Shown: positions 1 to 64,000 of the stretch, in pieces | Layout: every line of letters begins with the position of its first letter | How positions within the stretch are numbered: position 1 is the first letter of the stretch | Assembly (NCBI GenBank): GCA_963799845.1 | Contig: CAWCYI010000007.1 | Coordinates: 1-64,000, forward strand | Length of the DNA: 64,000 bases | Reading direction: 5' to 3' | Source: an uncultured Nitrososphaerota archaeon | Lineage (GTDB): Archaea > Thermoproteota > Nitrososphaeria > Nitrososphaerales > CADDZS01 | Notes under the pieces: model-generated | The model's database searches: none | Told to the model about the DNA's origin: nothing | What the model saw: the letters and a program-made list of their open reading frames with translations, nothing else | Made by a program: the position numbers and the translations under genes

Positions 1-521
1 TTAGGGAGAAAGGACCTAATGAGAATCCCAGCAAAGACGAACTTGGTCCGGGCTGCCAAATGCCCTCAAGGATCCCGGACGGAGTAGCATTGCGAAAGAA
101 ATTCAAAAATGGTTGCCTTGCATCAATGATGCTTTTGGTCTTGCCAGAGACTCTTTGTCACTTGTAGACTCACAAATGTGATTAAGTTCCCCGTCAAGAA
201 CCATACAAAACTATACCGGGGGAACTCACTAAAAAGTATGAAAATGTGCGTGAAATGGACGCAAATGACAAGCAAGACCTGCTCTCAAGGCATAACTATC
301 ACAGCATCGATCATCTAGTTCGAGAAATTGAATTTGTAAAACCTTCTGTAGTGATTGCATTCGGAAGACTAGCGTTCAATGGAGCTCTATTGACAAAAAG
401 AAAGAAAAATTCAGAATTTGAAATCTTGCCTTTGGGTCATCCTTCTCGAACGCGTTACACCAAGGATCAAGTAAATGCACTTTTGTGGCACACTTTTGAA
501 AGCAATAGGACAGAAAGATAA
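1..521 (+). CDS. Uracil-DNA glycosylase-like family protein (partial/frameshifted; C-terminal ORF 246..521)
   Basis: REIEFVKPSVVIAFGRLA and LPLGHPS motifs are typical of the UDG superfamily C-terminus. Confidence 0.55.
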
Positions 522-747
522 CGGGCAAACCAGAAAATAAATGTCAATTAGTTACTTGACCTCTAACTCTATTGCATGGAAATAATGGAAAGTAACGTTC
601 TCGGTCATAATTCTGATAGGTATTATTGGAATCATACTTGGCACTGCCTAACAGAATCTAGTTCACCCCATCTTTTCTTCGCTGCAGGGATCCGCTTTTG
701 CGTTCATCCCGGATCGCTCTGATCACAAATAATGGTAAATCGCTGTT

Positions 748-1248
748 TCAATGCCTAGAGATTTGTAGGTGTCTAAGCTCATTCCCAACCGCTTCGACGA
801 AAGGAGAATTTTTCTCGTCCTCGATATTTAGGATAAGACAGACTGCATTCTCGGTCACTTTGTCCTTGAGTATGGCAAGTCTTTGAAGATCGTTGTGAAG
901 TGCGCCAAGGAGCCTCTTCGGATTCTCGTTGTAGTACCAGTTATTCAACTCGGCGCAAACTAGGAACTTGCTTTTCTCGTCATGCGGCCTGCTAATCACA
1001 AGATCGATGTAGTTTTTCTGCAGCCTGAATTCTTGGATTTTTATCAATGATTCCTTCATGCTCTGCATCAAAGAGTCACCCCAGGCTCCTTCTCTTGTCT
1101 CGAGCTTGACGCTGACATGAACATCGAATGCGTTATCGGCAGAGTTCAGCAGGCGATGACAAAGTTGCATCAAAAGGTCGTCCTCGTGCCAAAACATCAT
1201 CAATTCGCTCGGATATGCTTCGAGCCTCTTTTCATTAGTCCCTGCCAC
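748..1248 (-). CDS. Hypothetical protein, possibly nuclease-fold
   Basis: 166-aa ORF; IDLVI...LVCAELN is loosely PD-(D/E)xK-like. Confidence 0.4.
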   Translation of the reverse strand: MAGTNEKRLEAYPSELMMFWHEDDLLMQLCHRLLNSADNAFDVHVSVKLETREGAWGDSLMQSMKESLIKIQEFRLQKNYIDLVISRPHDEKSKFLVCAELNNWYYNENPKRLLGALHNDLQRLAILKDKVTENAVCLILNIEDEKNSPFVEAVGNELRHLQISRH

Positions 1249-1347
1249 GCAGTTTTCAGTTTCAGCAGGGCGACGTCAGATTCGGGATCATTCTAAGATG
1301 ACCTGCGTCAAAGGATCTGGTCGAGCAACTGGCTCCCTTCAAACTGA

Positions 1348-1785
1348 TCAGGTGATCTTTAGTTTGCGAGTTGTAATTAGAATAATAGATAATTTTAATG
1401 TTCTACTTTTCGGACTTGCCCATGAAGGGCTGACCCTGCTACTATGCGTGGCAGTTTTGTTCATGATATTCCACACACCGTCGATCCGGGCGAGGTTATG
1501 AAAGTCAACCCACTCATCGCCAAACCCGAGCAGGACATTCGCAACATCTCCCATCTGATTCACCGAAATAATTCGTGGTTGAATGGGTTCACCGTCTTCG
1601 TTAGCCCACTCTTGGAAGGTTTTGTCACCGAGCAGCCAATTGTTCAACTTGCCATCTTTGCCGAAATAAAATATCCATGCGTCCTTATGGAATGCTTCCC
1701 TGAACTTGCTCGAATCGTGCGTGTTAAACCCATCAATGTATAGGTGAATCGTCCGAACGATTTCGTCGTAGTCAGTTAGACTCAT
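1348..1785 (-). CDS. NTF2-like / putative lumazine-binding family protein
   Basis: DYDEIVRTIHLYIDG...FREAFHKDA...WVDFHNLARIDGVWNIMNKT; ATG at 1785. Confidence 0.75.
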   Translation of the reverse strand: MSLTDYDEIVRTIHLYIDGFNTHDSSKFREAFHKDAWIFYFGKDGKLNNWLLGDKTFQEWANEDGEPIQPRIISVNQMGDVANVLLGFGDEWVDFHNLARIDGVWNIMNKTATHSSRVSPSWASPKSRTLKLSIILITTRKLKIT

Positions 1786-2497
1786 GTGCACTTCGCGGTC
1801 TAGTCTTGTAAAATAGCCTTTCGATTCCCCTGAATGCAATTTCGAGTGAGCAGTTACTCTCTGACCAATTTCAGCAGGATGAAGAATCTTCGAGAACGGA
1901 AGTTAGTTCAAGATCCTATCAATATCAAGGAAGGATAATTGCTCAGTATTCCATTTCCTTGGGAAAATCTTCGGGAATTACCCCATGCTCTGCTTCAAAA
2001 GTCTTAATCGCTTTTTCCAAGAATAAGTATAATTTCTTCGCGGAAACCGGGCTTAATATGACCATTCCGTCCGAATAGTCAGTACCACTTTCCATTTTCT
2101 TTTATTTTCTCATTCAGCAATTCCAGTCTGAAATCCTGAGTAGTGACTGCGCCGTATATGTTAGTGGCATAGAATTTGAGATAATTGAAAGCTCTTTCAA
2201 TGTTTTCAGAGGAAGGCTCGGACGATTTCTTTGATTTAGCCAAATTCAACAACCTACGCCAAAGACCTAACACGAGAGATGCGCGCCTTAGACTTCTTAG
2301 TGATAGTCGACTGCCTACGTCGCTGTCTTACCCTAACATTGGGATTTCCACTTATGTCGCGCCATTGCTTGGCAAAGTTCTTGTTAATATCTTTCGTAAT
2401 TTTTTCAAAGTTATCCATTTCGAGTTTGGATATCTTTTTCATCAGTTTAATGTCGTAAATCTTCATGAAATCTCAAATTCCGTATGATTATAACTAA

Positions 2498-3145
2498 CTA
2501 ACGCAATTTTTCCACGGTAGAATATATACTTCTTGAGTAGGGCTTGAAACGGTCTTGAGAGGTTTTAGAATTCCAAAATCCCCGTTTTATGCTCTTAAAT
2601 GTATTTTCAATTTCCACAAAATGATAGAAATTCAGAAGAGCGCTAACATTCGCTTTCATTGGGAAAAGGTCCTTGCGAGCGTCGTACATGAAATAAATGA
2701 AATTTGCTGGAGTCCACGCCCGAAGACTTTTTCTTTCTGACTTAGAATAGTAAGCAGTTGCTTCAATCAATTTTGCGTCGTTCGATACAAGAGCATAACA
2801 ATCTAGGTCGACCGCACTTGCAATTCCTTTGTAATCCATATCCTGAACTTGAATGTTAGCATTCTTGCATTTTCGTTTTACATTCGTGAACATTTCTTGA
2901 TCAGTTTGATTCATTTCAAAACAAGGCGTAGCCCTTAGCATTCCTCTAGCTTCAGCCGAGCTACATTCAAAGAAATTGGTTTCTGACATTACCATTTTGT
3001 AGCCTGCAGAAACGAAATAATCAATGACAATTTTGAGTATGTTCACGTCGGGATTAAAAAATCCAATTATTGCAGATGCGTCAAATGCTATTTTGACGTT
3101 TGAAAGCGAAGACGACATAGCTTCGGCAGTGTCAAAGGTCATCAC
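2498..3145 (-). CDS. PIN-domain protein
   Basis: IAFDASAII, ETNFFE, QDMDYKGIASA and LVSNDAKL acidic motifs. Confidence 0.65.
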   Translation of the reverse strand: MMTFDTAEAMSSSLSNVKIAFDASAIIGFFNPDVNILKIVIDYFVSAGYKMVMSETNFFECSSAEARGMLRATPCFEMNQTDQEMFTNVKRKCKNANIQVQDMDYKGIASAVDLDCYALVSNDAKLIEATAYYSKSERKSLRAWTPANFIYFMYDARKDLFPMKANVSALLNFYHFVEIENTFKSIKRGFWNSKTSQDRFKPYSRSIYSTVEKLR

Positions 3146-3408
3146 CGTAATAAAGTTAGTAAGATTCCGTTAACAGACGCACTTTGAATAACATGCCCGC
3201 AATCATATTTCGTTTCTTTTAGTATAGTTGCCACCTTCACCCGGAAAGAACTCTGTGATCTTCTGATCGGAAGAATGCATACAGGTTGGGCAGACTGTAT
3301 CTATTCGTTCTTTCTAAACGTAGGTGGTCGTTATATATCTAAACGACAAGAACCACCACGGACGGGTGTGGAGTCTTCAAGGCAAGACCTTAGCCGAGTG
3401 GCGAAACT

Positions 3409-5578
3409 ATGAACGAAGAACAATTATCATTGAAGATTGTTGAGTCCCTGAACAAGACTTCGATAGATTACCATTTCAAGTTTATAGATGATTTTTGTGA
3501 TATTGCAGATCAGAAAAATAGAATCTATATCGAGGTCAAACCAGATCACTTTGCCCCCGCCCAGATACTTCATGCTCTTGCTATCAAGAAAATAAAGGAT
3601 GCGAAATATCTCGGCGTTACAGATTCTAAGGAAGTCAGATCTGTATGTACCACCGCCATTTGAGAAAATTCTTGCCTTTGCTACGAGTTTACAATTCGAA
3701 GCTCGTATTCTCGGCTAGCCAAGTCGACAAACCAGATCTAAATTTTCGAGCTGAGAAGATTTTCAGGTGATCCAGACAGAACCATAAAATTGGAATTTTC
3801 AACTTCACAATATTTCTTCATAAATAAGGACAACATGAAATCGGTCAGATCGATAACTGACAAGTACCAGAATACGGCTCGATCTTTTAGTTAACTGGCT
3901 CGATGGAGTGGGCGAGACAGATTCCATCAAGGTTAACACAGAAGGTTGGCTGGTGAATATAGACAAGGCAGATATTTTCACCAATGAGGCTCCTCACGAG
4001 AAAGAAGAAAGGGAACTAACCGAGTTCGGCGGTTCTCGCAGGCCTAAGTATATTTCGATAAAATCAATTGATGGATATTGGTTTGAATCTCTGCGGATTA
4101 AGCATGAAGACCTTGCAGTCATTCTCCATGAAGTAGATCGGTTACTTACTCGGAAAAAAAGACGAGAGAGCGGGGTCTTTTGGACTGAAGCCGAAATAGG
4201 GGATAGACTTGCTGACGAGATAATGGAGTCAACGAAGCCCGACTATGTTGTAGAGCCTTGCGTCGGGGGCGGTTCGCTCATCAAGAAAATGGTACCGCGC
4301 GTCAAAGGAGCTATGAATGACATCAGCGTAGGACATGTAGAGAATTGCAAGAAAATTTTTGACGGGTACGACTGGAAATTTACTTCACTTGATGTAGTGA
4401 AAACAGATACTAAAGACCTGATTCGAGAATGGGGCATACCATTAGATAAAACGCTGCTTCTATACACTAATCCACCTTTCGGAACTGGGTCGGGCAACAA
4501 ACTCGTATCGAAGCAAAGTGAAATGGATGGTAAACTCTCACGAAGTCAGGCAATAGTTTATCCTGATGCATTACTGAAATACGGCAAAGGCGACCTGTTC
4601 CTTCCTATTGTCGGAAGATTAATCGAGATCGCCAAAGCTCACAAGAAAACTTGGATAGACTTCTTCTCCCCGTTTGGTTTGTTCTGCGGAAAACACACGA
4701 AGCTCTTAGAGAACTTGCTTAAGGACTTCACATTTCTGAAAGGATACGTCTTTGCGGGCAACTACTTCCATGACATCAATCAACTGAAACCGATAGACTT
4801 CAGCGTTTGGGAATACGGTGCAGCGCAACCAGGCAAGCTTCTAGACTTGAGTTTCGACTTTATAGATAAGAACGGGAACGCAAAACAAGTCAAGTTCAAG
4901 GAGCTTCCATTGCTAAAAGACGCTTGGAGATACGACCGACGAGACAAGGGAATCGTGAAGGGGGAAATCGTTGCTCAACACTCTGAAAGCTTCAACGCAC
5001 CTGCACCCAAGGTGCTACACCTTAATCCAAAACAGGGTGGTTCGGAAATGATTCCCGAGAATGTGATTAAGACTCTCGGGATACCCGGTCTTCCAGACGA
5101 GCTTGTCTACGGACTCTGGAGCGTTTCAGTCGGGGCTAAGGTTTTTTGGACTTCCTTGAGCAACATGCTTCATCCAATCTATTTTGATAATGCCTTTGTT
5201 CATCTTCCAGATTTTTCAAAACGAGAAACGATTGAAATTCTCGCCTATTCCGCGCTTCACGCTTTGCTTCGTAACTACGCTTATGGTAAGATTGGTTTCT
5301 TTGGTGCTAACAAGGTATTCAAGTTCGGTGGCGAGAGGCTCACCAAGGGAGTTGAGTATCTGTTCGACATTTGCAAGGACTGCGTTGTTTATGAAAACCA
5401 CACGATAGGAGAAGTGCTCGATCAAATCAAGGAATCAAAGGTTGACTTCGGGAAATGTACCAAGGGAATTAAATACGAAGTTGCAAAGCGTCAGGCTCAG
5501 ATCGGTTATTGGGATTACGTGCCTATTCCTCTAGTTTCCGCGTCAGAATCGGCTCAATCAACATCTCTGACAAATTAG
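3409..5578 (+). CDS. Fused restriction endonuclease/N6-adenine methyltransferase (Type IIG-like), frameshifted between 3663 and 3908
   Basis: N-terminal CDIAD..IYIEVK nuclease motif; GVFWT, VVEPCVGGGSL (SAM-binding) and TNPPFG catalytic motif. Confidence 0.75.
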
Positions 5579-6191
5579 ACGACGAAGAATAGTTGCCAAC
5601 TAGCCATGTCTAGACAAGCTGAGAGCTAATATGAAAACAGCAGAAACATCCCCAAAGGAATATCGCTCTGCCCTATACTTTCAGGACTTGTTCTTTACAC
5701 TGAATGCCGCTCAGCAAGATCCCGCTGCCTTCTTACATCTGCCTGATTTGGAACTACTCGAGATTTTCGAGAACGAAATTCAACCAATCATTGAGTCAAA
5801 TCTCGGGACTGTCAAGATCAGCAGAATGAGGATCTAGGGCTCGGTGACGACGGATGGGCTCAAAAAAAGCAGGGGGATGCATATCATCGATCTTGCAAAG
5901 GTCAAAGTTTCCTAATCTTTCGGCAAAGGGGAAATCAATCTACGAAAGCAGGGAATCCTATGTTGATTATGTCGCAGGACGACCTTTCATCACCTGCCAT
6001 TTTTTTCAAAGGGGGCCAAAAAAATCATGGAATCCTGGAACATATATCCACTATGCCGAAAATACCTCACCTAAGGCAGTGTTTTCGACGATATCCCCAG
6101 CTGCCAGACGCACGATCCTGGCAGATTCGATTTGGGTGCCTTTACATAGCGATTCGAGCCTCAAATCAGAGAGTCAGGAACTAAAATAAAG

Positions 6192-6659
6192 ATGGCTTTC
6201 AATCGAGTGTTGCTGGAATTCTGTGGGTTGAGGGCTGACGAGCGAGAGTACGAACGAATCGAACCGGAAATCATCCGCTGCTTACAATTTTCAGAAGTGA
6301 AGATCAGACGCTGCATATCTTTCATCCAGCAGTTTCCCGCCGAAGGAGAGGTCAGCGTGGAGCTCGAGTTGGAAGCCCCGCCACATCTGACAAACGATCT
6401 GATAACTGGAACCAGGTCGCTTCACTTGCTAATCCAAAAATGGGGTCCTCGGACCGCCGAGGGGATAAAGAAGGACCGACTCTTCCTGATGCTCGTCGAC
6501 GATCCGCTTTCTAGGCTCGGACGTGATGAGATTGAGATCGCTTTAGTCGTTCTGGATGAGTTTCCCTGTGCTTCAAGAAGTTTTATGGAAATGGAAGCAG
6601 TAAAGTTAGAGAAAGAACTGGGAATTTTAGACGGAGACTTTAGACTGGGATTGAGATGA
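6192..6659 (+). CDS. Hypothetical protein
   Basis: 155-aa ORF with ATG start following the upstream ORF. Confidence 0.45.
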   Translation: MAFNRVLLEFCGLRADEREYERIEPEIIRCLQFSEVKIRRCISFIQQFPAEGEVSVELELEAPPHLTNDLITGTRSLHLLIQKWGPRTAEGIKKDRLFLMLVDDPLSRLGRDEIEIALVVLDEFPCASRSFMEMEAVKLEKELGILDGDFRLGLR

Positions 6660-6720
6660 GCGTAAGAACCAAAAAACGCTGCAAATCAAATATTGCAAAG
6701 AACAACTGAGGCTTTCATTC

Positions 6721-7470
6721 TTATTCTTCTTCGTAAGAATCTTCGTCGACCAGGTCGTCGCCAGACTCATTGGGTGCTAGTTCGATCTGGTCATTTTCAT
6801 CGCCCGGTTTATCATCCGCACCGACCTTCAAATCTCTCTCTACGCAATAATCCTTCTTCCTTTCAGCCAACACTTTAGAATTTACTTCTTCGAGATCGAA
6901 TAAACCGATCTTCCCGAGCATCTGAAATCTCTCCACGTCTTTTTGGGTGATCAGCACCAATCTCCCCGAAGGAAGGGATAGAGTTCCCCTATTGACAACA
7001 ACGTAGTCAAAAATTGCCTCACAAATTTTTGCTAGTATTACTTCGGTGAGTGGCGGCTCGTTACCACTTCGGAGCTTCTCCCTGTAATCTCGCAGGGGAG
7101 GGTCGAGCTCTTTTAGGAACGGGTGCTTTTTTTCATCTCCATATCTGATCAGATCACGGACATTGATTAGAGCTTCGTACTTGCCATTTCCCAAGTCGTT
7201 GGTCTTGATTTCCCCCGCCATCTGAGTTAGACGAGCTCTCAGTTCTTGGGGAGATTCTTCTTTCTCTGGCACCTTGTGTGTATCAGCGTTAAGCGCGGAG
7301 CTCTCCAAGTCTTTCTTTAATAGCGACCGCACGTAATCGCTCGGGCTTCGGAACCCCCGTTTTTGCGCCTCTCTTTGCAGGAGATTAGCCTCTGCCTCGG
7401 GCATATGAATGTAAACGCTCTTTCTTTGATTGTTCGCACTCTCGATCTTAGTTGGTGGCTGAGTTACCAT
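6721..7470 (-). CDS. Ribbon-helix-helix (CopG-like) N-terminal domain protein
   Basis: KSVYIHMPEAEANLLQREAQKRGFRSPSDYVRSLL. Confidence 0.65.
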   Translation of the reverse strand: MVTQPPTKIESANNQRKSVYIHMPEAEANLLQREAQKRGFRSPSDYVRSLLKKDLESSALNADTHKVPEKEESPQELRARLTQMAGEIKTNDLGNGKYEALINVRDLIRYGDEKKHPFLKELDPPLRDYREKLRSGNEPPLTEVILAKICEAIFDYVVVNRGTLSLPSGRLVLITQKDVERFQMLGKIGLFDLEEVNSKVLAERKKDYCVERDLKVGADDKPGDENDQIELAPNESGDDLVDEDSYEEE

Positions 7471-7477
7471 TTTTTAC

Positions 7478-7771
7478 TTACGCCCTAATTTCTGGCTGCC
7501 ATCGAAAAAACGGCTGATCCTTTCTTTGAAGTAGAGCTTCGTGTTCAGCGTCGACATAGTTTGCAACATAGGCTTCTTCTTCGCGTTGAATTTTCAATAT
7601 CAATGCTTTCGAGATGTAGCACCGCTTTGTCGTTGTTCTCATTACGTTTTGCTTCTCATCATGGTCGAAATAGATAAACTGCCGACTAGAATTTTTTCGC
7701 TTGCGGATTCGGCGCTTGCCATATTTCCCGCATTTCGGGCAGAGTCTCTCGATGTTCTGGTTGGACAACAA
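7478..7771 (-). CDS. Small Zn-binding protein of archaeal mobile-element type
   Basis: CPKCGKYG...YFDH...RCYI pattern. Confidence 0.5.
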   Translation of the reverse strand: MLSNQNIERLCPKCGKYGKRRIRKRKNSSRQFIYFDHDEKQNVMRTTTKRCYISKALILKIQREEEAYVANYVDAEHEALLQRKDQPFFRWQPEIRA

Positions 7772-8238
7772 TCTGCCATCTTCTCAAAGAGAGTAATTGA
7801 CTGCTATATTTGTAAAACACTGACACATGGTAGATTCCAAATTAAACTGTCCAGTTTTGCACTTTTGTTCCAACGCGTTCTTCCGAGACAGTTATTTTCT
7901 TAATCGTTGCCTCAACGAAAACTGGGAATTCGTCTTTTGGAATCTGGGCTAGTCGTTGGCTTTTGGTAACTTATCGGGAGATTGAAGCAAGTTTTCTTCG
8001 TGTTAACTGGCGGGGGATGGTTCTAGGTCGTGTTTAGGATTTCCTCAATTCCAATACTGACTCATAGTTTTTTAGTGAAACGAGCATTCCTATTACTATG
8101 TAGAGGACAGTTACACCTATCCTTCGGACCGATTCGCCACTCGTAACTCGTGGTGATGAGGGTATCTTTCTTTTTCTTCTTGATTTTCTTCAAGAGCATC
8201 AAGCAACTCACTCTGCTGCTGCTACGCACTCATAACAA

Positions 8239-8679
8239 TCACTGGGCGTCAGTCATGCTGATGTTCTCAGAAGCGAAATCGTCCCCCATGATCTTCTGAA
8301 TCTTGGGCAAGAGAGACGATTTTCTGATGCTGGTGTCCGGGTCGTACTCCGCGAGTATCTTTTTCAGACCAGCCTTAATCCGGTCCAATTCTGCCTGTAT
8401 CTCGTACGAAGGTCGCGCTAGAGAATCCTTCTTCTCGATTCTCGCTATCTCTGCCTTGACGTAAGAATCTTCGGAAAGCCCAAGAAACTGGATTTCGTTT
8501 TGTCGTAGCGGCAGATAGAAAGTCCTGCTGACTTTTTCTGTATTCTCCAGTGATGTGTCAGCCGCATACTGTTGTTTTCTGGATTTCTCGACTGATTTTC
8601 TGGGTCTTCGTCTTAAGAGTAAAAGCTTGCGACCGTCCACGCAAATCTTTACATCCTGGTCAGTAAACAAACATGGCAT
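8239..8679 (-). CDS. Hypothetical protein, possibly AbrB-like DNA-binding
   Basis: TFYLPLRQNEIQFLGLSEDSYVKAEI resembles an AbrB/SpoVT motif. Confidence 0.4.
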   Translation of the reverse strand: MPCLFTDQDVKICVDGRKLLLLRRRPRKSVEKSRKQQYAADTSLENTEKVSRTFYLPLRQNEIQFLGLSEDSYVKAEIARIEKKDSLARPSYEIQAELDRIKAGLKKILAEYDPDTSIRKSSLLPKIQKIMGDDFASENISMTDAQ

Positions 8680-8795
8680 TGTCGTAAGCGAACAGCCGTC
8701 TGCTTTAGTAGTTTAAGGTCGTGGAAGCAGGGGAGATTTGCTGCTAGTTTCCTCATAATTTGGGCAATTTTTCTTCCCCTTCAGAACCCTATAGC

Positions 8796-8846
8796 GGTGC
8801 AAATCCCATCCCCTCCACACCTACCTAGGTTCTTATTTACACCTCC
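8796..8846 (+). other. attL-like site: tRNA 3'-end-like fragment (core CCATCCCCTCCAC, 8806-8818) plus arm
   Basis: GGTGCAAATCCCATCCCCTCCAC resembles a T-loop plus acceptor strand; arm 8815-8846 is an inverted copy of the motifs at 26340 and 51918; lies 3 bp before the integrase ATG. Confidence 0.7.
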
Positions 8847-8849
8847 AAA

Positions 8850-10036
8850 ATGACTTCTAGCCTGATGCAGGCTGGCGCCATAGCGGAACCGACTCTAAAT
8901 ATTCCCCAGGAAGAGGAGGCTGTAACGATGTTCAAAGCGGGCCATCGGTCTCCTCAAACTCTCGACCACAACCAACGCTTCCTAAATTATTTCGTCAAAG
9001 CCTTCCTGAAAATGTCCTCACAGGAATTTGTGGATAGAACCCGGCATGATTTGAAATGGGGAGAGGCGAGGAATGCAGCGTACTTCATCACGATCAAAGG
9101 CCGCGTTCAACGGAAGGAAATCGAATCGGATAGTGTTCACAACTTCCGGGACCCGATCAAAATCCTGTGCGACATGAATGACCTCTCCCTTAATTGGAAG
9201 AGGTTGGATAAGATCCTCCCCGCCAGACGTCGCAAGGCATTCAAAGGAGTGGCTGCCCCAAAAGAAACTCTGCGAACACTTTGCTCGTATCCCGATAGGA
9301 GAATGAAGCCGATTGTTACGACGATGACAAGCGGAGGCCCTTCGCGTGGGTGTGTGGGACTACCTTTCTGTTGGTGATCTAGAACCGGCTTATCTGAATG
9401 GGAAGCTAGTCGAGGGAAAGCTGACGGTTTATCGTGGTGAACCCGAAGAATATCCCACTAGGATTTCTCTCGAGGCATATAATTTTTGGATGCAGAATTT
9501 TGATGAACGCAGACAGGCGGGGGAAGATGTCAAGCCGGACTGTCCGCTCGCTCGCGATCTCTGGACTGGTGACCGTACTGGAAAGGGCATTGCACGATTT
9601 CCAAAACGACTGAAGAGGTACTGGAGTGAAACGACTCTTGGAGGATGCGTGGGGGGCCTTTCCCAATTTACGAAAAAAGAAACCCGGCACGAAGAAGTAC
9701 GACATCAAAGCAACCCACTTTGGTAGGAAATACTTCGAGACTGGGGCGCTGAAAGCTGGGCTCGAGCCCTGGCAAATCAAAATTTTCCGAGGTGACATCC
9801 TCCCAACTGATCTTGGCTACGAGGGCTTTACAGAGGAAGAATTGACTGCCCTTCACCTGAAAGCCGACCCAGAGCTCGTCATCTTCGATTCTCTGGTACC
9901 AGATTCCGGGGAAGTCGAAGACCTTCGAAAAGAGGTTGGGAGTCTAAAGGAGAAACTCAATCGGAATGAGGAGCTAATGCAGCAGGTCCTTGCGAAGCTC
10001 AAAGAGTCGGAACAAGAACGAGAGAAGGGAAATTAG
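8850..10036 (+). CDS. Tyrosine recombinase/integrase, two frameshifts (ORFs 8850-9377, 9346-9726, 9626-10036)
   Basis: MTSGG.R(+fs)GVWDYL; KLTVYRGEPEEY; ATHFGRKYFET (HxxR); C-terminal Tyr region and coiled-coil tail. Confidence 0.85.
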
Positions 10037-10463
10037 TCAGAGTAGCACTTGTTGATAGAATATACATTTACGTAAAGCTGCCTTCGAAGGAGATTATTTT
10101 GCATAAATGACGCAATACAAAATGCTCCTATTTTTGAACCGAGATAGGAGCGATCCCGAAAGGATTCGCTATGCCATGATCGGGCCACTGTCAGGCAGAT
10201 TTTGTGAAATTATAAGTAACGACATGCACTCCGAGCGGAGTTCTTGTAGAACTTTGTTAGAGTTCTGACCAAGTAGTCTTTACTCTCCAGGAACTCTTTC
10301 GCAAGTTCGGTAGTAGGATCTGCCATGATCGGAACGGTTAACAGAGGACCTAAAAAAGATGTGGTTGGAGAGAAGTTGTTGTAGGTCTCTCACTCAACGC
10401 ATTGAAAGCCATGACCTCAGTTTGGCAAATCGTAATAAGTATCATCGAATTCTAATGTTCTAT

Positions 10464-10560
10464 ATGCGATTAGATTATTTTCGGGTCAAAAATCTTCTTT
10501 CATTTTCAGAAAATGGTGCGGAGATTGGTGGTTTCGATAATTACAATGTGATAGTAGTCC
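10464..10560 (+). pseudogene. N-terminal remnant of an AAA/OLD-like ATPase
   Basis: MRLDYFRVKNLLSF...FDNYNVIV; homology ends just before the expected Walker A. Confidence 0.45.
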
Positions 10561-11686
10561 AATTTACTGGCGACTGCCAGAACGGCTTGATCGATATCCC
10601 GCCCTCTTCTAGGACATTTCAGGGGTTTTTTCTAAAATGTCCTATCTATGAGAAAACCTCCCATAATCATCTCACTCTCACGAAAGAGTACAATCGAAGT
10701 TTGTCACAGATCTACCAAACTAGATTTATCTGGAATTACACCAATTGACTTTTGTTGTCATTTACACCATACTTAGAAAGTGATGAAATGGAACGATCAC
10801 ATTAGGTAATGCAAAATGCACCAATGCCGACAATGGCATTATAGTAAGAGGTACTTCTAAGACTAACTGTTCCATTCATTACTTTTCTTAAACTCGGTAA
10901 AAACTTGTCAAGGTCAGTTTGCTCCAATTTTGGACTGAATAGGGTTGAGGAAAATTAGCACTAAAATTGGTTGTTCCATTCATCGCTTTCTGATTAGGAA
11001 TCTGCTTTTTGAAAATACAACACACAGGAAGAATCCCAGCACAGTTATGCAAGAATCCGACACCTGGCAACCTCCTATTTTGGAGGCTGGGAAGATAAGA
11101 AAAGTTAAGCCGGTTTAGATCAGGAACAATTTTTGTAGAGGGTTCCTGATCGTAACGTCTACTTCGATTTTTTTCTTTTGATTTTAGGAAATTTATCGAG
11201 CACGAGATTAGGAGCTTCGCCACGAATTATTCCTTGGAGACTTTGGAGAAATGCAAGCGTGGTCCTTTCGTCATATCCAAGATTTTGCGATATCCCCTTT
11301 AGAGTCCTGGGCCTCCGCATCCTGTTTATCTTACTCTTTATCCACTTCAATGTGTCTTCACTGAAAATGTAATCACCGAGAACATCGAATTTGTTATTCG
11401 CGAACTCCGCGATCTTCTCTGGTGGAATCCCAGACACTTGAGATAATTCCTGCAGCGAGACAAAGTAACCGATCTCACCAAACGGCAGTGGGTTCCTCTT
11501 TTTCTCGTCTGAAGATTCTCACCTCTCTTCATTGTTCTTGGCGAATCGTGCATTCAAGCGCCCGTTGGCGGTCTCCATTTTTTTCGGATTTCTTTGTTTA
11601 GCCCACAAGTAAGAGACTATGCTGTTGAGGCATTCGGCATAGGAATTATAGAAAGCGGGATAACCATACTTTTAGCGCGCGCGCGC

Positions 11687-11938
11687 GGATTATCCGGGGC
11701 CTTCCAAATGGGGTTCAGCCACGGGATCTTTTGCGTGGGCTGTTGCTGGGCCTATATGCTAGTCATGCTTGCCGTAGGGGCTATGGGTATTCCGATAATG
11801 GCGGCTCTAACCGGAATGATTGCTCTAGAAAAAGTGGTGGTGCGCGGATCCGTCTGGTTTACGAGGATCGTTGCAATTGGGTTCATTGCCTTAGGAGTTC
11901 TAGTAGGATTGTTTCCGGTTCTCCTGTCGTACCTCTAG
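11687..11938 (+). pseudogene. C-terminal fragment of DUF2182 metal-binding membrane protein
   Basis: GAFQMGFSHGIFCVGCCWAYMLVMLAVGAM...ALEK; N-terminus absent. Confidence 0.75.
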
Positions 11939-11985
11939 GTTTCCATTTCCTAATCCAAATTCTCGTTACGGGTTTGGGATTGGGC

Positions 11986-12040
11986 TTACTAGTAAATTGG
12001 GGTTCAAATCCCACATTTCGCCCATGGAATTTACTGGTAA
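11986..12040 (+). repeat. 55-bp hairpin repeat copy A
   Basis: TTACTAGTAAATTGGGGTTCAAATCCCACATTTCGCCCATGGAATTTACTGGTAA. Confidence 0.75.
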
Positions 12041-12183
12041 GAAATCTCTCTACTAAAAGCAATACTTGCAAAGAAAAACAAGATGTGGATGGACCATCCA
12101 ACCGCTTTGATTTCTATCACCTGCAACGCCTCCTTTTTCAAAATGATATAATAGGCAGAGAACATTTGTAGAATCCCTAACGA

Positions 12184-13528
12184 ATGATCGTCCCCGAGAC
12201 AAAGTACGCTAAGATAGACGATGTCCACATCGCCTACCAAATCTTCGGAAGTGGTTCGATTCCTGTGGTTGTGGCCCCCGGCTGGACGTCACATATTGAA
12301 TATGCTTGGGAGGAACCCTCTTACGCACACTTCCTCGAGCGATTAGGATCCTTTGCGCGTGTGGCCTGGTTTGACAAGAGGGGAAACAGGCCTCTCTGAC
12401 AAAGTGAAGGATCTTCCAACACTTGAACAGAGGATGGACGACATTAGGGCAGTAATGCAAGCTGTGGGATTCGAGAAAGCAGCTGTGTTCGGGATCAGCG
12501 AGGGTGGTTCGATGTGCGCATTGTTTGCCGCAACCTATCCTCAGAGGACGACAGCGTTGATACTTTATGGCGCGTTCGCAAAAAGGCTTTGGAGCGAAGA
12601 TTACCCGTGGGCTCCAACTCTGGAAGAAAGGGAAAAGTGGATCGAGAGTCTAGAGAGCGGGTGGGGCGGGCCGGTGGAGATTTCCGATTTGGCTCCATCC
12701 GTCGCACATGAAGAACATTTCGTGAAGTGGTTCACAACCTACGGAAGGTTGAGCGCCAGCCCTTCGGCAGCGGTAGCACTCGCAAGGATGAACACTTACA
12801 TCGACATACGAAACGTCCTACCTTCCATCCATGTGCCGACCCTTGTTATGCATCGGAGAGGAGACAGGGACTCCAGTGTCGAAAACGGCAAGTATCTTTC
12901 ACAAAACATTCCGGGAGCCAAATTCGTCGAACTAGAGGGCGAAGATCATATCCCTTGGGTGGGAGACTCAAATGCAATCGTCGACCAAATCGAAGAATTT
13001 CTTACAGGTATGAGATCGGAGAACTCGTCAGATCTGAACGAAAGAGTACTTGCTACAATTCTTCTAACTGATATTGTGGGTTCAACTGAAAAGGCAAACC
13101 AGCTTGGCGACAAAGGCTGGAAGAGTTTGATCACTAAGCACAACGAGATAATACGAAAGGAGCTCGAACGTTTCAACGGGAGGGAAATAAAATCAACCGG
13201 CGATGGATTTCTTCTGACGTTCGACGGCCCCGCTCGCGCCATCAAGTGCGCCTGTTCAGTCCGGGACAGGATTCGTAGTCAATTGGGAATTTCGATAAGA
13301 GCAGGGATACATACGGGTGAGTGCGAATTGATCGGCGAGAATGACATTGGTGGAATGGCCGTCCACATAGCTTCGAGGGTTGAATCGTTTGCAAAGCAAG
13401 ACGAAGTTTTGGTGTCGAATACGGTCAAAGATCTCGTTTCCGGCTCCGGGATAAAATTTAGCGATCTTGGCTTGCACACTTTGAAGGGGATACCAGAGCA
13501 GTGGAGGCTGCTCAAGGTCTTGAATTGA
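12184..13528 (+). CDS. Alpha/beta hydrolase - class III adenylate/guanylate cyclase fusion (LipJ-like), frameshift near 12380
   Basis: HIAYQ, FDKRG(TG)LSD, GISEGG; ATILLTDIVGST, TGDGFL, RAGIHTGECE, VHIASRV. Confidence 0.9.
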
Positions 13529-13920
13529 AAGTGGGATCCTACTTTATTCATTGAGTTTTCTTGTTTTATTCTTCTTGGCACAGCGAACATTTTTCGTCTT
13601 GTACTTCTTATTTGCAGAGTCCTTTCTCATCCGGAATAATGACGCCGCTACCGCTACAGTACTACTTCTTGTTCCTGTTTCCGATATATTCCGAGCTTTA
13701 ACCATGACACTTTTGTTCCAACGGATTGTACACAGGTATAAATAGAACTACGTCATGGGGGAACGAAACGTGCCAGGGGGTAGATTTCATAATGATAAAT
13801 TTTGACAGCCTTGTGATCCTTGTGATCGGAGTCGGCGGCCTTGTTATCGGCAGTGGCGGTTTGGTCTACGTTATCAAAAAACAGCAACGCAGCCAGATGG
13901 AGAGGTGAAAGGTCGATAAA

Positions 13921-14422
13921 ATGAAGATAATTCTAACGAGAACGGTTTTGATTCTTGCCCTTGTAATGATGCTCTCGGGGAGTCTTGTAACGTACGCTGC
14001 AACCACCCTTTTCACGCAAACGTTCCCAGCTGAAACGTTTGCCACTGCTTCCCTAAACGTAGGATCGAAATGCAGCGGCGGGGACCTGGTCCTAGTGCCG
14101 GCAGATAGTACCGTTCCAAACTCAGCAGGTCAGTATGCAGCTCTTGAGTTTGCGTGCGACAGCACAGGTGACGCGGCATTCACTAGTACCTGGGACGACA
14201 AGTACTACTGTGACAGTCACTCCGACATTTACTCTTCCAAGTGGGTGGAATTTCTTTGTCGGTCCACAGAATTCTCCCACCACAATTGCTTGCTCAAACG
14301 TGGAGTATGAGCCCACTAGCGGGTCTCCAGTGACTCTGACAGGCGGCACCTCCTACGCGTACTGTCTAACTTCAACAAGCGCCTCCAGTTTCAGCTCGTT
14401 CACCGTAACTTGGTCGCAGTAA
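13921..14422 (+). CDS. Secreted Cys-containing protein, frameshift near 14190
   Basis: Signal peptide; paralog of 14580..15128 (PTF.LP.GW, YCLT.TSASSFS.F...WS). Confidence 0.65.
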
Positions 14423-14579
14423 ATCCCCTTCGAGTCGTTGAGAATTACGACGATGAAGCTCCAGCTTTTCTTTGGGCTTCAGGGATAATTTAGCTGACAT
14501 CAGCGATTTGTCACATGCAGCTATATATCACAGAATCTGACTTTGAATTCCATACGCAAGAATCCCCACGAAGTACCGA

Positions 14580-15128
14580 TTGGCGGTGAAAAGCAAGATG
14601 CTTGTAAAAAGAAGCCTGTTGGTGGTTTTCGTATTTACGATGATTTTGGGATTATCTCTTGAAGTTTTTGTTTTTTCAAATTCTCCCATGCTTCTATCCA
14701 GCTTTGCAGCTTCTGATCAGATAGTCTACAACTCTATGCCGAGTGCTTCTTCACCTCCGCAATTGTTGAGCGGATGTAGTCGTATGACATTGAACGTCCA
14801 TCAAAGTAAGATTCCTTCTTTTTCAGGCAGACCGGCTGTCCTGGTCTTCGGGTGCGGACGAGGCGGCAATCTTCCGGCCCTTTTGACGGTTGGCTCGCGA
14901 CATAGCTCACTCACGTTTGTTCCGACCTTTAGCTTGCCCTTTGGCTGGAGTCTCGGAATTGCAAGAGTACAACCTTCGATGGAGTGTTCCTCTTCTTCAC
15001 CTAGCCGGCTGCTCGAGTTAACAAGCGGAGGACCGGCAACATTGACCCCTCTGACTCAATATATCTATTGTCTCACAGCAACAAGCGCTTCGAGCTTTTC
15101 GACCTTTTCAATTGCCTGGTCCAGCTAG
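14580..15128 (+). CDS. Secreted protein, paralog of the upstream gene
   Basis: N-terminal hydrophobic segment; shared C-terminal motifs. Confidence 0.65.
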   Translation: MAVKSKMLVKRSLLVVFVFTMILGLSLEVFVFSNSPMLLSSFAASDQIVYNSMPSASSPPQLLSGCSRMTLNVHQSKIPSFSGRPAVLVFGCGRGGNLPALLTVGSRHSSLTFVPTFSLPFGWSLGIARVQPSMECSSSSPSRLLELTSGGPATLTPLTQYIYCLTATSASSFSTFSIAWSS

Positions 15129-15442
15129 AATGCTCTAAAGAAGATCAAAAAGCGTTGGCCAAATTTGGCTGATCTTTATCTTTGGCTGGGCCTTGTTAGC
15201 GGCAGCTTTGACAGCGGTACCCGAGTTCTCTTCTTGGGCTACAGCCCAATCTATATGGTCCATGTAAACCTTTTTAAAATTGGTATCGTTGTAGTTGAAG
15301 AGCGTCAATTACCTGAAAACCCTTCTACTTCCCTGGAAGATTTCCTAACTGCGAACAGTTAATGGTACGCCTGTCTTCCTCAGAGCTATTGAACCGCCAT
15401 CTAATACCATATTCTCTTCGGTAGACTTGTATTGGTTTATAG

Positions 15443-16567
15443 CTAGTGCCGTGTCCATAAAGGTCGTCTGAGTTTCCTCCTCCCATCCTTTCTTCTTGCT
15501 TGCGTATCTCTGAACCTTTTGCCTCTTGCCCTCCTTTCGATGTTACGATAGCTCACTGCTTTTTGGAAAGCTCTTCCAACCTCATCCCAGCTCTTGTAAT
15601 TGGTTCCGCTCAAGGCAAGCTTCTGTATGTCGCCCGTGTGGCACTCGACAGGATTCATCCAGCTCGCATTCGTCGCTGTTGGAACGAGTGCTGTATTGGT
15701 GGAATGAGCCCATCTTCGAATGTCAGGAGTCCAGTGAGCTCTAAAACCGTCCTGTATCATGTACACCCTTTCATCAAGAGGATATTTTGATCTCTCGCCT
15801 TTCAAGAACTCTAGCCACGGTTTTCCTCCCTTGTGAGCATACTGATCTATGCTCAAGCGCTGGTGGTAGACGTTCAGGCAAACGTATTCGTATCTCGCAC
15901 CTCCAAACTTGTTGTAGTTTGCTGGAATCCTTTCTGGGGCGGATTGCTCAAACCATCCTCTTCCTCCATGAGGAACGAGATTGAACGGACCCATCTCATC
16001 GAGGCTAAGTACCACGGGAGGATTCGATTTCTTTCGCGTCAATCGCTCTATGCGAGCTTTCTTTTTCTCAAATTCAGGATCTTGTGATTCCTTCCACGTC
16101 TTCACGCTCTGGAAGCTGATGTCTGACTCATCCAGTATTATTCGGAGCCATTCCTTGCTGATCGAATCCACTAGCCCCCTCTTCTCAGCCTCGGTCTTTA
16201 GACGACGCAGGCTCCACTGCTGGAATGGCAGTCCGAGATTCTTGGGCTGACTCGTTGCAAGAGAGACGAGCTTTGCCTTCTGTTCGGGAGTGAATTTCCT
16301 GTTTCCTCCAGGCTTCCAGTGAGGCTTCAGCATCGCCAGCCCTTCCTCATTGAAAGATTTGATCAACGACCTAACATAATCCTGACTCATCATCACAATC
16401 TCTCCTATCTTTGGAGGAGTGAATCCCTGAGCGCTAGAAAGTACGACCTGAGCTCTTCTCATCTCTATTGGATCCTTGCCGTAACGTCCTATCTGTCTGA
16501 GCTTGTTCCCCTCCTCATTCGTTATGCTGCGAACATGGACTACCATGTTCGAAGACGAACATGACAT
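15443..16567 (-). CDS. IS630-family transposase
   Basis: HTH N-terminus, WSLRRL, SLDEMGP, IQDGFRAH, ASWMNPVE (DDE); stop codon uses the target TA. Confidence 0.92.
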   Translation of the reverse strand: MSCSSSNMVVHVRSITNEEGNKLRQIGRYGKDPIEMRRAQVVLSSAQGFTPPKIGEIVMMSQDYVRSLIKSFNEEGLAMLKPHWKPGGNRKFTPEQKAKLVSLATSQPKNLGLPFQQWSLRRLKTEAEKRGLVDSISKEWLRIILDESDISFQSVKTWKESQDPEFEKKKARIERLTRKKSNPPVVLSLDEMGPFNLVPHGGRGWFEQSAPERIPANYNKFGGARYEYVCLNVYHQRLSIDQYAHKGGKPWLEFLKGERSKYPLDERVYMIQDGFRAHWTPDIRRWAHSTNTALVPTATNASWMNPVECHTGDIQKLALSGTNYKSWDEVGRAFQKAVSYRNIERRARGKRFRDTQARRKDGRRKLRRPLWTRH

Positions 16568-16618
16568 GGCCTTAAATCTTCGCGTAAAAATCTAGAACAA
16601 GCTATCTGGCCGCGGCAC
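15446..16618 (-). mobile_element. IS630-family insertion sequence
   Basis: Ends GTGCCGTGTCCATA and (reverse complement) GTGCCGCGGCCAGA, flanked by a TA duplication in an AGCTAGCT target. Confidence 0.9.
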
Positions 16619-17501
16619 TAGCTTTATGATACCTGCTCTAAAATTGGAGACGAAAATCCCTTCGTTTGTATCCTTGACAAAAACCTGAGCTATTTGTTCA
16701 GTGGAATGTGAAAAAGAAGAACTAGGTCTCTGAAAATAAGATCTTGGGCGCGGTTAGAACTAAAGGGTTAGTATTTCAAGCAAATTGAATTGAAAATGAG
16801 TATTTTTTAGGGCACGACTACGATGATTTTCATTGAAAGTACACTCTCCAATTATGTCGAAGCCTCGTTGCGGCAGCAAAAGAGCGGAAAGAACGTGAAG
16901 GATTTGACAATCCGAAGTACTCTTCGCTATATATTAACCGCGACTATTATGAAACTTGGGAAGCCAGAGAGTTCTAACCAACTTGAAATACTTCTCGGCA
17001 GCTAAACTCGAGGAAATTTTGCCAAGCAGTCTTTACCTAGTCACTCTCCGCTCCCAAGTACAATTACGAGCCTTCTGTTCGATACTCATTCAAGTGTTAT
17101 TCCAATCTTTTCTTGAACAGACAATTTGTCGATCAAGATAACCCCAAACTCTTCTCAATATTCTGGAATGAAATTTCATTTATCAGCATTATGGGTTCGA
17201 TATTGAAATGTCAGAGCATGATGAGCCTCGATGTTGCGAATATTACGGCAGGGAAATCGAGAGCGATAGAAAAAACTACAAAATTTTGAAGTGTAAAACA
17301 TCAACAAGCAGCTTCCAGAAGAAATACTTCAAGCTGACTCGAGAATAGGGGTAAGGAGAACAGACTTAATCCTCTGTAATTTGGAAATGAATAGCTGAAA
17401 TTCAGACGAAGATCTTCCCAAGCTATACCCGCTAGAGGATCGATGTGCACCTCCGAGCCCATTTGCTGTTGCTTTTGAGCGGACTTTAGGGCGTTGGATT
17501 C

Positions 17502-18462
17502 TTATGCATCCAGATCGGTTTGAATGCGTGGCTTGGCGCTCAATTTCGGCACATCCTCAATATGTTTCTCCAGACATTCAATGAGGACCCTTGGTTGATG
17601 GACATGCCCAACCACAATTTCAATACGACACTGCATCACACCGTCGATTTGTCTGACATTTTCAGTAAGTTCCTTCAATAGGGTTACATTTGGCAGAATC
17701 AGGCTGCACATGCCAACGATGTCGAAAAGTGCTCCAAATATGAGGTAATCTTTCACGAGCTCAAGGACTTTGGGTTCGGCAGATGCCCTGGTTCTATTAT
17801 TTGCAAAAAAGATTAGAAGATCCGCTGGGACAGATCCCGACATCGCCCCATAATTTACATCGGCGAGGGAAACGATCATATTCTCTCGTGCAATTTTGGA
17901 TATTCTCCTCACGACCGATCGCGTCGAGATATTGAGACTTCTTCCTCAGCTCAGCATAACTAACCAATCCGTTGGTCGAAGACTGCAACATTAATCGAGC
18001 ATCAGATTGTGTAAAGGAATCTGGACAGGGTGGGAAGGGAATCCTACTAAGGGTCCCCTTGGGACCTGCGATCTTCCTTAGAGTACCAAGCTTTCTCTCA
18101 AGGTCTTCCTCATCTCTAAATACAAAAGTCAGCCATGCCATGCTTCCCAAAAAATCATGTGCACTAAGAAATCCATCGAAATCCTTGAGTTTTTGGAAGA
18201 CTTCTCCTTTGTCAAGTTCTGGAGGAATATCCACTGTATACGCTGCGGACATGAATTTGAATAGGTTGGGGTTAGGAAACGATAACGACCCCTTCACCAC
18301 TCCGATTTTGTACATCGTGTTGATCCTGTTCCGAACAGTGCCGAGAGAAATCCCGAGCTTCCTGGAAACATCCCGGTAGGAAGGTGAAAAGCCGGGCTTT
18401 CCGGGGAGGATTAGTCCACCTTGGTTAAGCTCCCTTATTATGGCGACGTCGATCTTGTCCAT
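17502..18462 (-). CDS. Lrp/AsnC-family transcriptional regulator (double HTH), frameshift near 17920
   Basis: MDKIDVAIIREL...SYRDVSRKLGISLGTVRNRINTM; second HTH spans the frameshift. Confidence 0.8.
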
Positions 18463-18585
18463 TTAGACTCGCCGGCCTCGAGATTTAGTTCTCAGAGCTT
18501 CAAAAACTTTGGCACTTTTGTTCAGTCCTTCTATACACACGTTTAAATAGTTCTCAGCTTTCCCCCCTACAGTCCGAAGTACAAC

Positions 18586-20082
18586 TTGTCTTATCCATCG
18601 GGTAAAATTATCGCGAGTGTTGCAGTTCTAGTTGTCTTTTTAGTCTCAGGAGTTCTTGCCAGTCCAAGGGCGTACGCGTTTGCAAGCGGGCAACCCGCGG
18701 CGATTGTTATCGGTTTCAACAATTTTACAACGAAAAATGCCAGTATTCCACCGACTCAAACCAGTCTCTATAGCCCAGGATCTATTGCATTTGATTCGAC
18801 TGGTAACATGTGGGTAGCTGATACATCAAACTCAAGGATACTAGAATTCAAGTCACCGTTTTCCAGCGGTGAAGGTGCAAGCATTGTCCTGGGTTATTCA
18901 AGTTTCGATGTTTCAGCTCTGAGTACGCCAAACTCGACTGACTTGTTTACTCCAGAAGGGATTGCTTTCGATCCATCGGGCAACCTCTGGGTCTCGGACC
19001 AGACATTCAATAGGGTCGTGGAATTCAAGGCACCGTTTTCGGACGGCGAAAATGAAAGTGTCGTCATAGGTCAGCCGACGTTCACGACTGAAAGCAGTCC
19101 TGACGCTACTGCAAACTCCACCATTCTCAATTCACCATCAGGCCTAGCATTTGATCCATCAGGTAATCTCTGGGTCTCAGATGACGGCTGGGACCGAGTA
19201 CTCGAGTTCAAAGCACCATTGACTACTTACGAGGCCGCGAGCACAGTTATCGGTCAGACAAACTTCACCTCAGGAGTTCAAGACATTCCTGGATGTCCCC
19301 AAAATTGCGCGGCGCTTACCTCTCCCAATAGTTTGAACGATCCCAGGGCGATCACCTTCGATTCATCCGGAAACCTCTGGGTCGCTGATTCGCACGGCGG
19401 CAGGGTCTTGAAGTTCAATGCACCAGTCTCAACCGGTGAAAGTGCGAGTGTCGCTCTTGGTGTCCCAGATCTCAATCATTTGGCAGCGTTTGGTTGTGTC
19501 GAAGGCGGCCCTAACTGTATTTCCCTACCGGATTCCCTCGCCTTCGATAAATCCGGGAACTTGTGGGTATCGGACGACCCCGCAGGAAGGGTGCTGGAGT
19601 ACACATCCCCTCAATCTACTGCCGAGAATGCGTCATTGGCCATCGGACAGCCAAATACCACGATCATAAACGGCGCCGGAATCTTTAACGTAACGCAATC
19701 AGACATGATAGGAAATGACGGAGTCGTGATAGATCCTTCTGGAAACCTATGGGTGAGTGATGGTGGGGATAATCGCGTGCTTGAATTCTTATCAACTGTA
19801 CAGGGAAGTGCGACTACCAGTTCTTCGGCAACTCCGGCAACTTCGACGGCTAGCTCTTCGGTGACTTCTCCGGCTTCATCTGTATCGAGCATCACTGCTT
19901 CGATTTCGATACCCAGTACATCTTTGCAACAATCATCTACACACTCTACGACAAGCATCGTAGTAACATCTTCGAGCAGCAACTCCTCTACGTCAATTTC
20001 CCTGAACTACCTCGCGGTAGTCGCAGTTGTATTGTTCGTGATGGCCACCACGTTCATCGTGCTGCGAAGACAGCGAAAGTAG
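18586..20082 (+). CDS. Secreted NHL-repeat beta-propeller surface protein with Ser/Thr linker and C-terminal TM anchor
   Basis: Repeated P.GIAFD.SGNLWVSD..NRVLEF; basic tail RRQRK. Confidence 0.9.
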   Translation: MSYPSGKIIASVAVLVVFLVSGVLASPRAYAFASGQPAAIVIGFNNFTTKNASIPPTQTSLYSPGSIAFDSTGNMWVADTSNSRILEFKSPFSSGEGASIVLGYSSFDVSALSTPNSTDLFTPEGIAFDPSGNLWVSDQTFNRVVEFKAPFSDGENESVVIGQPTFTTESSPDATANSTILNSPSGLAFDPSGNLWVSDDGWDRVLEFKAPLTTYEAASTVIGQTNFTSGVQDIPGCPQNCAALTSPNSLNDPRAITFDSSGNLWVADSHGGRVLKFNAPVSTGESASVALGVPDLNHLAAFGCVEGGPNCISLPDSLAFDKSGNLWVSDDPAGRVLEYTSPQSTAENASLAIGQPNTTIINGAGIFNVTQSDMIGNDGVVIDPSGNLWVSDGGDNRVLEFLSTVQGSATTSSSATPATSTASSSVTSPASSVSSITASISIPSTSLQQSSTHSTTSIVVTSSSSNSSTSISLNYLAVVAVVLFVMATTFIVLRRQRK

Positions 20083-20463
20083 ATCAGGATTCTTTCAAAA
20101 AACGGTACCTGACCAGAATCAGGACTGCGTCTGTAACAATTAGTGCAACGCCCGGATAAACGAGCGCTTTTGCCCTAAAGACCCGCTCGAAGAAAAATAA
20201 TTTTAGACGATTTAGAAGGGCAAGAGCGAGTTATCGATGTTTCGCTCCCCTACATCTGGGTCGGTAAATGGGGAGCTGTAGGAATTCGCAAAGAACTCGG
20301 AGATCAATTCTGGGTTCACTCGAAGAAACAGACTCGCAGAACTTCCGAAAGCGAGAAAATCGAAAGCGCGGTCGGAACAACTTTCTCCGGTAAAGACTGG
20401 GGGATTTGTTTCGTCCATGACGTAATGATGGGAAAAGAGAGATTCGAAGGTATCCTGGCATTT

Positions 20464-20518
20464 TTACTAGTAAATTCGCGCGGGGGTCCCACGTTCCGCA
20501 CTCGGGATTTACTAGTAA
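20464..20518 (+). repeat. 55-bp hairpin repeat copy B (best conserved)
   Basis: TTACTAGTAAATTCGCGCGGGGGTCCCACGTTCCGCACTCGGGATTTACTAGTAA. Confidence 0.9.
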
Positions 20519-20652
20519 CGAACATTGAACATTGAGACACGATCCAAAGAGGCATATTTAGCATTCTCGTCTTAATGTTCCTTGACAAAGCCAAAACGCT
20601 AGGGGAAGGGTTTAGCAACTTCCGAGGAGTTGTCCAACGTCCTTGAGACGTG

Positions 20653-21165
20653 TTACGCAGTTTTCTGAGAGTTCTGGGATGGAATCTTGGCAAAGTCGTT
20701 GCTACGTTGCAGGGCCCTCATGAGATTGTCGATGTCCGGAGGAGGTACGCGAGGTCGACGAATTTCCAAGTCGAACCACACGCCCTCAGATATCACGGCA
20801 GCCAATTCATCGTTAGCAATGTTGCGAAATGTATTCCTCACCCGAAATCGCACTCCATCGTCGGACAGACCTACCACCTCATAGCTCACTGTGAACTCAT
20901 CCATAAGTCGCAACTCTTTACGGTAAACAAGCTCGTCGCGCATCATGACCGGGGCGAACTTTTCGGAGGCAAAACGCTCAACAGTGAAGCCGTGTTCTGC
21001 AAAGAAAAGAATGCGCGTATTGTGGGCGTGGTCGAGGTAAGAAGTGTTGCCCATGTGCATGTTGCCATCCAAGTCGCTCCAGCCCACGCGAAATCGCTGC
21101 TCGAAGCGGATGGTCTTAGGCGACAACCTCTCGAGCTCCTTCGACGGCCTTTCTTGACTGTTCAT
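20653..21165 (-). CDS. Acyl-CoA thioesterase (4HBT/hotdog fold)
   Basis: VGWSDLDGNMHMGNTSYLD; GVWFDLEIRRP. Confidence 0.85.
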   Translation of the reverse strand: MNSQERPSKELERLSPKTIRFEQRFRVGWSDLDGNMHMGNTSYLDHAHNTRILFFAEHGFTVERFASEKFAPVMMRDELVYRKELRLMDEFTVSYEVVGLSDDGVRFRVRNTFRNIANDELAAVISEGVWFDLEIRRPRVPPPDIDNLMRALQRSNDFAKIPSQNSQKTA

Positions 21166-21273
21166 TGCTTCGCCTGTCCGCTTTCAGTTTTATCTAAATC
21201 TCGCGGGGAATTCGGAGAAGTAGGTCGGAACTCCCAGATCGTTATGTCCGTTAGTGGCAACCGGGCGTAATTC

Positions 21274-21294
21274 TACTAATAACGAACATTGAAC
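21274..21294 (+). repeat. Partial repeat end, direct repeat of 20510-20530
   Basis: TACTAATAACGAACATTGAAC vs TACTAGTAACGAACATTGAAC (20/21). Confidence 0.75.
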
Positions 21295-21431
21295 GATCAA
21301 TTTGGTGTGATTCTTCACTCTCAGAATGAATTCTCTGCGTTTTGTTTGATCTCCTAATTTTTTCCAGAGAATCTTAACTATAGTTTTTTTCCCTTGCTAA
21401 TTTAAATCAATATACTTTCTATATCTTTGAT

Positions 21432-22178
21432 GTGAGCGAGACGACATCAACTCGAGAGTTACAATCATCATCCATTGTCGAATTGCGGCAGTACACCCTG
21501 CGTCCGGGGAAACGTGATGTATTGATCGAACTCTTTGAACGATATTTTATTGATCCTCAGGAAGAAATGGGAGCAGAATTAATCGGCCAATTCCGCGATC
21601 TTGAGAATCCAGATCGGTTCGTGTGGTTGAGAGGCTTTCCCGATATGTTAGTTCGAAGAAAGATGCTTGAAGAATTTTACACTAGCCCTATCTGGAAAGC
21701 ACATCGAGAAGAAGCCAACGCCACCATGATGGACTCTGACAATGTTTTACTTTTGCGTACAGCCTGGTCGGGGTCTGGATTCTCACTGGGGCATCGTAAG
21801 ATTGTCGGATTAGATCAATCCAAATCGAGTCTTGTGACCGCAACGATTTGCTACTTTGACTCCCCTCCAAAAAACGAATTCTTTGTATTCTTCAAAGGGA
21901 CATTGCTACCAATACTAGTGCGATATGGTGCACCATGTCTTGCTACTTTTGTCACCGAATCCAGCCCCAATAACTATCCAAGACTAGCAGTGAGAGAAGG
22001 AGAATACGTGTTTGTCTGGTTCAGCTTATTTACAAACGGAACATCTTACGAGAATCACATTCGAGCTTTGGAAGAAAGTTCTGACTGGTTAAAGATCCAA
22101 GTTCAACTTAAGGAATTCTTGATCAAGCCGGTAGAGATCTTGAAGCTTTCACCGACTCCGCGTTCAAAGCTAATCTAA
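21432..22178 (+). CDS. NIPSNAP-family protein
   Basis: IVELRQYTLRPGKRD...GQFRDLENPDRFVWLRGF...LSPTPRS. Confidence 0.9.
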   Translation: MSETTSTRELQSSSIVELRQYTLRPGKRDVLIELFERYFIDPQEEMGAELIGQFRDLENPDRFVWLRGFPDMLVRRKMLEEFYTSPIWKAHREEANATMMDSDNVLLLRTAWSGSGFSLGHRKIVGLDQSKSSLVTATICYFDSPPKNEFFVFFKGTLLPILVRYGAPCLATFVTESSPNNYPRLAVREGEYVFVWFSLFTNGTSYENHIRALEESSDWLKIQVQLKEFLIKPVEILKLSPTPRSKLI

Positions 22179-22186
22179 CTCTAATG

Positions 22187-22312
22187 CTACTAGTAAATAC
22201 GTGCGCGAATCCCGTTACTCAACCGAGTTATGATTTTGTGGATTTACAATAGGGGTTGCATTTTTACTAGTAAATTCGTGCGGGGGTCCCACATCTCGCA
22301 CTCGGGATTTGC
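22187..22312 (+). repeat. Hairpin repeat copies C (degenerate, 22187) and D (22264)
   Basis: CTACTAGTAAATACGTGCGCGAATCCC; TTACTAGTAAATTCGTGCGGGGGTCCCACATCTCGCACTCGGGATTT. Confidence 0.85.
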
Positions 22313-22486
22313 TTACCCTACTGTTCAAACTTTTTTATGAGTGCCAAGATATTGGGTTCTAGTCTACAACCCAAAAATAAACGAGACCTTGAATTGCCCT
22401 AGGAGAAACTATCTCTGTCAATCAGCACTGATTCATACGTAGAACCATTTGCGTTTAAGTTACGGTCTGGATAGTCCCTTCAGCTT

Positions 22487-23203
22487 CTACGGAGGGAGTC
22501 CCACCTTCTCGCAAAATTCTGTGAATCTCGGGTCTTCCCACAACCCCTCGAAGAAGGGGTCGAACTTGATCAAAAACCACCAGGAATGAAACTCTACCTC
22601 TTTCATAAGAGCCTCAAACGCCTCATCGAGGTCCCCCATCGACGTCCTTATCCACACCTGAGCGTCGCGACGGTTCGATTCATTTTCATCCGCCATCAGA
22701 GCTCGTAGTTCATCTTTCGCCTCCCCCCTTCTTCCCACTAGGGCGTACATCATTCCCCGCGCTACTCTCAGCCAATAATTGTCGGGATATATTTTCAGAC
22801 CCTCACTCAGTATCTCGCCGGCTCTGGTGAAATCCTTTGTCTGTAGATAGCAAAACGCAGTTTGGAGATAGATTACTGGATTTGACCTGTCGCGTCCTTT
22901 GAACCTTTTCACAACGTGTAATGCTTCGTCTACTTTCCCTTCTGCCCTCAGGATGTTGGTCAATACACGCATGGGGCCCGGGTTAAGTGGATCTAAGTAG
23001 CACGCCTTCTGAGGGTAATTGACAGCCTTGTCGAATCTGCCGAAAGTAGCGTGGTGAACGGCCAGGTCCTGATTTGCCCAAGCCAGGTTCGGGTTGATCC
23101 GAATCGCCTTCTCGAGCTCAAGCCGCGATTCCTCGAATCTATCCATGGCTTCATGTACAGTGTCCTTGTTCGCCGATCTGTTTTTCCTGATTCGATGGTT
23201 CAT
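22487..23203 (-). pseudogene. TPR-repeat C-terminal fragment (adenylate cyclase/TolB-TPR type)
   Basis: TPR helices ending KFDPFFEGLWEDPRFTEFCEKVGL; N-terminus looks unrelated. Confidence 0.65.
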
Positions 23204-23501
23204 GGATTTGCGCTTTAGGTGTCTCGACGATTTCTTGATTTGTGTCAGGCGAGGACTTTCTTTGTCTGATTGTTTTGGGATCGGAAATTCTAAACCGCAT
23301 CACTTCGCCGCCTCGTCCGCGTTCTCCTGAGAAGTATCTCATCTCAACAAGCTTGCTTTTCAAGAGGTCTTGCAGTTCTTCCCCGAGATGTCCGGGACTG
23401 CTACCGTAGAGGGTCTTTGCGGGAATTTCAGTCCCCTGCGCGATCTGGACCACGCTTCTCCATCCGCACTTGTCGAGCGGTACTCTTCGATACCTCGTCA
23501 T
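23151..23501 (-). pseudogene. Fragment of an archaeal winged-helix-like protein
   Basis: LVEMRYFSGERGRGGEVMRFRI motif; appears truncated. Confidence 0.4.
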
Positions 23502-23872
23502 CCTTCACATAGACAGCCTTCAGAAATTCAAATAGTCGCTTTGACTTTGAATCTCTGAATTCTTCCAAGCCGCGTCCTTCTGCAAATGGCATGCAAGGTA
23601 TAAAAAAAGTTAAGCAGAATTATCGCCAGAAAAGCCCCTTTCGATGTCGCTGTTTGAGAGCAGAGACCAAGGCGAGAACATTCTCGAAAAACCGAATCAG
23701 TATTTCCGAAAAGGCGGTTACATTTAGTTGAATTCCACAGGTTTTCGGTGCTGCAACTCGCAGTAGAATCGACTTTTCTATTGTGTTGATGAGCCGGGAT
23801 ACGAACTAAGAGGTACTAAGAGTTAGAATTGGATCAAGCGAGGTCCAAATCCCATCCACATTTAACAATTTT

Positions 23873-23919
23873 TTACTAGTAAATTCGTGCGGGGGTCCCT
23901 CATTCGACACTTGGGATTA
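23873..23919 (+). repeat. Hairpin repeat copy E
   Basis: TTACTAGTAAATTCGTGCGGGGGTCCCTCATTCGACACTTGGGATT. Confidence 0.85.
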
Positions 23920-24145
23920 TTCCTTAACGGATTTTATTAGTAAAAAGGTGAGCACAAGGCAGTTTTGCCTAGCAGCAGATTTTCGAGACAATCTCAGTGA
24001 ACCTCCCGTTAGGCTGTGGGAGACCCAGAAGGATATTCAAGGAAGAGATCGAATGTAAATCAAAAATAACTCCTGCTGGATTCGAATCAAACTTACAGCA
24101 AAAGAATGGAGCAAATGCCTAGTCTTCTAAGATTTCGCGACTTGG

Positions 24146-24430
24146 TCAGGAGCCAAAAAAGCGAGAAAGAAAGATAGCTGAGCTTCCTTCTAAGACTTCA
24201 AATGTTTCTGAAGGAAGCAAACCGTGGGCATCCTTGTGAGCTTTTGATATTGCATCCTTATTTGGCGCGTGGGATAGGCAGAATATTGTTCCTTCCTTTT
24301 CATCAAGCCAGTACTTCTCGAATTCGACGCCGTACTTTCCTTGCACTTTAAGATCCTTGGCGTGAGCTTCTGCGACATCTTTGAGTTTGACACCCTTCAT
24401 GTTTTTGTGTACATCAATATACTTGGGCAT
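24146..24430 (-). CDS. DUF4242 (SCO4226-like nickel-binding) protein
   Basis: MPKYIDVH...AEAHAKDLKVQGKYGV...YWLDE..GTIFCL..APN...AHKDAHG. Confidence 0.9.
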   Translation of the reverse strand: MPKYIDVHKNMKGVKLKDVAEAHAKDLKVQGKYGVEFEKYWLDEKEGTIFCLSHAPNKDAISKAHKDAHGLLPSETFEVLEGSSAIFLSRFFGS

Positions 24431-24676
24431 TGATTCGTGCTCGTTATTAATCTGGTTTTTATAGATTCCTTTGGCCTCGCTCTTGGTTAGGGTACAGAGA
24501 TAAATCCAACCGAATCAATATGAATAATCACCAGATTTGTTCGTCTGTTTCATGAATCTCGAATAGCCAACAATTGCTCCCAAGGAGATCCGTTTGAAAT
24601 GCTCGATCTTTTCATTTTATTTTCGTTATCCTTACGAGAGACAATGGAACACGTGGATAATCCTTGGCCAACCCCA

Positions 24677-24731
24677 TTTCATGTAAATTCTTTTTCAAAT
24701 CCCACATTCCGCACTCGGGATTTACTAGTAA
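24677..24731 (+). repeat. Hairpin repeat copy F (plus partial copy near 24799-24820)
   Basis: TTTCATGTAAATTCTTTTTCAAATCCCACATTCCGCACTCGGGATTTACTAGTAA. Confidence 0.85.
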
Positions 24732-24925
24732 AGACGTGTCCGAGTTCAGTTACTTACTTGAGTTCTAGATCTGCGGATTTGCAAAGGTAGTTGTATTTTT
24801 TACTCGTAAATTTGGGTCCTGATGACAAACGAGCTTTCGCCCAACCAGATTATCGTCATTGATAATCGTGTTTGGAATTTAAGTACGAGCCGTTTGTTAC
24901 ATCTTTTAGAGATTAAATAGAATTG

Positions 24926-25768
24926 ATGAACGAGGGCTCCCGAGACTAGATATACCAGGACTAACGAAAACAGAGCAAACTCTCAAACAGTTGAAGACTC
25001 TTGGAAAGGACTCTACCGAATTGGCGGATATGCTGCCCTAATGGCTTTGGCGATCGGTACTGATTGAGGGTATCGCAGATTTCATCATTCAGATTGTCTG
25101 GTTGAACTCGGGGAGTTACGGGGCTAGTTCCGGTCTGCAACCCAGCACCGTAATCGGATGGTTCCAGCTGTTTCAGAACAATCGGCTCGCAGGACTCATC
25201 GACGGTGCTGTCTTGGATATTGCAGTTGTCGTCCTCTTGGCCCCCATATTCGTTGCCCTCTTTGCTGCCCTCAGACGAGCCAATGAAGCCTGGGTAGCAA
25301 TATCTACGTCCCTCGCCTTCGTAGGCATTGCTGCTTACATACCAACCAACACGGCCTTTTCTTTGCTTTACGTCAGCGACCAGTACGCGGCTGCGTCCAC
25401 GGATGCTCCTCTTGGCAGCAGGCCAGGCGACAATCGCCGCGGGTGGGAACGGCCTGGTTGAGAGCAAGGGGTTCATTCTCGTTGCCGTGGCCGGCCTGAT
25501 CGTCGCAGTGGTCATGCGCAGGAGCAAGATCTTCGGCAGAGCGACCTCGTGGGTCGGGGTCTTTGCGAATGGGCTCCTCATTGCGAATTACGTCTGCCTT
25601 GCCTTCATATCGGCGGCATCCGACTTCTCAACGGGCCTTTTCGCTGCTGCCTCGATTTTGGTGTTCATATGGTGGCTCTTGATTGCCCGCAAACTACTTC
25701 AGCTTGGACGGGGTGCCTCTAAGAGAGACAGGGTGAAATTGGAATCCCCGCGAGGTGCCGTCAGCTGA
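24926..25768 (+). CDS. DUF4386-like membrane protein, frameshifted
   Basis: WKGLYRIGG, WFQLFQNNRLAGL, SLLYVSDQYAAAST, LLAAGQA, IFGRATSWVG across frames. Confidence 0.65.
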
Positions 25769-25872
25769 CGCGACCCTTCGTTCATTAGATACAGGCTCGG
25801 CGCGCAACTAGGCAATTAGTCTGAGGTCAAGTGGTGGCTTCGGTCGAATTTGAACCTGTTTGATTAAGGTGA

Positions 25873-25897
25873 ATTTTACTAGTAAGCCCAAACCCAA
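25873..25897 (-). repeat. Inverted partial repeat copy G
   Basis: TTTACTAGTAAGCCCAAACCCAA closely matches the reverse complement of the left flank and end of copy A. Confidence 0.65.
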
Positions 25898-26236
25898 TAA
25901 CAATTTCCAACTGCACTATTGTAAGGAAATCTACAAGCACTAGAATAGATGCAATTGAAGTAAGCGCAGTGAAAAGTAATAGATTTACGAGATCCGTGCT
26001 CACGCTTACAAATAACAATAACATCGAAATACAGAGCGCTGAGCAAAAATTTGAACGCTCAAAAAAAAGAGGGCGAACAAAAGCGCCTAACTATTCGAAC
26101 CGGAGCACTGGTCGCTACTAAATAAAGTTGCCTTTTCAAAATCTTTTTGGAATCCAAAATACAATGAAAATGCTTTGTGAAAAAATAGAAATGTGATTAA
26201 TGAAAGCGAATGCCCCAGATGTTCGGACGTCAAGTT

Positions 26237-26291
26237 TTACTGGTAAATTCGTGCGGGGGTCCCACATTCCACACTCGGAGTGTGTTACCAA
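26237..26291 (+). repeat. Hairpin repeat copy H
   Basis: TTACTGGTAAATTCGTGCGGGGGTCCCACATTCCACACTCGG. Confidence 0.85.
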
Positions 26292-26339
26292 ACACCTCTC
26301 TGACATAATCCTGTGCACTAATCTCAGAATTTTTTGTTT

Positions 26340-26410
26340 GGAGGTAACATGATGAACCTAACTAGGTGTGGATACCATCCCCTCATACGAACATACGTAG
26401 GTTCCTGTTT
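26340..26410 (+). other. att junction between modules 1 and 2
   Basis: GGAGGTAACATGATGAACCTAACTAGGTGTGGATA-CCATCCCCTC, followed by a degenerate left arm ACATACGTAGGTTCCTGTTT. Confidence 0.75.
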
Positions 26411-26442
26411 TTGTATGGTGTAGAAAAAATTCACCCGTCTCA

Positions 26443-27561
26443 TTATCGAACTCTAGGGACGTACTTAACTCTGAAGTATCTCAGGCATTCCCGATAGTGT
26501 TCTCTTTTAATTACCGTTCTTAACCGCTCGTATGTCACCTTTCTACAGATTCCATTCTCGGTGTTGTTTACGAGTATGAATTTTCGGTCTCCTCCGTCCT
26601 CCTCGTTCAAGTCCATAGCCGCATGACCAGTGGTACCCGAGCCAGCAAAGAAATCCAGCACTAACGCATCATTCCCCGCTGCTGCCCGTACAAGCTCCTT
26701 TACAAGTTTCATGGGTTTAGGAGTCTGAAAGATGTCTCTTCTCCCGAGAATTTCTTTGAGCTCGTCTTTGGCTGAAGATGTTGCCCCCAGCCCCTTCAAT
26801 ATCGTTTCCATCTGACTCCGAGTCTCGACGTACTCCTCACCGCTCAGATGTAAAGGCATCATCATGACGTTGAGGTTGGTCTTCTTCCTGTCCTTGAAAC
26901 ACACAAAGATGTTTTCGTGTACGATTTTGATGTCGTGGAATGGTCTTTCAACGCGATTCTGATCAAACCTGGGATCTATCTTGGGCCAAACCAAGACGAC
27001 GACGTTGGCTTCGCCAAAAATACTTTGACACAAAAGGAGGAGTGGACCAGTTTCATGCTCATCAACGTGAATGAACATCACACCATTTCGTGACAGGAGG
27101 CTATACGCAACGCGGAGCCTCTTGTCCATGAAACTGAGCCACTTGCTATGAACGTACGCATCGGCCGGGTCAACATAGTTGTAATCATCGTAATTCAAGG
27201 ATTCTAGACCTGTGTTGTACGGAGGGTCGACGTAGATCACGTTCACCTCTCCTGAGTATAACTTTGTCAGCCAACCGAGGACTGCGAGATTCTCCCCTTC
27301 TATCAATAGGTTAAACCTCTTGCCATGTTTGATTGCCAGTTTCCTTTGCTCGACCAGCTCGACGTCGCTCTCCTCCAAAATCCTCTCTATTTCTTCCGAA
27401 TGTCCTTCGAAGACGAGGCCGTACCTAGTTTCGACTAACTCCTTCTCCAACTCATCCATATAACGCAACAGAGACGGATCGCCCGACGTCTTCCTCACGA
27501 AATTTCTAACAGCGGATATGTGGCTTTGCAGTTCGCTCTTCCTCTTTTTTGAAAGGTTCAT
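26443..27561 (-). CDS. Type III Mod-like (beta-class) adenine DNA methyltransferase
   Basis: RYGLVFE, NLLIEGENL, IYVDPPYNTG, HSKWLSFM, TPKP, VLDFFAGSGTTGHA, RKFILV. Confidence 0.9.
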   Translation of the reverse strand: MNLSKKRKSELQSHISAVRNFVRKTSGDPSLLRYMDELEKELVETRYGLVFEGHSEEIERILEESDVELVEQRKLAIKHGKRFNLLIEGENLAVLGWLTKLYSGEVNVIYVDPPYNTGLESLNYDDYNYVDPADAYVHSKWLSFMDKRLRVAYSLLSRNGVMFIHVDEHETGPLLLLCQSIFGEANVVVLVWPKIDPRFDQNRVERPFHDIKIVHENIFVCFKDRKKTNLNVMMMPLHLSGEEYVETRSQMETILKGLGATSSAKDELKEILGRRDIFQTPKPMKLVKELVRAAAGNDALVLDFFAGSGTTGHAAMDLNEEDGGDRKFILVNNTENGICRKVTYERLRTVIKREHYRECLRYFRVKYVPRVR

Positions 27562-27797
27562 GTTGTCACTCTGCTCTCCTTCCCATTCATGGCGGCTCCT
27601 GTGCAACCCTTCAAGCTGAGCTCTTCGCACGGGCGAAGTTCACAAGGAGGGGACTTGGGTGATGACTTTGGGTGATGAGAACGGACGTTTATGTAAATCA
27701 GGGCTCGGGAGAGACCCAATGTTCGCATCGTTGAACCTCTCAATATGCTTTATCTGGTGATATCCATCAAGAGAAGAGAGCTGCAGATAGGCCGGAC

Positions 27798-28586
27798 ATG
27801 ACGTTCAAGATTGGAGTTTCAATATACAGCATACAAGACCGGTCAATTGAACTGCTCTTGGAATTCGTTGCGAGGAACCACTTCGAGTCGGTGGAACTCT
27901 GGTCGACTGATCTGACCCATGAGAATGACAAGACATTAAGGGCACTGTCTGCCGATGGTCGAACTATTTCTGTTCATGGGCCACTGTTGGATCTGGGAAA
28001 GGGAGAATCTCTTGAGGACAACATTGGGACATTATGCGAAACTGTCGATCTTGCAAACAAGTGCAATGCGCGCATCTTGGTATTACACACAGGGATCATA
28101 GACCGGACTAGCCCATCGGAGTTGGCAGAGGGGATCAAAGTGGCTGAAAGGGTATTGTCCGCGGTCAGCAATCATGCAAAGGAGAAGCACGTTTTCGTCT
28201 GTTTGGAAAATGAAGGCTATCATGAGAACGATCTTATCAAGGACTTCCAGCAGCTCCTCGACCTTGTCAAGACTTCGCCGTCGTCCTCTGTCGGTGTAGT
28301 ATTCGACCTCTCTCACGCTAATGTCTCTGGCGGGGTCCGGAACGGTCTAGAGATTCTTGGAGAGAATATCAGACATGTTCACATTGCAGACAATCTGGGA
28401 CAAGTGAAGGGTCACCACATGCCTCTTGGACAAGGAAATATCGACTTTGGTTTTTTGAAAGAACTGTCTGACCCTGGTGAACTAACTGCCATACTGGAGA
28501 TAGAGCCGAGCGTCGAGTGGGAGAAGAACCTACTTCACAGCAGAGAAATCCTGTGTGAAAAGTTGTTAGGATGTTCAAGCCCATGA
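27798..28586 (+). CDS. Sugar phosphate isomerase/epimerase (AP endonuclease 2 / xylose isomerase-like TIM barrel)
   Basis: SVHGP, LVLHTG, CLENEG, FDLSHA, HVHIADN, HMPLGQGNIDF, ILE. Confidence 0.85.
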   Translation: MTFKIGVSIYSIQDRSIELLLEFVARNHFESVELWSTDLTHENDKTLRALSADGRTISVHGPLLDLGKGESLEDNIGTLCETVDLANKCNARILVLHTGIIDRTSPSELAEGIKVAERVLSAVSNHAKEKHVFVCLENEGYHENDLIKDFQQLLDLVKTSPSSSVGVVFDLSHANVSGGVRNGLEILGENIRHVHIADNLGQVKGHHMPLGQGNIDFGFLKELSDPGELTAILEIEPSVEWEKNLLHSREILCEKLLGCSSP

Positions 28587-29256
28587 AACAAGCCGTAACC
28601 GATCCTCAAGAGTGATCCGGACGAGACCATTTCGTTCTCACGACATGGTGTAGAGACCTTGTGGAGAAAAAAATCCCTCATACGAGATTATCCCCCTTTT
28701 TATGATAACGTGACACTCACATTGCTATGTGAGAATGCACGTTCCCCGACAACAGTGTTCTTTGGCAAGCTCAGATCAATCAATTTTGTGCAACCGTAGA
28801 ACGCCCAATCATCCACATGAGCCACACTTCCGGGGATGTTAACTTTCGACAGGTTGGTGCAGTTAGCGAAGGCTCCTTTCGAAATGCTTTCCACTCCGCT
28901 CGAAACCGTCACGTACTTGAGGTTCTCGCAACCAAAGAAGGCGCTACGCCCTATTGTCCTTACTGTCTCTGGGACGACAAACTCCTCCGCAGGGTTACTC
29001 ATCGAATAGTACATTAGCTTGGTCCTATCCTTGTCATACAACACACCTTTCTCGTATAGGAAATTGGAACTATTGTTGGTCAGAGACAATGAGGGGCAGT
29101 TAGCAAAGGGGTTGTATCCGATGACCTTGACACTGCTCGGAATGGTCAGGTTTGACAGATTGATACAACCGTAGAACGAATGCCTTTGAATCGTCGTGAC
29201 CCCCGCCGGGATATCGAAGGACTTCGAGGGACTGTTTATCGCAAAATAAAAAATTG

Positions 29257-30755
29257 GTAAGCATTTAGTGTTTTGAAGCTCCTAGGCCGAAAGACATTTG
29301 GCCGAGTCTTGTTTTCATTTGTACCGCAAGACTCTTGCCGACCGTTGAGGAGGAGATTGATGTCGAGAATGACAAGCTCAGGAAGGAGCTTTCCAGACTC
29401 AAAGAGGAAAACAAAGAGCTGAAGGAAAAGTTATCCGGCTTCGAAGAGAAGTACAAACTCGTCGTCGAAGAAAACAAACAGCTGCATGAAGAGCTCTCCT
29501 CGCTCAAGACAACGGTATCAGCCGTTGTTGCAAGAGGAATAGGAGCAAAGGCAGACTCCTCCTCCAATCACAAGAAGACGAGACCACCAGGCAGGAAGAA
29601 CGGCCATGAGGGGAAGAGCAGAAGGAGGCCTCTGCACATTGACGCAAGAATCGAGCTTGACCAGACAACCTGTCCGAAGTGCGGCGGGCATCTCTCTGAA
29701 GATCCAACGGATGAATACACCAGGGTGGTCGAGGACATTGTTCCTGCGAGACTCGTTGCAACTGAGTACGTTATCAAGAGGCGGTACTGCAAGAGGTGTG
29801 GAGGGCAGGTCTCTCCCGCCATTCCAAACGTGATTGGTGGAGGAAGCAATGAAAGATTCGGTCTGCGTCTCATGCTCCTCGTAGTTTCACTGAAACTGCT
29901 CGGGTTGTCATACGCAAAGATTAGTTCACTCTTCAAGCTGCTCTTCAATCTGGAGATGACTGATGCGGCGATAGAACACTCCGTATCCAAGGTCGCAGAA
30001 GCTTTTGGTCCGGTGTACGATCAGCTCATTTCTGATATCAGAAGGGAGAAGAGTCTCAACGGAGATGAAACGAGCTGGAGGATCAAGGGAAAGAACCACT
30101 GGCTGTGGGCGTTCGTAGGAAAATGGTCTGTCGTCTACGAGATAGCAAATTCAAGGGGCAGGGATGTACCACTCGAGATTCTCGGGAGTGACTATCCTGG
30201 AACCGTGATAAGCGATTCGTGGCCGGCGTGGAACTACGTCGGTAAAAAGCACCAGAGGTGCCTGCAGCACTACCGAAGAGACGTGGATGACACTCTCACC
30301 TACAAGAGTCCCGGGATAGAATTTCTTGCATTTGCAAAGAAGCTCAAACGCATACTGAACGACGCGATAAAGGTGGGAAGGAGAGTAAATGTGAAGAGCG
30401 ATCGCCTAAATACAAAGAAGAGGCTCGAAAGGAGGATGGAGACACTCGTCGAAGCGTACTCATCCACTGGAGAAAAGAACTGCAAGAGGTTCTTGAAGCG
30501 CCTCAATCGAGAGAAGGATATGCTCTTCACCTTTCTCGAAGAAAAGGGAGTTGATTGGAACAACAACGCAGCTGAGAGAGCGGTAAGACCGAGTGTAGTG
30601 ATTAGAAAAATAACCTATGGCAACCAATCGACTAACGGAGCCGATGCCCACAAGGTGCTGATGAGTGTCAGAGAGACTTGCAATCTGAGAAAACTTAACT
30701 TCTATGATTACGCGCTCGACTACCTGAATTCAGCTTCAGAACGGTAACCTCTTAC
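29257..30755 (+). mobile_element. IS66-family element (single ORF, ISBst12-like)
   Basis: TIRs GTAAGCATTTAGTGTTTTGAAGCT / GTAAGAGGTTACCGTTCTGAAGCT (18/24); 8-bp TSD AAAAATTG at 29249-29256 and 30756-30763. Confidence 0.95.
29335..30747 (+). CDS. IS66-family transposase
   Basis: Coiled coil, GRKNGHEG, CPKCG/CKRCG zinc finger, GDETSW, ISDSW, QRCLQHYRR, NNAAERAVRP. Confidence 0.95.
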   Translation: MPTVEEEIDVENDKLRKELSRLKEENKELKEKLSGFEEKYKLVVEENKQLHEELSSLKTTVSAVVARGIGAKADSSSNHKKTRPPGRKNGHEGKSRRRPLHIDARIELDQTTCPKCGGHLSEDPTDEYTRVVEDIVPARLVATEYVIKRRYCKRCGGQVSPAIPNVIGGGSNERFGLRLMLLVVSLKLLGLSYAKISSLFKLLFNLEMTDAAIEHSVSKVAEAFGPVYDQLISDIRREKSLNGDETSWRIKGKNHWLWAFVGKWSVVYEIANSRGRDVPLEILGSDYPGTVISDSWPAWNYVGKKHQRCLQHYRRDVDDTLTYKSPGIEFLAFAKKLKRILNDAIKVGRRVNVKSDRLNTKKRLERRMETLVEAYSSTGEKNCKRFLKRLNREKDMLFTFLEEKGVDWNNNAAERAVRPSVVIRKITYGNQSTNGADAHKVLMSVRETCNLRKLNFYDYALDYLNSASER

Positions 30756-31972
30756 AAAAATTGAAGTCTTGCTCCTATCATATAGGGCGTCATTCTCTAA
30801 GACAAAGTTGGGACTGTGGTTCACAAGTTTGACGGAAGGGCAGTTCGAGAAAGGATTGTTCTCCACAATCTCTACACTTTCTGGGATGATGATGGTCCTG
30901 AGGGCCGAGCACCCATGAATGGAGTGCTTTCCGATGCTGACGATGCTTCCTGGAATATCTAAGATAGTGGCGTTGCTCTTCATCGAGTAATAGATTAGTG
31001 TAGTTTTCTCCTTATCATACAGCGCATCGTCTTCAAGGACGAAATTGGGACTCCTGTTCTCAAGATCCAATGATGGGCAGTTAGAGAATGGATTGTCCCC
31101 GATCTGGGAGACATTTTGCGGTATGGTCAGATTTGCGAGGTTAGTGCAGTCGCAGAAAGTGTCGCCGCCTAGGCTTGTAAGGCCCTCTGGGAGCGTAACG
31201 TTGACGATTTCGGAGTGGTCCCAGAAAACCCCATTTCGGAGCTTCCTTACACTGCTAGGGATGCGCACGCTCCTGCCTTTTCCGAGGTATCTGTTCAGCT
31301 CGTTGTTCTCTATCAGATATTCGAAAGTCCTTGTAGTATCCTCACTTTTCGGTTCCCCGCTCTTGTCCATTCTCGCCTCAGGACGAATATGGTAAGGCTC
31401 GATGTCATCCTCGAATAGCCCAGTCGTACTTGAAACGACTCCGCTTTCAAGACCGCGCCCCTGAATCAGGCGATTACCTGTTGTAAGCGGGAATATTGTG
31501 TATCCGCAATCGATTAATCCTGATCGTAGAGTGGAAGCGTACACGCATAGAATCTGGAATTGTTCATTTTGACCTGCGATTCTGACTGGGTGGCCGATGA
31601 GTGATCTAATTGCCCTAACCTCCTTTTCGTATTCGTCGTCATCCCATCGCCGGCACTTGATTCCAATTAGCCAGTTACCGAACTCATCCTTGATCGCAAT
31701 GTCACAACCATCACTGTATCCCACATGCAGATCCCAAGGACGAAAACCCTTCACCAAAAGCCTGTCGACACATTCAACGATGACGAAATTCCTTTGAGAG
31801 AACTCTCCCACTGCGCGATCACCCAGTTGTAGCTTGTCACCGTAATCGATGACTTCCTCAGCCAGATCGACCTTAATGATGTATGAGTCAAGATACCTTT
31901 TCGCATAGAAATTCCCAGAGACCTTACGGTATCCAAGCTTCCAGAAGTAGTTCCGATAATTCAGGATGTCGC

Positions 31973-32581
31973 TCATGTAGTCGAGGTCCGGCTCCGACTA
32001 TCAGATTTCAGGAGCGGACGCAAGGATTCGATCATGACCTTCACAACACCATCCACGCTGAGTTGTGTGGTATCTATCATTTTGTGTTTCATGTTGTACC
32101 TGATAAGGAAGTCTTCCATCTTATCCTTGGACTCTTTGTAACGAGTTGTCTTCGGAACGTCAGGGTCAACTGGGTCTCTTTTATGAAGCCTCTTCACCCC
32201 TGCCTCCTGAGTGGCCCATAAGAGAAATGTGTAGTCCGGTTTGCCGATCAAGCCGATCAAACATTGAAAAATGGGCTCGGTCTTTTTTCCGCCGCACCAG
32301 AAATAGTTTGATAGCAGATGTCTGTCAGTGATAATGTTCTCTCCCTCAAATTTGTGGTACAGATATATGTTACCTAGTCCGTAAAACCACGCTCTTAGGA
32401 CGTCGTCGTCCTCCTGTTTATTGATGTAGTCTCTGATCCGGATGTAATTAGTGAAACGCTTGTCGGAATCGAAGATGTAATGTAGGGGCTTCTCGACGAA
32501 TTTGAAGTGTAATTTATCGGCCAGTTTCTTCCCCGCAGTGGTTTTCCCAACGCCATCCATTCCCTCTATTGCGATGTGCAT
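31973..32581 (-). CDS. Thymidylate/deoxynucleotide monophosphate kinase family
   Basis: IAIEGMDGVGKTT P-loop, ITDRH, KPDYTFLL. Confidence 0.85.
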   Translation of the reverse strand: MHIAIEGMDGVGKTTAGKKLADKLHFKFVEKPLHYIFDSDKRFTNYIRIRDYINKQEDDDVLRAWFYGLGNIYLYHKFEGENIITDRHLLSNYFWCGGKKTEPIFQCLIGLIGKPDYTFLLWATQEAGVKRLHKRDPVDPDVPKTTRYKESKDKMEDFLIRYNMKHKMIDTTQLSVDGVVKVMIESLRPLLKSDSRSRTSTT

Positions 32582-32606
32582 GATATCTCTCCTACTAGTC
32601 AGGGAG

Positions 32607-34313
32607 TCAACTCGGATTCGGCCGCCTACGCGAGACTTCCGCTTTCTTACCTGCGGTAAAGAAATTAAGGTCTTCCAGGTAACCCGAAACTCTTCTCACC
32701 CGATAAATGTCATAGCTCCCGCATTTAGGGCAATCGTCAAATGTCCCAGTAATGTTACATTTCAAGCAGGTGTCCAATGGAAAATTTATCCCGAGATAGC
32801 TGACTCCATACCTTTCAGCTGCCTCAATGATCTCAGTAACTGCCTCGGTGTTTTTCAGCAAGGCGGACGCGAATTCCACATATGAGATGCACCCCCCATT
32901 GCAGAGCTCATGGAAGGGTCCTTCAAACCGTAGCTTCTCTATCGGATGTAAGCCCGAATCGACCCTGATGTGAAACGAATTCGTGTAGAATCCCTTTTTC
33001 GACACATCATTACCGTAGATCTCATAATCGATAGAAGGAAACCTTCCCGATACAAATTCGGCTGAAGTAGCCAATAGGGAGAAGTTCAAGTTGCAATCCC
33101 TCCGATACCCGTCAACCACATGCCTCATGTGCCTAACAATGTCTAGAGCAATCGCATTGTTCTCCTCGGAAACGTAGAACTCGTTTCCTGTTAGGAGTTT
33201 CACCGCCTCTGACAACCCTATGAATCCGATGGCAAGAGTCCCATTCCTAAAGATCTCTTCCAATGAACTCTCTGACGTGAAGAACTTTGTCCAGAGATTG
33301 AGACTGAGATTGTACGGGAAATCGTTGACATCCAGCTTTAGCAACTTATAGTATCTATCAAGAAGAAGATCCCTCACGATATTCGCGATCTTTTGCCATT
33401 CCTCCTTGAACGTGCAGACCTTTTCGGCTGCATCCTTCCCTTGGGAGGACCTGTCAATCTCGAGAGCGATTCTCGGTAGGTTGATAGTAGTAAAGGCGAT
33501 GTTGCCGCGGCCAATGCACGTGTCCTCTCCGAACAGGTTCTGAATAACTCTTGTCCGACAACCCATAATTGCCAGTTTGTGAGGGTCTACGTCTGCATTG
33601 GTCTTGGAGTCGCAGAGCAGGTAGGTAGGTATCATCTTCCTACAAGTAGATTCTACGGAAAGGCAGAACAGGTCGAAGTTTGGGTCATCGGATAAGGAGT
33701 TGACCCCTCTTTTTACCTTGAAGATAATGTTCGGCTTTATGCATTCCATGGACGAGTCCTTGAAATGGCTCAATACCGAAAAAGTCACGAATCTCGCAAC
33801 CTCCCCAGTTCCGAGGCCCAAGTTAAGCGAAACGTAGTAACTGGTCTGCCCGCCTCTTTCCCTCGTCCCATTTATCCAGTCTATGAACGATACTATGGAT
33901 TCACTCAGAATCTGAAGGTTCGATTTACTGTTTGAAAGGCCCAGCTGATAGAACAGGGTCTCTATTTCTGCATCGAAGTTCGCAAAACCCATTCCACCTG
34001 ACTGTTCAATCGCGAGTTTTCCAATAACATCTTTGTAGTGGTCAAAGATTCCGAATATTTTGCTTGGCTCTGACACCTCCTCGAGCCTTTGGAAAGGGAA
34101 TCCTTTCACTATGTTAAGCATGAGGCAATTGTAGGTTTGCCCGTAAGCTTCAAGATTGTGGATGTGTATTTTCCCTTCGTCATGCAACCTTGAGAACCTT
34201 GGATCCAAGCTATCCAGGATCTCTCGCTTCCTGAGCTTGATGCCTGTCTCAAATATTGTCCCCATGTAGGATTTGCGCTGAGACGCGTTGTCAAATTGTA
34301 ATCCTTCAGGCAT
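32607..34313 (-). CDS. nrdD: Anaerobic (class III) ribonucleoside-triphosphate reductase, no ATP cone
   Basis: HIHNL..YNC, EQSGG, MGCRT, RGNIAFTTINLPR, YTNSFH, CxxC/CPKCGS, RRVSGYL glycyl-radical loop. Confidence 0.93.
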   Translation of the reverse strand: MPEGLQFDNASQRKSYMGTIFETGIKLRKREILDSLDPRFSRLHDEGKIHIHNLEAYGQTYNCLMLNIVKGFPFQRLEEVSEPSKIFGIFDHYKDVIGKLAIEQSGGMGFANFDAEIETLFYQLGLSNSKSNLQILSESIVSFIDWINGTRERGGQTSYYVSLNLGLGTGEVARFVTFSVLSHFKDSSMECIKPNIIFKVKRGVNSLSDDPNFDLFCLSVESTCRKMIPTYLLCDSKTNADVDPHKLAIMGCRTRVIQNLFGEDTCIGRGNIAFTTINLPRIALEIDRSSQGKDAAEKVCTFKEEWQKIANIVRDLLLDRYYKLLKLDVNDFPYNLSLNLWTKFFTSESSLEEIFRNGTLAIGFIGLSEAVKLLTGNEFYVSEENNAIALDIVRHMRHVVDGYRRDCNLNFSLLATSAEFVSGRFPSIDYEIYGNDVSKKGFYTNSFHIRVDSGLHPIEKLRFEGPFHELCNGGCISYVEFASALLKNTEAVTEIIEAAERYGVSYLGINFPLDTCLKCNITGTFDDCPKCGSYDIYRVRRVSGYLEDLNFFTAGKKAEVSRRRPNPS

Positions 34314-34752
34314 GCGCTTCCCTCAAGTCAATGAACTTTTGGTTGGACGAGCCGACATATGGAATGGTGGTGGAGCGTCTTTCTTGAATGTATCTTCCCA
34401 CCTTTATGTACCTCAACTGCCTCAGTATTTCCTTTGGCACGTTCTCAATCTCGAAACCCGTGTAGAGGGCAATGTCAAAGTCTGAAAGACCTCGCGTTAG
34501 TTCGAGTACAGCTTGATATTGGAGTAGCGGTTCTCCACCCGATATTGTTAGTTTCTTATTGAGCGCCTTGGTACGCAGCTCTTTAATCAGGTCCCCTATG
34601 TCAACGACCTTCCCCTTCTGGATGTCCCACGTGGAACAATTATGGCACCCGCGACATCTTAACTCACAGCCCTGAACAAAGAGCACTGATCTTATTCCTG
34701 GACCATCCACTACTGAGCCATTGTAGTCGATTGAGTTAAGCATGATCTTCAT
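34306..34752 (-). CDS. nrdG: Anaerobic RNR activating protein (radical SAM)
   Basis: VDGPGIRSVLFVQGCELRCRGCHN, TISGGEPL, LYTGF, GSSNQ. Confidence 0.92.
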   Translation of the reverse strand: MKIMLNSIDYNGSVVDGPGIRSVLFVQGCELRCRGCHNCSTWDIQKGKVVDIGDLIKELRTKALNKKLTISGGEPLLQYQAVLELTRGLSDFDIALYTGFEIENVPKEILRQLRYIKVGRYIQERRSTTIPYVGSSNQKFIDLREAHA

Positions 34753-35383
34753 CAGGATTGTATCTCCCCTAAACCGCAACTATTGCCATATAGTCTCAGC
34801 CTAAATATTCTGCCGCATTGAGCAGAAATAAACAGGAGGGACGATTTTCAATCCTGATAATGGAATTGGTTGTGATCGAAGTTACTGGAGATCTCACTGC
34901 CTCACTTATAAATCGGATATGTTGACGGTCGTAACACCGCATCGCATGGAGGCGAGCCCGCTATCCGGCTTTTCCTGTTCTCTCAATCCATCAGCTGCTC
35001 GTTATGTCTGCCTGTTTTTCATAGTCCTTCTGCAGTCCGGGTGAAAGCATGACAAATCCCAGACCGACAGCGAGCGTGAACGCACTGACCACGATCCACG
35101 CGAGGCTGGGACGAAAGAAGAAGAAACTATTCGGAACAATAGTAATACTCTTCCATTAGGCTGAGGGACTTTGCAGGTTGGAGCTCCGTATCTTTGTTCG
35201 TCATTTCTTAGTGTGCCTCACAAACTAGCTAATATCCTAAACCCCAACCTTCCTAGCGATTGGAGACGACAGTAGATATCGGGTGACTCCAACCCAGGTT
35301 CTAAATTAGGGCTGCAATTTGAAAGGTATAGCTTCGAGAGTAAAAGGGGATTTACACTAATTGGTGCAATTCTCGGCCGGGTT

Positions 35384-35429
35384 GGAGGTAACAAAAAGAA
35401 CCCAATCAGGGCTGAATCCCATCCCATCC
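35384..35429 (+). other. att-like right end of module 2
   Basis: GGAGGTAACAAAAAGAACCCAATCAGGGCTGAATC-CCATCCCATCC; core starts 35 bp after GGAGG as in the other copies. Confidence 0.65.
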
Positions 35430-35738
35430 TCATAAATGAAGACAAATATTTTCAGATAAAATGCCGAGAGAACTCTGATCGAAGTTTTCTTTTCAATATG
35501 AAATTTGTCATTTTTTTATAAAGCAGACCCTGGTGGTCTTTGTGGAATTCCGCTACTCGACATTGTTCTTGAAAACTTGTTATGCTGAAAGACCCGCGCT
35601 CGCTATTTTCTAGCGAGAAGAATATTATTTGGTTGATATTGGGTTGATATTGATAAAAGAACCTCTTGTAGGAGATTTGTTCGAGGCATTTGCAATATTA
35701 TCGCTTGGGATTGAATTTATTTGCATCGTTGTTGCACT

Positions 35739-36854
35739 CTAGTGTTTCAAGTAATAATCAGCTACTACTCTGAACGACTCTTTCGGTTCCCAATTCATGT
35801 CGGGATAAGTTACACCATGCCTTCCTTTGGAATACGTCTTGACCAGACTCATGCTAGCCATGTCAAGATCATACCTTGGATTCTCATCATAGGGATGGAT
35901 CTGGGAAACGAAGACAGAGACAAAAGCACCATAAACACCCGCCTTGTCGAGGACACTCAGTTGGTCTACGAGTTCACGAGCCTGCAATCCTTCGTCTCTG
36001 ATGTGATTTCCATCTTTCAATTTGGGTCGAATGAACTTGCCGAACAAGGGCAACAGATAATGGAGAGCTTGGGACTTGTTGTCTATGATATTTCCCCCCA
36101 GACCAGCTCCATTGATTTCGGCTCCTTGGTAAGTTGGCATTCCAAACTCCGTAACTACAACTGGCTTTCCGATCTCAAATGCCGGCTTTAGCATCTCTGC
36201 GTATTGATCTTTGATCCTTTCAGCACGATAGTGGTCTACGCCGACATAATCGAAGAGATTCCAATCCACAGATTCCCACAAAAGAGAAGCGTAGGTTATT
36301 TTTCCATGAAAAACTTCTTTCACTGAAGCGACAGTTTTTTGGAGGTATGCGCGAAGTATTTTGTTGTGCTCGCCATTTCGGATACGTGAAATTGCTTCAA
36401 CAGAGTTCGTTTGCCCTGTAGAATTTTCCTGCTGCTTGTATTTTGTCATTAGTTTCGTCATTCTTTCCACTACGTTTTTGCCCTCAACTATGCCATTCAT
36501 GAAAAGCGTGAGTTCGCCTCCAACGACTAACACAAGGCTTTCTGGATATTCTCGCCGTAATTTTTCGGCTGATTCAGCGACCCTTTGGGTGTATGCCTGT
36601 GTTTGATCTTGTTTCTTATTCCACATCGTTGGACAAAGCCATACTTCAAGACCTTTCTTTAGAGCAATTTCAGTGGCAACAACGAGCCTTTTGATATCGA
36701 GACCAGTGATTCTTATCGCGTTGCAATGCAGATCATTTTTGATTATCTCGATTTCACGGCTTACAGTCTTGGGATCAAAGTCAGGTCGCCAGTTGAAATA
36801 CATCACGCTTCCTGCGTCGTAGTTGACTCCCTTTAGTTTCATCTTTCCCACCAT
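35739..36854 (-). CDS. Glycoside-hydrolase-like TIM-barrel protein (family often annotated 'abortive infection protein')
   Basis: KGVNYDAG, DLHCNAIRITG, VGGELTLF, GVDHYR, KPVVVTEFG, DLDMAS, WEPKESF. Confidence 0.7.
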   Translation of the reverse strand: MVGKMKLKGVNYDAGSVMYFNWRPDFDPKTVSREIEIIKNDLHCNAIRITGLDIKRLVVATEIALKKGLEVWLCPTMWNKKQDQTQAYTQRVAESAEKLRREYPESLVLVVGGELTLFMNGIVEGKNVVERMTKLMTKYKQQENSTGQTNSVEAISRIRNGEHNKILRAYLQKTVASVKEVFHGKITYASLLWESVDWNLFDYVGVDHYRAERIKDQYAEMLKPAFEIGKPVVVTEFGMPTYQGAEINGAGLGGNIIDNKSQALHYLLPLFGKFIRPKLKDGNHIRDEGLQARELVDQLSVLDKAGVYGAFVSVFVSQIHPYDENPRYDLDMASMSLVKTYSKGRHGVTYPDMNWEPKESFRVVADYYLKH

Positions 36855-36898
36855 TCTATCTTCTCCAAGGCTTCAACATCCGGAATATGATCTCCGAA

Positions 36899-37435
36899 TC
36901 AGGATAGCTCTCGCTTCAGCTTCCCTGGATCGGAGTACGCCATTCTTTTCCAGAGTCCTTCAATGCAAGCCATGACTGCTTCTAGCAATTGGTCTGGATT
37001 ATCCTTTGCAATCTCTCCAGTTTTCTGCCCCTCGACTATCAGCCGCCGCATTTCGTTTAGAAAGATCTTACTATGCCTTGTCATCCTTTCTTTAAGCTCA
37101 GCAGGTAGCGAATCATCAGCTAGTATCTGATAGAGAAATTGGTAGTATCCTGACTTCTCTCTTCTTCGTTCTATTAGTCTAGTTACAACAGTATGGAGTT
37201 TCTCTGCGGGAGTTCCAGGCAGTTTTTTCATTATCTTATCATATTCTTCTGCAGATTGTAGTGAGTGTTTCAGCAGGGTTTTGAAAATCTCATCCTTACT
37301 TTCGAAGTACCTGTAGGCAAGCCCTTGGCTGATTCCAGCTTCTAAAGCAATGTCCGCCATGGTAGCCGAACTACCTTTTCGCCCGAATACCTTCTCGGCG
37401 GATTTCAGAATATTCTGGGATTGATCTATTCCCAA
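36899..37435 (-). CDS. TetR-family regulator, N-terminus possibly truncated
   Basis: ILKSAEKVF...ATMADIALEAGISQGLAYRYFESKDEI. Confidence 0.85.
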   Translation of the reverse strand: MGIDQSQNILKSAEKVFGRKGSSATMADIALEAGISQGLAYRYFESKDEIFKTLLKHSLQSAEEYDKIMKKLPGTPAEKLHTVVTRLIERRREKSGYYQFLYQILADDSLPAELKERMTRHSKIFLNEMRRLIVEGQKTGEIAKDNPDQLLEAVMACIEGLWKRMAYSDPGKLKRELS

Positions 37436-37446
37436 TGCGTGCGCGC

Positions 37447-37859
37447 TCAGTGAAAGATTGGAACAAACACTCTTCGACCGTCATGCCAAACTTTTTTCCA
37501 GAAGATAACTCAAAAGCTACTTTTCTTTTGAACTCCTCCTCGGTTGCTTTTGAAAAATAATCGAGAGTCTTTTTTTCAACTTCGGAGAGATGTTCGAGAA
37601 TCATGCTCATGTTAGTGTAATCGTCTGAGCTTCGCCTAGAATATTTTTTCGACTTTTCAAAGATTGCATAGTTTACGATCCAATCTTCATTGTCTATCAT
37701 GTGTAGGAGAACGTTTTTCATTGAGTAGAAACTTGCTTCTCTATTCTTCGCGGCTTCCTCCCAGGAAAGATCCGACATCTTATTAGCAAAGCGTCTTCGT
37801 ACGGTACGTGAATATTCGTAAAGGTCTCTTATGTTCAAAGGACTCATCCAAACACTCAC
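37447..37859 (-). pseudogene. DinB/YfiT-like four-helix protein, C-terminally truncated
   Basis: SMKNVLLHMIDNEDW...TVEECLFQSFTE, then lacks the expected His motif and runs into TetR. Confidence 0.65.
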
Positions 37860-38335
37860 AATCGGCGCATAAAAAGAATAAAATCAATATCAGAATCCAA
37901 GGGAAATCAAAGTCCAAGCTACTTCATCTGAGTTGAAATGGATACTACGCCACTTTCTCCGAAAACTAGTTTACATTTTTGACAATTATTTCTGAACCCA
38001 TCCCTAAGCAGAAGGCACGAATGGAAGGAACATCCTATTAGATTGTCATGAAATGAATGCTATATCTTTCAATATGTGCCCTAAGTTCAACTTCAACAGA
38101 GGTAAATTGTTCTATTGCACTACTCTTTGTCGACTAGCTTTTAATCAAAAACTGGAAAAGAGCCTGCGGTGGAAGTCTCATAGAGTTTGAGAAAAAGAGT
38201 GAGCGTCGTCGTGTAGAGCGCTTTCTCAATCGCAGTTATCTTGGAAAATGGGCCTTCATCGGTACGCTTATCGGACTCGTAGCGGGTTTTGGTGCTACAG
38301 TATTTTTCTTTGCAATCCAATTTGTTTCCAACACT

Positions 38336-40009
38336 ATGCTAGGTGGGATAACTGGGTTTTATCCTCCCAACCCCGCGGGAGAAGCCCCGGCTCCGATTTC
38401 AGTTAATCCGCATTTCTTGTTAATTCCAATTTCGACGGCTATCGGTGGATTGATCGCGGGGCTACTAGTTTTTGGTTTGGCACCCGAAGCGGAAGGGCAT
38501 GGAACAGATGCTGCAATTGACGCATATCACAACAAGAGCGGTGCGATTAGGCAGAGGGTTCCGATCATAAAGACGATTGCGTCAGCGTTTACGATAGGCA
38601 GTGGTGGAAGTGCGGGAAGAGAGGGCCCTACTGCGCAGATTGCGGCGGGCTTTGGCTCGATGATCGGAGAGATTTTTGGATTATCTGCTAAGGACAGAAG
38701 AATCGCCCTTGCTGCAGGAATCGGGGCAGGCATCGGCTCGATTTTCAAATCTCCGTTTGGCGGAGCAATTCTCAGTGCGGAGATTCTGTACAGCGGCGGC
38801 GACATCGAGGCGGAAACTTTGATTCCAGCTTTCATCGCAACCCCAATAGGGTACGTCATTTTTGGGTCATTCACCGGATTCACTCCGATATTCGGGACTG
38901 GAATTACATACAATTTTACTCATCCTTTCAACCTAATTTTCTACGCGATTCTCGGTGTGCTTTGTGCAGGAGTGGGAAGGTTCTACACTTTGACCTTCTA
39001 CACGGTGAAAAATTTTTTCGACGTGTCGAAGATTCCGAAGTACGTAAGACCGATGATCGGTGCAGCAATTTGCGGAATAATTGGAATTTTGTTTCCAGAG
39101 GTAATCGGGTTAGGTTACGGATTTTTGCAATTTGCTATTAACGGGAATTTTAATTCGATTACAACTAACTACATTACATTGCCCATTATCGTTGTTTTGG
39201 TGCTCGTCGTATTCTTGAAAATTTTTGCTACTTCTTTCACGGTGGGTTCTGGAGGAAGTGGAGGAGTGTTCGCTCCCTCTCTCGCAATTGGGGGATTCCT
39301 AGGCGCAGCTATGTGGATGGTTGTTCAGAATTTCTTTCCGAATCTTATTCCAATCCCAGCTCCTCTTGTCATCGTCGGAATGATGGCTCTCTTTGCAGGA
39401 GTAGGCCGAGTTCCCATCGCCGTAATTCTAATGGTCAGCGAAATGACAGGCAACCTATCGTTGCTGGCTCCTTCGATGATTGCAGTTGTGACCTCATACT
39501 ATTTGACTGGCTCAAAATACACCATTTATCACAGCCAGGTCGAGACGAGGGCGGACTCACCCGCGCACATGGGAGAGTACAATGTTCCGCTGATGACCAG
39601 GATATTTGTTTCCGAGGCTATGAACAAGGATGTACAGAGTCTGAACGAAGATGATTCTGTTCAAAGAGCTAATCAGCTGATTCTTGAAAAAGGCTTCAAG
39701 GGAATTCCTATTGTATCCAAAGAAGGGAAAGTTACGGGCATGGTCACGCTGAAAGATGTGGAACGTATCCCAAGAGAAAAATCTGCTTCAACAAAACTTA
39801 CAGAAATAATGACTCAAAACGTCATATCGGTCGGACAGAACGAAACACTCCTTGATGCCATGAGGAAAATGACGATAAATGAAGTGGGTCAGCTTCCAGT
39901 TGTCGACAAATCGACTGGAGCACTTTTAGGAATAATAAGCCGGACCGATCTTTTGCGAGCTTACGATAAAAGAATCTCTGTCGATGATGAATCGACTGCT
40001 CGTAAATGA
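38336..40009 (+). CDS. CLC chloride channel / Cl-/H+ antiporter with CBS domains (frame continues upstream of 38336)
   Basis: GHGTD, GGSAGREGP, GGSGGVFAP, C-terminal CBS pair. Confidence 0.93.
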   Translation: MLGGITGFYPPNPAGEAPAPISVNPHFLLIPISTAIGGLIAGLLVFGLAPEAEGHGTDAAIDAYHNKSGAIRQRVPIIKTIASAFTIGSGGSAGREGPTAQIAAGFGSMIGEIFGLSAKDRRIALAAGIGAGIGSIFKSPFGGAILSAEILYSGGDIEAETLIPAFIATPIGYVIFGSFTGFTPIFGTGITYNFTHPFNLIFYAILGVLCAGVGRFYTLTFYTVKNFFDVSKIPKYVRPMIGAAICGIIGILFPEVIGLGYGFLQFAINGNFNSITTNYITLPIIVVLVLVVFLKIFATSFTVGSGGSGGVFAPSLAIGGFLGAAMWMVVQNFFPNLIPIPAPLVIVGMMALFAGVGRVPIAVILMVSEMTGNLSLLAPSMIAVVTSYYLTGSKYTIYHSQVETRADSPAHMGEYNVPLMTRIFVSEAMNKDVQSLNEDDSVQRANQLILEKGFKGIPIVSKEGKVTGMVTLKDVERIPREKSASTKLTEIMTQNVISVGQNETLLDAMRKMTINEVGQLPVVDKSTGALLGIISRTDLLRAYDKRISVDDESTARK

Positions 40010-40125
40010 GATCAAAATGGCAACATGCTGGAGGGCTGATGTCAACTTGCGAACCTTATGATTCTGTCCGAGCTCGGGGATATGGTTTTGAATAATAGGA
40101 ACTAGCAGGTCGTACGGAAGCCAAC

Positions 40126-42597
40126 TTGAGCAGTATCACCCCTTCCGAGGGGAAGGATCTTCCTGTCGCAGAACTGCTCAAGAGACTTGCAACGACCGAA
40201 AAGGGGCTCTCTTCTTCAGAAGCAGCCAAAAGGCTCCAGCAATATGGAGCTAACGAGATAGTCGAGAAGAAGCGCTCCGCGATACTCGTTTTCCTACGAT
40301 ATTTTTGGGGATCCATTCCATGGATGATAGAAGCGGCAGCAATCATCTCCGCATTCTTGCAGAACTGGGATGACCTAGTTATCATCACCGCGCTCCTGGT
40401 GGTAAATGTCATTGTCAGGACGTGGCAGGAGAACAAAGCGAGCAATGCAATCGAGCTGCTGAAACAGAGGCTTGCCCTTAGAGCGAAAGCACTGCGGGAC
40501 GGAAAGTGGGTTGATCTTCCTGCAAAAGAGCTCGTTCCCGGAGATATAGTGCGTCTACGCCTCGGGAACATTGTTCCAACAGACACAAAACTCGTCGACG
40601 GTACGTATCTTCAGATCGACGAATCGGCGCTAACTGGGGAATCTCTGCCTGTGGAGAAGCATCCGGGCGATGTTGCTTTCTCATCCTCTATTGTTCGACA
40701 GGGCGAGATGAACGCCCTTGTGGTTACGACGGGGATGAACACCTACTTCGGACGGACCACGAAGCTGGTTGAGGAAGCTCAGACCAAAAGCCATTTCCAA
40801 GGAGCAGTGGTGAAGATCGGTGACTATCTTATCGCGCTTGCCGCAGTCATGGTAACGATCACTTCAATCGTCGGTCTCATCCGTCAGCAGGGACCTCTCG
40901 AAATCCTTCAGTTCGGACTCGTTCTGATCGTTGCAGCAATCCCGGCGGCGATGCCGGCCGTCCTCTCCGTTTGCATGACGGTGGGAGCATCAGCATTAGC
41001 GAAGAAAGATGCCATAGTCAGCAGGCTGGTTGCCATAGACGAGATGGCGGGCGTGGATATTCTATGCGCAGACAAGACAGGAACAATCACGAAGAACGAG
41101 CTTACTGTAAGCGAAATGAAGACCTTCAAAAAATATACGGAAAACGATATCCTGCTTTTTGCAACCCTTGCCTCAAGGGAGGAAGACAACGATCCTATCG
41201 ACGACACGATCATAATGAAAGCCAAGACATTGGACGAGATGCCCGACTCGATCGCAAGTTACAAAGTAGCTTCTTTCAAGCCGTTCGATCCCGTATCAAA
41301 GCGAACCGAAGTCACGGTGGAAGCCAAAGACGGCAATGTCTTTCAGATTACCAAGGGAGCACCCCAAGTGGTTTTGTCTCTCGTCCATGACAAAGACATC
41401 GAGGGAGTCGTGAACGAGGATGTCAACAGCTTCGCCGAGAAGGGATATCGTGCCCTAGGTGTGGCAAGAACCGATGGAGTGAAAAACTGGCAATTTGTCG
41501 GGCTCATAGCGCTCTCCGATCCTCCACGAGAAGATTCAGCCGCGACGATCAAGACTGCACAGTCAATGGGAATAGATGTCAAGATGGTCACAGGCGATCA
41601 CATGGCCATAGCCAAGGAAGTCTCACAGCAAGTGGGGCTGGGTACAAATATTGTCACATCGTCCTCTATCCTCGACAAATCAGATACTGAAGCAGAATCG
41701 GTGGTGGAGAAAGCCGATGGTTTCGCGGAGGTTTTTCCAGAGCACAAGTATCGCATCGTCGACCTCCTGCAGAAGAAAGGTCACATCGTCTGCATGACCG
41801 GAGACGGCGTCAACGATGCCCCCGCCCTAAAGAAGGCTGATTGCGGGATAGCAGTGGCCGGAGCTACCGACGCCGCAAAATCTGCCGCTGCCGTAGTCTT
41901 GACGAAGCCCGGTCTCTCTGTGATCATCGATGCCGTGACCGGGAGCCGGGAGATATTCCAGCGCATGACTAACTATGCAATCTATCGCATCAACGAAACA
42001 TTCCGTGTTCTTTTCTTCATATCACTTTCAATCATCGTGTTCAAGCTCTATCCAGTCACTGCGTTGATGATTGTTCTACTTGCTCTCCTTAACGACATGC
42101 CTATCATGACGATAGCCTATGACAATGTCAAGATCTCCCAAAAACCAGAGAAGTGGAACATGCGTACGCTACTGGGAATTTCATCATTTCTGGGAATTAT
42201 CGGGACAGCATCGTCCTTCGGAATGCTCATTATCGGACTAGAAGTTTTGCACTTGAATCCGCTGGTTCTCCAGTCGTTCATATATCTGAAGTTGTCCGTG
42301 GCGGGGCACCTTGCGTTGTTCGTGGCTCGGACAAAAGGACCATTCTGGTCCGTAAGACCAGCGAAGCCGTTGCTACTTGCTGTCATATTGACGCAGCTGA
42401 CCGCGACACTAATCACAGTTTATGGCATCCTTTTGCCCGCCATGGGGTGGGAGCTAGCGGCAATCGTCTGGGGATACGCATTGGCATTCTTTTTTGTTCA
42501 AGACTTTCTCAAGGTTCGATTCTACAAGCTACTTAATCGCGAGGGCGGAGTCTTTCAAATGAAGAAAATTGAATTGCAATCGAGTCCTCTCGCCTAA
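40126..42597 (+). CDS. Plasma-membrane proton-efflux P-type ATPase (P3A)
   Basis: WGSIPWMIEAAA, LTGES, IPAAMPAVLS, DKTGT, FDPVSKRT, KGAPQ, DPPRED, TGDGVNDAPALK. Confidence 0.93.
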   Translation: MSSITPSEGKDLPVAELLKRLATTEKGLSSSEAAKRLQQYGANEIVEKKRSAILVFLRYFWGSIPWMIEAAAIISAFLQNWDDLVIITALLVVNVIVRTWQENKASNAIELLKQRLALRAKALRDGKWVDLPAKELVPGDIVRLRLGNIVPTDTKLVDGTYLQIDESALTGESLPVEKHPGDVAFSSSIVRQGEMNALVVTTGMNTYFGRTTKLVEEAQTKSHFQGAVVKIGDYLIALAAVMVTITSIVGLIRQQGPLEILQFGLVLIVAAIPAAMPAVLSVCMTVGASALAKKDAIVSRLVAIDEMAGVDILCADKTGTITKNELTVSEMKTFKKYTENDILLFATLASREEDNDPIDDTIIMKAKTLDEMPDSIASYKVASFKPFDPVSKRTEVTVEAKDGNVFQITKGAPQVVLSLVHDKDIEGVVNEDVNSFAEKGYRALGVARTDGVKNWQFVGLIALSDPPREDSAATIKTAQSMGIDVKMVTGDHMAIAKEVSQQVGLGTNIVTSSSILDKSDTEAESVVEKADGFAEVFPEHKYRIVDLLQKKGHIVCMTGDGVNDAPALKKADCGIAVAGATDAAKSAAAVVLTKPGLSVIIDAVTGSREIFQRMTNYAIYRINETFRVLFFISLSIIVFKLYPVTALMIVLLALLNDMPIMTIAYDNVKISQKPEKWNMRTLLGISSFLGIIGTASSFGMLIIGLEVLHLNPLVLQSFIYLKLSVAGHLALFVARTKGPFWSVRPAKPLLLAVILTQLTATLITVYGILLPAMGWELAAIVWGYALAFFFVQDFLKVRFYKLLNREGGVFQMKKIELQSSPLA

Positions 42598-42880
42598 TTG
42601 GCGAGTGACGTCGCAGCTCTAGGCGATCTGCGATTCCACGATCATATCAAGAAGATGGGGTTCACGGGAATATAAGAAAGGATATTCGAATTGGATGATC
42701 CTTAGTCGTCAAAAGAAATTCCTCAAAAAGAAATGAAAGCCTGTTTCAACTGTGACTAACGACTAGAAAGGCAAAGGGTCAGCACGTGTAAGTGGTGGGT
42801 TCACAAGAAGTTCCAGGTTATTTTCATCTCACTATCTCAACTTTTTTCTCTTCTCTGATAATCAGATTAAAGGGCTGCTT

Positions 42881-44160
42881 CTAGCCTCCTTCAGTGACTT
42901 GCTGGTTTCCCAGTCTCCGTTCGATATAACGCAACAATAATGGGGTTTGAAGAACGATAGACAAGAAGGCAACTCCCAAAACCATGCTCGTAATCACGTG
43001 AATGTCGGAGTCGGTTAGTACTGCGGATGCGGTCAAAGATGCCGCCAATGCAATTGAGAGCGCACCTCGTACTCCGCCCAGCATGGCAACATTGCTCCAA
43101 CTAATGGGAATCCTTTCTTCAATCTGGTTAAAGATTGCAAGTATTGGGTAAACTGAAGCTGCTCTTGCCACCGTCACTGCAAGATAGGCTGTGATTATCA
43201 AAAAAATGGATTGTGTGAACGTGACGAGGTTTGTCTCGAATCCTATCAGAAGGAACGCAACAGAGTTCCCAATGAAGGCTGCGATTTCCCAGAAGGTCAA
43301 GATTGCTTCTCTTGTCTCGGGAGCTATCGTCGCCTTCATCGTGACGTTTCCAAAATAAAGCCCGACGACTGCAACCGCGATCAGTCCAGAGGCTCCTATT
43401 CCAGAAGCTAAAATGTATGATCCGTAGACGGCTGTTATTGTCAGAATCACTTCAGTAATTTTGTCTTCTGTGACGGAACTGATGCTCTTCGCTCCATACG
43501 CAATCGCCAGACCAATTATCGTACCCCCTCCGATGCTGAAGCCGAAACTCAGAAAGTCGGAAAAAACCGGCACGTTTGTAAGGGTAATAGAGGATAGGAC
43601 GATTGTAAAAATTACAATTGCAGTGGCATCGTTAAAAGCAGCTTCTGTATCCATTAGGGCAGAAAGTCTTGGAGCAACGCTTGTACGGCGGAAGATTTCG
43701 AGGACGGTTACCGCATCAGTTGGGGCAATAATCGCCCCGAACAGCAGGGAAACGGAAAGCGACAAGCCTGATATTTGCCATAGAACCAATCCTCCAACTA
43801 GAGTCGCTATGACGACCCCTACAGTAGCGAGAACAAACGAAGGTCTGATCACCGCTCGCAAGTCGGGGGTGCGAATGTGAGTCATCGCTTCAAAGATCAG
43901 CGGAGGGACGACGATCCCGACGAAGAGTCCACCCTGTACAAGGCCGGTGTAAAAGATCTTATTTGCAAGATAGTCGTTAGCAGTGGGTCTGTGATTACGT
44001 TTGAACCTAGGAATGTAATTCCGGAGAAAGCGGTTATTCCAACTCCGATGAAGACCAGGATTACAGTGTATGGTAGTTTGGCTTTGACGGACAGAAGCTG
44101 CGAGGCGAGCATGACCACCAAGAATACGATGAGAATAATCTCAATGCTCGCAACGGCCAT
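42881..44160 (-). CDS. CPA1 (NhaP-like) Na+/H+ antiporter, frameshift near 43900
   Basis: LPYTVILV, GAIIAPTDAV, EAAFNDATA, GGVRGALSIALA. Confidence 0.88.
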
Positions 44161-44326
44161 GAATTTTTCAAATTGCCCTATACTACAATTAAGTTATCGA
44201 GTTATCTGGATCCGAAGAATAAATCCATCATTAACTGGGCCTCAAAACGTACCACTGTTCGTGGGATTGTGATGTGTCAGAGAATATCGATGTCATATTT
44301 GAAGATCAGACAGCGACGGAAATACT

Positions 44327-44720
44327 GTGGCTAGTGTGGGCTCGGATTCCGTAGGAAACTATTCAGCAACATTCCTAATTCGGCTGACGACAGCAGGGAA
44401 GCATAAAGTTGCCGCGACTGATGGAGTTAACAGCGCTACGGGAGTATACACTCTTGTTCCCAATCTAAGTCTGTCTCTAAAAAGCGCTAAAACCGGTAAG
44501 ATAGTTACAGAGACAGTCTCGGGAACTGGATACGCCGAAAAAATTCATTGGTCACAGTCTACATCAATGGAAGTCCCGTTGCAACGGCAACCACTGACGG
44601 CAATGGAGGCTTCACCTTTTCATTCACTGTTCCAATAGAAGTCGCTGGAAGCTACCCAGTGCAAGCAACTGACGCGAGTGGCAATACTAATTCCATTTCG
44701 CCCAGCTTTACATACAACTA
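44327..44720 (+). pseudogene. Fragment of an Ig-like repeat surface protein
   Basis: TTAGKHKVAATDG and a repeated ATATTDGNG...VQATD in another frame. Confidence 0.4.
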
Positions 44721-44746
44721 GAGAAAGACTCCCTAATCTCTGCAAT

Positions 44747-46108
44747 CTAAGACGATGATGCGAAGTATATCTGTGAGTTTGTTGTTGTTGTAGGCTGGTA
44801 CTGCCAGCATGCGAAAGCATCTGAGCCAAAGTTTACTACCCATCCAGTAGATACATCATTTGAAGTTGCAGCCGATCCAGTTGGATTGTTCGAGATGTTT
44901 ATCCCCGGTGGAGCTACCCAAGTAGTGCCTGCATTGGTGGAATCTGTCGCCATGGTATACCAGTGTCCACTGCTGACCTCCCTGCCCCAGATTGCGAACA
45001 CGTAATTTCCATAGGCAATGACATTCAGCGAGGTGCCGGTATTCACAGCCGCAGTTCCACTCTCAGATATAGGGCTGCTCCACGTCACCCCCGCGTTGCT
45101 AGATTCAATAATATAGTTCTGGGCTGCCGGAGATCCGGGATGCACTGTCACCGTGACGTAAACATTGTTCCCCCAGGCAGCGATCTTTGGACCCCACACA
45201 TCGGACAGAGATGGTGCCAGATTGATCTCACTAGACCAAGACAAACCGTTGTTGTGGCTGTATATCACGAAGGATTGACTCGTACTCCCCTTTGTCTCCC
45301 ACGTAACGTAAACATTCGAACCATATCCCCAGACCCAAGGTTCCGCACCGCAGCATCCTTTGATATGGAAGCTCTTCCAAGTAACTCCATCATTTTGCGT
45401 AACTGCTAACCCACCCGCGTCCGAGACTACTATTCCGGAGTTGGCCTCGGCATAAACCTGTGGCTCGTGGAAAGTAGAGACGTGGAAGGGAGAGGTCCAG
45501 TGAACGCCTCCGTCACTGCTCCCTATGACATAGGAATTTGCATTCTGGTCATAAGCAACGTACACAACATTTCCCCAGGAAGAAATGACTGGTGTGATCG
45601 ATCCGTTAATTCCGGTCGTGATCTGGATTGGGGTACTGAATGTTATTCCATAGTTAGTGCTCGCGGTGAAGAAGAGCTGTGGCTGGGAACCGCTTATTCC
45701 ATTGGTCCATGTGACGTAGACATTAGATCCGTTCGCGGATATAACAGGATATTGTGTTCCGAGCGTTCCGACATTCAGCTTTAAAGGTGCCGAGCTCAGA
45801 GGAGGGCTCCAAGTTGTTCCGTTGTCCGGGCTTGCCCTAAAAAATATCCCTCTGTTACCTTCAGTCCAGACGACGTAGACATGACTTCCAGAGTTGGCAT
45901 CCATGGGGAAGATTGCCATCCCTTTATCGTTGCTCAGGTTAAATGCGGCCGAAAAGACAGGTGCAGCAACTGCCGGACTCGTCGACGAGGCATACGCTGT
46001 TCCCAGAGATATTAGGGAAACTGCGAGAAAAAGCGAGACAAGACCTACCGAGATACGAACGAACCAGGTTGGTTTCAAACTCTTTTCTTGGTTTAACATT
46101 TTTTTCAA
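44747..46108 (-). CDS. Secreted Asp-box/BNR (sialidase-like) beta-propeller protein
   Basis: Signal peptide; S.DNG.TW repeats, NVYV.W; ends SQIYFASSS. Confidence 0.85.
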   Translation of the reverse strand: MKKMLNQEKSLKPTWFVRISVGLVSLFLAVSLISLGTAYASSTSPAVAAPVFSAAFNLSNDKGMAIFPMDANSGSHVYVVWTEGNRGIFFRASPDNGTTWSPPLSSAPLKLNVGTLGTQYPVISANGSNVYVTWTNGISGSQPQLFFTASTNYGITFSTPIQITTGINGSITPVISSWGNVVYVAYDQNANSYVIGSSDGGVHWTSPFHVSTFHEPQVYAEANSGIVVSDAGGLAVTQNDGVTWKSFHIKGCCGAEPWVWGYGSNVYVTWETKGSTSQSFVIYSHNNGLSWSSEINLAPSLSDVWGPKIAAWGNNVYVTVTVHPGSPAAQNYIIESSNAGVTWSSPISESGTAAVNTGTSLNVIAYGNYVFAIWGREVSSGHWYTMATDSTNAGTTWVAPPGINISNNPTGSAATSNDVSTGWVVNFGSDAFACWQYQPTTTTNSQIYFASSS

Positions 46109-46198
46109 TAATTCCTTTGAGCTTCAATTCGACGCCCCGATTCACATAGCGAGACGCTGATCATGAACACAAATTCGGGAAAAATACCCGACCTATTT

Positions 46199-46225
46199 AT
46201 CTCTAGTATGTCGAAATCTGATAAT
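46199..46225 (+). promoter_or_regulatory. Conserved upstream motif shared with 51312-51338 and 47976-47993
   Basis: ATCTCTAGTATGTCGAAATCTGATAAT vs reverse complement ATCTCCATTATGTCGAAAGCCGATATT (22/27). Confidence 0.55.
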
Positions 46226-46300
46226 ACTGGACTTTTGGTTTTCCATTTTGTGGCAATCGTTGCAATCAATAAATAGAATTTGACACTGTGAACCAAATCC

Positions 46301-47743
46301 TTGTCTACATTCGAGAGATTCAATCCAAATAAGAAAACTTTCTTGATGATTTCAACTGCGCTGGTTTTGGGGCTACTTTTCATTTTGCCATCAGTCTGCG
46401 TGGGAGCTTTCGCGTCGTCTGCCGCGAGTCCACCAGTCTTCAACTCCGCGATCAACCTGAGCAACGATGCAAGTATTGCAAAGGATCCGGCCGTATCAAA
46501 CAACGGACAGAACGTCTACGTTGTGTGGTCGGAAGGAGCAAAGGGAGTTTTCTTCAGAGTCAGGACAGACGGTGGAAGCACCTGGACGCCACCGACCACC
46601 CAGAGTGCGCTAAAGATCAGTAACAAGGGATCGGGCGCGGCTTCGTTCCCGGTAATGTTCACCCAGTACCAGTCGGTGAACACCGGCGATGTGTACGCAG
46701 CGTGGGCTCAAGGGCAGCAAGTGTACGTCGCCGCTAGCACAAACAACGGTATAAGTTTCAAGACAACCCAACTCAGCCTATCGACCTCAGGCGGTCCCGC
46801 CGAGATTCCCTCGATTGCAGCTTCCGGCTCCGATGTCTACGTCGCCTGGTATCAACCTCGTGGCTGCACTTACGCTTCGAGTGATGCGTGCATCTTCGTC
46901 TCTTACAGCAACGACAACGGTCAGACGTGGAGCGCCCCGATCTTCACCAATTCGGCGGATGGAGTCGGTGAAGAGGAAATTGTCGCCTCCGGTCACAACG
47001 CCTACCTGACCTCGGACGGCATTAATTTTGTAGCCACGTATAACGACGGACAGTCTTGGTCAAAGAGTGTCCTTCTCTACAACTCTTCTCTATTCCCGAA
47101 CTGCTCCCCGTTTTGCTTCGGACGAGAGCCATGGATTGCAGCTGATGGACTCAACGTCTACGTGACGTGGGAGGGAAGCAACCCACAACAGACAACAGGT
47201 ACCAAGACAGACTACCTCGATTACGGACGGGTTAGCACCGATGGAGGACAGACTTGGAATCCACCACTTTCGCAGGCAATGCCGACAGTCCTTACCGGTT
47301 CAACGAGAAACGACTGGGAGCCGGAGAATGCGGCGTTTGGAACAAATGTTATCACAACATTCCACGATCTCGGCAACCAGGGGATCTACATGACCTCGTC
47401 GACAACTTCTGGATCTTCGTGGAGCACTCCGGTACTCGTCAGTCCACTCCACCTGAAGAGCTCGTATGCGCACGTCTACACATCTGACGGCGTGAACGAC
47501 TTTGTCATGTGGGGACAGCAAGTGTCCTCAGGATCCTCAACATGGAATGCATACATCGCATACAGCGGAGACAGTGGGGCTACCTGGAGTTCTCCGATAG
47601 ATATCAGCAACAACGCGAATGGGGTAGCAGCTGGCAACAAGGACGTTACACTGTTCGGATTGTCTAGCAATGGGGCAAACTGTTTTGCTGCGTGGACATA
47701 CACGAACGGCGCGACGAGCCAAATATACTTCGCCTCATCTTGA
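46301..47743 (+). CDS. Secreted Asp-box/BNR (sialidase-like) protein, paralog
   Basis: TDGGSTW, SNDNGQTW, SGDSGATWSSPIDISNN. Confidence 0.85.
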   Translation: MSTFERFNPNKKTFLMISTALVLGLLFILPSVCVGAFASSAASPPVFNSAINLSNDASIAKDPAVSNNGQNVYVVWSEGAKGVFFRVRTDGGSTWTPPTTQSALKISNKGSGAASFPVMFTQYQSVNTGDVYAAWAQGQQVYVAASTNNGISFKTTQLSLSTSGGPAEIPSIAASGSDVYVAWYQPRGCTYASSDACIFVSYSNDNGQTWSAPIFTNSADGVGEEEIVASGHNAYLTSDGINFVATYNDGQSWSKSVLLYNSSLFPNCSPFCFGREPWIAADGLNVYVTWEGSNPQQTTGTKTDYLDYGRVSTDGGQTWNPPLSQAMPTVLTGSTRNDWEPENAAFGTNVITTFHDLGNQGIYMTSSTTSGSSWSTPVLVSPLHLKSSYAHVYTSDGVNDFVMWGQQVSSGSSTWNAYIAYSGDSGATWSSPIDISNNANGVAAGNKDVTLFGLSSNGANCFAAWTYTNGATSQIYFASS

Positions 47744-48031
47744 GAGATGAGCGGAGGTCCTTTCTTTTTTCAATGTTCAAGATCTGAGAAATAAACTCTT
47801 CATCTTTTTGCTGAAAGAAGCGCCTTCGAAGAATAGTCTTGGAAATATCTTGCTGAGCTATCTTAGGTCTCACTTAAACTCCCAGACCCAGAAATCTGCT
47901 TCTCTGGATCGCATGTCGTAAGAGGGATTTGGTCTTTTCCCTTTTTTTGCAGGATCATGCAAAGCATATTCCCGTATTATCTAATTTCGATATGAGCTTA
48001 TGAAACGTGGAATCGGAGAGAAAGATTATTT

Positions 48032-48724
48032 TTGGGTGATTGTCTAACATTAAGTGTCCAGTTGCCATTGCCTTCTCCTCTTCCTCATCTGAGCGGTATC
48101 CAGTCGAGAATCCTGCTAGTCGTTTTTCAGTCTGGACAACAATTCGTAAGCAACGAAGATGTGATGAAGTCGGGTGTCGGGCACTCTGCGTGGTCCGAAG
48201 AGCAAAAGAAACTCATTGAATTGCGATTGTTGGAAAAAAGGTCTCTTCGTGTAATAAGAGGAAGGAGCGTTTGCAAGACTGTCAGCTATAAGCTCACGGA
48301 TAAGGGCCGGGCCGTTGCCTTCAACCTTTCTTGCATTTCAAAGATGATTTCTTCTCCGGAAATGTCAGAAAAACTGAATCTGCGGACTTTGAGCAGGGTA
48401 GAACTTGAAAACGAGATCATAGAATCAATCGAAGTTGCTTTAGATAGTTTTGGGATAAATCTGCTACCTCTCGTCAAGGGCATTATCGAAGATGAAGGAA
48501 GCCGTCGCTGGAAAGAAGTGATTCACGACAGTCAGCAGTTGATTACAACTCTCAGAGGTTTATTTGGTCAGTCTGGAGCCAGCACCATTGAATCGATGGT
48601 TGTTGATAACTTGAAATCTCGTTTTGACTTCGAATCGAAGGAAAATGACCTAAACAATTTGATATCTGAGCTCAAACAGAAAAATTCTGCAGGACAACTT
48701 TCGCAAACGGTTTTTGAAGTCTGA
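48032..48724 (+). CDS. Winged-helix regulator with C-terminal thaumarchaeal output-like domain
   Basis: SYKLTDKGRAVA wing; LRGLFGQSGASTIESMVVDNL. Confidence 0.6.
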   Translation: MGDCLTLSVQLPLPSPLPHLSGIQSRILLVVFQSGQQFVSNEDVMKSGVGHSAWSEEQKKLIELRLLEKRSLRVIRGRSVCKTVSYKLTDKGRAVAFNLSCISKMISSPEMSEKLNLRTLSRVELENEIIESIEVALDSFGINLLPLVKGIIEDEGSRRWKEVIHDSQQLITTLRGLFGQSGASTIESMVVDNLKSRFDFESKENDLNNLISELKQKNSAGQLSQTVFEV

Positions 48725-48742
48725 AAAAAGTGGTGAGTACCC

Positions 48743-49150
48743 ATGTCTTTCGACATTTCTGAAATCGCAATTCTTCCATCTCCATCAACGATCCTGGTCG
48801 CCCTCGATCTCGCCACCGTTTTTGCAACAATTGGTCTCGGATATTACGCTGTGAAAATTTTCTTCCACATGCGACTGGGTAGATTAGAGAATGGTTGGAA
48901 AATGGTTACACAAGGAATTATTTCTCTATGTTTCGGATTCCTCTTTTTGACTTTTCAGCACGTGATTCCTCGTGAATCGAATTTGTACTTCTATCTTGAT
49001 GCCGTCGGCACGTTTCTGAGCATTATAGGAATAGTACTAATGATGATGGGTCTGCGTTCGCATTACCTTGTGTGGACAAGAAAGAAATCTTCTGCACATA
49101 TCTCTAGCAATGATGAACGGCAAACGAGCAGTGACATTTCCCTAACTTGA
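48743..49150 (+). CDS. Small multi-pass membrane protein
   Basis: Three hydrophobic segments; GRLENGWK. Confidence 0.6.
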   Translation: MSFDISEIAILPSPSTILVALDLATVFATIGLGYYAVKIFFHMRLGRLENGWKMVTQGIISLCFGFLFLTFQHVIPRESNLYFYLDAVGTFLSIIGIVLMMMGLRSHYLVWTRKKSSAHISSNDERQTSSDISLT

Positions 49151-49790
49151 AGGAATCCTGCGTGTAACCGATCTTCTGACTTGTTGAAAAGCCCAATGAT
49201 CTCACGATGTTGGAAGAGCCCATGATTTGATTTCATATATTTTATCAATACGTCCTAAGTAGGGATCCAACCAGGGCAAACATTCAATTTCTCAGATATG
49301 GACTGTTCAGCTTGTGCTCTGTTGAATTTCATAGGTTAACGTTTATCAGAAGAATTGCAGAAAATGTCGACTCGAAAAGAGAAATTGTCTACAGATACCA
49401 TTGGAATTGACGAAGCGATAGCTAGGGTAAGTGAGATAGCAAATCGATTGAATAATGTGCCTCGAAAGGGGAAGTAGAAGTGGAGGCGCTGGAAATCGAA
49501 TCGTCGATAACACGATCTTGGGACCAGACATGGGATTACTCAAGCCACTATGGAATGATGAGTACCATGATGTCAGGTTGTCTGTATTCGTATACAATGA
49601 TGCGCTCATGGTATCCTAGGCACGCAAGAGTAGCTGAGCGGATGGTCTTCGAACCCTGCGACTTTCTTTCTTCATCCAGTTTTGGATAGCCATTATCACA
49701 TCTGATAATCGTATTGGTTTCTTATATAACTCGTATTCGTTAAGATCAGAAACAAAAGAGGAAAAGGAGGTGTAATTCTCCTCCTAAATG

Positions 49791-51221
49791 CTAAGATCCT
49801 GCGAAGTAGATTTGGGAAGTACCCGCGTTGCTCAGGCTCCAAATCGCATAGCAGTGTGTGCCTGAAGTCGAAAGATTTGACGAAGTTACATCTGTGTTGG
49901 GTCCGGCAACACCGTTTGCATTGTTACTGATGTCAATCGGAGAACTCCAAGTAGTTCCTCCGTCGCCGCTGTACGCGATGTACTGGTTCCAAGTGGATGA
50001 TCCTGACTTTACCTGCTGCCCCCACATGACGAATACGTTCACTCCATCGGATGTGAAGATATGTCCAAACGAGCTCTTCAATTTGGTTGTGCTAAGCAGT
50101 ACTGGAGTACTCCAGCTGGGAGACTCAGTATTGACGTTGATAGCTTCAGTCACGTAAATTCCTTGGTTTGAAATGACATGGAATGTCTCGAAGAGGCTGC
50201 TTCCGTACGCGGCATTCTCCGGCTCCCAGCTGTTCTTGATGGCATCGGTCAGGTTCTGTATAGCTCCCCACGTTTTTCCTCCATCCATACTTGTAACTGA
50301 TTGGTCGTGATAACCAACTCCCGGTGTCGTACTGTTTGCTTCCCAAGTCACGTAAACTTGGTTCCCCCACGCTGCAATCCATGGTTCGCGTCCAACGTAG
50401 TACGAAGTCGTAGTGTTAGCCGGGTTATAGAGGTTGATTTGCGGCGACCAGGAAGCCCCCGAATCGTAGGTGGCAGTATAGTAGATACCATCAGCAACCA
50501 GGTACGCGCTGTTGCCGTATGCCACGATTTGCGATTCACCTGCATACGACGGATTTACAATGCCTAGAGGTGCGCTCCATGTAGTGCCGTTGTTGGTGGA
50601 AGAGGAGACATCAATGCCACCAGGTAAGACGTAATGCCCGCCACCGGCAGAGAACCAAGCAACGTACACGTTGCTCCCCCACGCAGATATTGTCGGAGTG
50701 TTCTGGGCGTTGGTTGAGTTGTGACTCAGCTGAGTAAGCTTGAATGAGAGCCCGCTATTATTGCTCACGGCTACGAAGATTTGTGATACCAAGGAACCAT
50801 TCGCCTGTTTCACTCCTTGGGTCCAAGCGACGTAGACATCTCCGCTGTTTACCCCCTGGTACTGAGTGAACATTACTGGAAACGAAGCACTTCCTCCGCT
50901 CCTACTCAGTTTCAAAGCTGGAGAAGATAGAGACGGGGTCCAAGTGTTTCCGCCGTCAGTGCTCATCCTAAAGAATAAACCTTTGCTCCCTTCGACCCAC
51001 GCCGCATAAACATTGAGTCCCTGGCTAGAAATAACTGGATTCTTTGCGTTTCCCAGATCATCACTCAAATTCACTGCAGGGCTGAAAGTTGGCGCGGTAC
51101 TAGTCGAAGCAGAAGCAAACATAGTGATCCCGCCCGCCGAAAGAATTAGGGTTAGCGCAAATGCCAAGCAAAGTACAGGGGAAGCTTTTCCAAATTTCTT
51201 GATTGAAAATCCATACTTCAT
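49791..51221 (-). CDS. Secreted Asp-box/BNR (sialidase-like) protein, paralog
   Basis: Shares ASFPVMFTQYQ, GREPWIAA, WEPENAA and SSPIDISNNANGVA with 46301..47743. Confidence 0.85.
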   Translation of the reverse strand: MKYGFSIKKFGKASPVLCLAFALTLILSAGGITMFASASTSTAPTFSPAVNLSDDLGNAKNPVISSQGLNVYAAWVEGSKGLFFRMSTDGGNTWTPSLSSPALKLSRSGGSASFPVMFTQYQGVNSGDVYVAWTQGVKQANGSLVSQIFVAVSNNSGLSFKLTQLSHNSTNAQNTPTISAWGSNVYVAWFSAGGGHYVLPGGIDVSSSTNNGTTWSAPLGIVNPSYAGESQIVAYGNSAYLVADGIYYTATYDSGASWSPQINLYNPANTTTSYYVGREPWIAAWGNQVYVTWEANSTTPGVGYHDQSVTSMDGGKTWGAIQNLTDAIKNSWEPENAAYGSSLFETFHVISNQGIYVTEAINVNTESPSWSTPVLLSTTKLKSSFGHIFTSDGVNVFVMWGQQVKSGSSTWNQYIAYSGDGGTTWSSPIDISNNANGVAGPNTDVTSSNLSTSGTHCYAIWSLSNAGTSQIYFAGS

Positions 51222-51863
51222 AAATGAGATCAGAAGATCTCCTTCTATCTTCTCACAATAAATTACTTTGGAGCATTTCTGTAAAATGGAAGGAAATTAC
51301 ACAAACAGGGCAATATCGGCTTTCGACATAATGGAGATAGAATGATCGATTAACGACTCTAGATTTCGAGCGGATGAGCTGGGCATAGCTATCTAAAGCA
51401 AAAACATCGACTAAGAAGGACGGAAGCATCCTGAAATCATAGACCAGTCGCTTTTGAAAGAGTTTGAACGACTAGGGTAATGGAAATTATGAGGAACTTG
51501 ATCAGGGAATGTATTAGATGCAAGCAATTATGATGCTAAGATTACTCTGAATGCCAACAATATCTACATCGGTCGAACCGAACAAATCCATATCCAAATA
51601 AATGACACCGGAATAACTTCCACAGGACTAAATTTATTGACTATGCCAAAAAGCACAATTCGACGCTTCGACCTCGGAATCCGAGAGCCCACCATTGGGA
51701 AAATGCAGCCATAGGTAGCTCGGCAGCTGGTCTCTCGTTCACAGTCAACACTTTGGAAAACAAAATCGGATGTGAACTCTACATCCCTAGATCGAAAGAG
51801 CTCTATGAGCTTTCTCAACCAATACAAAGACCAGATAGAGAAAGAGATGGGGGAAAAGAGCGC

Positions 51864-51890
51864 GCGCGCTGCGGGGTCCCACGTTCCAAT
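51864..51890 (+). repeat. Partial hairpin repeat copy I
   Basis: TGCGGGGTCCCACGTTCC core. Confidence 0.6.
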
Positions 51891-51917
51891 CAGGCACGAG
51901 CGCAAGAATTTCGCAAT

Positions 51918-51965
51918 GGAGGTAACAAATTGAACCTAGGTGGTGTCAGATACCATCCCCTCCAC
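51918..51965 (+). other. attR-like right end of module 3
   Basis: GGAGGTAACAAATTGAACCTAGGTGGTGTCAGATA-CCATCCCCTCCAC; 13-bp core identical to 8806-8818. Confidence 0.8.
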
Positions 51966-52126
51966 TCCTTATTAGGGTCTAGAAGATAGCAGCGCTCGGA
52001 AACAAGAAAAAAGTAAAGTGACTTACTCGACATTAGCTTCCGCGTACGAAGCTAGTCGCGAAATCGCCCCTCTCGCAAATGTCGCAATAATTATATTCAG
52101 TAGGCAGTGTTAGGGAAGTTATTTCG

Positions 52127-52537
52127 ATGAACCCATCCGAACAAATTGACGAAAAGATCGCAGAACTAGCAGATTGGCGTGGGGATATGCTTGCCAAACT
52201 TCGTAAAATCATCCATGACACTGATCCAGAAGTGATCGAGGAGTGGAAATGGATGGGAACCCCAACCTTCTCCCATGATGGAATTTTCGCGATTGTGAAT
52301 GCACACAAAGACCATGTGAAGATGACTTTTTCTCAAGGTGCAAGTCTTCCAGATCACGAGAAGGTCTTCAACGCGATGCTAAAAGGCAACCAATGGCGTG
52401 CGATTGATTTCTATCAGGGTGATAAGATCAATGAACGCGCTATGAAAAATCTCATCCGCTCGGCTATCGCGCTCAATACTGCTGCCTTGAAAAAGAAAAA
52501 TTCCAAGACCCGACCTAAAGCAAAGAAAAAATCGTAA
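52127..52537 (+). CDS. DUF1801 (YdhG-like) protein
   Basis: DWRGDMLAKLRKII...EEWKWMGTP...KMTFSQGASLPD...RAIDF. Confidence 0.9.
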   Translation: MNPSEQIDEKIAELADWRGDMLAKLRKIIHDTDPEVIEEWKWMGTPTFSHDGIFAIVNAHKDHVKMTFSQGASLPDHEKVFNAMLKGNQWRAIDFYQGDKINERAMKNLIRSAIALNTAALKKKNSKTRPKAKKKS

Positions 52538-52633
52538 CCATGGCGGTTAAGCAAAAAACCAGCGATTTTTTTGACGAGTCTTACAAGTGCACATGCTGTT
52601 CAGTTTTATCCTGAAGACGCTAGTTCAACGGCT

Positions 52634-53165
52634 TTACTGTCGTGTAGGTTTTTGCCGATAGCAGGGCCGAAGTTCTTCAACGCGTGTCATCCAGTCGGGC
52701 ATTGAAGTTTCATCAAGAGAAGCTTCCAGACGATCCAGAAAGGCATGAGCACCTGAAGAGAAGACCTGCGCAGTCCCGCGGGTCAAATTCCTATGGGTCA
52801 TTTTGAGTACCGATGTCTCTCCATCGCGCCGGATCTCCCAGCGGATCGTCAGCTTTTTCACCCCTTGGAAAATCAGCGCTCGGCTCGACGATCCACTCGT
52901 GCTCGAAGACGTGCGGAGGGTCCCACACAAGAATGCTTCCGGTAACGTGTACCTGAGTCGGTCCACTCCAAAATTCGATCCGCCCACCCTGCCTTCCATC
53001 AATCCGGGCCTTTGTCAGGTACCATTCCGCAAGTTCCTTGGGTTCAGTAATAGCTTCCCAAACTATTTCCGGCGGATGCGACAATTGGCGCTCGAATTCC
53101 AGAGTCGCGTTTTCACCCTCTACACTCACGCTGCCAAAACGTGATGAGGAAGTACTCGTCATCAT
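52634..53165 (-). CDS. SRPBCC/Aha1 domain protein, frameshift near 52860
   Basis: LEFERQLSHPPEIVWEAITEP.LAEW; WDPPHVFEHEW; GAHAFLDRL. Confidence 0.85.
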
Positions 53166-53503
53166 TTTTTCTTCATACTCGCATGCTTGAATGCCTTACT
53201 GTCAAGATGCTCTTCGAGAGTATCCATCTTGATTGCCCAGAACTCCTGATACTTGGAGACCCAGTCGTGCAGTTCTCGCAGGCCCTCGGGCTTTAGTGCG
53301 TATATCCTCTGTTGGGCCTGAACGGTCACACTGACAAGTTGAGCTTCTCTGAGCACCCGGAGATGTTGCGACACACCAGGCTGAGTCAGCTTGGGGAAGC
53401 TACTGACAATCTCCCCCGCAGTGTGAGGTCCCGTAGCAAGCAGATCAATCATCGCTCGTCGGGTAGGGTCTGCAATGGCCGAAAACACACTAGTTGCGCT
53501 CAC
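53162..53503 (-). CDS. ArsR/SmtB-family regulator
   Basis: VFSAIADPTRR...TQPGVSQHLRVLREAQLV...QRIYAL. Confidence 0.92.
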   Translation of the reverse strand: MSATSVFSAIADPTRRAMIDLLATGPHTAGEIVSSFPKLTQPGVSQHLRVLREAQLVSVTVQAQQRIYALKPEGLRELHDWVSKYQEFWAIKMDTLEEHLDSKAFKHASMKKK

Positions 53504-53561
53504 TCAAATCGCCATTAATAGAAAAAATGGGTGAACCTAGAATGTTTGTCTCTGTGGCCAT

Positions 53562-53984
53562 TCAGCTCTTATTTTCCCACGAGTTTGAACTCGGCTGTTG
53601 AAGTAGAGAAAAGGGGTTTCCATCGAGATCTCTAAAGGTTGCGAGGACACCCCACGGATACTGCGCAGGTTGCTCTTCGTTGAATTTAACTCCGCGTGAC
53701 TTCATCTCTTCAAAGTCCTTGCGACAGTCGCTGGTTCGAAAAGCCCATTGGGGACTCTTTCCAGGTTGCAACTGATTTAAGGGATCCTTTGGATCGCTCG
53801 GAGAGTCGGCTTGAAACAGACTGATCTCGATGTCCTGTCCCTTTGGCGCAACGGTCACCCATCTCTGACCTCCAGGAGGAGTGAAGTCTGTTCTCTTTTC
53901 GAGGCCTAATGCGCGGGTGTAGAAGTCTACTGCTTTTTCCTGATCTCTCACTACAATGACTACGTTTAGGAGTTTTTCTATCAT
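53562..53984 (-). CDS. VOC/glyoxalase family protein
   Basis: VRDQEKAVDFYTRALG, RWVTV, PWGVLATFRDLDGN. Confidence 0.92.
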   Translation of the reverse strand: MIEKLLNVVIVVRDQEKAVDFYTRALGLEKRTDFTPPGGQRWVTVAPKGQDIEISLFQADSPSDPKDPLNQLQPGKSPQWAFRTSDCRKDFEEMKSRGVKFNEEQPAQYPWGVLATFRDLDGNPFSLLQQPSSNSWENKS

Positions 53985-54369
53985 GAATAGTAGGTATAAC
54001 GTGTCGCCTATATAAGAATATACTAATATTATGCAAAGCTCGATTTGTTCGCGAAAGCTAAATCTTGCCGACAAAGTGAGCAGTTGAACTTAGCATTCGA
54101 TGCTCTGATTGAGTAGCGAATAGCCGAAACGAGCTGTTGGGAACGTGCGGATGTGGAGCTTCCCTAGGGGGCCCCCTTTATAACAGCTTGAAATGAGCTT
54201 TCTCCTTAGAAACGTCCCTCTCAGCGAAAAACAGATTTTTTTGAAGAATCAATGAGAACTTCAAATTAAAAATTATCAAGAACAAATCCTCCTTCGGGGG
54301 CGCAAGGTTATGGATAAAACGATAACTGAGACTTTTATCTCTAAGATGACATCCTAGGAGGATCAGGGA

Positions 54370-55494
54370 ATGTCGAAAACCGGGGAATTTAATCCCATGA
54401 TTTTCCATGTAGATATGGATTCTTTCTACGCTTCCTGTGAGCTCAGCCGCAGACCAGGGATGGAATCCGAACCGTTTGTCGTTGGCGCAGATCCTCGTGA
54501 GGGAAAAGGCAGGGGGGTCGTGCTCGCGTGTAATTACGTGGCTAAAAGGCAGGGATTGAGGTCCGGTATGCCAATCTCAAGGGCCTGGGAACTTTCCCCA
54601 AGTGCTCACTACGTTAGACCAGATTTTGAATTCTACGGAGAAGTATCATCAAAAGTGATGCAGGTGTTAAGAAATTTTGCTGATCAAACTGAGCAGGTCA
54701 GCATCGATGAAGCCTATCTGGACGTTACGGATCGCCTTAAAGATCAGGAGGACAACTCGAACGATTCAGCTATTCGAAATTTGGCAGGGCAGATCAAGAG
54801 ATCCGTCTTCGAAAATCAAGGAATAACCTGTTCCATCGGAGTCGCAAATTCCAAAATAGTTGCAAAGATCGCGACAGACATGAACAAGCCAAATGGATTG
54901 ACTATAGTTCGGCCCAGCGATGTAATCGAGTTCCTCTCCCCGCTCCCGGTCGGAAAGATCCCTGGCGTTGGCAAAGTCACTCAGAAAATGCTTTTGGAAA
55001 AATTCCACATCGAAAAGATTGCCGATATCAGTCGCGTCCCGTTCGATGATTTGAAAGACGCCCTCGGAAGATCGGCGTTGTGGCTCTCGAACATAGCAAA
55101 CGGGGTAGATCGCAGCGAGGTCGTCGAAAGCTGGGATCCGGTTTCAATTTCCGGCGAGAAGACCTTCGAAGAGGACGAGGGTGACTACTTGACGGTGAAA
55201 GGCGTTATGAACGAAGTCGCAAAAGACGTATACTCCCGAGTTGAAAGCGAGCATTATCTCTTTAGAAATATTGGCATAAAGATCAGGTTCACCGGGTTTG
55301 AAACGCACACCAGATCTAAATCCCTCAGTTCCCATTCATCCTCCTTCGAAATTCTGGCCAGGGAGTGCGAGAAACTCCTATCAGAGTTTTATGAGTCGGA
55401 AAGGAAGGTCAGACTGATCGGCGTCAGGGTATCTAGCCTGAAGAAAAAAGAAGTAGACCAGACCACTCTGATGGATTGGGAAACAACAGGATAG
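54370..55494 (+). CDS. dinB: DNA polymerase IV (Y-family, Dpo4/DinB)
   Basis: FHVDMDSFYAS, CNYVAK..G.RSGMP, SIDEAYLD, KPNG, IPGVG, VRLIGV. Confidence 0.95.
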   Translation: MSKTGEFNPMIFHVDMDSFYASCELSRRPGMESEPFVVGADPREGKGRGVVLACNYVAKRQGLRSGMPISRAWELSPSAHYVRPDFEFYGEVSSKVMQVLRNFADQTEQVSIDEAYLDVTDRLKDQEDNSNDSAIRNLAGQIKRSVFENQGITCSIGVANSKIVAKIATDMNKPNGLTIVRPSDVIEFLSPLPVGKIPGVGKVTQKMLLEKFHIEKIADISRVPFDDLKDALGRSALWLSNIANGVDRSEVVESWDPVSISGEKTFEEDEGDYLTVKGVMNEVAKDVYSRVESEHYLFRNIGIKIRFTGFETHTRSKSLSSHSSSFEILARECEKLLSEFYESERKVRLIGVRVSSLKKKEVDQTTLMDWETTG

Positions 55495-55518
55495 TTTTCG
55501 AGATTAGTTGCAGCTCCT

Positions 55519-56171
55519 ATGGAAATTGAATCATTCCTTCTCGAAAAGTATCCTGGACTCGGAGTTCTTGAAGTGAAAATTAACGATGTTAGTGTTAGGA
55601 GATCTAACAAGGACTTGGAGCAATTCAAAAAGGACAAACAGGAAGAGATCCGCAAGCGAATACCCTCTCTCGATGTGGTCAAAGACCTCCCGGTTCTTAG
55701 AGCGTACAGAAATTTTTACTGGAAGGTAGGGATCGATCCGACAAAGACAAGAGCAGCCGGGGAGGCCTTGATCAGAAGAATCCTGGGAGGTAGAGACCTG
55801 CCGACTGTCAACACACTCGTTGATTCCTACAATATCGCATCGGCTGAGAGTTCGTTTGCAATCGCCGCGTTTGATGCCGATGTCATCGATTCAGCCAACC
55901 TCATGATGAGGACTGCAAACAAAGGTGAAACCTTCAAGGGAATCGGGATGGATGCACCAATCTCCCTCTCGGGGGTTGAAGTCGTGATAGAAGACAGATC
56001 ATCAAAAAGCTCGTCGCAGTCTACCCTTACCGCGATTCAGATGAAAGCAAAGTGACGGAAAAGTCAAAAGACGTACTTTTCATGATGTGCGGCGTCCCGC
56101 GAGTAACTCAAGATCAGCTTGCCCTTGCAAGCAGTCTAACCACCGATTATGTTACCCGTTTCTGTCTCTAG
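55519..56171 (+). CDS. B3/4 (PheRS beta editing-like) domain protein, frameshift near 56005
   Basis: RAYRNFYWKVGIDPTKTR..EALIRR, VNTLVDSYN; other frame continues VYPYRDS...CGVP. Confidence 0.85.
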
Positions 56172-56866
56172 AAGAGGCTGAGAAGTGGGTTCAGATCCTT
56201 GAATTGGAAGTCTGGGATTTCTGCCTCGGTTTCAGATGGTATTATTGAAACCTCGGAATCATGTAAAATTCTAGCTGCTTTCATTCCAAGCGTTCTCGAC
56301 GGACCGACGTCAGTATCTACTCTGTCGCCGATCATCCACGCGTCGTTCGGCTCAATCCTTGCCTTGTCCAGGGCGAGCAGGAAAATTTCTCGGTCCGGTT
56401 TCTTGAACCCGACCTCCTCCGATAGAATCATGAATTTGAAATACTTGGCAAGCTGCCACGTCGTTTCCAGATGCTTCCGTACGTTTCTGTGCTGGTTTGC
56501 AATGACCGCGAGAGAATGGCGGCCCGACAGCTCCTCCAACACACTTCGAACTTCCGGATAGGGCCTGAACATCTTATTGGGATCGTTTTCGAACACTTTC
56601 ACGAGAGAGTTTCCGACTTTTTCGTAGTATTCTTCGACCGCATGGTAGTACTCAGAATTGCCTAAGATTTCTCTTGCAATGGCCCTGATCCTCGAGGCCT
56701 CGCCTCCCGGTCTGGACAGGATGGCTCGCCTGCAGGCGGCGTCATACGTGGTCCTGGTTAGATCAAGTTTTCGAGTTTTCAGAACGGCGAACAGACCATC
56801 GTTTCTCGCGGCGTGGAAGTTGCTCTCGGATAGGAGAGTCTCCCCGATATCAAAGAAGAGCCACAA
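56168..56866 (-). CDS. HAD-family hydrolase
   Basis: FFDIGETL, KKPDREIF, MIGDRVDTDV. Confidence 0.9.
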   Translation of the reverse strand: MWLFFDIGETLLSESNFHAARNDGLFAVLKTRKLDLTRTTYDAACRRAILSRPGGEASRIRAIAREILGNSEYYHAVEEYYEKVGNSLVKVFENDPNKMFRPYPEVRSVLEELSGRHSLAVIANQHRNVRKHLETTWQLAKYFKFMILSEEVGFKKPDREIFLLALDKARIEPNDAWMIGDRVDTDVGPSRTLGMKAARILHDSEVSIIPSETEAEIPDFQFKDLNPLLSLF

Positions 56867-57021
56867 GTGTTCCTTACTTTTTTTCTCGTAGGCGCTGCCT
56901 TTTTAAGTGTAGATTGAGTATTTCTCGGAAGGAAAGAAGGATTTCGACTAATTGCGAATTTCTGATTTTTGCTCTAACGTAAGCGTTAGCTGACTGCCTT
57001 TTTCCGGAGGGAATTCTTCGT

Positions 57022-58281
57022 TTGCCGACCGGCGATACTAGTAAGAAATTTGATTCTGTTGCGATTTACAGGATAAGGAAACTGCTGTCGGATCTTTCTA
57101 ACAAAACCGGCAGGGGGACGGAGCTGGTCAGTCTGTACCTTCCTCCGAAGAAGGCGGTTCACGAAGCGATCGCCGCTTTAAGAGAGGAGAGTGGGACCGC
57201 CTCCAACATAAAATCCGATACCACACGCAGCCACGTCCAGGATGCCCTAACTAAGACCATGGCCAGGCTCAGGCTTTACAAACAGACACCCGAAAATGGG
57301 ATCGTGATTTTCTGCGGCGCCATTCCGGGCCCGGGCGGACCTGGAAACGAGACGATTGATCTTTTCGAAGTATTGCCCCAAAAGCCCGTTACCGTTTATC
57401 TCTATCGCTGCGACGACCATTTTCATTTGGACCCGCTGAGAGATATGTTGAGGGAACAAAATGTGGTTGGCATTTTGGCGATGGATGCAACCGAGGCAGG
57501 ACTGGGCATAGTCTCTGGCGACACGTGGGAGGTAGTTGACACGATGAGTTCGGGTGTTTCGGGAAAGACGAAAAAGGGCGGCCAATCCGCGAGGAGGTAT
57601 GAAAGACTCCGCGAAATGGAACTGTCGGATTATTTCAGGCGACTTGCTGATCACGCAAAAAAGGCTTTCCTGGAACAGTATCAGATAAAGGGGCTAATAG
57701 TCAGTGGGCCTGGTTCCACAAAGGACGAGTTCGTCAGGGATGCCTACCTGGATTACCGACTTCAAAATGTGATAGTCGGCACGATTGATTCCGGATACGT
57801 GGGCCGAGAGGGAGTGCGGGAAACGATTGAAAAGTCCGGAAAGCTTCTCGAAAACGTGAGAGTGGTCGAAGAGAAGAAGCTGGTTCAGCGATTTCTCAGA
57901 GAAATAAACTCTGACGCCGGCCTCGCAATTTATGGAATCAATGATGTGCTTGCTTCGCTAAAACGTTCCGCGGTGGATGTGATATTAGTAAACGATGATG
58001 TTGACGTTGTCTACGTGAAGGCAGTATGCAAGAACTGCGGAAACGTTACTGAGAAATTCGTACCGAGATCACAGATCGTAGTCGAAAAGCAGGCGATGCT
58101 CTCTTGTCCGAAGTGCGGCTCCTCTGATGTGGAAATAACCGAAAGAGATGTCGTTGACTATCTTGCTGATGCAGCAGTTGATTCGGGTGCCGACGTACAG
58201 GTCATTTCTTCGAAGACTGAAGACGGTTCTATGTTGAAGAGTTTCGGCGGAATCTCGGCAATCTTGCGTTACAGGGGTTGA
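57022..58281 (+). CDS. prf1: Archaeal peptide chain release factor aRF1
   Basis: GRGTELVSLY, ASNIKS, YRCD, GGQSARRYER, FGGISAILRY. Confidence 0.97.
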   Translation: MPTGDTSKKFDSVAIYRIRKLLSDLSNKTGRGTELVSLYLPPKKAVHEAIAALREESGTASNIKSDTTRSHVQDALTKTMARLRLYKQTPENGIVIFCGAIPGPGGPGNETIDLFEVLPQKPVTVYLYRCDDHFHLDPLRDMLREQNVVGILAMDATEAGLGIVSGDTWEVVDTMSSGVSGKTKKGGQSARRYERLREMELSDYFRRLADHAKKAFLEQYQIKGLIVSGPGSTKDEFVRDAYLDYRLQNVIVGTIDSGYVGREGVRETIEKSGKLLENVRVVEEKKLVQRFLREINSDAGLAIYGINDVLASLKRSAVDVILVNDDVDVVYVKAVCKNCGNVTEKFVPRSQIVVEKQAMLSCPKCGSSDVEITERDVVDYLADAAVDSGADVQVISSKTEDGSMLKSFGGISAILRYRG

Positions 58282-58290
58282 GTTCGGCAC

Positions 58291-60708
58291 TTGGAAAAAA
58301 CTGCTCAGGAACCGGTCAAGGCCCAGTCGTACAGACCGATACTTTTCGGAATCGACCATTTCGAGAACCCACTTGAAGGAGCCAAATCGTGGGACAAATC
58401 ACTTGAGCCAGGGATATTCAAGCGCTGGGAAACTGAGGGATTGGGAAAATTCAACGTCAATTCGTACAAACAAATTTTTGTCATTGATACTCCTCCTCCA
58501 TATCCATCGGGCCGACCGTGGCACGTGGGAGGTGCCTCGCACTATTCCCAGATAGACATGATCGCAAGGTCAGCGAGAATGCGGGGATTTGAAGTTCTTT
58601 TCCCGATAGGAATTGACAGAAATGGACTGCCTGTTGAGATTTACACCGAAAAGAAATACAAGGTCAGCATCAAGACAACCCCGAGGGAAGAGTTTCTCGA
58701 CCTCTGCAAAATCGCTCTGGACGATTTAGAGCAGGAGATGATCCAGACCTTCAAGATGATGGGGCTGTCGGGGAATTATGAGCAGAAGTACAGGACAGAT
58801 GAAGTCGGCTACAGAGCTCTGACGCAGTCGACCTTCATTTCCCAGTGGAAAGACGGCCGGATATATGAAGGTACAAGGCCGACGAATTACTGCGTCGACT
58901 GCGGGACGACCATCGCCGACGCGGAAATCATTTACAGCGAGCTCCCGACCAAACTAGTTTACTTCAGGTTCGAAGTAAAGGGTGGAGGTTCGATTCCCAT
59001 TGCCAGCACGAGACCCGAACTGCTCTGCTCGTGTCAGGCAGTAATAGTAAACCCTGAAGACGAACGTTTCAAATCGCTGGTCGGAAAAAACGCAATTATC
59101 CCGTTTTACGATAGAGAGGTTCCGATCCTTGAGCACAGTTCCGCGAAACCAGAGTTTGGAACAGGTGTCGTGATGGTCTGTTCGTACGGCGACTATAACG
59201 ACTTGCAACTCTTTCGCGAACTGGGATTGAAGGAGATAATCGCAATCGGCAGGGATGGCAGAATGCTTGAACCAGCCGGTACTGGCATCGCGGGTCTGCG
59301 GATAAAGCAGGCGAGGAATGCGATGCTGGAACGCCTCGAGAAAGACGGTATCTCAACCAAAATCGAAGAGATTCAGCACAGGACCCCGATGTGCGAGCGG
59401 AGTAAAACTCCTATTGAGATCATCCCGATGGATGAGTACTACCTCAAAGTGGTCGATGTCAAAGAACGATTAGAGCACATCGCAAGGGAAGAGCTTCGTT
59501 TTCATCCCGAAATGCACCGAACGATACTTTTAAACTGGATCGAAGTAGCACGCGACTGGCCGATCTCCAGGCGTAGGTTTTATGGCACCGAGGTCCCAGT
59601 CTGGTACTGCTCTAAATGCAAGGAACCATTTCTCCCACCCGCAGGCGCGTACTACCAGCCGTGGAGAGATCCGCCGCCCGATAATCCCAGCTGCTCAAAG
59701 TGCGGCTCGAAAGAATTTGTCGGAGACGTGAGAACCTTCGATACGTGGATGGATTCGAGCGTCAGTGCCCTCTATGTTACGAAATACAATAGGGATGAAA
59801 AATTCCACGGGAGGACCTATCCTGCATCCATAAGGCCCCAGGGAAAAGACATTATCAGAACGTGGTTGCATTACAGCATTCTCCGGTGCAGCCAGATTAC
59901 TGGAACGGTCCCATGGAAAGATGTGTGGATAACGGGTTGGGGCCTCGACGAAAAGGGCGAAAAGATGAGCAAGAGCAAGGGAAACGCCATCGATCCCCTG
60001 ATCATGCTTGATCGGTACGGAGCCGAGAACTTCCGGATGTGGATCGCATCTGAAGTCTCAGTCGGTTCTGATTACACATGTTCCGAGTCAAAGATCGCGA
60101 CTCCCGGAAAGTTTCTGACCAAGCTGTGGAACATTTCGAGGTTCATCGCAGGATTCCCCGTGCCGGAGGAAAAACCCGCGTCCGATGACATTTCTCCCAG
60201 CGATCGCTGGATACTCGCTGAGCTGTCTTCTCTGACCGAAGACTGTCTCAGAGGTTACGAAGATTACAACTTTTTCATTCCGGCAAACAGGATCCGGGAT
60301 TTCACGTGGAACATCTTCGCGGCCCACTATGTTGAGATCGCCAAAGTTAGAGCATACGGCTCTGGCTTTCCCCGGAAAGAGATAATTTCGGCAAGGTACG
60401 CTCTCCACCAGTGCCTTAAATCGATTCTGCTACTGCTCGCTCCGATCTGTCCGTTCATTACGGAGGCCCTCTGGCTCAAGATTTACTCAACTCAAAGCAT
60501 ACACTCGCAGACGTTTCCCGATCCCAAGAACTGGGACAAACAATACATGAGCTTCGAGAACCAAATCGTCGATTTCAACAGCAAAGTCTGGAACGAGAAA
60601 AAATCAAGGGGGCTCTCCCTGAAAGAGAGCATTCACGTCGAAATTCCGGCTGAACTGCAGCAGTTTGCGAGCGACCTGAAGGCAATGCACAACATCTCTA
60701 GCGGGTGA
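58291..60708 (+). CDS. valS: Valine--tRNA ligase (archaeal type)
   Basis: IDTPPPYPSG..HVGG, DWPISRRR, DTWMDSS, RPQGKDIIRTW, KMSKS. Confidence 0.95.
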   Translation: MEKTAQEPVKAQSYRPILFGIDHFENPLEGAKSWDKSLEPGIFKRWETEGLGKFNVNSYKQIFVIDTPPPYPSGRPWHVGGASHYSQIDMIARSARMRGFEVLFPIGIDRNGLPVEIYTEKKYKVSIKTTPREEFLDLCKIALDDLEQEMIQTFKMMGLSGNYEQKYRTDEVGYRALTQSTFISQWKDGRIYEGTRPTNYCVDCGTTIADAEIIYSELPTKLVYFRFEVKGGGSIPIASTRPELLCSCQAVIVNPEDERFKSLVGKNAIIPFYDREVPILEHSSAKPEFGTGVVMVCSYGDYNDLQLFRELGLKEIIAIGRDGRMLEPAGTGIAGLRIKQARNAMLERLEKDGISTKIEEIQHRTPMCERSKTPIEIIPMDEYYLKVVDVKERLEHIAREELRFHPEMHRTILLNWIEVARDWPISRRRFYGTEVPVWYCSKCKEPFLPPAGAYYQPWRDPPPDNPSCSKCGSKEFVGDVRTFDTWMDSSVSALYVTKYNRDEKFHGRTYPASIRPQGKDIIRTWLHYSILRCSQITGTVPWKDVWITGWGLDEKGEKMSKSKGNAIDPLIMLDRYGAENFRMWIASEVSVGSDYTCSESKIATPGKFLTKLWNISRFIAGFPVPEEKPASDDISPSDRWILAELSSLTEDCLRGYEDYNFFIPANRIRDFTWNIFAAHYVEIAKVRAYGSGFPRKEIISARYALHQCLKSILLLLAPICPFITEALWLKIYSTQSIHSQTFPDPKNWDKQYMSFENQIVDFNSKVWNEKKSRGLSLKESIHVEIPAELQQFASDLKAMHNISSG

Positions 60709-61348
60709 ATTTTCCGAGCCAGAAGGACCTGATGTGACTCAGGGCGCTATCCTGAGTTTCCTCAGGACCCAACGCAAGAATTAGGTTCATCTGAACTGCC
60801 TCAATTTCGAACACGCCCGCAGCTCCGAAATCCCTGTCCCTCATTTCGGGAGATCTGATTTTCTCGAGCAACTTCGAAACGTCCTTGGTGTTGAACGTTG
60901 CAAGTGTGACGTGCGGTACAAACTCGCTCGCATCAAACCTGCTGCTCTCGACATCGCCTCTCAGTTCTTCGAGAATCCGCTCGTTAATTTCCTTGAATTT
61001 TCCCTTATCCTCGATTTTGGCGTAGATTGAAGTCGGGAAAGCGTCCAGTCCGCGAATTGCTATCTCGAATGGATCGACTTCGGAGACTATTTCCTTTATC
61101 TTCATCAGTACGGCCTCATGCCTGTTCCTGTCCAGTTCATCTCCCAGGTACCCCAGCCCCTTGATCGGAACGTGAAATACGGAAGGGTTGGAATAAAGTT
61201 GTCTCGGGTCGGCAGATTTGAGCTCCTTTTGAACCAAAATCAGTGGCCTCCATAGCCGCGGCGGAATCCGATAAATCAGTCCGGCGTAAATCGTGTCTCC
61301 GGAACTTAGAATATCATTCCAATATTCTCGGATAGGCGTGACTTCCAA
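60698..61348 (-). CDS. 2H phosphoesterase (2'-5' RNA ligase family)
   Basis: FHVPIKGLG and FVPHVTLA motifs. Confidence 0.75.
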   Translation of the reverse strand: MEVTPIREYWNDILSSGDTIYAGLIYRIPPRLWRPLILVQKELKSADPRQLYSNPSVFHVPIKGLGYLGDELDRNRHEAVLMKIKEIVSEVDPFEIAIRGLDAFPTSIYAKIEDKGKFKEINERILEELRGDVESSRFDASEFVPHVTLATFNTKDVSKLLEKIRSPEMRDRDFGAAGVFEIEAVQMNLILALGPEETQDSALSHIRSFWLGKFTR

Positions 61349-61517
61349 AATCGTGACCCCGGATTTTCAAAGAGAATGTTTCACCCAAGAAATATAACCA
61401 TTGCACTTTCCAAATCCTTCTGGAGATTGAACGATGGTTTCGAATTCCTTGAAGCAACGATGCTTCGAAGATTAAATTTTGATCTTTCTAGCTTAGAAAA
61501 TAGACTACGATAGAGCT

Positions 61518-62021
61518 CTACCTTTCGAGCGCTTTTTCCCCGAGTATCTTTGTCTTCGGAAGAGTCGAGTTCGCTTTTTCTTCCTTCGTTACCATCTCGA
61601 ATTCGAGCGAGCACTCGGCGGCGAGCTTGCCCGCAGTTTGGATTGACTTTGCAAGGCTAACGATTGAAGGATATCCTATCTTCATTGTGAAGTTCTTGAA
61701 CTCCGTTCCGTTTTCGCGTGAAGAGATAGTACCACCGACAATTTTTTCGACGACCATCCTGATAGGCTCCGTAAATTTCTCGTCGAGCTTTTGTGCCTTC
61801 AGGTGAATGACAAATCCTCTCTCGGACGAAACCTCGGGGCCATACCAGTAAACGGATATGTGGGGATCATCAACCGATGTTCTTCCGGGGATGCCGGCAC
61901 TGATGTCCCAGAATGTCAGTTTCTTAATGTCGATATTAGTTTTTGAAACTTCATCCGGTGTCAGTTGATTATAGACCAGAACTTTGTAAATTTTAGGTTC
62001 TTCTCCAAACGGGGTTGACAA
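61518..62021 (-). CDS. Hypothetical protein
   Basis: 167-aa ORF divergent from the AlaX gene. Confidence 0.55.
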   Translation of the reverse strand: MSTPFGEEPKIYKVLVYNQLTPDEVSKTNIDIKKLTFWDISAGIPGRTSVDDPHISVYWYGPEVSSERGFVIHLKAQKLDEKFTEPIRMVVEKIVGGTISSRENGTEFKNFTMKIGYPSIVSLAKSIQTAGKLAAECSLEFEMVTKEEKANSTLPKTKILGEKALER

Positions 62022-62156
62022 TGATTACTTCACTTGAGCAATCTGCTTGTGCGTTTGTTATTTGAGGATTTAGCTCAAACATTTTGTTTTCCCTTTGATT
62101 TGGTAACTCATGATGGCAAAACTAAAGAAAACGAATCGGATAGACTGGTTGTACCT

Positions 62157-62888
62157 ATGACCGAAATGCTGTATCTTTATGATCACTATCTCAAGGAATT
62201 TGACGCTCGGGTAATCGAGATTCCCGATGAAAAATCAGTGGTTCTCGACAGAACGGCGCTTTATCCTCGAGGCGGTGGGCAGCCTTCAGACAAAGGAACC
62301 ATTGCGTTTCAAGGCGGGAAGAGATCTGTGGTCATCGAATCATCCAAAGATCACGAAAAAGTGACGCATCAACTATCGGAGCCGATATCTGAGGAAGATA
62401 GAAAGTCTCTGGAAAATAGTGAGGTGAAAGGGATCGTTGACTGGGAGCTCCGTTACAAGCACATGCGCCACCACACGGCGCTCCACATTCTTTCAGGAGT
62501 TGTATATCACAAATTCGTCTCGAAAATCACGGGTGGACAGATCTATCCAGAAAGAGCCAGGCTGGATTTTACGCTTGACGACCTCAGCAAAGAAAGACTC
62601 GGTATCATCGAGTCGGAAATGAATCGGATTGTTTCAGAAAACAGAGAGGTGAGGACTTTCTGGCTGACCACCGAGGAGGCGCTTCAAAGGAAGGAGCTCT
62701 ATAGATTGTCCATCGATCTCCTGCCTAAAGGATTTGAAAAATTGAGGATCGTTGACATTGTCGGGTTCGATGCCCAGCTCGACGGCGGGACTCATGTTTC
62801 AAGAACCGGAGAGATTGGACCGATAAGGATCTCTAGAACGGAGAACAAAGGCAAGGATAACAAGAGAATCGAAATCGTTCTCGGTTAG
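62157..62888 (+). CDS. Alanyl-tRNA editing protein (AlaX)
   Basis: LDRTALYPRGGGQPSDKG, RHHTALH, DGGTHV. Confidence 0.92.
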   Translation: MTEMLYLYDHYLKEFDARVIEIPDEKSVVLDRTALYPRGGGQPSDKGTIAFQGGKRSVVIESSKDHEKVTHQLSEPISEEDRKSLENSEVKGIVDWELRYKHMRHHTALHILSGVVYHKFVSKITGGQIYPERARLDFTLDDLSKERLGIIESEMNRIVSENREVRTFWLTTEEALQRKELYRLSIDLLPKGFEKLRIVDIVGFDAQLDGGTHVSRTGEIGPIRISRTENKGKDNKRIEIVLG

Positions 62889-63243
62889 GGCGCAGGTTCA
62901 CCGTAGATTCATTTGTTGCATGAAGAGCACGGCTCTAGCTCAAATTCCTCCTTGTTTGCCCGTGGATGCGAATACTTATTCTTAATCGTTCTTTAAATTC
63001 TAGTTCCCATTGATTCATTAAGAAAAAAATTTTCTGCGTTTCTACACACGTGAGCACTTTTTGGCCGAAGAGCTACGTTCGAGCTCTGTAAGCTCAGAAG
63101 AGCTCGAAACGTGCTGAACGGAGCTTAGAGAGCTCAAATCGCATTGAACGGATTACACAGATTTCATAAGATCATAGCACGAAATCTCTGGTAATTCCGC
63201 AGACCAGTCGATCGGACTTTTTTTCGAAATCGTGAATCATAAC

Positions 63244-64000
63244 TCAAGTTTGCGATCTGTTTCTTCTAACCACAAGAAGACTCGCGATCATTACTACGAC
63301 AACGACCCCGACCGCCTCAAGATAATTCAGAGAAATCGAAGTACTGCTGCTCGAACTAGTTGTTTGAGCTGGGCTGGGAGTTGAACCAATGCTGGTAGAT
63401 TGAGTCGAGGATGGTGCAGAGGTACTCGCAATGGAAGAAACGGTTGTGGACGACACTGGGGCAACCGAAGAAGTCGTCGATAGCAAGGTGGAAGTTGCGG
63501 AGCTTGAAGAACTTGTAGTCGAACTAGCCACGGCTCCTTGAGCAAATTCTAGCACACGATTATTTAGCCCATCACTAACCCAAAGGTTTCCAGAAGAATC
63601 AAATGCTATTCCATCATTCCCGTACAGACTTGATTGGGTATCGTTCGTCGGACCGCTGACTGGTGAAATACTGGTAAAGTTTGGCTGCCCTATCACTTGA
63701 GTCGCGTTTTCATCCATGGAGAAGGGCTGGGGGAATTCGAGAACTCTGCCATTAGTGTCATCAGATACCCAGAGGTTTCCCGATCGATCAAACGCCAAGG
63801 AATCCGGGAAGCCAAGGCAGCCTGCGCCACCAGAAATGCAAAAGAAACTTGAGACTGAATTGAGGTCCTTCACTCCAAGAGCCAGGTTGGCGCTCTCTCC
63901 AATTGAAAGCGGAGAATTATATCTCAAAACCCTGCCGGCATGCGGATCCCCTACCCAGAGATTTCCAGATGAATCGAATGCGACAGCAACCGGACCATTC
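63244..64000 (-). CDS. NHL-repeat surface protein (partial; runs off the window), paralog of 18586..20082
   Basis: PDSLAFDRSGNLWVSDD, GNDGIAFDSSGNLWVSDG.NNRVLEF, STSISLNYL..V. Confidence 0.9.
   Translation of the reverse strand, partial: NGPVAVAFDSSGNLWVGDPHAGRVLRYNSPLSIGESANLALGVKDLNSVSSFFCISGGAGCLGFPDSLAFDRSGNLWVSDDTNGRVLEFPQPFSMDENATQVIGQPNFTSISPVSGPTNDTQSSLYGNDGIAFDSSGNLWVSDGLNNRVLEFAQGAVASSTTSSSSSATSTLLSTTSSVAPVSSTTVSSIASTSAPSSTQSTSIGSTPSPAQTTSSSSSTSISLNYLEAVGVVVVVMIASLLVVRRNRSQT

What the first reader, a model, noticed from the sequence alone, without database searches (positions are those of the whole stretch)
8796..51965. Tandem array of att-bounded modules behind one integrase (integron-like accretion platform)
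Seen: the motif GGAGGTAAC-N5-GAACC-N12-(G/A)AT-N-CCATCCC occurs at 26340, 35384 and 51918, each with its core exactly 35 bp after GGAGG. The core matches 8806-8818 (13/13 at 51953). The arm is the inverse of 8815-8846 (CCACACCTACCTAGGTTCTTATTTACACCTCC) just before the integrase. Circularising a module would give a core flanked by inverted arms, i.e. an attP. The sites delimit units of about 17.6, 9 and 16.5 kb whose borders coincide with changes in gene content, and only the first unit has an integrase. Inference: integrase-less multi-gene cassettes are stacked at one site and mobilised in trans.
Basis: partly seen in the sequence, partly recalled or inferred. Interest (0 to 1): 0.85.

Follow-up and report, generated by a model that had tools for sequence, protein, structure and literature searches.

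The report
Stacked genomic islands at a tRNA-Leu gene
This is a pile-up of mobile DNA islands inserted one after another at the end of a tRNA-Leu gene of a soil archaeon, where only one island keeps its integrase; this is a known way for genomes to collect foreign genes, not a new integron-like machine.

Summary
The repeated motif is real and specific. It occurs 3 times in the window (0 of 100 shuffles gave a match) and 4 times in the 4.6 Mb genome. Among 400 other genomes of the order, 3 hold one copy each.

The 'core' is the 3' end of an intron-bearing tRNA-Leu gene. That gene sits intact on another contig (C8), directly before a second, unbroken copy of the integrase. The integrase is a divergent tyrosine recombinase: no Pfam hit of its own, conserved R..HxxR..Y, and XerA/Cre/IntI as best fold matches. 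Homologues lie directly behind tRNA genes in 23 of 37 archaeal loci examined.

Synteny with relatives places the tRNA's native upstream flank on C8 and its downstream flank on C7, right of 51,965. The array is therefore an insertion hot spot at tRNA-Leu. It also extends left of 8,806, where a second element family ends.

Modules 2 and 3 keep only a right arm plus core. Only circles that start at 8,806 (17.6, 26.6 or 43.1 kb) would rebuild a symmetric attP.

Best reading: tandem accretion of integrative elements, two of them decayed to integrase-less remnants like bacterial cis-mobilizable elements (CIMEs). Movement, if any, would be by hitch-hiking with module 1. It is not integron-like, and no excision joints were seen in read-derived contigs. 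It is a new member of a known kind.

The parts
1..8769 (.). Right-hand part of a further integrated element ('fam2' type), running off the contig start. Mostly ORFs without family hits.
   Evidence: 8 of 9 ORFs tested have no Pfam hit. 5961-7875 is 96% identical to C6:1625977-1627889, inside the fam2 element on C6.
8770..8801 (+). Right arm of the fam2 element (CCCTTCAGAACC-N13 before the core).
   Evidence: The same arm plus core occurs at C6:1641725-1641771. Its inverted copy GGTTCTGAAGGG follows the core at C6:1596102, in front of a distant integrase homologue.
8802..8818 (+). Core copy 0 (AATCCCATCCCCTCCAC), identical to the 3' end of the tRNA-Leu gene on C8.
8819..8846 (+). Integrase-proximal arm (arm'), the inverted repeat of the three distal arms.
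   Evidence: 0 of 1000 shuffles reach the score. Conserved with few changes in two metagenomic relatives, L094 and L095.
8850..10036 (+). Tyrosine-recombinase integrase, read in three frames here because of 1-nt insertions at 9338 and 9617.
   Evidence: The intact 394-aa copy is at C8:6586-7767. Fold and motifs.
8806..26374 (.). Module 1 (17.6 kb). Integrase, hydrolase-cyclase fusion, IS630-like element, AsnC-type HTH, NHL propeller, NIPSNAP, TPR and many unknown ORFs. No replication, conjugation or virion genes recognised.
15441..16625 (-). IS630-like insertion sequence (HTH plus weak DDE_3 match), multi-copy in the genome.
26340..26384 (+). Distal arm plus core copy 1 (core CCATCCCCTC), the right end of module 1.
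   Evidence: A short-read contig spans 26243-27981 with 0 differences.
26375..35418 (.). Module 2 (9.0 kb, no integrase). N6/N4 DNA methylase, sugar-phosphate-isomerase-like TIM barrel, LRR gene split by IS66, thymidylate kinase, NrdD and NrdG.
   Evidence: No DNA match in 40 relatives except the IS66 and one 152-bp stretch.
29250..30761 (+). IS66-family insertion splitting an LRR gene. The insertion is polymorphic in the sampled population.
   Evidence: A contig in run X1 skips 29248->30756, with 8 letters fitting both sides.
35384..35430 (+). Distal arm plus core copy 2 (AATCCCATCCCATCC), the right end of module 2.
   Evidence: A contig spans 34030-35475 with 0 differences.
35419..51952 (.). 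Module 3 (16.5 kb, no integrase). Unknown 371-aa protein, TetR, DinB-family protein, ClC channel, P-type ATPase, Na/H exchanger, three BNR-repeat proteins.
   Evidence: 35761-37440 and 38122-42589 have a 94-97% identical paralogue at C4:1961285-1969443.
51918..51965 (+). Distal arm plus core copy 3 (CCATCCCCTCCAC), the right end of the array.
   Evidence: The flank after it (TCCACTCCTTATTAGGGTC) is a partial inverted repeat of the inner arm; 0.002 of shuffles reach the score.
51966..64000 (.). Native chromosomal flank. DUF1801 protein, Y-family polymerase, aRF1, a class I aminoacyl-tRNA synthetase, AlaX-like protein.
   Evidence: aRF1 and the synthetase have no second close copy in the genome. 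A DUF1801 homologue lies 0.9 kb from the tRNA-Leu gene in relative G007.

Best explanation
The region is a tRNA-Leu integration hot spot holding a tandem array of integrative elements ('cryptic integrated elements'). Each element entered by tyrosine-recombinase crossover within CCATCCC, in the 3' end of the tRNA gene.

Each integration leaves a copy of the tRNA end (the core). It also leaves the element's own right arm (GGAGGTAAC-N5-GAACC-N12) at the far side, and the left arm plus integrase at the tRNA side.

Module 1 is a still complete element. Modules 2 and 3 are older elements of the same att type that have lost their integrase and left arm, like bacterial cis-mobilizable elements (CIMEs). 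The array continues to the left with an element of a second att type that uses the same core.

Shown here: the sites, their tRNA origin, the recombinase family, the empty state of the locus in relatives, and the asymmetry of modules 2 and 3.

Inferred: the order of integrations, loss of the integrases by deletion, and any present-day mobility. If the integrase is active, the expected products are nested circles that all start at 8806 (modules 1, 1+2 or 1+2+3). That would carry modules 2 and 3 in cis, not as separate cassettes.
For: 1. Core equals tRNA end. On C8 the same 7.8 kb (window 8802-16621, 98.45% identical) follows an intron-bearing class II tRNA gene whose last bases are ...GGTTCGAATCCCATCCCCTCCA. 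Two metagenomic relatives with 63-69% identical integrases show the same tRNA end, arm' and integrase.
2. The locus is orthologous. The upstream flank of the tRNA in 6 of 6 relatives examined matches C8:8037-9433. Downstream, 3 of 3 relatives fetched are collinear with C7:74,025-88,851 and hold no convincing second core within 20 kb. The DNA right of 51,965 carries single-copy aRF1 and a synthetase.
3. Integrase. Invariant R165, H289, R292 and Y323 in 19 sequences. 5 of 19 family members hit PF00589. The AF2 model has pLDDT 83.7, and its best Foldseek matches are XerA, Cre and IntI.
4. A tRNA gene lies directly upstream of the homologue in 23 of the first 37 of 80 loci.
5. The inverted repeat with arm' is significant for arms c1, c2 and c3, but not for the DNA after cores 1 and 2.
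6. The three distal arms differ in their inner halves, so they are separate ends, not recent duplicates.
7. A same-family genome (G012) has arm plus core at nearly the same spacing.
8. A second integrase lineage with its own inverted arms shares the core. It matches the family profile at hhalign probability 92.9% and PHROG 1 'integrase' at E 2.4e-5.
9. Both internal junctions are spanned by error-free short-read contigs.
10. In print: tandem arrays and integrase-less integrated elements in archaea and bacteria (passages read in PMC6563490, PMC8371274, PMC5704250, PMC3146451).
Against: - The tRNA gene and the array lie on different contigs. The junction at 8806 and the C8-C7 link were not checked with reads.
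- It is unclear whether the genome holds two copies of the integrase segment or the assembler wrote one locus twice. The copies differ outside the IS by only 6 one-base indels and 2 substitutions in 6.6 kb. Their IS copies, however, differ by 106 substitutions and 18 indel columns.
- No trace of a lost integrase was found in modules 2 or 3 (tblastn at E<=10).
- In both modules the homology to the attL side stops within a few bases of the core. That is tidier than random deletion would predict.
- Half of module 3 consists of genes that relatives also have (65-94% DNA identity) and that are duplicated on C4. It may therefore be captured host DNA rather than a former independent element.
- Module 2 carries the only NrdD and the only thymidylate kinase of this type found in the assembly, which is 87% complete. 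This suggests fixation.
Confidence: 0.75

Rival explanations
1. This is an integron-like platform in which integrase-less multi-gene cassettes, each bounded by att sites, are excised and re-inserted individually by one integrase acting in trans.
For: Three units end in the same, exactly spaced arm plus core. Only one unit has an integrase. An intact copy of that integrase exists in the genome.
Against: - Circles of module 2 or module 3 alone would lack the second half of the inverted repeat (0.108 of shuffles reach the score for module 2, all shuffles for module 3).
- The sites are tRNA-derived direct repeats, not self-folding attC elements.
- The units are 9-17 kb with genes on both strands.
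- The integrase lies inside a unit.
- No second copy of module 2 exists anywhere in the genome.
- The C4 paralogue of part of module 3 is not bounded by arm or core.
Confidence: 0.07
2. Modules 2 and 3 were never independent elements. They are host or foreign DNA that came to lie between attR-type scars, through repeated integration and imprecise or secondary-site recombination of elements of the module 1 type. This would be gene capture by the element, as in accretion-mediated capture.
For: The left half of module 3 has orthologues in most family members and a 94-97% paralogue on C4. No integrase remnant and no left arm is present. Homology stops right at the core on the left side of both modules.
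Against: The three right arms differ from one another in their inner halves. This fits three different elements better than one element acting three times. Module 2 has no counterpart in 40 relatives apart from the IS66 and one 152-bp stretch, so it is imported DNA.
Confidence: 0.13
3. The array, or part of it, is an assembly artefact: a chimeric join or duplicated haplotypes of a metagenome-derived long-read assembly.
For: The assembly has 1-nt indel errors that short-read contigs contradict at 25056, 36917 and 43950. The 7.8 kb around the integrase is present on two contigs, and one of them ends there.
Against: Independent short-read contigs span 26243-27981 and 34030-35475 without a difference. 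The arms and cores are distinct sequences, not collapsed repeats. An arm plus core is also found in another genome.
Confidence: 0.05

Closest known systems
Tandem accretion of integrative elements with cis-mobilizable elements (CIMEs), e.g. ICESt1/ICESt3-related islands of Streptococcus thermophilus (described in the review PMC5704250, passages read; the primary papers of Pavlovic 2004 and Bellanger 2011 were seen only as references)
   Same: A site-specific integrase element sits in tandem with related units that have lost their integrase but keep att sequences at the 3' end of the same target gene. The expected mobility is co-excision of composites.
   Different: Archaeal host. No conjugation genes were recognised. 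The integrase-less units here keep only the right arm plus core, not a full attL/attR pair. No excision was shown.
Dehalococcoides ssrA genomic islands (PMC3146451, passages read)
   Same: Several tandem islands lie downstream of one small-RNA gene. Each ends in a direct repeat of its 3' end, preceded by a conserved element-borne motif. About half (15, against 16 with one) lack the integration module and were proposed to be cis-mobilizable.
   Different: There the target is tmRNA and the integrase is a serine recombinase. Here the target is tRNA-Leu and the integrase is a tyrosine recombinase, in an archaeon.
Cryptic integrated elements and tandem iMGEs of Thaumarchaeota (PMC6563490, passages read; review PMC8371274, passages read)
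   Same: tRNA genes, intron-bearing ones included, are used as targets. Att sites are short, cargo is metabolic or transport genes, and tandem integration at one site and integrase-less elements are reported.
   Different: A four-site array with a conserved 35-nt arm at fixed spacing, plus two integrase lineages sharing one core, was not in the passages I read. The supplementary tables of that paper could not be seen and may list similar cases.
Integrons (IntI, attI, attC cassettes; features recalled, not taken from a call)
   Same: A tyrosine recombinase and a row of units separated by recombination sites. The IntI structure 2a3v is among the fold matches (rank 22).
   Different: No attC-like self-complementary sites, no fixed platform, multi-gene units with their own orientation, and tRNA-derived sites.

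Membership tests
tRNA-targeting integrative element with tyrosine recombinase | Integrase with the tyrosine-recombinase fold and the catalytic R, H-x-x-R and Y residues | tested here: met
   R165, H289, R292 and Y323 are invariant in 19 sequences. 5 of 19 members hit PF00589. Foldseek top hits are XerA, Cre and IntI at E 8e-7 to 6e-5. The query itself has no Pfam hit, and a PDB sequence-profile search gave nothing relevant.
tRNA-targeting integrative element with tyrosine recombinase | Direct repeat of the tRNA 3' end at both ends, with the tRNA gene rebuilt at the integrase side | tested here: met
   C8 shows tRNA, core, arm' and integrase in order. Cores lie at 8806, 26375, 35419 and 51953. 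The same attL occurs in L094 and L095.
tRNA-targeting integrative element with tyrosine recombinase | Unoccupied target in related genomes, with conserved flanks | tested here: met
   Upstream flank conserved in 6 of 6 relatives. Downstream collinear with C7:74,025-88,851 in 3 of 3 fetched, with only 1-5 kb between tRNA and flank and no convincing second core. These relatives belong to other genera. Same-genus contigs were too short to tell.
Cis-mobilizable element (CIME) in an accretion | No integrase or transfer genes | tested here: met
   Modules 2 and 3: Pfam on 20 of their ORFs of 100 aa or more and tblastn with the integrase. The only recombinase-like gene is the IS66 transposase.
Cis-mobilizable element (CIME) in an accretion | Retains functional attL and attR | tested here: inconclusive
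   Right arm plus core is intact in both modules. On the left only the core is kept, with no significant inverted arm. Function was not tested.
Cis-mobilizable element (CIME) in an accretion | Excises together with the neighbouring integrase-bearing element | not testable with these tools
   Only assembled contigs of 4 runs could be laid, and these drop rare forms.
Integron | attC sites: imperfect palindromes that fold on one strand and bound each cassette | tested here: not met
   The sites are arm plus tRNA-derived core. The DNA right of cores 1 and 2 is not an inverted repeat of the arms.
Integron | Cassettes are mostly single promoterless genes in one orientation, downstream of a fixed intI-attI-Pc platform | tested here: not met
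   The units are 9-17.6 kb with 8-18 ORFs on both strands. The integrase lies between two cores, inside unit 1.

The most novel reading that the evidence does not exclude
The array is a working gene-collecting device of a soil archaeon. One integrase pairs its single left site (8806) with any of three right sites. That would release nested circles of 17.6, 26.6 or 43.1 kb, each rebuilding a full attP, so earlier arrivals (an anaerobic ribonucleotide reductase set, ion transporters) are carried onward to new hosts in cis. Two integrase lineages with different arms compete for the same tRNA-Leu core.
Probability: 0.2. Interest if true: 0.55.

Novelty: new member of a known kind. Interest (0 to 1): 0.3.

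Why it matters
It gives a clean, sequence-level example in a poorly studied group of soil archaea of how a tRNA gene becomes a collecting point for foreign genes. It defines the attachment architecture of an integrase family that Pfam does not recognise: a core in the tRNA end, and two-box inverted arms at fixed spacing. It also predicts which composite circles could form. That helps annotate islands in related genomes. It does not reveal a new kind of system.

Tried and rejected
**tRNA calling**
- ARAGORN and Rfam found no tRNA in the window.
- Both also missed the C8 tRNA because of its introns.
- Brute-force in-silico intron removal gave mostly Leu calls, but with varying anticodons. The anticodon CAA is my own reading of the conserved ACTCAAGA loop in 7 orthologues.

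**Searches that added nothing**
- A profile search of PDB sequences gave only two spurious ribosomal-protein hits.
- The metagenome scan gave just two short loci.
- Two IMG/VR pattern scans gave 0 hits.
- No further att site was found between 51,966 and 80,000 of C7.
- The contig of relative G012 that holds arm plus core has no protein-level match to this genome or to the relatives' flanks.

**Reads**
- Only contigs were available. They showed no skip or go-back joint at the cores, which says little about rare forms.
- The one 'goes back' joint (37436->26235) and the loose end at 35380 come from the C4 paralogue and from short dispersed repeats.
The junctions at 8806 and 51953 and the integrase frameshifts were therefore not checked against reads.

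**Method notes**
- My first ungapped test of the inverted repeat was in the wrong register. It was replaced by the local alignment.
- An SSV-type integrase split by its own integration was considered. It was rejected because the C8 copy is whole and lies beside, not across, the att site.

**Unpublished genome**
Genome G001 is unpublished.

Full report
**The observation**

The pattern GGAGGTAAC-N5-GAACC occurs three times in the window, at 26340, 35384 and 51918, all on the + strand. None of 100 shuffles gave a match. At each site CCATCCC begins 35 nt after GGAGG. The 13-mer at 51953 is identical to 8806-8818.

In the whole 4.6 Mb assembly (9 contigs; the window is C7:1-64000) the full motif is found only at these three places. 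The arm alone is found once more, at C6:1113745, where the core lies 10 nt further away.

In 400 other genomes of the same order the arm pattern was found once each in 3 genomes. A reversed control pattern gave 5 hits in the 401 genomes searched.

The units measure 17,569, 9,044 and 16,534 bp. The sites are intergenic.

**What the core is**

No tRNA is called in the window. A second copy of window 8802-16621 (98.45% identical) lies on contig C8 and runs to that contig's end. There the core forms the last bases of a 157-nt gene that begins GGAGGGG and ends GGTTCGAATCCCATCCCCTCCA.

ARAGORN and Rfam miss this gene. In this genome every Rfam tRNA hit but one is 90-141 nt long, that is, intron-bearing.

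Orthologues of the gene exist in 9 of 12 other genomes of the family. Their alignment by eye shows conserved exons, variable inserts and a conserved ACTCAAGA loop. I read it as tRNA-Leu(CAA). Brute-force intron removal gave mostly Leu calls.

**The integrase**

In the window the gene 8850-10036 is broken into three frames. The C8 copy is one 394-aa frame. The two copies differ in this stretch only by single extra bases in short homopolymers at 9338 and 9617.

Short-read contigs contradict the window at other 1-nt indels (25056, 36917, 43950). The frameshifts may therefore be assembly errors, but I could not check them.

The protein has no Pfam or PHROG hit of its own. The evidence that it is a tyrosine recombinase:
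- Its 22 database relatives align with invariant R165, H289, R292 and Y323.
- 5 of 19 aligned members hit PF00589.
- The AlphaFold model (pLDDT 83.7) matches XerA, Cre and IntI structures.

In GTDB genomes, 236 stretches encode relatives. The best 80 are 28-37% identical and come mostly from records named Nitrososphaerota/Thaumarchaeota, with some named Bathyarchaeota. In the first 37 of those 80 loci, ARAGORN finds a tRNA gene directly upstream of the integrase homologue in 23. One of those calls is dubious.

Two metagenomic relatives (63% and 69% identical) have the same tRNA-Leu end followed by a nearly identical left arm and the integrase.

**Where the array sits**

- The DNA upstream of the tRNA in 6 of 6 relatives examined matches C8:8037-9433.
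- The 20 kb downstream of the tRNA in the 3 relatives fetched (G007, G008, G010, all of other genera) is collinear with C7:74,025-88,851. It starts 1-5 kb after the tRNA.
- Those stretches hold no convincing second core.
- In G007 a homologue of the first gene right of the array (window 52127-52537, DUF1801) lies 0.9 kb from the tRNA, in inverted orientation.
- Right of 51,965 the window carries a Y-family polymerase, aRF1 and a class I synthetase. aRF1 and the synthetase are single-copy.

So the C8 tRNA and the C7 array belong to one locus that the assembly has split, and 51,965 is the array's right border.

**The array is larger than reported**

Left of 8806 lies CCCTTCAGAACC-N13-AATCCCATCCCC. 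The same arm plus core occurs at C6:1641725. Its inverted copy follows another core at C6:1596102, just before a 467-aa ORF.

That ORF matches the integrase family profile (hhalign probability 92.9%) and PHROG 1 'integrase' (E 2.4e-5). Position 8806 is therefore a junction between the right end of a second element type and the left end of module 1. Two integrase lineages use the same core.

**Anatomy of the sites**

Joining arm and core from 26340 to the DNA after 8806 gives a long inverted repeat around CCATCCCC, with an outer box GGAGGT/ACCTCC, a GAACC/GGTTC box and an inner box GGTGTGGA/TCCACACC.

Local alignment against 1000 shuffles each:

| Pairing | Circle it would form | Shuffles reaching the score |
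|---|---|---|
| arm c1 x right of 8806 | module 1 | 0 of 1000 |
| arm c2 x right of 8806 | modules 1+2 | 0 of 1000 |
| arm c3 x right of 8806 | modules 1+2+3 | 0 of 1000 |
| arm c2 x right of core 1 | module 2 alone | 0.108 |
| arm c3 x right of core 2 | module 3 alone | 1.0 |

The native flank after core 3 partly mirrors the inner arm (0.002 of shuffles reach the score), as expected of an attB half-site. The three distal arms differ in their inner halves.

**Content**

- Module 1: the integrase, a hydrolase-cyclase fusion, an IS630-like element, an HTH protein, NHL, NIPSNAP and TPR proteins, and many unknown ORFs.
- Module 2: a DNA methylase, a TIM-barrel enzyme, an LRR gene split by IS66, thymidylate kinase, and NrdD and NrdG.
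- Module 3: a TetR regulator, a DinB-family protein, a ClC channel, a P-type ATPase, a Na/H exchanger and BNR proteins.

Module 2 has no DNA match in 40 relatives beyond the IS and one 152-bp stretch. The left half of module 3 matches family members at 65-94% and has a 94-97% identical paralogue on C4.

**Reads**

Four metagenome runs hold parts of the region. The best holder (0.91 of sampled words) may be the source sample. Only their contigs could be laid.

Contigs span 26243-27981 and 34030-35475 without a difference. One contig lacks the IS66. No joint lies at a core. The other joints and loose ends trace to the C4 paralogue and to dispersed repeats.

**Interpretation**

The anatomy fits the known process of repeated site-specific integration at a tRNA gene, followed by decay of older elements. 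It parallels the following cases:
- Accretion with cis-mobilizable elements in streptococci (PMC5704250).
- The ssrA islands of Dehalococcoides, of which 15 lack and 16 have an integration module (PMC3146451).
- Tandem and integrase-less elements reported for archaea (PMC6563490; PMC8371274).

A search for 'archaeal' together with 'cis-mobilizable' found 7 papers. None of the 6 listed titles concerns such an archaeal array. That is a weak statement about print.

The array is not integron-like (see the membership test). Mobility of modules 2 and 3 as separate cassettes is unlikely. Hitch-hiking in composite circles is possible but unshown.

**Verdict**

This is a new member of a known kind. Interest 0.3.

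Noticed in passing
window 29250-30761: An IS66-family element splits an LRR gene (28700-29089 and 30720-31976). A contig in run X1 joins 29248 to 30756, with 8 letters fitting both sides, so the insertion is polymorphic in the sampled population. Near-identical copies (99.7-99.9%) lie at C6:152436 and C6:1602678.
   Followed up: partly
window 26235-26278; also about 20462, 22262 and 23871: A roughly 44-bp dispersed repeat occurs 4 times on C7, 5 times on C4 and 7 times on C6 (matches of 30 nt or more). One copy lies just upstream of the integrase homologue on C4 (C4:1973174). Its function is unknown.
   Followed up: partly
window 62976-63160: A roughly 170-bp strongly folding repeat (MFE -46.8 kcal/mol), MITE-like, has 12 further copies of 100 nt or more across C1, C3, C4 and C6, at 76-92% identity.
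   Followed up: partly
C4:1959010-1974554 (outside the window): A second island-like region. It holds an IS66, a 94-97% identical paralogue of the module 3 genes (371-aa protein, TetR, ClC, P-type ATPase) and, 4 kb further on, a 426-aa integrase homologue (29% identical). Its att sites were not found.
   Followed up: partly
C6:1596102-1641771 and C6:1074374, C6:1113745 (outside the window): There are further copies of the tRNA-Leu core on the large contig C6. One is a 45.6-kb element bounded by core repeats with its own inverted arms and a distant integrase. One is a fam1-type arm plus core at 1113745. One is an inverted lone core at 1074374. None of these sits next to a tRNA gene.
   Followed up: partly
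C3:7873-8532 (outside the window): A fragment of a related integrase (37% identical, 2 in-frame TGA) lies directly after a tRNA-Ala gene.
   Followed up: no
whole genome: ARAGORN finds only 9 tRNA genes and Rfam only 12 in 4.6 Mb, nearly all with inserts. Multi-intron tRNA genes such as the Leu gene on C8 escape both tools, so tRNA-based island finders would miss this locus.
   Followed up: partly
window 25056, 36917, 43950; 9338, 9617: Short-read contigs contradict the assembly at single-base indels at the first three places. Apparent frameshifts in this contig, such as those in the integrase at 9338 and 9617 or possibly those behind overlapping ORF pairs such as 11594/11731 and 17502/17797, may be assembly errors.
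   Followed up: partly
window 31973-34779: Module 2 carries the only NrdD, and the only thymidylate kinase of this type, detected in the assembly (tblastn E<=1e-10; the assembly is 87% complete).
   Followed up: partly

Follow-up and report, generated by a model that had tools for sequence, protein, structure and literature searches.

The question raised by this locus is why one short repeat recurs between unrelated small genes. The preliminary description of the window (the whole analysed stretch of 64,000 nucleotides) saw in it attC-analogous or dif-like sites of a non-canonical archaeal cassette system. That the family exists was readily borne out: TTACTAGTAA occurred exactly at seven positions (11986, 20464, 20509, 22264, 23873, 24722 and 25876) against 0.02 expected, and none of 100 shuffles reached seven. 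A repeat search of the window returned a 56-nt family of six copies; an nhmmer profile made from these matched seven window intervals at E<0.01, all on the + strand (11974-12052, 20451-20532, 22183-22213 (partial), 22248-22314, 23866-23934, 24680-24745 and 26225-26301). In the consensus, the palindrome TTTACTAGTAAA is followed by about 12 variable nucleotides, the core TCCCACATYYCGCAC and, usually, a second palindrome. Some copies listed previously turned out to be something else: position 22187 opens a separate, companion module (B); 25873, described as an inverted copy, is a lone palindrome (25873/25876) followed by a short GCCCAAACCCA module, mirrored at 11966-11995; and 51864 has only GCGGGGTCCCACGTTCC in common with the family and is absent from the profile matches at E<0.01. 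No integrase lies near the putative att ends inside which two copies had been placed. The features of the array are as follows.

11966..11995, - strand: companion module E, palindrome plus GCCCAATCCCA (motif scan)
11974..12052, + strand: repeat copy A, TTCAAATCCC variant (nhmmer E=4e-15; palindromes at 11986, exact, and 12031, one mismatch; hairpin z -2.67)
12353..13528, + strand: cargo, alpha/beta-hydrolase and adenylate/guanylate cyclase domain protein (Pfam PF00211, PF00561)
15441..16625, - strand: IS630-like insertion sequence, part of the long segment at 12-20 kb (Pfam HTH_32/HTH_29 hits)
18586..20082, + strand: cargo, NHL-repeat protein (Pfam PF01436)
20451..20532, + strand: repeat copy A, full (nhmmer E=3e-19; palindromes at 20464 and 20509, both exact; hairpin z -2.9 on +, -4.4 on -)
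20653..21165, - strand: cargo, 4HBT_2 thioesterase (Pfam PF13279, E=1.9e-17)
21432..22178, + strand: cargo, NIPSNAP protein (Pfam)
22187..22263, + strand: companion module B (repeat family D5)
22248..22314, + strand: repeat copy A, right palindrome degenerate (nhmmer E=2e-19)
22487..23203, - strand: cargo, TPR protein (Pfam)
23753..23865, + strand: companion module C, an upstream extension ending ...AATCCCATCCACATTTAACAATTTTTT (blastn-type matches elsewhere)
23866..23946, + strand: repeat copy A', long variant (nhmmer E=1e-13; fold z -2.2)
24146..24430, - strand: cargo, SCO4226-like protein, PF14026 (Pfam E=9e-21)
24680..24745, + strand: repeat copy A, left end degenerate (nhmmer E=5e-13; right palindrome exact at 24722)
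24722..24809, + strand: companion module B, second copy (repeat family D5; 72% to 22188-22265)
24961..25581, - strand: cargo ORF with no match in the Pfam search (blastn paralogues)
25876..25901, + strand: lone exact palindrome plus GCCCAAACCCA, module E (exact-match and motif scans)
26225..26301, + strand: repeat copy A without right palindrome, the array's last copy (nhmmer E=5e-15)

In copy A', the right palindrome (23934) is displaced about 20 nt further out. The companion modules also recur. The motif scan found about 12 copies of the module E motif in the genome, every one abutting a palindrome. Module B consists of palindrome-like CTACTAGTAA, ATACGTGCGCGAATCCCGT, about 45 variable nt and GGGGTTGCATTTTT, and the copy at 22187..22263 has matches of 116-133 nt (79-85% identity) at five other loci; module C has matches of 128-159 nt (78-84%) at C6:1024363, C6:1021773 and C4:735359. 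Among the cargo families named in the preliminary description, the thioesterase, NIPSNAP, TPR, PF14026 (presumably the family once named DUF4242) and hydrolase-cyclase assignments stood in Pfam, but that of DUF4386 to 24961-25581 fell. Paralogues of this last ORF adjoin repeats at C4:1970863-1971597 and C6:900666-900904 (blastn, 72-73%), and another island (C4:1371607-1371990) carries, at 99.2% (blastn), the segment 21832-22215, made up of the 3' half of the NIPSNAP gene and the first part of module B.

In the 4.6-Mb genome the profile found 63 copies, 62 of them outside confident genes (as called by a crude codon-usage caller), the intergenic share of the genome being 24%. Ten islands, amounting to 268,694 of 4,603,561 bp (5.8%), hold 56 of the 63. 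A neighbor lay within 10 kb for 76% of copies, against 27% (at most 43% in 300 trials) when copies were placed at random in intergenic sequence, and successive copies less than 20 kb apart were on the same strand in 37 cases and on opposite strands in 5. The spacing was 0.6-2.5 kb in 19 of 46 intra-island gaps. Of the 54 host intergenic regions, 12 have gene starts on both sides and 21 are convergent, with gene ends on both sides; the convergent kind is over-represented (21/54 vs 18% of all intergenic regions); cargo genes occur in both orientations. Island cargo is typical flexible-genome content: SDR, glyoxalase, DUF1801, SnoaL, DinB, PIN/MazE, methyltransferases and ABC-2 transporters. The copies are thus intergenic, co-oriented and regionally concentrated, as originally described, and the small accessory genes that they set apart are unrelated to one another.

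The family is not confined to this genome. A strict pattern was present in 4 of 12 family relatives and in none of 28 genomes of other families, a looser one in 7 of the 12, and recognizable variants occurred in three other families (G043, 6 copies; G051 and G107, 2 each; G115 and G061, 1 each). The profile confirmed 5 of 6 loci from contigs of other genomes and 30 of 32 metagenome loci; copies were co-oriented at all 11 multi-copy metagenome loci and on 7 of 8 multi-copy contigs of relatives. The 12-nt palindrome and the 8-nt core are nearly invariant between genera and even between families.

Modules between copies have different neighbors and orientations in different genomes. In the island at C4:1369-1380 kb, no match from the 12 relatives spans the repeat boundaries. 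A small Zn-ribbon cassette with a palindrome on either side shows 88-93% identity in G002, G003, G006, G007 and G010, a level that reaches across two genera, while other HSPs of at least 500 nt on the same contigs are 65-81% identical. On G007:C104 this cassette adjoins a 371-aa gene, with the repeat in between; the homologues of that gene are here about 590 kb off, at C4:1961 kb, or on a different contig, at 35.7 kb of the window. Since the relatives are fragmented MAGs that break at repeats, as contigs do in low-depth sequencing runs, a different contig is a weak sign of lost synteny. A RibD_C gene between + copies has + orientation in this genome but - orientation in G002:C28, and its homologue in G006:C58 has no repeats around it. 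Homology breakpoints vary: they fall at the palindrome start, 22 and 28 nt into the repeat, or 26-107 nt outside one, overall 0-110 nt from palindromes and not at one base. In one duplicated pair (94-97% identity) they lie 26-107 nt outside the palindromes; thus the repeats were not the crossover points in at least that event.

Because a second palindrome closes most copies, a single strand is able to form a bulged hairpin. Full copies fold into a long hairpin whose 3' arm carries a 3-nt bulge (z -2.7 to -6.4) and truncated copies have no such hairpin (z -1.2 to -1.5). Across aligned copies there were no compensatory changes or covariation in support of the hairpin; primary sequence, not the fold alone, is conserved. 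The center of the palindrome is, moreover, the insertion site of an IS110-family element, inserted exactly within it (TTTACT-AG-TAAA) in three copies here and one in G002, with flanks TTTACTAG...AGTAAA. In the non-coding end of this element, GAAUUUACU and UUUACUAG occupy the opposite sides of an internal loop that is capped by a hairpin and appears guide-like in that it matches the palindrome. This IS110-family (DEDD) enzyme is the only recombinase shown to use the palindrome.

Could a dedicated recombinase, either not yet known or of the IS110 type and RNA-guided in trans, cut the palindrome in a site-specific cassette system? The co-oriented, often closely spaced sites, a cargo akin to that of integron cassettes, a site conserved across families and used by one DEDD recombinase with a guide-like non-coding end, and the right junction of the Zn-ribbon cassette in G003, which is exactly the palindrome start, all favor it. 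Integrons have been reported in archaea (Ghaly et al., 10.1101/2022.02.06.479319). Like the arrays here, integron attC arrays place imperfect hairpins with unpaired bases, all in one orientation, between small accessory genes that are unrelated, and their cargo classes are similar. However, no IntI-like integrase was found near any repeat array in the genome, sequence and not only structure is conserved, covariation is absent, cargo lies in either orientation and breakpoints are imprecise, and attC sites were accordingly rejected. A further likeness is that IS1111-type elements target attC. The pdif (Xer) modules of Acinetobacter plasmids are likewise discrete units of one or a few genes, framed by short sites of the recombination type and moved about among replicons; in these sites two 11-bp arms enclose a 6-bp spacer and the orientation alternates, whereas here a spacer-less palindrome sits within a longer oriented repeat. 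With no two-arm site with a 6-8 bp spacer, no Xer link found and breakpoints scattered around the palindromes, dif was also set aside. The genome gave only four tyrosine-recombinase matches, all weak and none in islands (those on island contigs, C4:2115564 and C7:200823, are >140 kb from the nearest island), and no serine recombinase match; no recombinases besides IS transposases were among 43 window, 126 island and 130 other repeat-near ORFs; and the IS110 element was seen in two genomes only. We consider a site-specific system distinctly unlikely. The cassette-like picture (intergenic, island-restricted, co-oriented, variable in order) survives; the attC and dif mechanisms find no support. 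It is very improbable that mobile elements, integrating serially, left the repeats behind as decayed attachment sites in the form of tRNA 3'-end-like fragments. Some variant copies do contain GGTTCAAATCCC, which resembles a tRNA T-arm, and integrases leave direct repeats flanking foreign DNA, as stated in the part of the source used here (PMC6563490). Yet the T-arm-like stem pairs at only 3 of 5 positions on inspection, ARAGORN found no tRNA in the window and only two predictions within islands, regarded as doubtful (introns of 1184 and 1443 nt), no tRNA gene with a 3' end matching the repeat was seen at the head of an array, no integrase lies nearby, and about 60 copies with single-gene spacing far exceed serial integration.

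A selfish, non-autonomous MITE/REP-like element surviving mainly in permissive islands, with the cassette look as a by-product, is unlikely too, though its terminal inverted repeats, hairpin potential, strictly intergenic position, truncated and composite forms, and high copy-to-copy identity without compensatory changes, as for recent master copies, speak for it. Against it, inspection by eye found target-site duplications (TSDs) in none of seven full copies. No RAYT was seen, nor any parent IS with repeat-like ends: those of IS200/IS605 differ, the two Y1 transposase genes are parts of ordinary 2.8-kb IS elements, and the ends (GCTAGTGCCG...) of the IS630-like element, which has at least five further genomic copies (88-99.7%) and probably belongs to that family to judge by HTH and DDE_3 hits on paralogues, are dissimilar. 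Transposition would not be expected to give clustering and island-wise co-orientation, one and the same cargo gene remains flanked by repeats on either side in different genomes, and no case of presence or absence of the repeat alone was found. A classic REP/MITE was rejected on the clustering and on the lack of target duplications, RAYT and parent IS. Even spread, TSDs and fixed gene order had been named in the preliminary description as arguing against its view; the spread is uneven, no TSDs were seen and order across copies varies in relatives, so on these counts that view held. IS621 and ISPpu10 (with ISPpu9) are IS110-family elements that target REP/BIME. REPs are scattered, number in the hundreds, change orientation from copy to copy inside BIMEs and are accompanied by a RAYT, whereas here some 60 co-oriented copies occupy ten islands. 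The likeness is that REP/BIME are intergenic imperfect palindromes serving as insertion sites of IS110-family elements (PMC12288879). We think it quite improbable that the repeat is mainly a travelling cis-acting expression signal, whether a terminator or insulator working in both directions, an operator bound by a dimeric regulator or a small RNA. T-runs on both strands at the palindromes, with frequent extension to T5 or A5 (at 25 of 58 exact sites), the excess of convergent regions and conservation of primary sequence over a long evolutionary distance would suit it, but with copies both between gene starts and between gene ends neither a pure promoter/operator nor a pure terminator fits all, Rfam gave no match to the repeat, and island restriction and co-orientation stay unexplained.

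The reading that we hold most probable, while placing it just short of an even call, is that of a mosaic intergenic repeat, NIME/dRS3-like, at which accessory modules are joined by recombination, chiefly of the general kind. In Neisseria, short palindromic repeats frame variable short modules and cluster around variable genes, and dRS3/NTS repeats are a phage recombinase target proposed as homology for recombination, according to the part of the account used here (PMC11893778). The framing of short variable modules, the clustering at variable genes and the use by a recombinase are shared, as far as that part goes; the sequences are unrelated, the host here is an archaeon, the arrays are co-oriented and separate whole genes, and no GIY-YIG partner of the Ssn type is apparent: a single GIY-YIG-like gene (DUF123) came to light, and it is anti-correlated with the repeats (1 of 12 family relatives, 14 of 28 other-family genomes). 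We take the dRS3-targeting recombinase to be of the Piv/IS110 group. In the joint model, the repeat and two or three short companion modules (B, C, E) would build mosaic joints, and co-oriented repeats would serve as portable homology. A module between two copies could loop out as a circle retaining one copy and insert again at any other copy, be it within the cell of origin or following transfer; this would restore direct repeats and keep arrays co-oriented. The enzyme would most likely be the general recombination machinery, because breakpoints are scattered within and near repeats. General recombination alone leaves the near-invariant palindrome and core unexplained. Their strong conservation suggests an extra sequence-specific role, for example as a putative binding site or transcript end, and speaks for a specific partner, protein or RNA, or for active selfish spread. 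We infer that, in the flexible genome islands of soil Nitrososphaerales, the repeat sits where exchangeable modules of accessory genes meet.

The window contains 7 copies of the 10-mer palindrome TTACTAGTAA where chance predicts 0.02, and none of 100 shuffles reached 7; a repeat search of the window returned a family of six copies, 56 nt long. All copy counts given here come from a profile built from the window copies and iterated once over the whole genome (G000; 4.6 Mb in 9 contigs, 87% complete) at E<0.01. This profile found 63 non-overlapping copies in the genome, 7 of which lie in the window (C7:1-64000), from 11974 to 26301 and all on the + strand. The exact palindrome is present 58 times genome-wide, every time in the neighbourhood of a repeat. 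Two sites listed as copies in the preliminary description are of a different nature: at 25876 a palindrome stands alone with another kind of short module after it, and 51864, which the profile does not detect, shares just a 17-nt stretch with the repeat. The neighbouring genes are those named in that description, save that DUF4386 was not confirmed for 24961-25581. A search of Rfam with 11-27 kb of the window gave no match at E<=1.

Full copies of the repeat (A) read TTTTTACTAGTAAATTCGTGCGGGGGTCCCACATYYCGCACTCGGGATTTACTAGTAA, and their best-conserved part is the left palindrome together with the core TCCCACAT..C.C. When 50 copies from this genome and its relatives were aligned, 15 columns were at least 90% conserved. 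The segment joining palindrome to core exists as interchangeable forms (GTGCGGGGG, GGGGTTCAAA, GTGCTCAAA and GTGCGCGAA), and in a long form of the repeat, A', the right palindrome is found about 20 nt further out. Three companion modules recur beside repeat copies:

Module B: palindrome, then ATACGTGYSCGAATCCCGT, about 45 variable nt and GGGGTTGCATTTTT
Module C: upstream extension, ending in ...AATCCCANCCTAATTTGRCAATTTTTT
Module E: palindrome, then GCCCAAACCCA

Since the same palindrome bounds each of the modules A, B, C and E, the joints are mosaics of short blocks built on one palindrome. The module E motif (TTACTAGTAA+GCCCAAACCCA) is present at about 12 sites, for example at 25876-25901 and 11966-11995 of the window and at C6:911749 and C6:1035271 on contig C6. 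Its opposite strand could encode a conserved C-terminus, ...WVWAY, with a TAG stop inside the palindrome; these putative C-termini would be those of small hydrophobic ORFs with no other relationship to one another.

Other repeat families were also observed. A separate family of about 150 nt is seen at 63001-63152 of the window and at L005:1789-1963, an extracted locus; it has about 45 copies across contigs (76-97% identity) and is also present in the genome G003. Small hairpin elements of the form TTTGGAGGTAACA..GAACCTA..TAGGTGTGGA..CCATCCCCTC lie at 8790-8850 (-), 26336-26410, 35380-35430 and 51916-51980 of the window. Two of them come after a repeat copy or a repeat-like stretch, and short-word BLAST recovered no further genomic copy. 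They may be what was previously called att ends.

The copies are strongly clustered. All except one of the 63 lie outside confident genes, in a genome whose intergenic share is 24%, and 56 fall within 10 multi-copy islands that represent 5.8% of the genome. A neighbour is found within 10 kb for 76% of the copies; random placement in intergenic DNA gives 27%, and at most 43% in any of 300 trials. Where two successive copies are separated by less than 20 kb, they share a strand in 37 cases and lie on opposite strands in 5. This orientation is set per island, with at least 3 reversals along contig C4 and at least 4 along C6; these reversals, together with the lack of a usable GC skew, make a replication-strand rule for polarity unlikely. 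The 46 gaps within islands comprise 6 shorter than 150 nt (tandem modules), 19 of 0.6-2.5 kb, 9 of 2.5-6 kb and 12 longer ones, which often contain IS elements. The 54 host regions are a mixture of convergent (21), divergent (12) and tandem (21) arrangements; thus, the copies are found at gene starts and gene ends alike. A tRNA origin was rejected: ARAGORN predicts no tRNA in the window, and the sole predictions inside islands anywhere in the genome have introns of more than 1 kb. The genome's tRNA predictions are intron-rich, and contig C1 carries an archaeal SSU fragment.

Of 12 family relatives, 4 contain a strict 26-nt pattern (at most 3 mismatches), which none of 28 genomes from other families in the order has, and 7 contain a looser pattern; the relatives counted include G001, an unpublished genome without a repeat match, on which no conclusion depends. 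Recognisable variants (TCCCACCY) extend to three more families, and one contig of the genome G043 has 4 of them as a co-oriented cluster; single looser-pattern matches elsewhere are at the level of a reversed-pattern control. BLAST with one island also recovers copies in the genomes G004, G005, G006, G007, G010 and G011. The profile confirms 5 of 6 contig loci from assembled genomes and 30 of 32 metagenome loci. Copies are co-oriented in all 11 multi-copy metagenome loci and in 7 of 8 multi-copy contigs of relatives, the sole exception (G002:C177) having a 30-nt partial copy on the other strand. The ends of contigs of relatives (C16, C24 and C8 of G043) and of many metagenome loci are often no more than about 1 kb from a repeat, which suggests that assemblies of Nitrososphaerales MAGs are commonly broken by these repeats.

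The genes and modules carried between the repeats are typical of flexible genomes: SDRs, glyoxalases, RibD_C, DUF1801, SnoaL, DinB, cupins and PIN/MazE pairs, as well as methyltransferases, cyclase-TPR proteins, and ABC-2 and MFS transporters with small regulators. Gene order between copies differs between genomes, as seen from the different neighbours in relatives of an island at C4:1369-1380 kb, of a Zn-ribbon gene and of a 371-aa gene. In the C4 island, none of the matches from the 12 relatives crosses a repeat boundary and the homologues of its segments lie on different contigs; because MAGs break at repeats, this pattern alone is weak evidence. Three individual cases are firmer. A 102-aa Zn-ribbon gene (C4:1373524-1373832; L024:4525-4833) lies with its flanks between two palindromes in G000. 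The DNA of this cassette is 93% identical in G003 and G002 and 88-89% identical in G006, G007 and G010, a range that spans two genera, compared with 65-81% for the 30 other HSPs of at least 500 nt in the contigs concerned. It adjoins repeats in all five other genomes; in G003 the homology stops exactly at the start of the right palindrome, and in G002 it extends 22 nt into the next repeat. In Pfam the protein has only weak zinc-finger matches. On contig G007:C104 one repeat separates this cassette from the 371-aa gene, homologues of which are found in G000 at 35739-36854 of the window and at C4:1961285; the second of these sites is about 590 kb away from the Zn-ribbon cassette. Lastly, a RibD_C gene situated between two + copies is on the + strand in G000 and on the - strand in G002:C28; in G006:C58 there are no repeats around the gene.

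Within the genome itself, another island carries a 99.2% identical copy of 384 nt made up of the 3' half of the NIPSNAP gene and 28 nt from the start of module B, and several cargo genes have 72-77% paralogues beside repeats elsewhere. One duplication points the other way. Segments 35761-37436 and 38122-42589 of the window match C4:1961285-1962960 and C4:1964976-1969443 at 97% and 94%, respectively, and the C4 copy is interrupted by repeats and a DUF1214 gene. At this interruption homology ends 26-107 nt off the palindromes and not at them. A further long match joins 8796-16621 of the window to contig C8:7821-1 at 98.4%. Three DNA sequencing runs from one study yielded low-depth contigs ending at repeats, and the only repeat-related back-joint that they contain (26279 to 25870, with 13 extra letters) probably stems from another genomic locus.

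As single-stranded DNA, full copies form a long hairpin whose 3' arm has a 3-nt bulge (z -2.7 to -6.4); truncated copies do not fold in this manner. In the 50-sequence alignment this hairpin pairs in 69.9% of cells, compared with 36-47% when the partner column is slid. No compensatory change was detected in it: the observed values are equalled or exceeded in 486-498 of 500 column shuffles, compensatory changes are rarer in the alignment than in the shuffles, and an alternative short hairpin is likewise devoid of covariation. The inverted repeat therefore belongs to the consensus sequence and is not a compensatorily maintained fold. This bears directly on the earlier proposal of attC-analogous sites. 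In integrons, it is the fold of attC that is conserved (R and L boxes, extrahelical bases) and the sequence only poorly so, whereas here the sequence is conserved. An integron array is headed by an IntI-type tyrosine recombinase and attI, and no such recombinase was found here; an integron cassette consists of one ORF and one site, with ORFs mostly co-oriented along the array, whereas the cargo here lies both ways, as with the inverted RibD_C gene. What is shared with integrons is arrays of co-oriented sites, with a cassette order that differs between genomes. Given the differences above, we reject the attC interpretation.

Tyrosine recombinases (PF00589) gave four weak matches in the genome (36.6 to 19.7 bits), none of them in islands, and serine recombinases gave no match in this 87% complete genome. 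No integrase was found among 43 ORFs of the window, 126 island ORFs and 130 ORFs near repeats in other contigs. The only recombinase tied to the repeat belongs to IS-X, an IS110-family element of 1206 bp located outside the window and present at:

C6:903700-904905 (L029:6701-7906), IS-X copy inserted in the palindrome
C6:961378-962586, IS-X copy inserted in the palindrome
C4:1954607-1957756, IS-X copy inserted in the palindrome, interrupted by an insert that by eye resembles a group II intron

All three copies are bounded by TTTACTAG on one side and AGTAAA on the other, within or between repeats and in either orientation. Consequently, IS-X is inserted at the palindrome centre, TTTACT-AG-TAAA, with the AG repeated. 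This conforms to the targets of IS110/IS1111 elements, in which there is one insertion position in a specific sequence and a short core at both junctions. A right end related to that of IS-X abuts a repeat in G002:C28, and 10 of the 15 IS110-family ORF fragments of the genome lie within islands. Each of the three copies has its transposase divided between two ORFs, always at one position. At the 3' non-coding end, an internal loop topped by a small hairpin has GAAUUUACU on one side and UUUACUAG on the other (fold z -1.6); these sides carry GAATTTACT and TTTACTAG, matching the palindromic target. From this layout, which is as expected for bridge or seek RNAs, we infer a candidate guide loop; searching the IS110 element against Rfam gave nothing beyond a chance match.

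Several other mobile elements were observed. The insert in the C4 copy of IS-X (C4:1954936-1956883; L027:9936-11884) is about 1.9 kb long and contains a 398-aa ORF with a YADD-type motif, which on visual inspection resembles a group II intron reverse transcriptase. In or beside the island of the window are an IS630-like element (15441-16625), of which the genome contains at least 5 more copies, and an IS66-family transposase (29335-30747), whose insertion splits a BspA-type LRR gene (28700-29089 and 30720-31976). A Cas1-domain fragment (PF01867, E=2.5e-8) at C6:1748381-1748908 (L036:4381-4908), about 1 kb from two repeats near the end of C6, is possibly a casposon remnant.

The behaviour of the repeat is, by analogy, closest to that of the NIME/dRS3-NTS of Neisseria, which PMC11893778 presents as hairpin repeats around variable genes that are the target of a phage recombinase and a proposed source of recombination homology. 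As here, a short palindrome frames variable short modules near variable genes and is a recombinase target. The Neisseria system includes Ssn, a small GIY-YIG ssDNA nuclease flanked by repeats, of which a search for the GIY-YIG-like DUF123 found no counterpart: a single DUF123 gene lies in an island, and DUF123 is present in 1 of the 12 family relatives as opposed to 14 of the 28 genomes from other families, a distribution that rejects it as an Ssn-type partner. The repeat is also close to REPs, which PMC12288879 describes as targets of IS110-family IS. REPs and BIMEs themselves, however, are high-copy, dispersed and of alternating orientation, whereas our repeat is clustered and co-oriented; moreover, they are associated with a RAYT, a Y1 transposase flanked by REPs, and the only two Y1 transposase (PF01797) genes here belong to a 2.8-kb IS200/IS605-type element (two copies, 93% identity) whose ends are unrelated to the repeat, so that a REP/BIME identity is not retained.

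Taken together, we tentatively favour a mosaic intergenic repeat that serves as a recombination joint for accessory modules, mainly through general recombination, and is also an IS110 target. Between direct repeats a module would loop out, keeping one copy, and could re-enter at any other copy, so that island-wise polarity would automatically be kept; the scatter of the breakpoints favours general recombination over a single crossover point. General recombination leaves unexplained the near-invariance of the palindrome and TCCCACAT core across families, which points to a sequence-specific partner and keeps three other readings alive. A selfish MITE-like element would share with MITEs the terminal inverted repeats formed by the palindromic 10-14-mers at both ends of full copies, the only MITE feature seen; inspection by eye revealed no target-site duplication in 7 full copies, no repeat-only polymorphism was found, and no parent IS with the same ends was found among the elements compared, the IS630-like and IS200/IS605 elements both being rejected because their ends differ. 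We consider such an element rather unlikely. A true site-specific system is unlikely too. Xer/dif sites, to which the repeats had also been likened, have two inverted arms around a 6-8 bp spacer, and the palindrome is on inspection spacer-less. A cis-regulatory role, which would be compatible with any of the other readings, seems improbable. It is quite doubtful, finally, that palindrome and core form the crossover site of an integrase-free archaeal cassette system, acting at TTTACT-AG-TAAA through an RNA-guided IS110-type DEDD recombinase in trans or another host enzyme.

A survey of integrated elements in Thaumarchaeota (PMC6563490) has a main text without MITEs or IS110, with palindromic repeats in its reference list only. 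In the literature searched, we found no earlier description of the repeat. Soil archaea related to ammonia oxidisers are difficult to culture, and little is known of the ways in which they gain and reshuffle accessory genes. In one large genome of this group, a single conserved repeat tags nearly all joints of the flexible gene pool, and it is present in relatives and metagenomes too, where its polarity is again island-wise. Flexible islands and mobile modules in Nitrososphaerales MAGs can thus be located with it as a simple sequence tag, and the IS-X insertions supply a natural palindromic target, along with a candidate guide loop, for an archaeal recombinase of the IS110 type. These observations raise the question of whether cassette exchange is possible without an integrase; if the integrase-free cassette system were real, it would be a functional analogue of integrons, independently evolved in the Nitrososphaerales.

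What the first reader, a model, noticed from the sequence alone, without database searches (positions are those of the whole stretch)
26375..35429. Discrete module: nrdG-nrdD-dNMP kinase-nuclease/LRR operon plus Mod methylase and TIM-barrel enzyme
Seen: nrdG overlaps nrdD, a 25-bp gap precedes the kinase, and the kinase stop overlaps the LRR-gene start (ATGA), so these four look like one operon. With the methylase and TIM-barrel gene it fills the space between two att motifs. NrdD keeps its catalytic motifs but lacks the ATP cone that normally switches activity off. Housekeeping nrdDG is not normally coupled to RM-derived and LRR genes. Inference: a candidate undescribed anti-viral or DNA-modification system that senses via LRR and alters nucleotide pools. 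A plain anaerobic dNTP-supply cassette is the alternative.
Basis: partly seen in the sequence, partly recalled or inferred. Interest (0 to 1): 0.85.

Follow-up and report, generated by a model that had tools for sequence, protein, structure and literature searches.

The report
Mobile RNR–kinase–LRR–methylase gene cassette
A gene cassette that joins an oxygen-sensitive enzyme for making DNA building blocks and a nucleotide kinase to a disabled restriction-enzyme relic carrying a leucine-rich repeat and a DNA methylase recurs as one unit in distant archaea, a bacterium and gut phages, so it is a real and apparently undescribed mobile module whose job is still open.

Summary
On the minus strand lie nrdG, a cone-less nrdD, a Tmk-like kinase and an N-domain/LRR_5 gene split by an IS66-family element. 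A TIM-barrel gene and a Mod-like methylase follow.

The gene combination is conserved. Of 8 genome loci, 7 had enough flank, and all 7 (six archaeal MAGs, one Acholeplasmataceae MAG) keep nrdG-nrdD-kinase-N-domain/LRR. In 80 metagenome loci, NrdDs at 43% identity or more carry the kinase in 44 of 44 loci and the N-domain in 36 of 37. More distant NrdDs carry them in 1 of 27 and 0 of 22. These NrdDs form one clade.

All 8 host genomes checked have another RNR.

The "nuclease" is a relic of a type IIB/IIG restriction nuclease domain. Its E-x-K lysine is lost in 47 of 47 module proteins, while the methylase, kinase and NrdD motifs are kept.

One complete gut phage and two viral contigs carry the cassette beside serine recombinases.

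Best reading (0.4): a mobile cassette for DNA-precursor supply plus DNA marking. LRR-sensed antiviral defence stays open (0.25). The "att" reading is not supported.

The parts
34306..34779 (-). nrdG: radical-SAM activase of the glycyl-radical enzyme
   Evidence: Fer4_12 E 1.6e-26. TIGR02491 scores 101.2 bits, below its cut-off of 126.1. phrog_626 E 1.8e-30. The gene overlaps nrdD by 8 nt. It is 75-78% identical to the L008/L009 homologues.
32607..34313 (-). nrdD: class III (anaerobic) ribonucleotide reductase, 568 aa, no ATP cone
   Evidence: PF13597 E 2.6e-105; TIGR02487 above its cut-off. It keeps the GCRT, RVSGYL and Zn-ribbon motifs. It belongs to the clade that is strictly linked to the cassette.
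31973..32581 (-). Divergent thymidylate-kinase-family P-loop kinase, 202 aa
   Evidence: PF02223 scores 54.6 bits. TIGR00041 scores 48.7, below its cut-off of 83.25. E. coli Tmk matches only at E 0.0033. PADLOC gives PDC-M51B at 5.8e-11 and VakA at 1.8e-8. The P-loop is kept in 47 of 47 homologues.
30756..31976 (-). 5' part of the pseudo-nuclease/LRR gene: an N-terminal relic of a type IIB/IIG restriction-nuclease domain (residues 1-218) followed by the first LRR_5 repeats
29257..30755 (+). IS66-family insertion sequence (single transposase ORF 29335-30747), with the 8-bp target duplication AAAAATTG at 29249-29256 and 30756-30763
   Evidence: (NF033517 at 259 bits, cut-off 180). One soil-metagenome contig joins 29248 to 30756 without the IS.
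28700..29256 (-). 3' part of the pseudo-nuclease/LRR gene (LRR_5 repeats and stop)
   Evidence: It is 65-66% identical to the C-terminal LRR of L008/L009 and in frame with the 5' part.
27798..28586 (+). Xylose-isomerase-like TIM-barrel protein (MJ1311-like), a variable accessory gene
   Evidence: It is present only here, in L008 and in L010.
26443..27630 (-). Beta-class DNA methyltransferase resembling type III Mod, with DPPY and FAGSG motifs and without the central target-recognition domain
26338..26384 (+). 47-nt repeat, copy a (left edge of the island)
35382..35428 (+). 47-nt repeat, copy b (right edge of the island)

Best explanation
A horizontally mobile accessory cassette carried by genomic islands and temperate phages. 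It hard-wires a self-contained anaerobic supply of DNA precursors to a restriction-modification-derived DNA-marking enzyme that can no longer restrict.

Proposed mechanism:
- NrdG puts the glycyl radical on the cone-less NrdD.
- NrdD reduces NTPs to dNTPs without the dATP off-switch of cone-bearing RNRs.
- The Tmk-family kinase, with a HAD, NUDIX or metallophosphoesterase nucleotide hydrolase in many variants, works on dNMP/dNDP steps of the pool.
- The dead type IIB/IIG nuclease domain plus LRR_5 forms one functional unit with the beta-class adenine methylase, and in many loci one polypeptide. That methylase marks DNA. In Mod-less variants a GT1-Sel1-LRR_5 glycosyltransferase takes its place.

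The logic resembles the phage T4 set of NrdD/NrdG, dNMP kinase and DNA methylase/glucosyltransferase. On this reading the cassette serves replication and protection of the DNA that carries it, not cleavage of foreign DNA.

Shown: gene content, strict linkage, one NrdD clade, accessory status, loss of the nuclease catalytic residues, retention of the methylase, kinase and RNR motifs, and carriage by a phage.

Inferred: enzyme substrates, DNA as the methylase target, the role of the LRR, and any benefit to the host.

In the assembled allele here the LRR gene is interrupted by an IS.
For: Linkage.
- All 7 genome loci with flanks keep nrdG-nrdD-kinase-N-domain/LRR. Mod is present in 5 of 7 and the GT variant in 2 of 7.
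- Metagenome loci with NrdD at 43% identity or more: kinase 44 of 44, N-domain 36 of 37, Mod 22 of 25 plus GT 2 of 25.
- Below 43%: kinase 1 of 27, N-domain 0 of 22, Mod 0 of 18.
- On the NrdD tree the linked rows form one clade: 49 module rows plus 1 unknown, support 99. The label needs 2 changes against 20.4 in shuffles.

Accessory and mobile.
- Another RNR is present in 8 of 8 host genomes.
- No comparable NrdD in 40 relatives, none in 400 further genomes of the own phylum, none in 300 of another host's phylum.
- Archaea of four phyla, a Mycoplasmatota bacterium and a phage are intermixed in the clade.

Phage carriage.
- The complete 57-kb phage PV036423.1 has the whole cassette beside serine recombinases.
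- Two IMG/VR contigs have it directly after tandem serine recombinases.

R-M origin without restriction.
- The N-domain matches a type IIG profile at E 2.7e-13.
- It matches the N-termini of about 1250-aa N6_Mtase/Eco57I/Methylase_S enzymes.
- It matches the BsaXI structure at E 1.8e-5, probability 1.0.
- The catalytic Lys of E-x-K is present in 0 of 47 module proteins against 67 of 67 type IIG-like homologues. An acidic residue at the E position is present in 1 of 47 against 67 of 67.

Active enzymes.
- DPPY and FAGSG in 40 of 40 Mods.
- P-loop in 47 of 47 kinases.
- GCR[TS], glycyl motif and Zn ribbon in 49 of 50 NrdDs.

The N-domain, LRR_5 and N6_N4_Mtase are fused in single proteins of 809-830 aa. 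The methylase domain folds like DNA adenine methylases: Mbo45V Mod, M.BceJIV, CcrM, MboIIA.
Against: - The cassette is rare among recognised viruses: 1 of 2889 phage records with an NrdD match, and 2 of the 80 best IMG/VR loci. No plasmid record has it.
- In the three viral cases it sits beside integrase-type recombinases, where cargo genes usually lie, and not in a replication module.
- Several chromosomal copies, including this one, have no viral genes nearby yet keep intact catalytic motifs.
- Nothing explains mechanistically why an RNR and a kinase must travel with the LRR protein. The strict linkage suggests tighter coupling than two independent functions.
- The N-domain and LRR are near-neutral or acidic (pI 4.5-8.8), which is weak evidence against DNA binding by these parts.
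- Methylation is not universal, since GT variants lack Mod.
- Some neighbours are defence-like: EcoRII-C, UvrD-PDDEXK, NERD, an AAA_21 ATPase, MoxR-VWA.
Confidence: 0.4

Rival explanations
1. Antiviral defence system. The LRR (with the degenerate nuclease domain) senses infection, and the cone-less NrdD/NrdG plus kinase alter nucleotide pools, for example by unchecked NTP-to-dNTP conversion or pool imbalance. The methylase marks self DNA or serves another role.
For: - Distribution is sporadic and horizontally transferred, and the gene is accessory.
- In phages it occupies a cargo position next to recombinases.
- Neighbours are often defence-like: EcoRII-C, UvrD-PDDEXK, NERD, AAA_21, MoxR-VWA.
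- Mod-less variants add AAA_14-LRR_5 proteins whose ATPase-plus-LRR layout resembles that of NLR proteins (that resemblance is recalled, not tested). One matches the PADLOC candidate PDC-S01 at E 4.6e-7.
- The kinase resembles PADLOC PDC-M51B and VakA.
- The N-domain is the fastest-evolving part, for example 52% identity against 85-91% for the other proteins in L043 vs L054.
Against: - No toxic effector is evident, and the nuclease catalytic residues are lost in 47 of 47.
- NrdD looks like a normal RNR.
- The LRR is as conserved as Mod and NrdG, not hypervariable.
- The LRR is fused to an active methylase in many loci.
- No PADLOC system-level match.
- No experiment or report was found.
Confidence: 0.25
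2. A nucleotide-pool pathway that makes a modified dNTP, following the logic of T4 hydroxymethyl-dC. NrdD makes a dNTP. A NUDIX, HAD or metallophosphoesterase returns it to the dNMP. The methylase without a target-recognition domain modifies the free nucleotide. The dedicated kinase re-phosphorylates it for incorporation.
For: - One pathway would use every core enzyme, and it would explain a private kinase and a feedback-free RNR.
- Nucleotide hydrolases recur inside the operon: HAD in L013, L014, L044, L046 and L056; Metallophos_2 in L013 and L039; NUDIX in L029.
- The Mod lacks the roughly 146-aa central domain of type III Mods.
Against: - The methylase belongs to a family of DNA methylases. 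Small beta-class enzymes of similar size are sequence-specific DNA methylases and are its structural matches.
- It is fused to a domain derived from a DNA enzyme.
- The hydrolases are absent from this window and from L008-L012.
- No thymidylate-synthase-like base-modifying enzyme was seen in the ORFs scanned.
Confidence: 0.1
3. A protein-directed complex. LRR_5 and Sel1 repeats bind a protein (host, viral, or the RNR itself), and the methylase or glycosyltransferase modifies or regulates it. This would stand in for the missing ATP cone or take over host functions.
For: - LRR and Sel1 repeats are generally protein-binding modules (recalled, not tested here).
- GT1-Sel1-LRR_5 proteins have a repeat-plus-GT-B layout.
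- The N-domain and LRR are not basic.
Against: - The methylase folds like DNA adenine methylases and keeps DPPY.
- There is no direct evidence for any partner.
Confidence: 0.1
4. An ordinary anaerobic dNTP-supply operon that happens to lie next to unrelated R-M and LRR genes.
For: NrdD, NrdG and the kinase are anabolic enzyme families with intact motifs.
Against: - Linkage holds across domains of life: 44 of 44 and 36 of 37 against 1 of 27 and 0 of 22.
- The linked NrdDs form one clade.
- Start and stop codons overlap.
- Another RNR is present in 8 of 8 hosts.
Confidence: 0.03

Closest known systems
Class III ribonucleotide reductase NrdD/NrdG, cone-less type as in phage T4
   Same: Family membership, glycyl-radical motif, thiyl cysteine, Zn ribbon and an adjacent activase. 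It aligns to T4 NrdD over residues 29-563 (E 4.2e-44) and to Prevotella copri NrdD (E 8.3e-63).
   Different: It forms its own clade that is always followed by a kinase and a pseudo-nuclease/LRR gene. The gene order is nrdG then nrdD. It is always an extra RNR in the hosts checked.
Type IIB/IIG restriction-modification enzymes (BsaXI; about 1250-aa enzymes with nuclease, N6_Mtase/Eco57I and two Methylase_S domains)
   Same: The N-terminal domain is homologous by profile and by fold. In fused forms the overall layout is also nuclease domain, middle module, methylase.
   Different: The catalytic E-x-K is lost in 47 of 47. The middle module is LRR_5 instead of target-recognition domains. The methylase is beta-class N6_N4_Mtase, not gamma-class N6_Mtase.
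Type III R-M Mod subunits (Mbo45V, EcoP15I) and small beta-class DNA adenine methylases (MboIIA, M.BceJIV, CcrM)
   Same: Best sequence and fold matches, with DPPY and FxGxG motifs.
   Different: About 46 residues stand where type III Mods have about 146. No Res subunit is present. The protein is partnered with, or fused to, the pseudo-nuclease/LRR protein.
Phage T4 nucleotide-metabolism and DNA-modification gene set (NrdD, NrdG, dNMP kinase, Dam, glucosyltransferases); comparison recalled from general knowledge
   Same: The same kinds of enzymes occur together. The cassette is carried by a tailed phage in at least one complete genome.
   Different: It is a compact single operon. No dNMP hydroxymethylase is present. 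An LRR/pseudo-nuclease protein is added. It is mostly found outside recognised viruses.
Viperin-plus-kinase and other nucleotide-targeting defence systems (PADLOC VakA, PDC-M51B)
   Same: A radical-SAM-dependent nucleotide enzyme sits next to a P-loop nucleotide kinase. The kinase gives weak profile hits.
   Different: The radical enzyme is a bona fide NrdD/NrdG pair, not viperin. No system-level match was found and no defence phenotype is known.

Membership tests
Class III RNR (NrdD) | Family profile above the curated cut-off | tested here: met
   TIGR02487 scores 331.5 bits against a cut-off of 326.35; PF13597 E 2.6e-105.
Class III RNR (NrdD) | C-terminal glycyl-radical motif, thiyl-radical cysteine and Zn-ribbon cysteines | tested here: met
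   RVSGYL, GCRT and CxxC...CxxC are present. They are kept in 49 of 50 clade members.
Class III RNR (NrdD) | NTP reductase activity | not testable with these tools
   Needs an anoxic enzyme assay.
NrdG activase | Equivalog profile above its cut-off | tested here: inconclusive
   TIGR02491 scores 101.2 bits against a cut-off of 126.1. It is still the best hit and the gene is adjacent to nrdD. Fer4_12 E 1.6e-26.
Thymidylate kinase (Tmk) | Family and equivalog profiles | tested here: inconclusive
   PF02223 scores 54.6 bits (cut-off 27), so that is met. TIGR00041 scores 48.7 against 83.25, so that is not met. E. coli Tmk matches only at E 0.0033. The substrate is unknown.
Type IIB/IIG R-M enzyme | PD-(D/E)xK catalytic residues in the N-terminal nuclease domain | tested here: not met
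   Lys of E-x-K: 0 of 47 module proteins against 67 of 67 homologues. Acid at the E position: 1 of 47 against 67 of 67.
Type IIB/IIG R-M enzyme | Gamma-class N6_Mtase/Eco57I methylase and target-recognition domains or an S subunit | tested here: not met
   The module proteins have LRR_5 and N6_N4_Mtase instead.
Type III R-M system | Res helicase-nuclease subunit next to Mod | tested here: not met
   No ResIII or helicase family appears among the module ORFs of the window. None appears inside the cassette in the loci scanned.
Type III R-M system | Mod with a central target-recognition domain | tested here: not met
   Query residues 228-274 stand where Mbo45V has residues 232-378.
Known anti-phage systems (PADLOC-DB v2) | Profile matches that make up a described system | tested here: not met
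   Only component-level hits were found: MTase_III, the REase_MTase_IIG N-terminus, PDC-M51B, VakA and weak pVip. NrdD has none.
Integrated element bounded by att sites | Recombinase plus direct repeats at both ends and an empty site in relatives | tested here: not met
   The repeats exist. No recombinase lies in the window. No syntenic empty site was found in relatives. The motif is absent from other cassette borders.
IS66 family | IS66 transposase, 8-bp target duplication and several copies | tested here: met
   NF033517 scores 259 bits against a cut-off of 180. Target duplications are seen at 3 of 3 copies, and two further copies are 99.7-99.9% identical.
T4-type dNMP hypermodification pathway | dNMP-modifying enzyme (thymidylate-synthase-like hydroxymethylase) | tested here: not met
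   None among the cassette ORFs scanned with Pfam. Not every ORF of every locus was scanned.

The most novel reading that the evidence does not exclude
The cassette is a complete nucleotide-pool route to a modified DNA base in cellular organisms and temperate phages. The cone-less NrdD makes a dNTP. A nucleotide hydrolase returns it to the monophosphate. The Mod-like methylase, which lacks a target-recognition domain, modifies the free nucleotide (for example to N6-methyl-dAMP). The private kinase re-phosphorylates it. The dead nuclease/LRR protein acts as scaffold. This would be the first adenine-methyl counterpart of the T4 hydroxymethyl-dC pathway.
Probability: 0.1. Interest if true: 0.95.

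Novelty: new variant of a known kind. Interest (0 to 1): 0.72.

Why it matters
Every part belongs to a known family, but the combination is new in the literature I could search. One NrdD clade is tied to a kinase and to a restriction-enzyme relic that kept its methylase and gained an LRR.

The combination has been kept as a unit while moving between at least four archaeal phyla, a bacterium and gut phages.

For RNR biology, it defines an accessory, mobile NrdD lineage with obligate partners. For R-M and defence biology, it shows a type IIB/IIG nuclease domain repurposed after loss of catalysis, with LRR_5 standing where target-recognition domains normally are.

Whichever reading is right (DNA marking coupled to precursor supply, pool-based defence, or a modified-nucleotide pathway), it gives a compact set of five genes that can be tested in anaerobes and in gut phages.

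Tried and rejected
Att or integration reading.
- The 47-nt repeat is real, but it has a third copy 16.5 kb away.
- It is not at the cassette borders in other loci.
- No recombinase lies in the window.
- Relatives gave no empty site. The flanking 371-aa gene is multi-copy (7 matches in the own genome). Its orthologue regions in G006, G007 and G011 share no other flank gene except a TetR in G011.
- The right flank is a 97% identical segmental duplicate of C4:1961285-1962960.

Searches that found nothing.
- No Rfam family and no tRNA in the window.
- The bacterial promoter/terminator scan was at chance level: 11 found against 11.7 expected, and 9 against 8.6. The organism is an archaeon, so the scan means little.
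- The N-domain profile against PDB sequences gave nothing useful: one hit at E 0.39.
- A viral-contig scan with the LRR-protein alignment found no relative among 62 pattern matches.
- Plasmids: 151 records have an NrdD match, the best at 32% identity, and none is in the clade.
- PHROGs and Pfam on the unknown phage genes beside the cassette gave only sub-threshold Abi_2 and PBECR5 hits.

Analyses that did not decide anything.
- Isoelectric points of the domains were not decisive.
- Complex prediction of NrdD with the LRR domain returned no answer, score 0.00. This is no evidence either way.
- The look-up of sequencing runs listed no RNA holder, so expression could not be examined.

Literature.
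- Six searches found no description of this gene combination.
- For PMC9694453 I read the matching passages only. They concern the canonical nrdH-nrdD-nrdG operon of Methanosarcina mazei, not this cassette.
- All other papers were seen as search listings only.
- Supplementary files were not consulted.

Limits on the counts.
- The 43% identity line was chosen after seeing the two-mode pattern. The tree is the independent check.
- The tree used 80 rows. NrdD hits shorter than 1400 nt were dropped.
- G001, an unpublished genome, is one of the 40 relatives and one of the 12 family genomes. Those two counts rest partly on it.

Full report
WHAT IS THERE

The window is contig C7 of a 4.6-Mb, 9-contig genome. 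Its partial SSU rRNA fits the archaeal model better than the bacterial one: three pieces of 459, 173 and 42 bits against one of 535 bits.

Between about 26.3 and 35.4 kb the minus strand carries four tightly packed genes:
- nrdG, 34306-34779;
- nrdD, 32607-34313, 568 aa, overlapping nrdG by 8 nt;
- after a 25-nt gap, a thymidylate-kinase-family kinase, 31973-32581;
- overlapping its stop by 4 nt, a gene with BspA-type LRR_5 repeats, 30720-31976.

The LRR gene is interrupted by an IS66-family element at 29257-30755, with the 8-bp target duplication AAAAATTG. Two more copies at 99.7-99.9% identity lie on contig C6. The rest of the LRR gene continues in frame at 29256-28700.

A TIM-barrel gene (27798-28586, plus strand) and a Mod-like methylase (26443-27630) complete the island. 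GC content is like the rest of the genome. The shared IS ties the island to this genome.

One contig of a soil metagenome run joins 29248 to 30756 without the IS. Only 30 letters lie past the joint, so the evidence is weak. The insertion may therefore be polymorphic in the population.

IS THE COMBINATION CONSERVED?

Yes. A scan of species-representative genomes with the NrdD returned 8 loci. One is a 2.8-kb contig that ends inside nrdD.

All 7 others keep nrdG-nrdD-kinase-N-domain/LRR in the same order. Mod is present in 5 of them. By record title these are MAGs of Nitrososphaerales, Bathyarchaeia, Methanosarcinaceae, Methanomassiliicoccales (two), Methanocorpusculum and the bacterial family Acholeplasmataceae.

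The other two, L013 and L014, replace Mod with:
- a GT1-Sel1-LRR_5 protein, in L014 also carrying a metallophosphoesterase domain;
- an AAA_14-LRR_5 protein;
- a HAD phosphatase, free-standing or fused to NrdG.

A metagenome scan with an alignment of the eight NrdDs gave 80 loci. I split them at 43% identity to the window's NrdD. I chose that line after seeing the pattern. Counts use only loci with enough downstream sequence.

Linked gene | NrdD 43% or more (48 loci) | NrdD below 43% (32 loci)
Kinase | 44 of 44 | 1 of 27
N-domain | 36 of 37 | 0 of 22
Mod | 22 of 25, plus GT in 2 of 25 | 0 of 18

An NrdD tree of 80 rows puts 49 linked rows and one row of unknown state in one clade (support 99). 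All 23 unlinked rows of the main comparison lie across a fully supported branch. The label needs 2 changes against a mean of 20.4 in shuffles, and 0 of 500 shuffles were as low. Archaea of four phyla, the bacterium and a phage are intermixed inside the clade.

IS IT HOUSEKEEPING?

No.
- Each of the 8 host genomes examined has at least one other RNR. This is either a longer canonical NrdD (open frames of 666-793 aa) or a class I/II large subunit.
- The clade's NrdD was not found in 40 relatives of the window's genome. One relative had a weak 27%-identity match.
- It was not found in 400 further genomes sampled from the same phylum, nor in 300 from the phylum of another host, at E 1e-100 or better.

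THE PARTS

NrdD.
- It passes the TIGR02487 cut-off.
- It aligns to T4, Prevotella copri and a third solved NrdD.
- It keeps the thiyl cysteine, the glycyl-radical motif and the Zn ribbon.
- It has no ATP cone. That holds for all 120 best database relatives, which are about 565 aa long, so it is a clade trait.

Kinase.
- It is a divergent member of the Tmk family. It passes the Pfam cut-off but not the equivalog cut-off, and E. coli Tmk matches at E 0.0033.
- It gives weak hits to two PADLOC kinase profiles, PDC-M51B and VakA.
- The P-loop is kept in 47 of 47 homologues.

N-terminal domain of the LRR protein. The first 218 residues match no Pfam family, but several lines tie them to a restriction-nuclease domain:
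- They match a PADLOC type IIG restriction-methyltransferase profile at E 2.7e-13.
- A profile search of 1.84 billion proteins found 495 relatives at E 0.001 or better. Of the 150 listed, 67 are at least 950 aa long.
- The three of about 1130-1290 aa that I scanned carry N6_Mtase, Eco57I and two Methylase_S domains.
- An AlphaFold2 model (pLDDT 89.4) has the type IIB enzyme BsaXI as its only significant PDB match (E 1.8e-5 to 1.2e-4; the next hit is at 0.076).
- The ESM Atlas points to the same HSDR_N_2-type domain.

Aligned with the 67 long homologues, the catalytic residues compare as follows.

Position (numbering of the window protein) | Type IIG-like homologues | Cassette proteins
Helix Glu (E68) | Glu 65, Asp 2, of 67 | Glu 46 of 47
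Asp (D92) | Asp 67 of 67 | Asp 39, Glu 2, of 47
Acid of (E/D)-C-K | Glu 65, Asp 2, of 67 | Asp 1 of 47
Lys of (E/D)-C-K | 67 of 67 | 0 of 47

The domain is therefore a restriction-nuclease relic that should not cut DNA by the canonical mechanism.

Mod.
- It matches type III Mod profiles strongly (E 1.5e-75).
- It keeps DPPY and FAGSG in 40 of 40 homologues.
- It has only about 46 residues where Mbo45V Mod has about 146.
- Its fold also matches small sequence-specific beta-class DNA adenine methylases. The missing domain therefore does not by itself rule out DNA as the substrate.

Fusion. In many gut loci the N-domain, LRR_5 and methylase form one protein of 809-830 aa. A model of one such protein has pLDDT 87.4 and pTM 0.66. 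This ties the LRR protein and Mod into one functional unit, laid out like a type IIG enzyme with LRR_5 in place of target-recognition domains.

Rates. Pairwise identities show that the LRR is about as conserved as Mod and NrdG. The N-domain is usually the most divergent part.

MOBILITY

- A complete 57-kb tailed phage from human faeces (PV036423.1, Ca. Heliusvirales) carries a 135-aa ORF, then nrdG, nrdD, kinase, N-domain/LRR and Mod, at 44520-50086.
- In that phage the cassette lies between two adjacent serine-recombinase genes and a third one.
- Fourteen gut metagenome loci share at least one of the unknown genes that lie upstream of the cassette in this phage.
- In IMG/VR only 2 of the 80 best NrdD loci (250 relatives found) belong to the clade. 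Both sit directly after tandem serine recombinases.
- Among 2889 phage records with an NrdD match, only this one reaches 43% identity. No plasmid does.
- Neighbours of chromosomal copies vary and are often defence-like or typical of mobile elements: UvrD-PDDEXK, DUF6946, NERD, PDDEXK_1, EcoRII-C, MoxR-VWA, an AAA_21 ATPase, RHS.

THE REPEATS

The island is flanked by a 47-nt imperfect direct repeat. A third copy lies at 51916, and none lies elsewhere in the genome. I found no recombinase in the window, no empty site in relatives, and no such motif at other cassette borders. I treat it as an unexplained local repeat, not as att.

INTERPRETATION

Settled:
- The cassette is a real, ancient, mobile unit.
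- Its NrdD is accessory.
- Its R-M-derived half has lost restriction but kept methylation.

Open: why the RNR and kinase are obligatorily linked to the LRR protein.

My best reading (0.4) is a T4-like logic. Feedback-free anaerobic dNTP production and a private kinase are coupled to a transferase that marks DNA, and this serves the DNA that carries the cassette.

An LRR-sensed, pool-altering defence system remains a serious rival (0.25). Its support is the cargo position, the defence-like neighbours, the ATPase-LRR proteins in variants and the fast-evolving N-domain. The points against it are the lack of an evident effector and the conserved, methylase-fused LRR.

A nucleotide-level modification pathway (0.1) and a protein-directed complex (0.1) are not excluded. 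A plain housekeeping operon is effectively excluded (0.03).

A test of NrdD-LRR binding gave no answer. It appears only under Tried and rejected.

NOVELTY

Six full-text searches found no description of this combination.

Noticed in passing
window 26338-26384, 35382-35428, 51916-51962: Three same-strand copies of a 47-nt motif. Its core reads GGAGGTAACA, four variable bases, GAACC, a variable hairpin-like stretch, then GAT.CCATCCC.TC. No copy was found elsewhere in the 4.6-Mb genome at up to 12 mismatches. Function unknown.
   Followed up: partly
window 26235-26278, 22261-22313, 23870-23918, 20458-20513, 24700-24734: An abundant intergenic repeat of about 45-55 nt, with dozens of copies at 80-100% identity on contigs C4 and C6. 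One copy lies just outside the left edge of the island.
   Followed up: no
window 35761-37436 and 38122-39000: The right flank of the island (a 371-aa GH113-like gene, a TetR gene and part of a CLC channel gene) is a segmental duplicate of C4:1961285-1962960 (97%) and C4:1964976-1965854 (92%). The 371-aa gene gives 7 matches in the genome.
   Followed up: partly
G000:C4:95834-98821 (L002, L003): A 669-aa open frame with a weak NRDD-family hit (59 bits) lies directly upstream of a 712-aa frame with a strong class I/II RNR large-subunit hit. The same pairing occurs in G041.
   Followed up: no
G000:C4:1044609-1046008 (L004, L005): A second class I/II RNR large-subunit match is split over two overlapping open frames of 377 and 339 aa. 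This could be a frameshift, a split gene or an assembly error.
   Followed up: no
window 29248/30756; run X1: One soil-metagenome contig bridges the IS66 insertion site without the IS, skipping 1507 nt, with 8 letters fitting both sides and 30 letters past the joint. The interrupted LRR gene may coexist with an intact allele.
   Followed up: partly
L013:12615-17596, L014:11887-17149, L029:6575-9543, L044:10932-14831: Cassette variants without Mod carry GT1-Sel1-LRR_5 (with or without Metallophos), Sel1-LRR_5 and AAA_14-LRR_5 proteins. Up to three different LRR_5 proteins follow the kinase.
   Followed up: partly
L108 (PV036423.1) 41677-44527 and 55106-56905; L110 5750-8556; L111 1-2675: In all three viral instances the cassette adjoins large serine recombinase genes. 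They are tandem pairs in L110 and L111, and a pair plus a third gene in the phage. This resembles a recombinase-mobilised cargo segment.
   Followed up: partly
L039:6141-6566 and homologues in 28 loci: A conserved ORF of about 135-150 aa with no Pfam or PHROG match lies directly upstream of nrdG in the gut and phage subclade. It is absent from the window.
   Followed up: partly
L043 vs L054: The N-domain is only 52% identical where the other five cassette proteins are 85-91% identical. This suggests domain replacement or rapid divergence confined to the dead nuclease domain.
   Followed up: no
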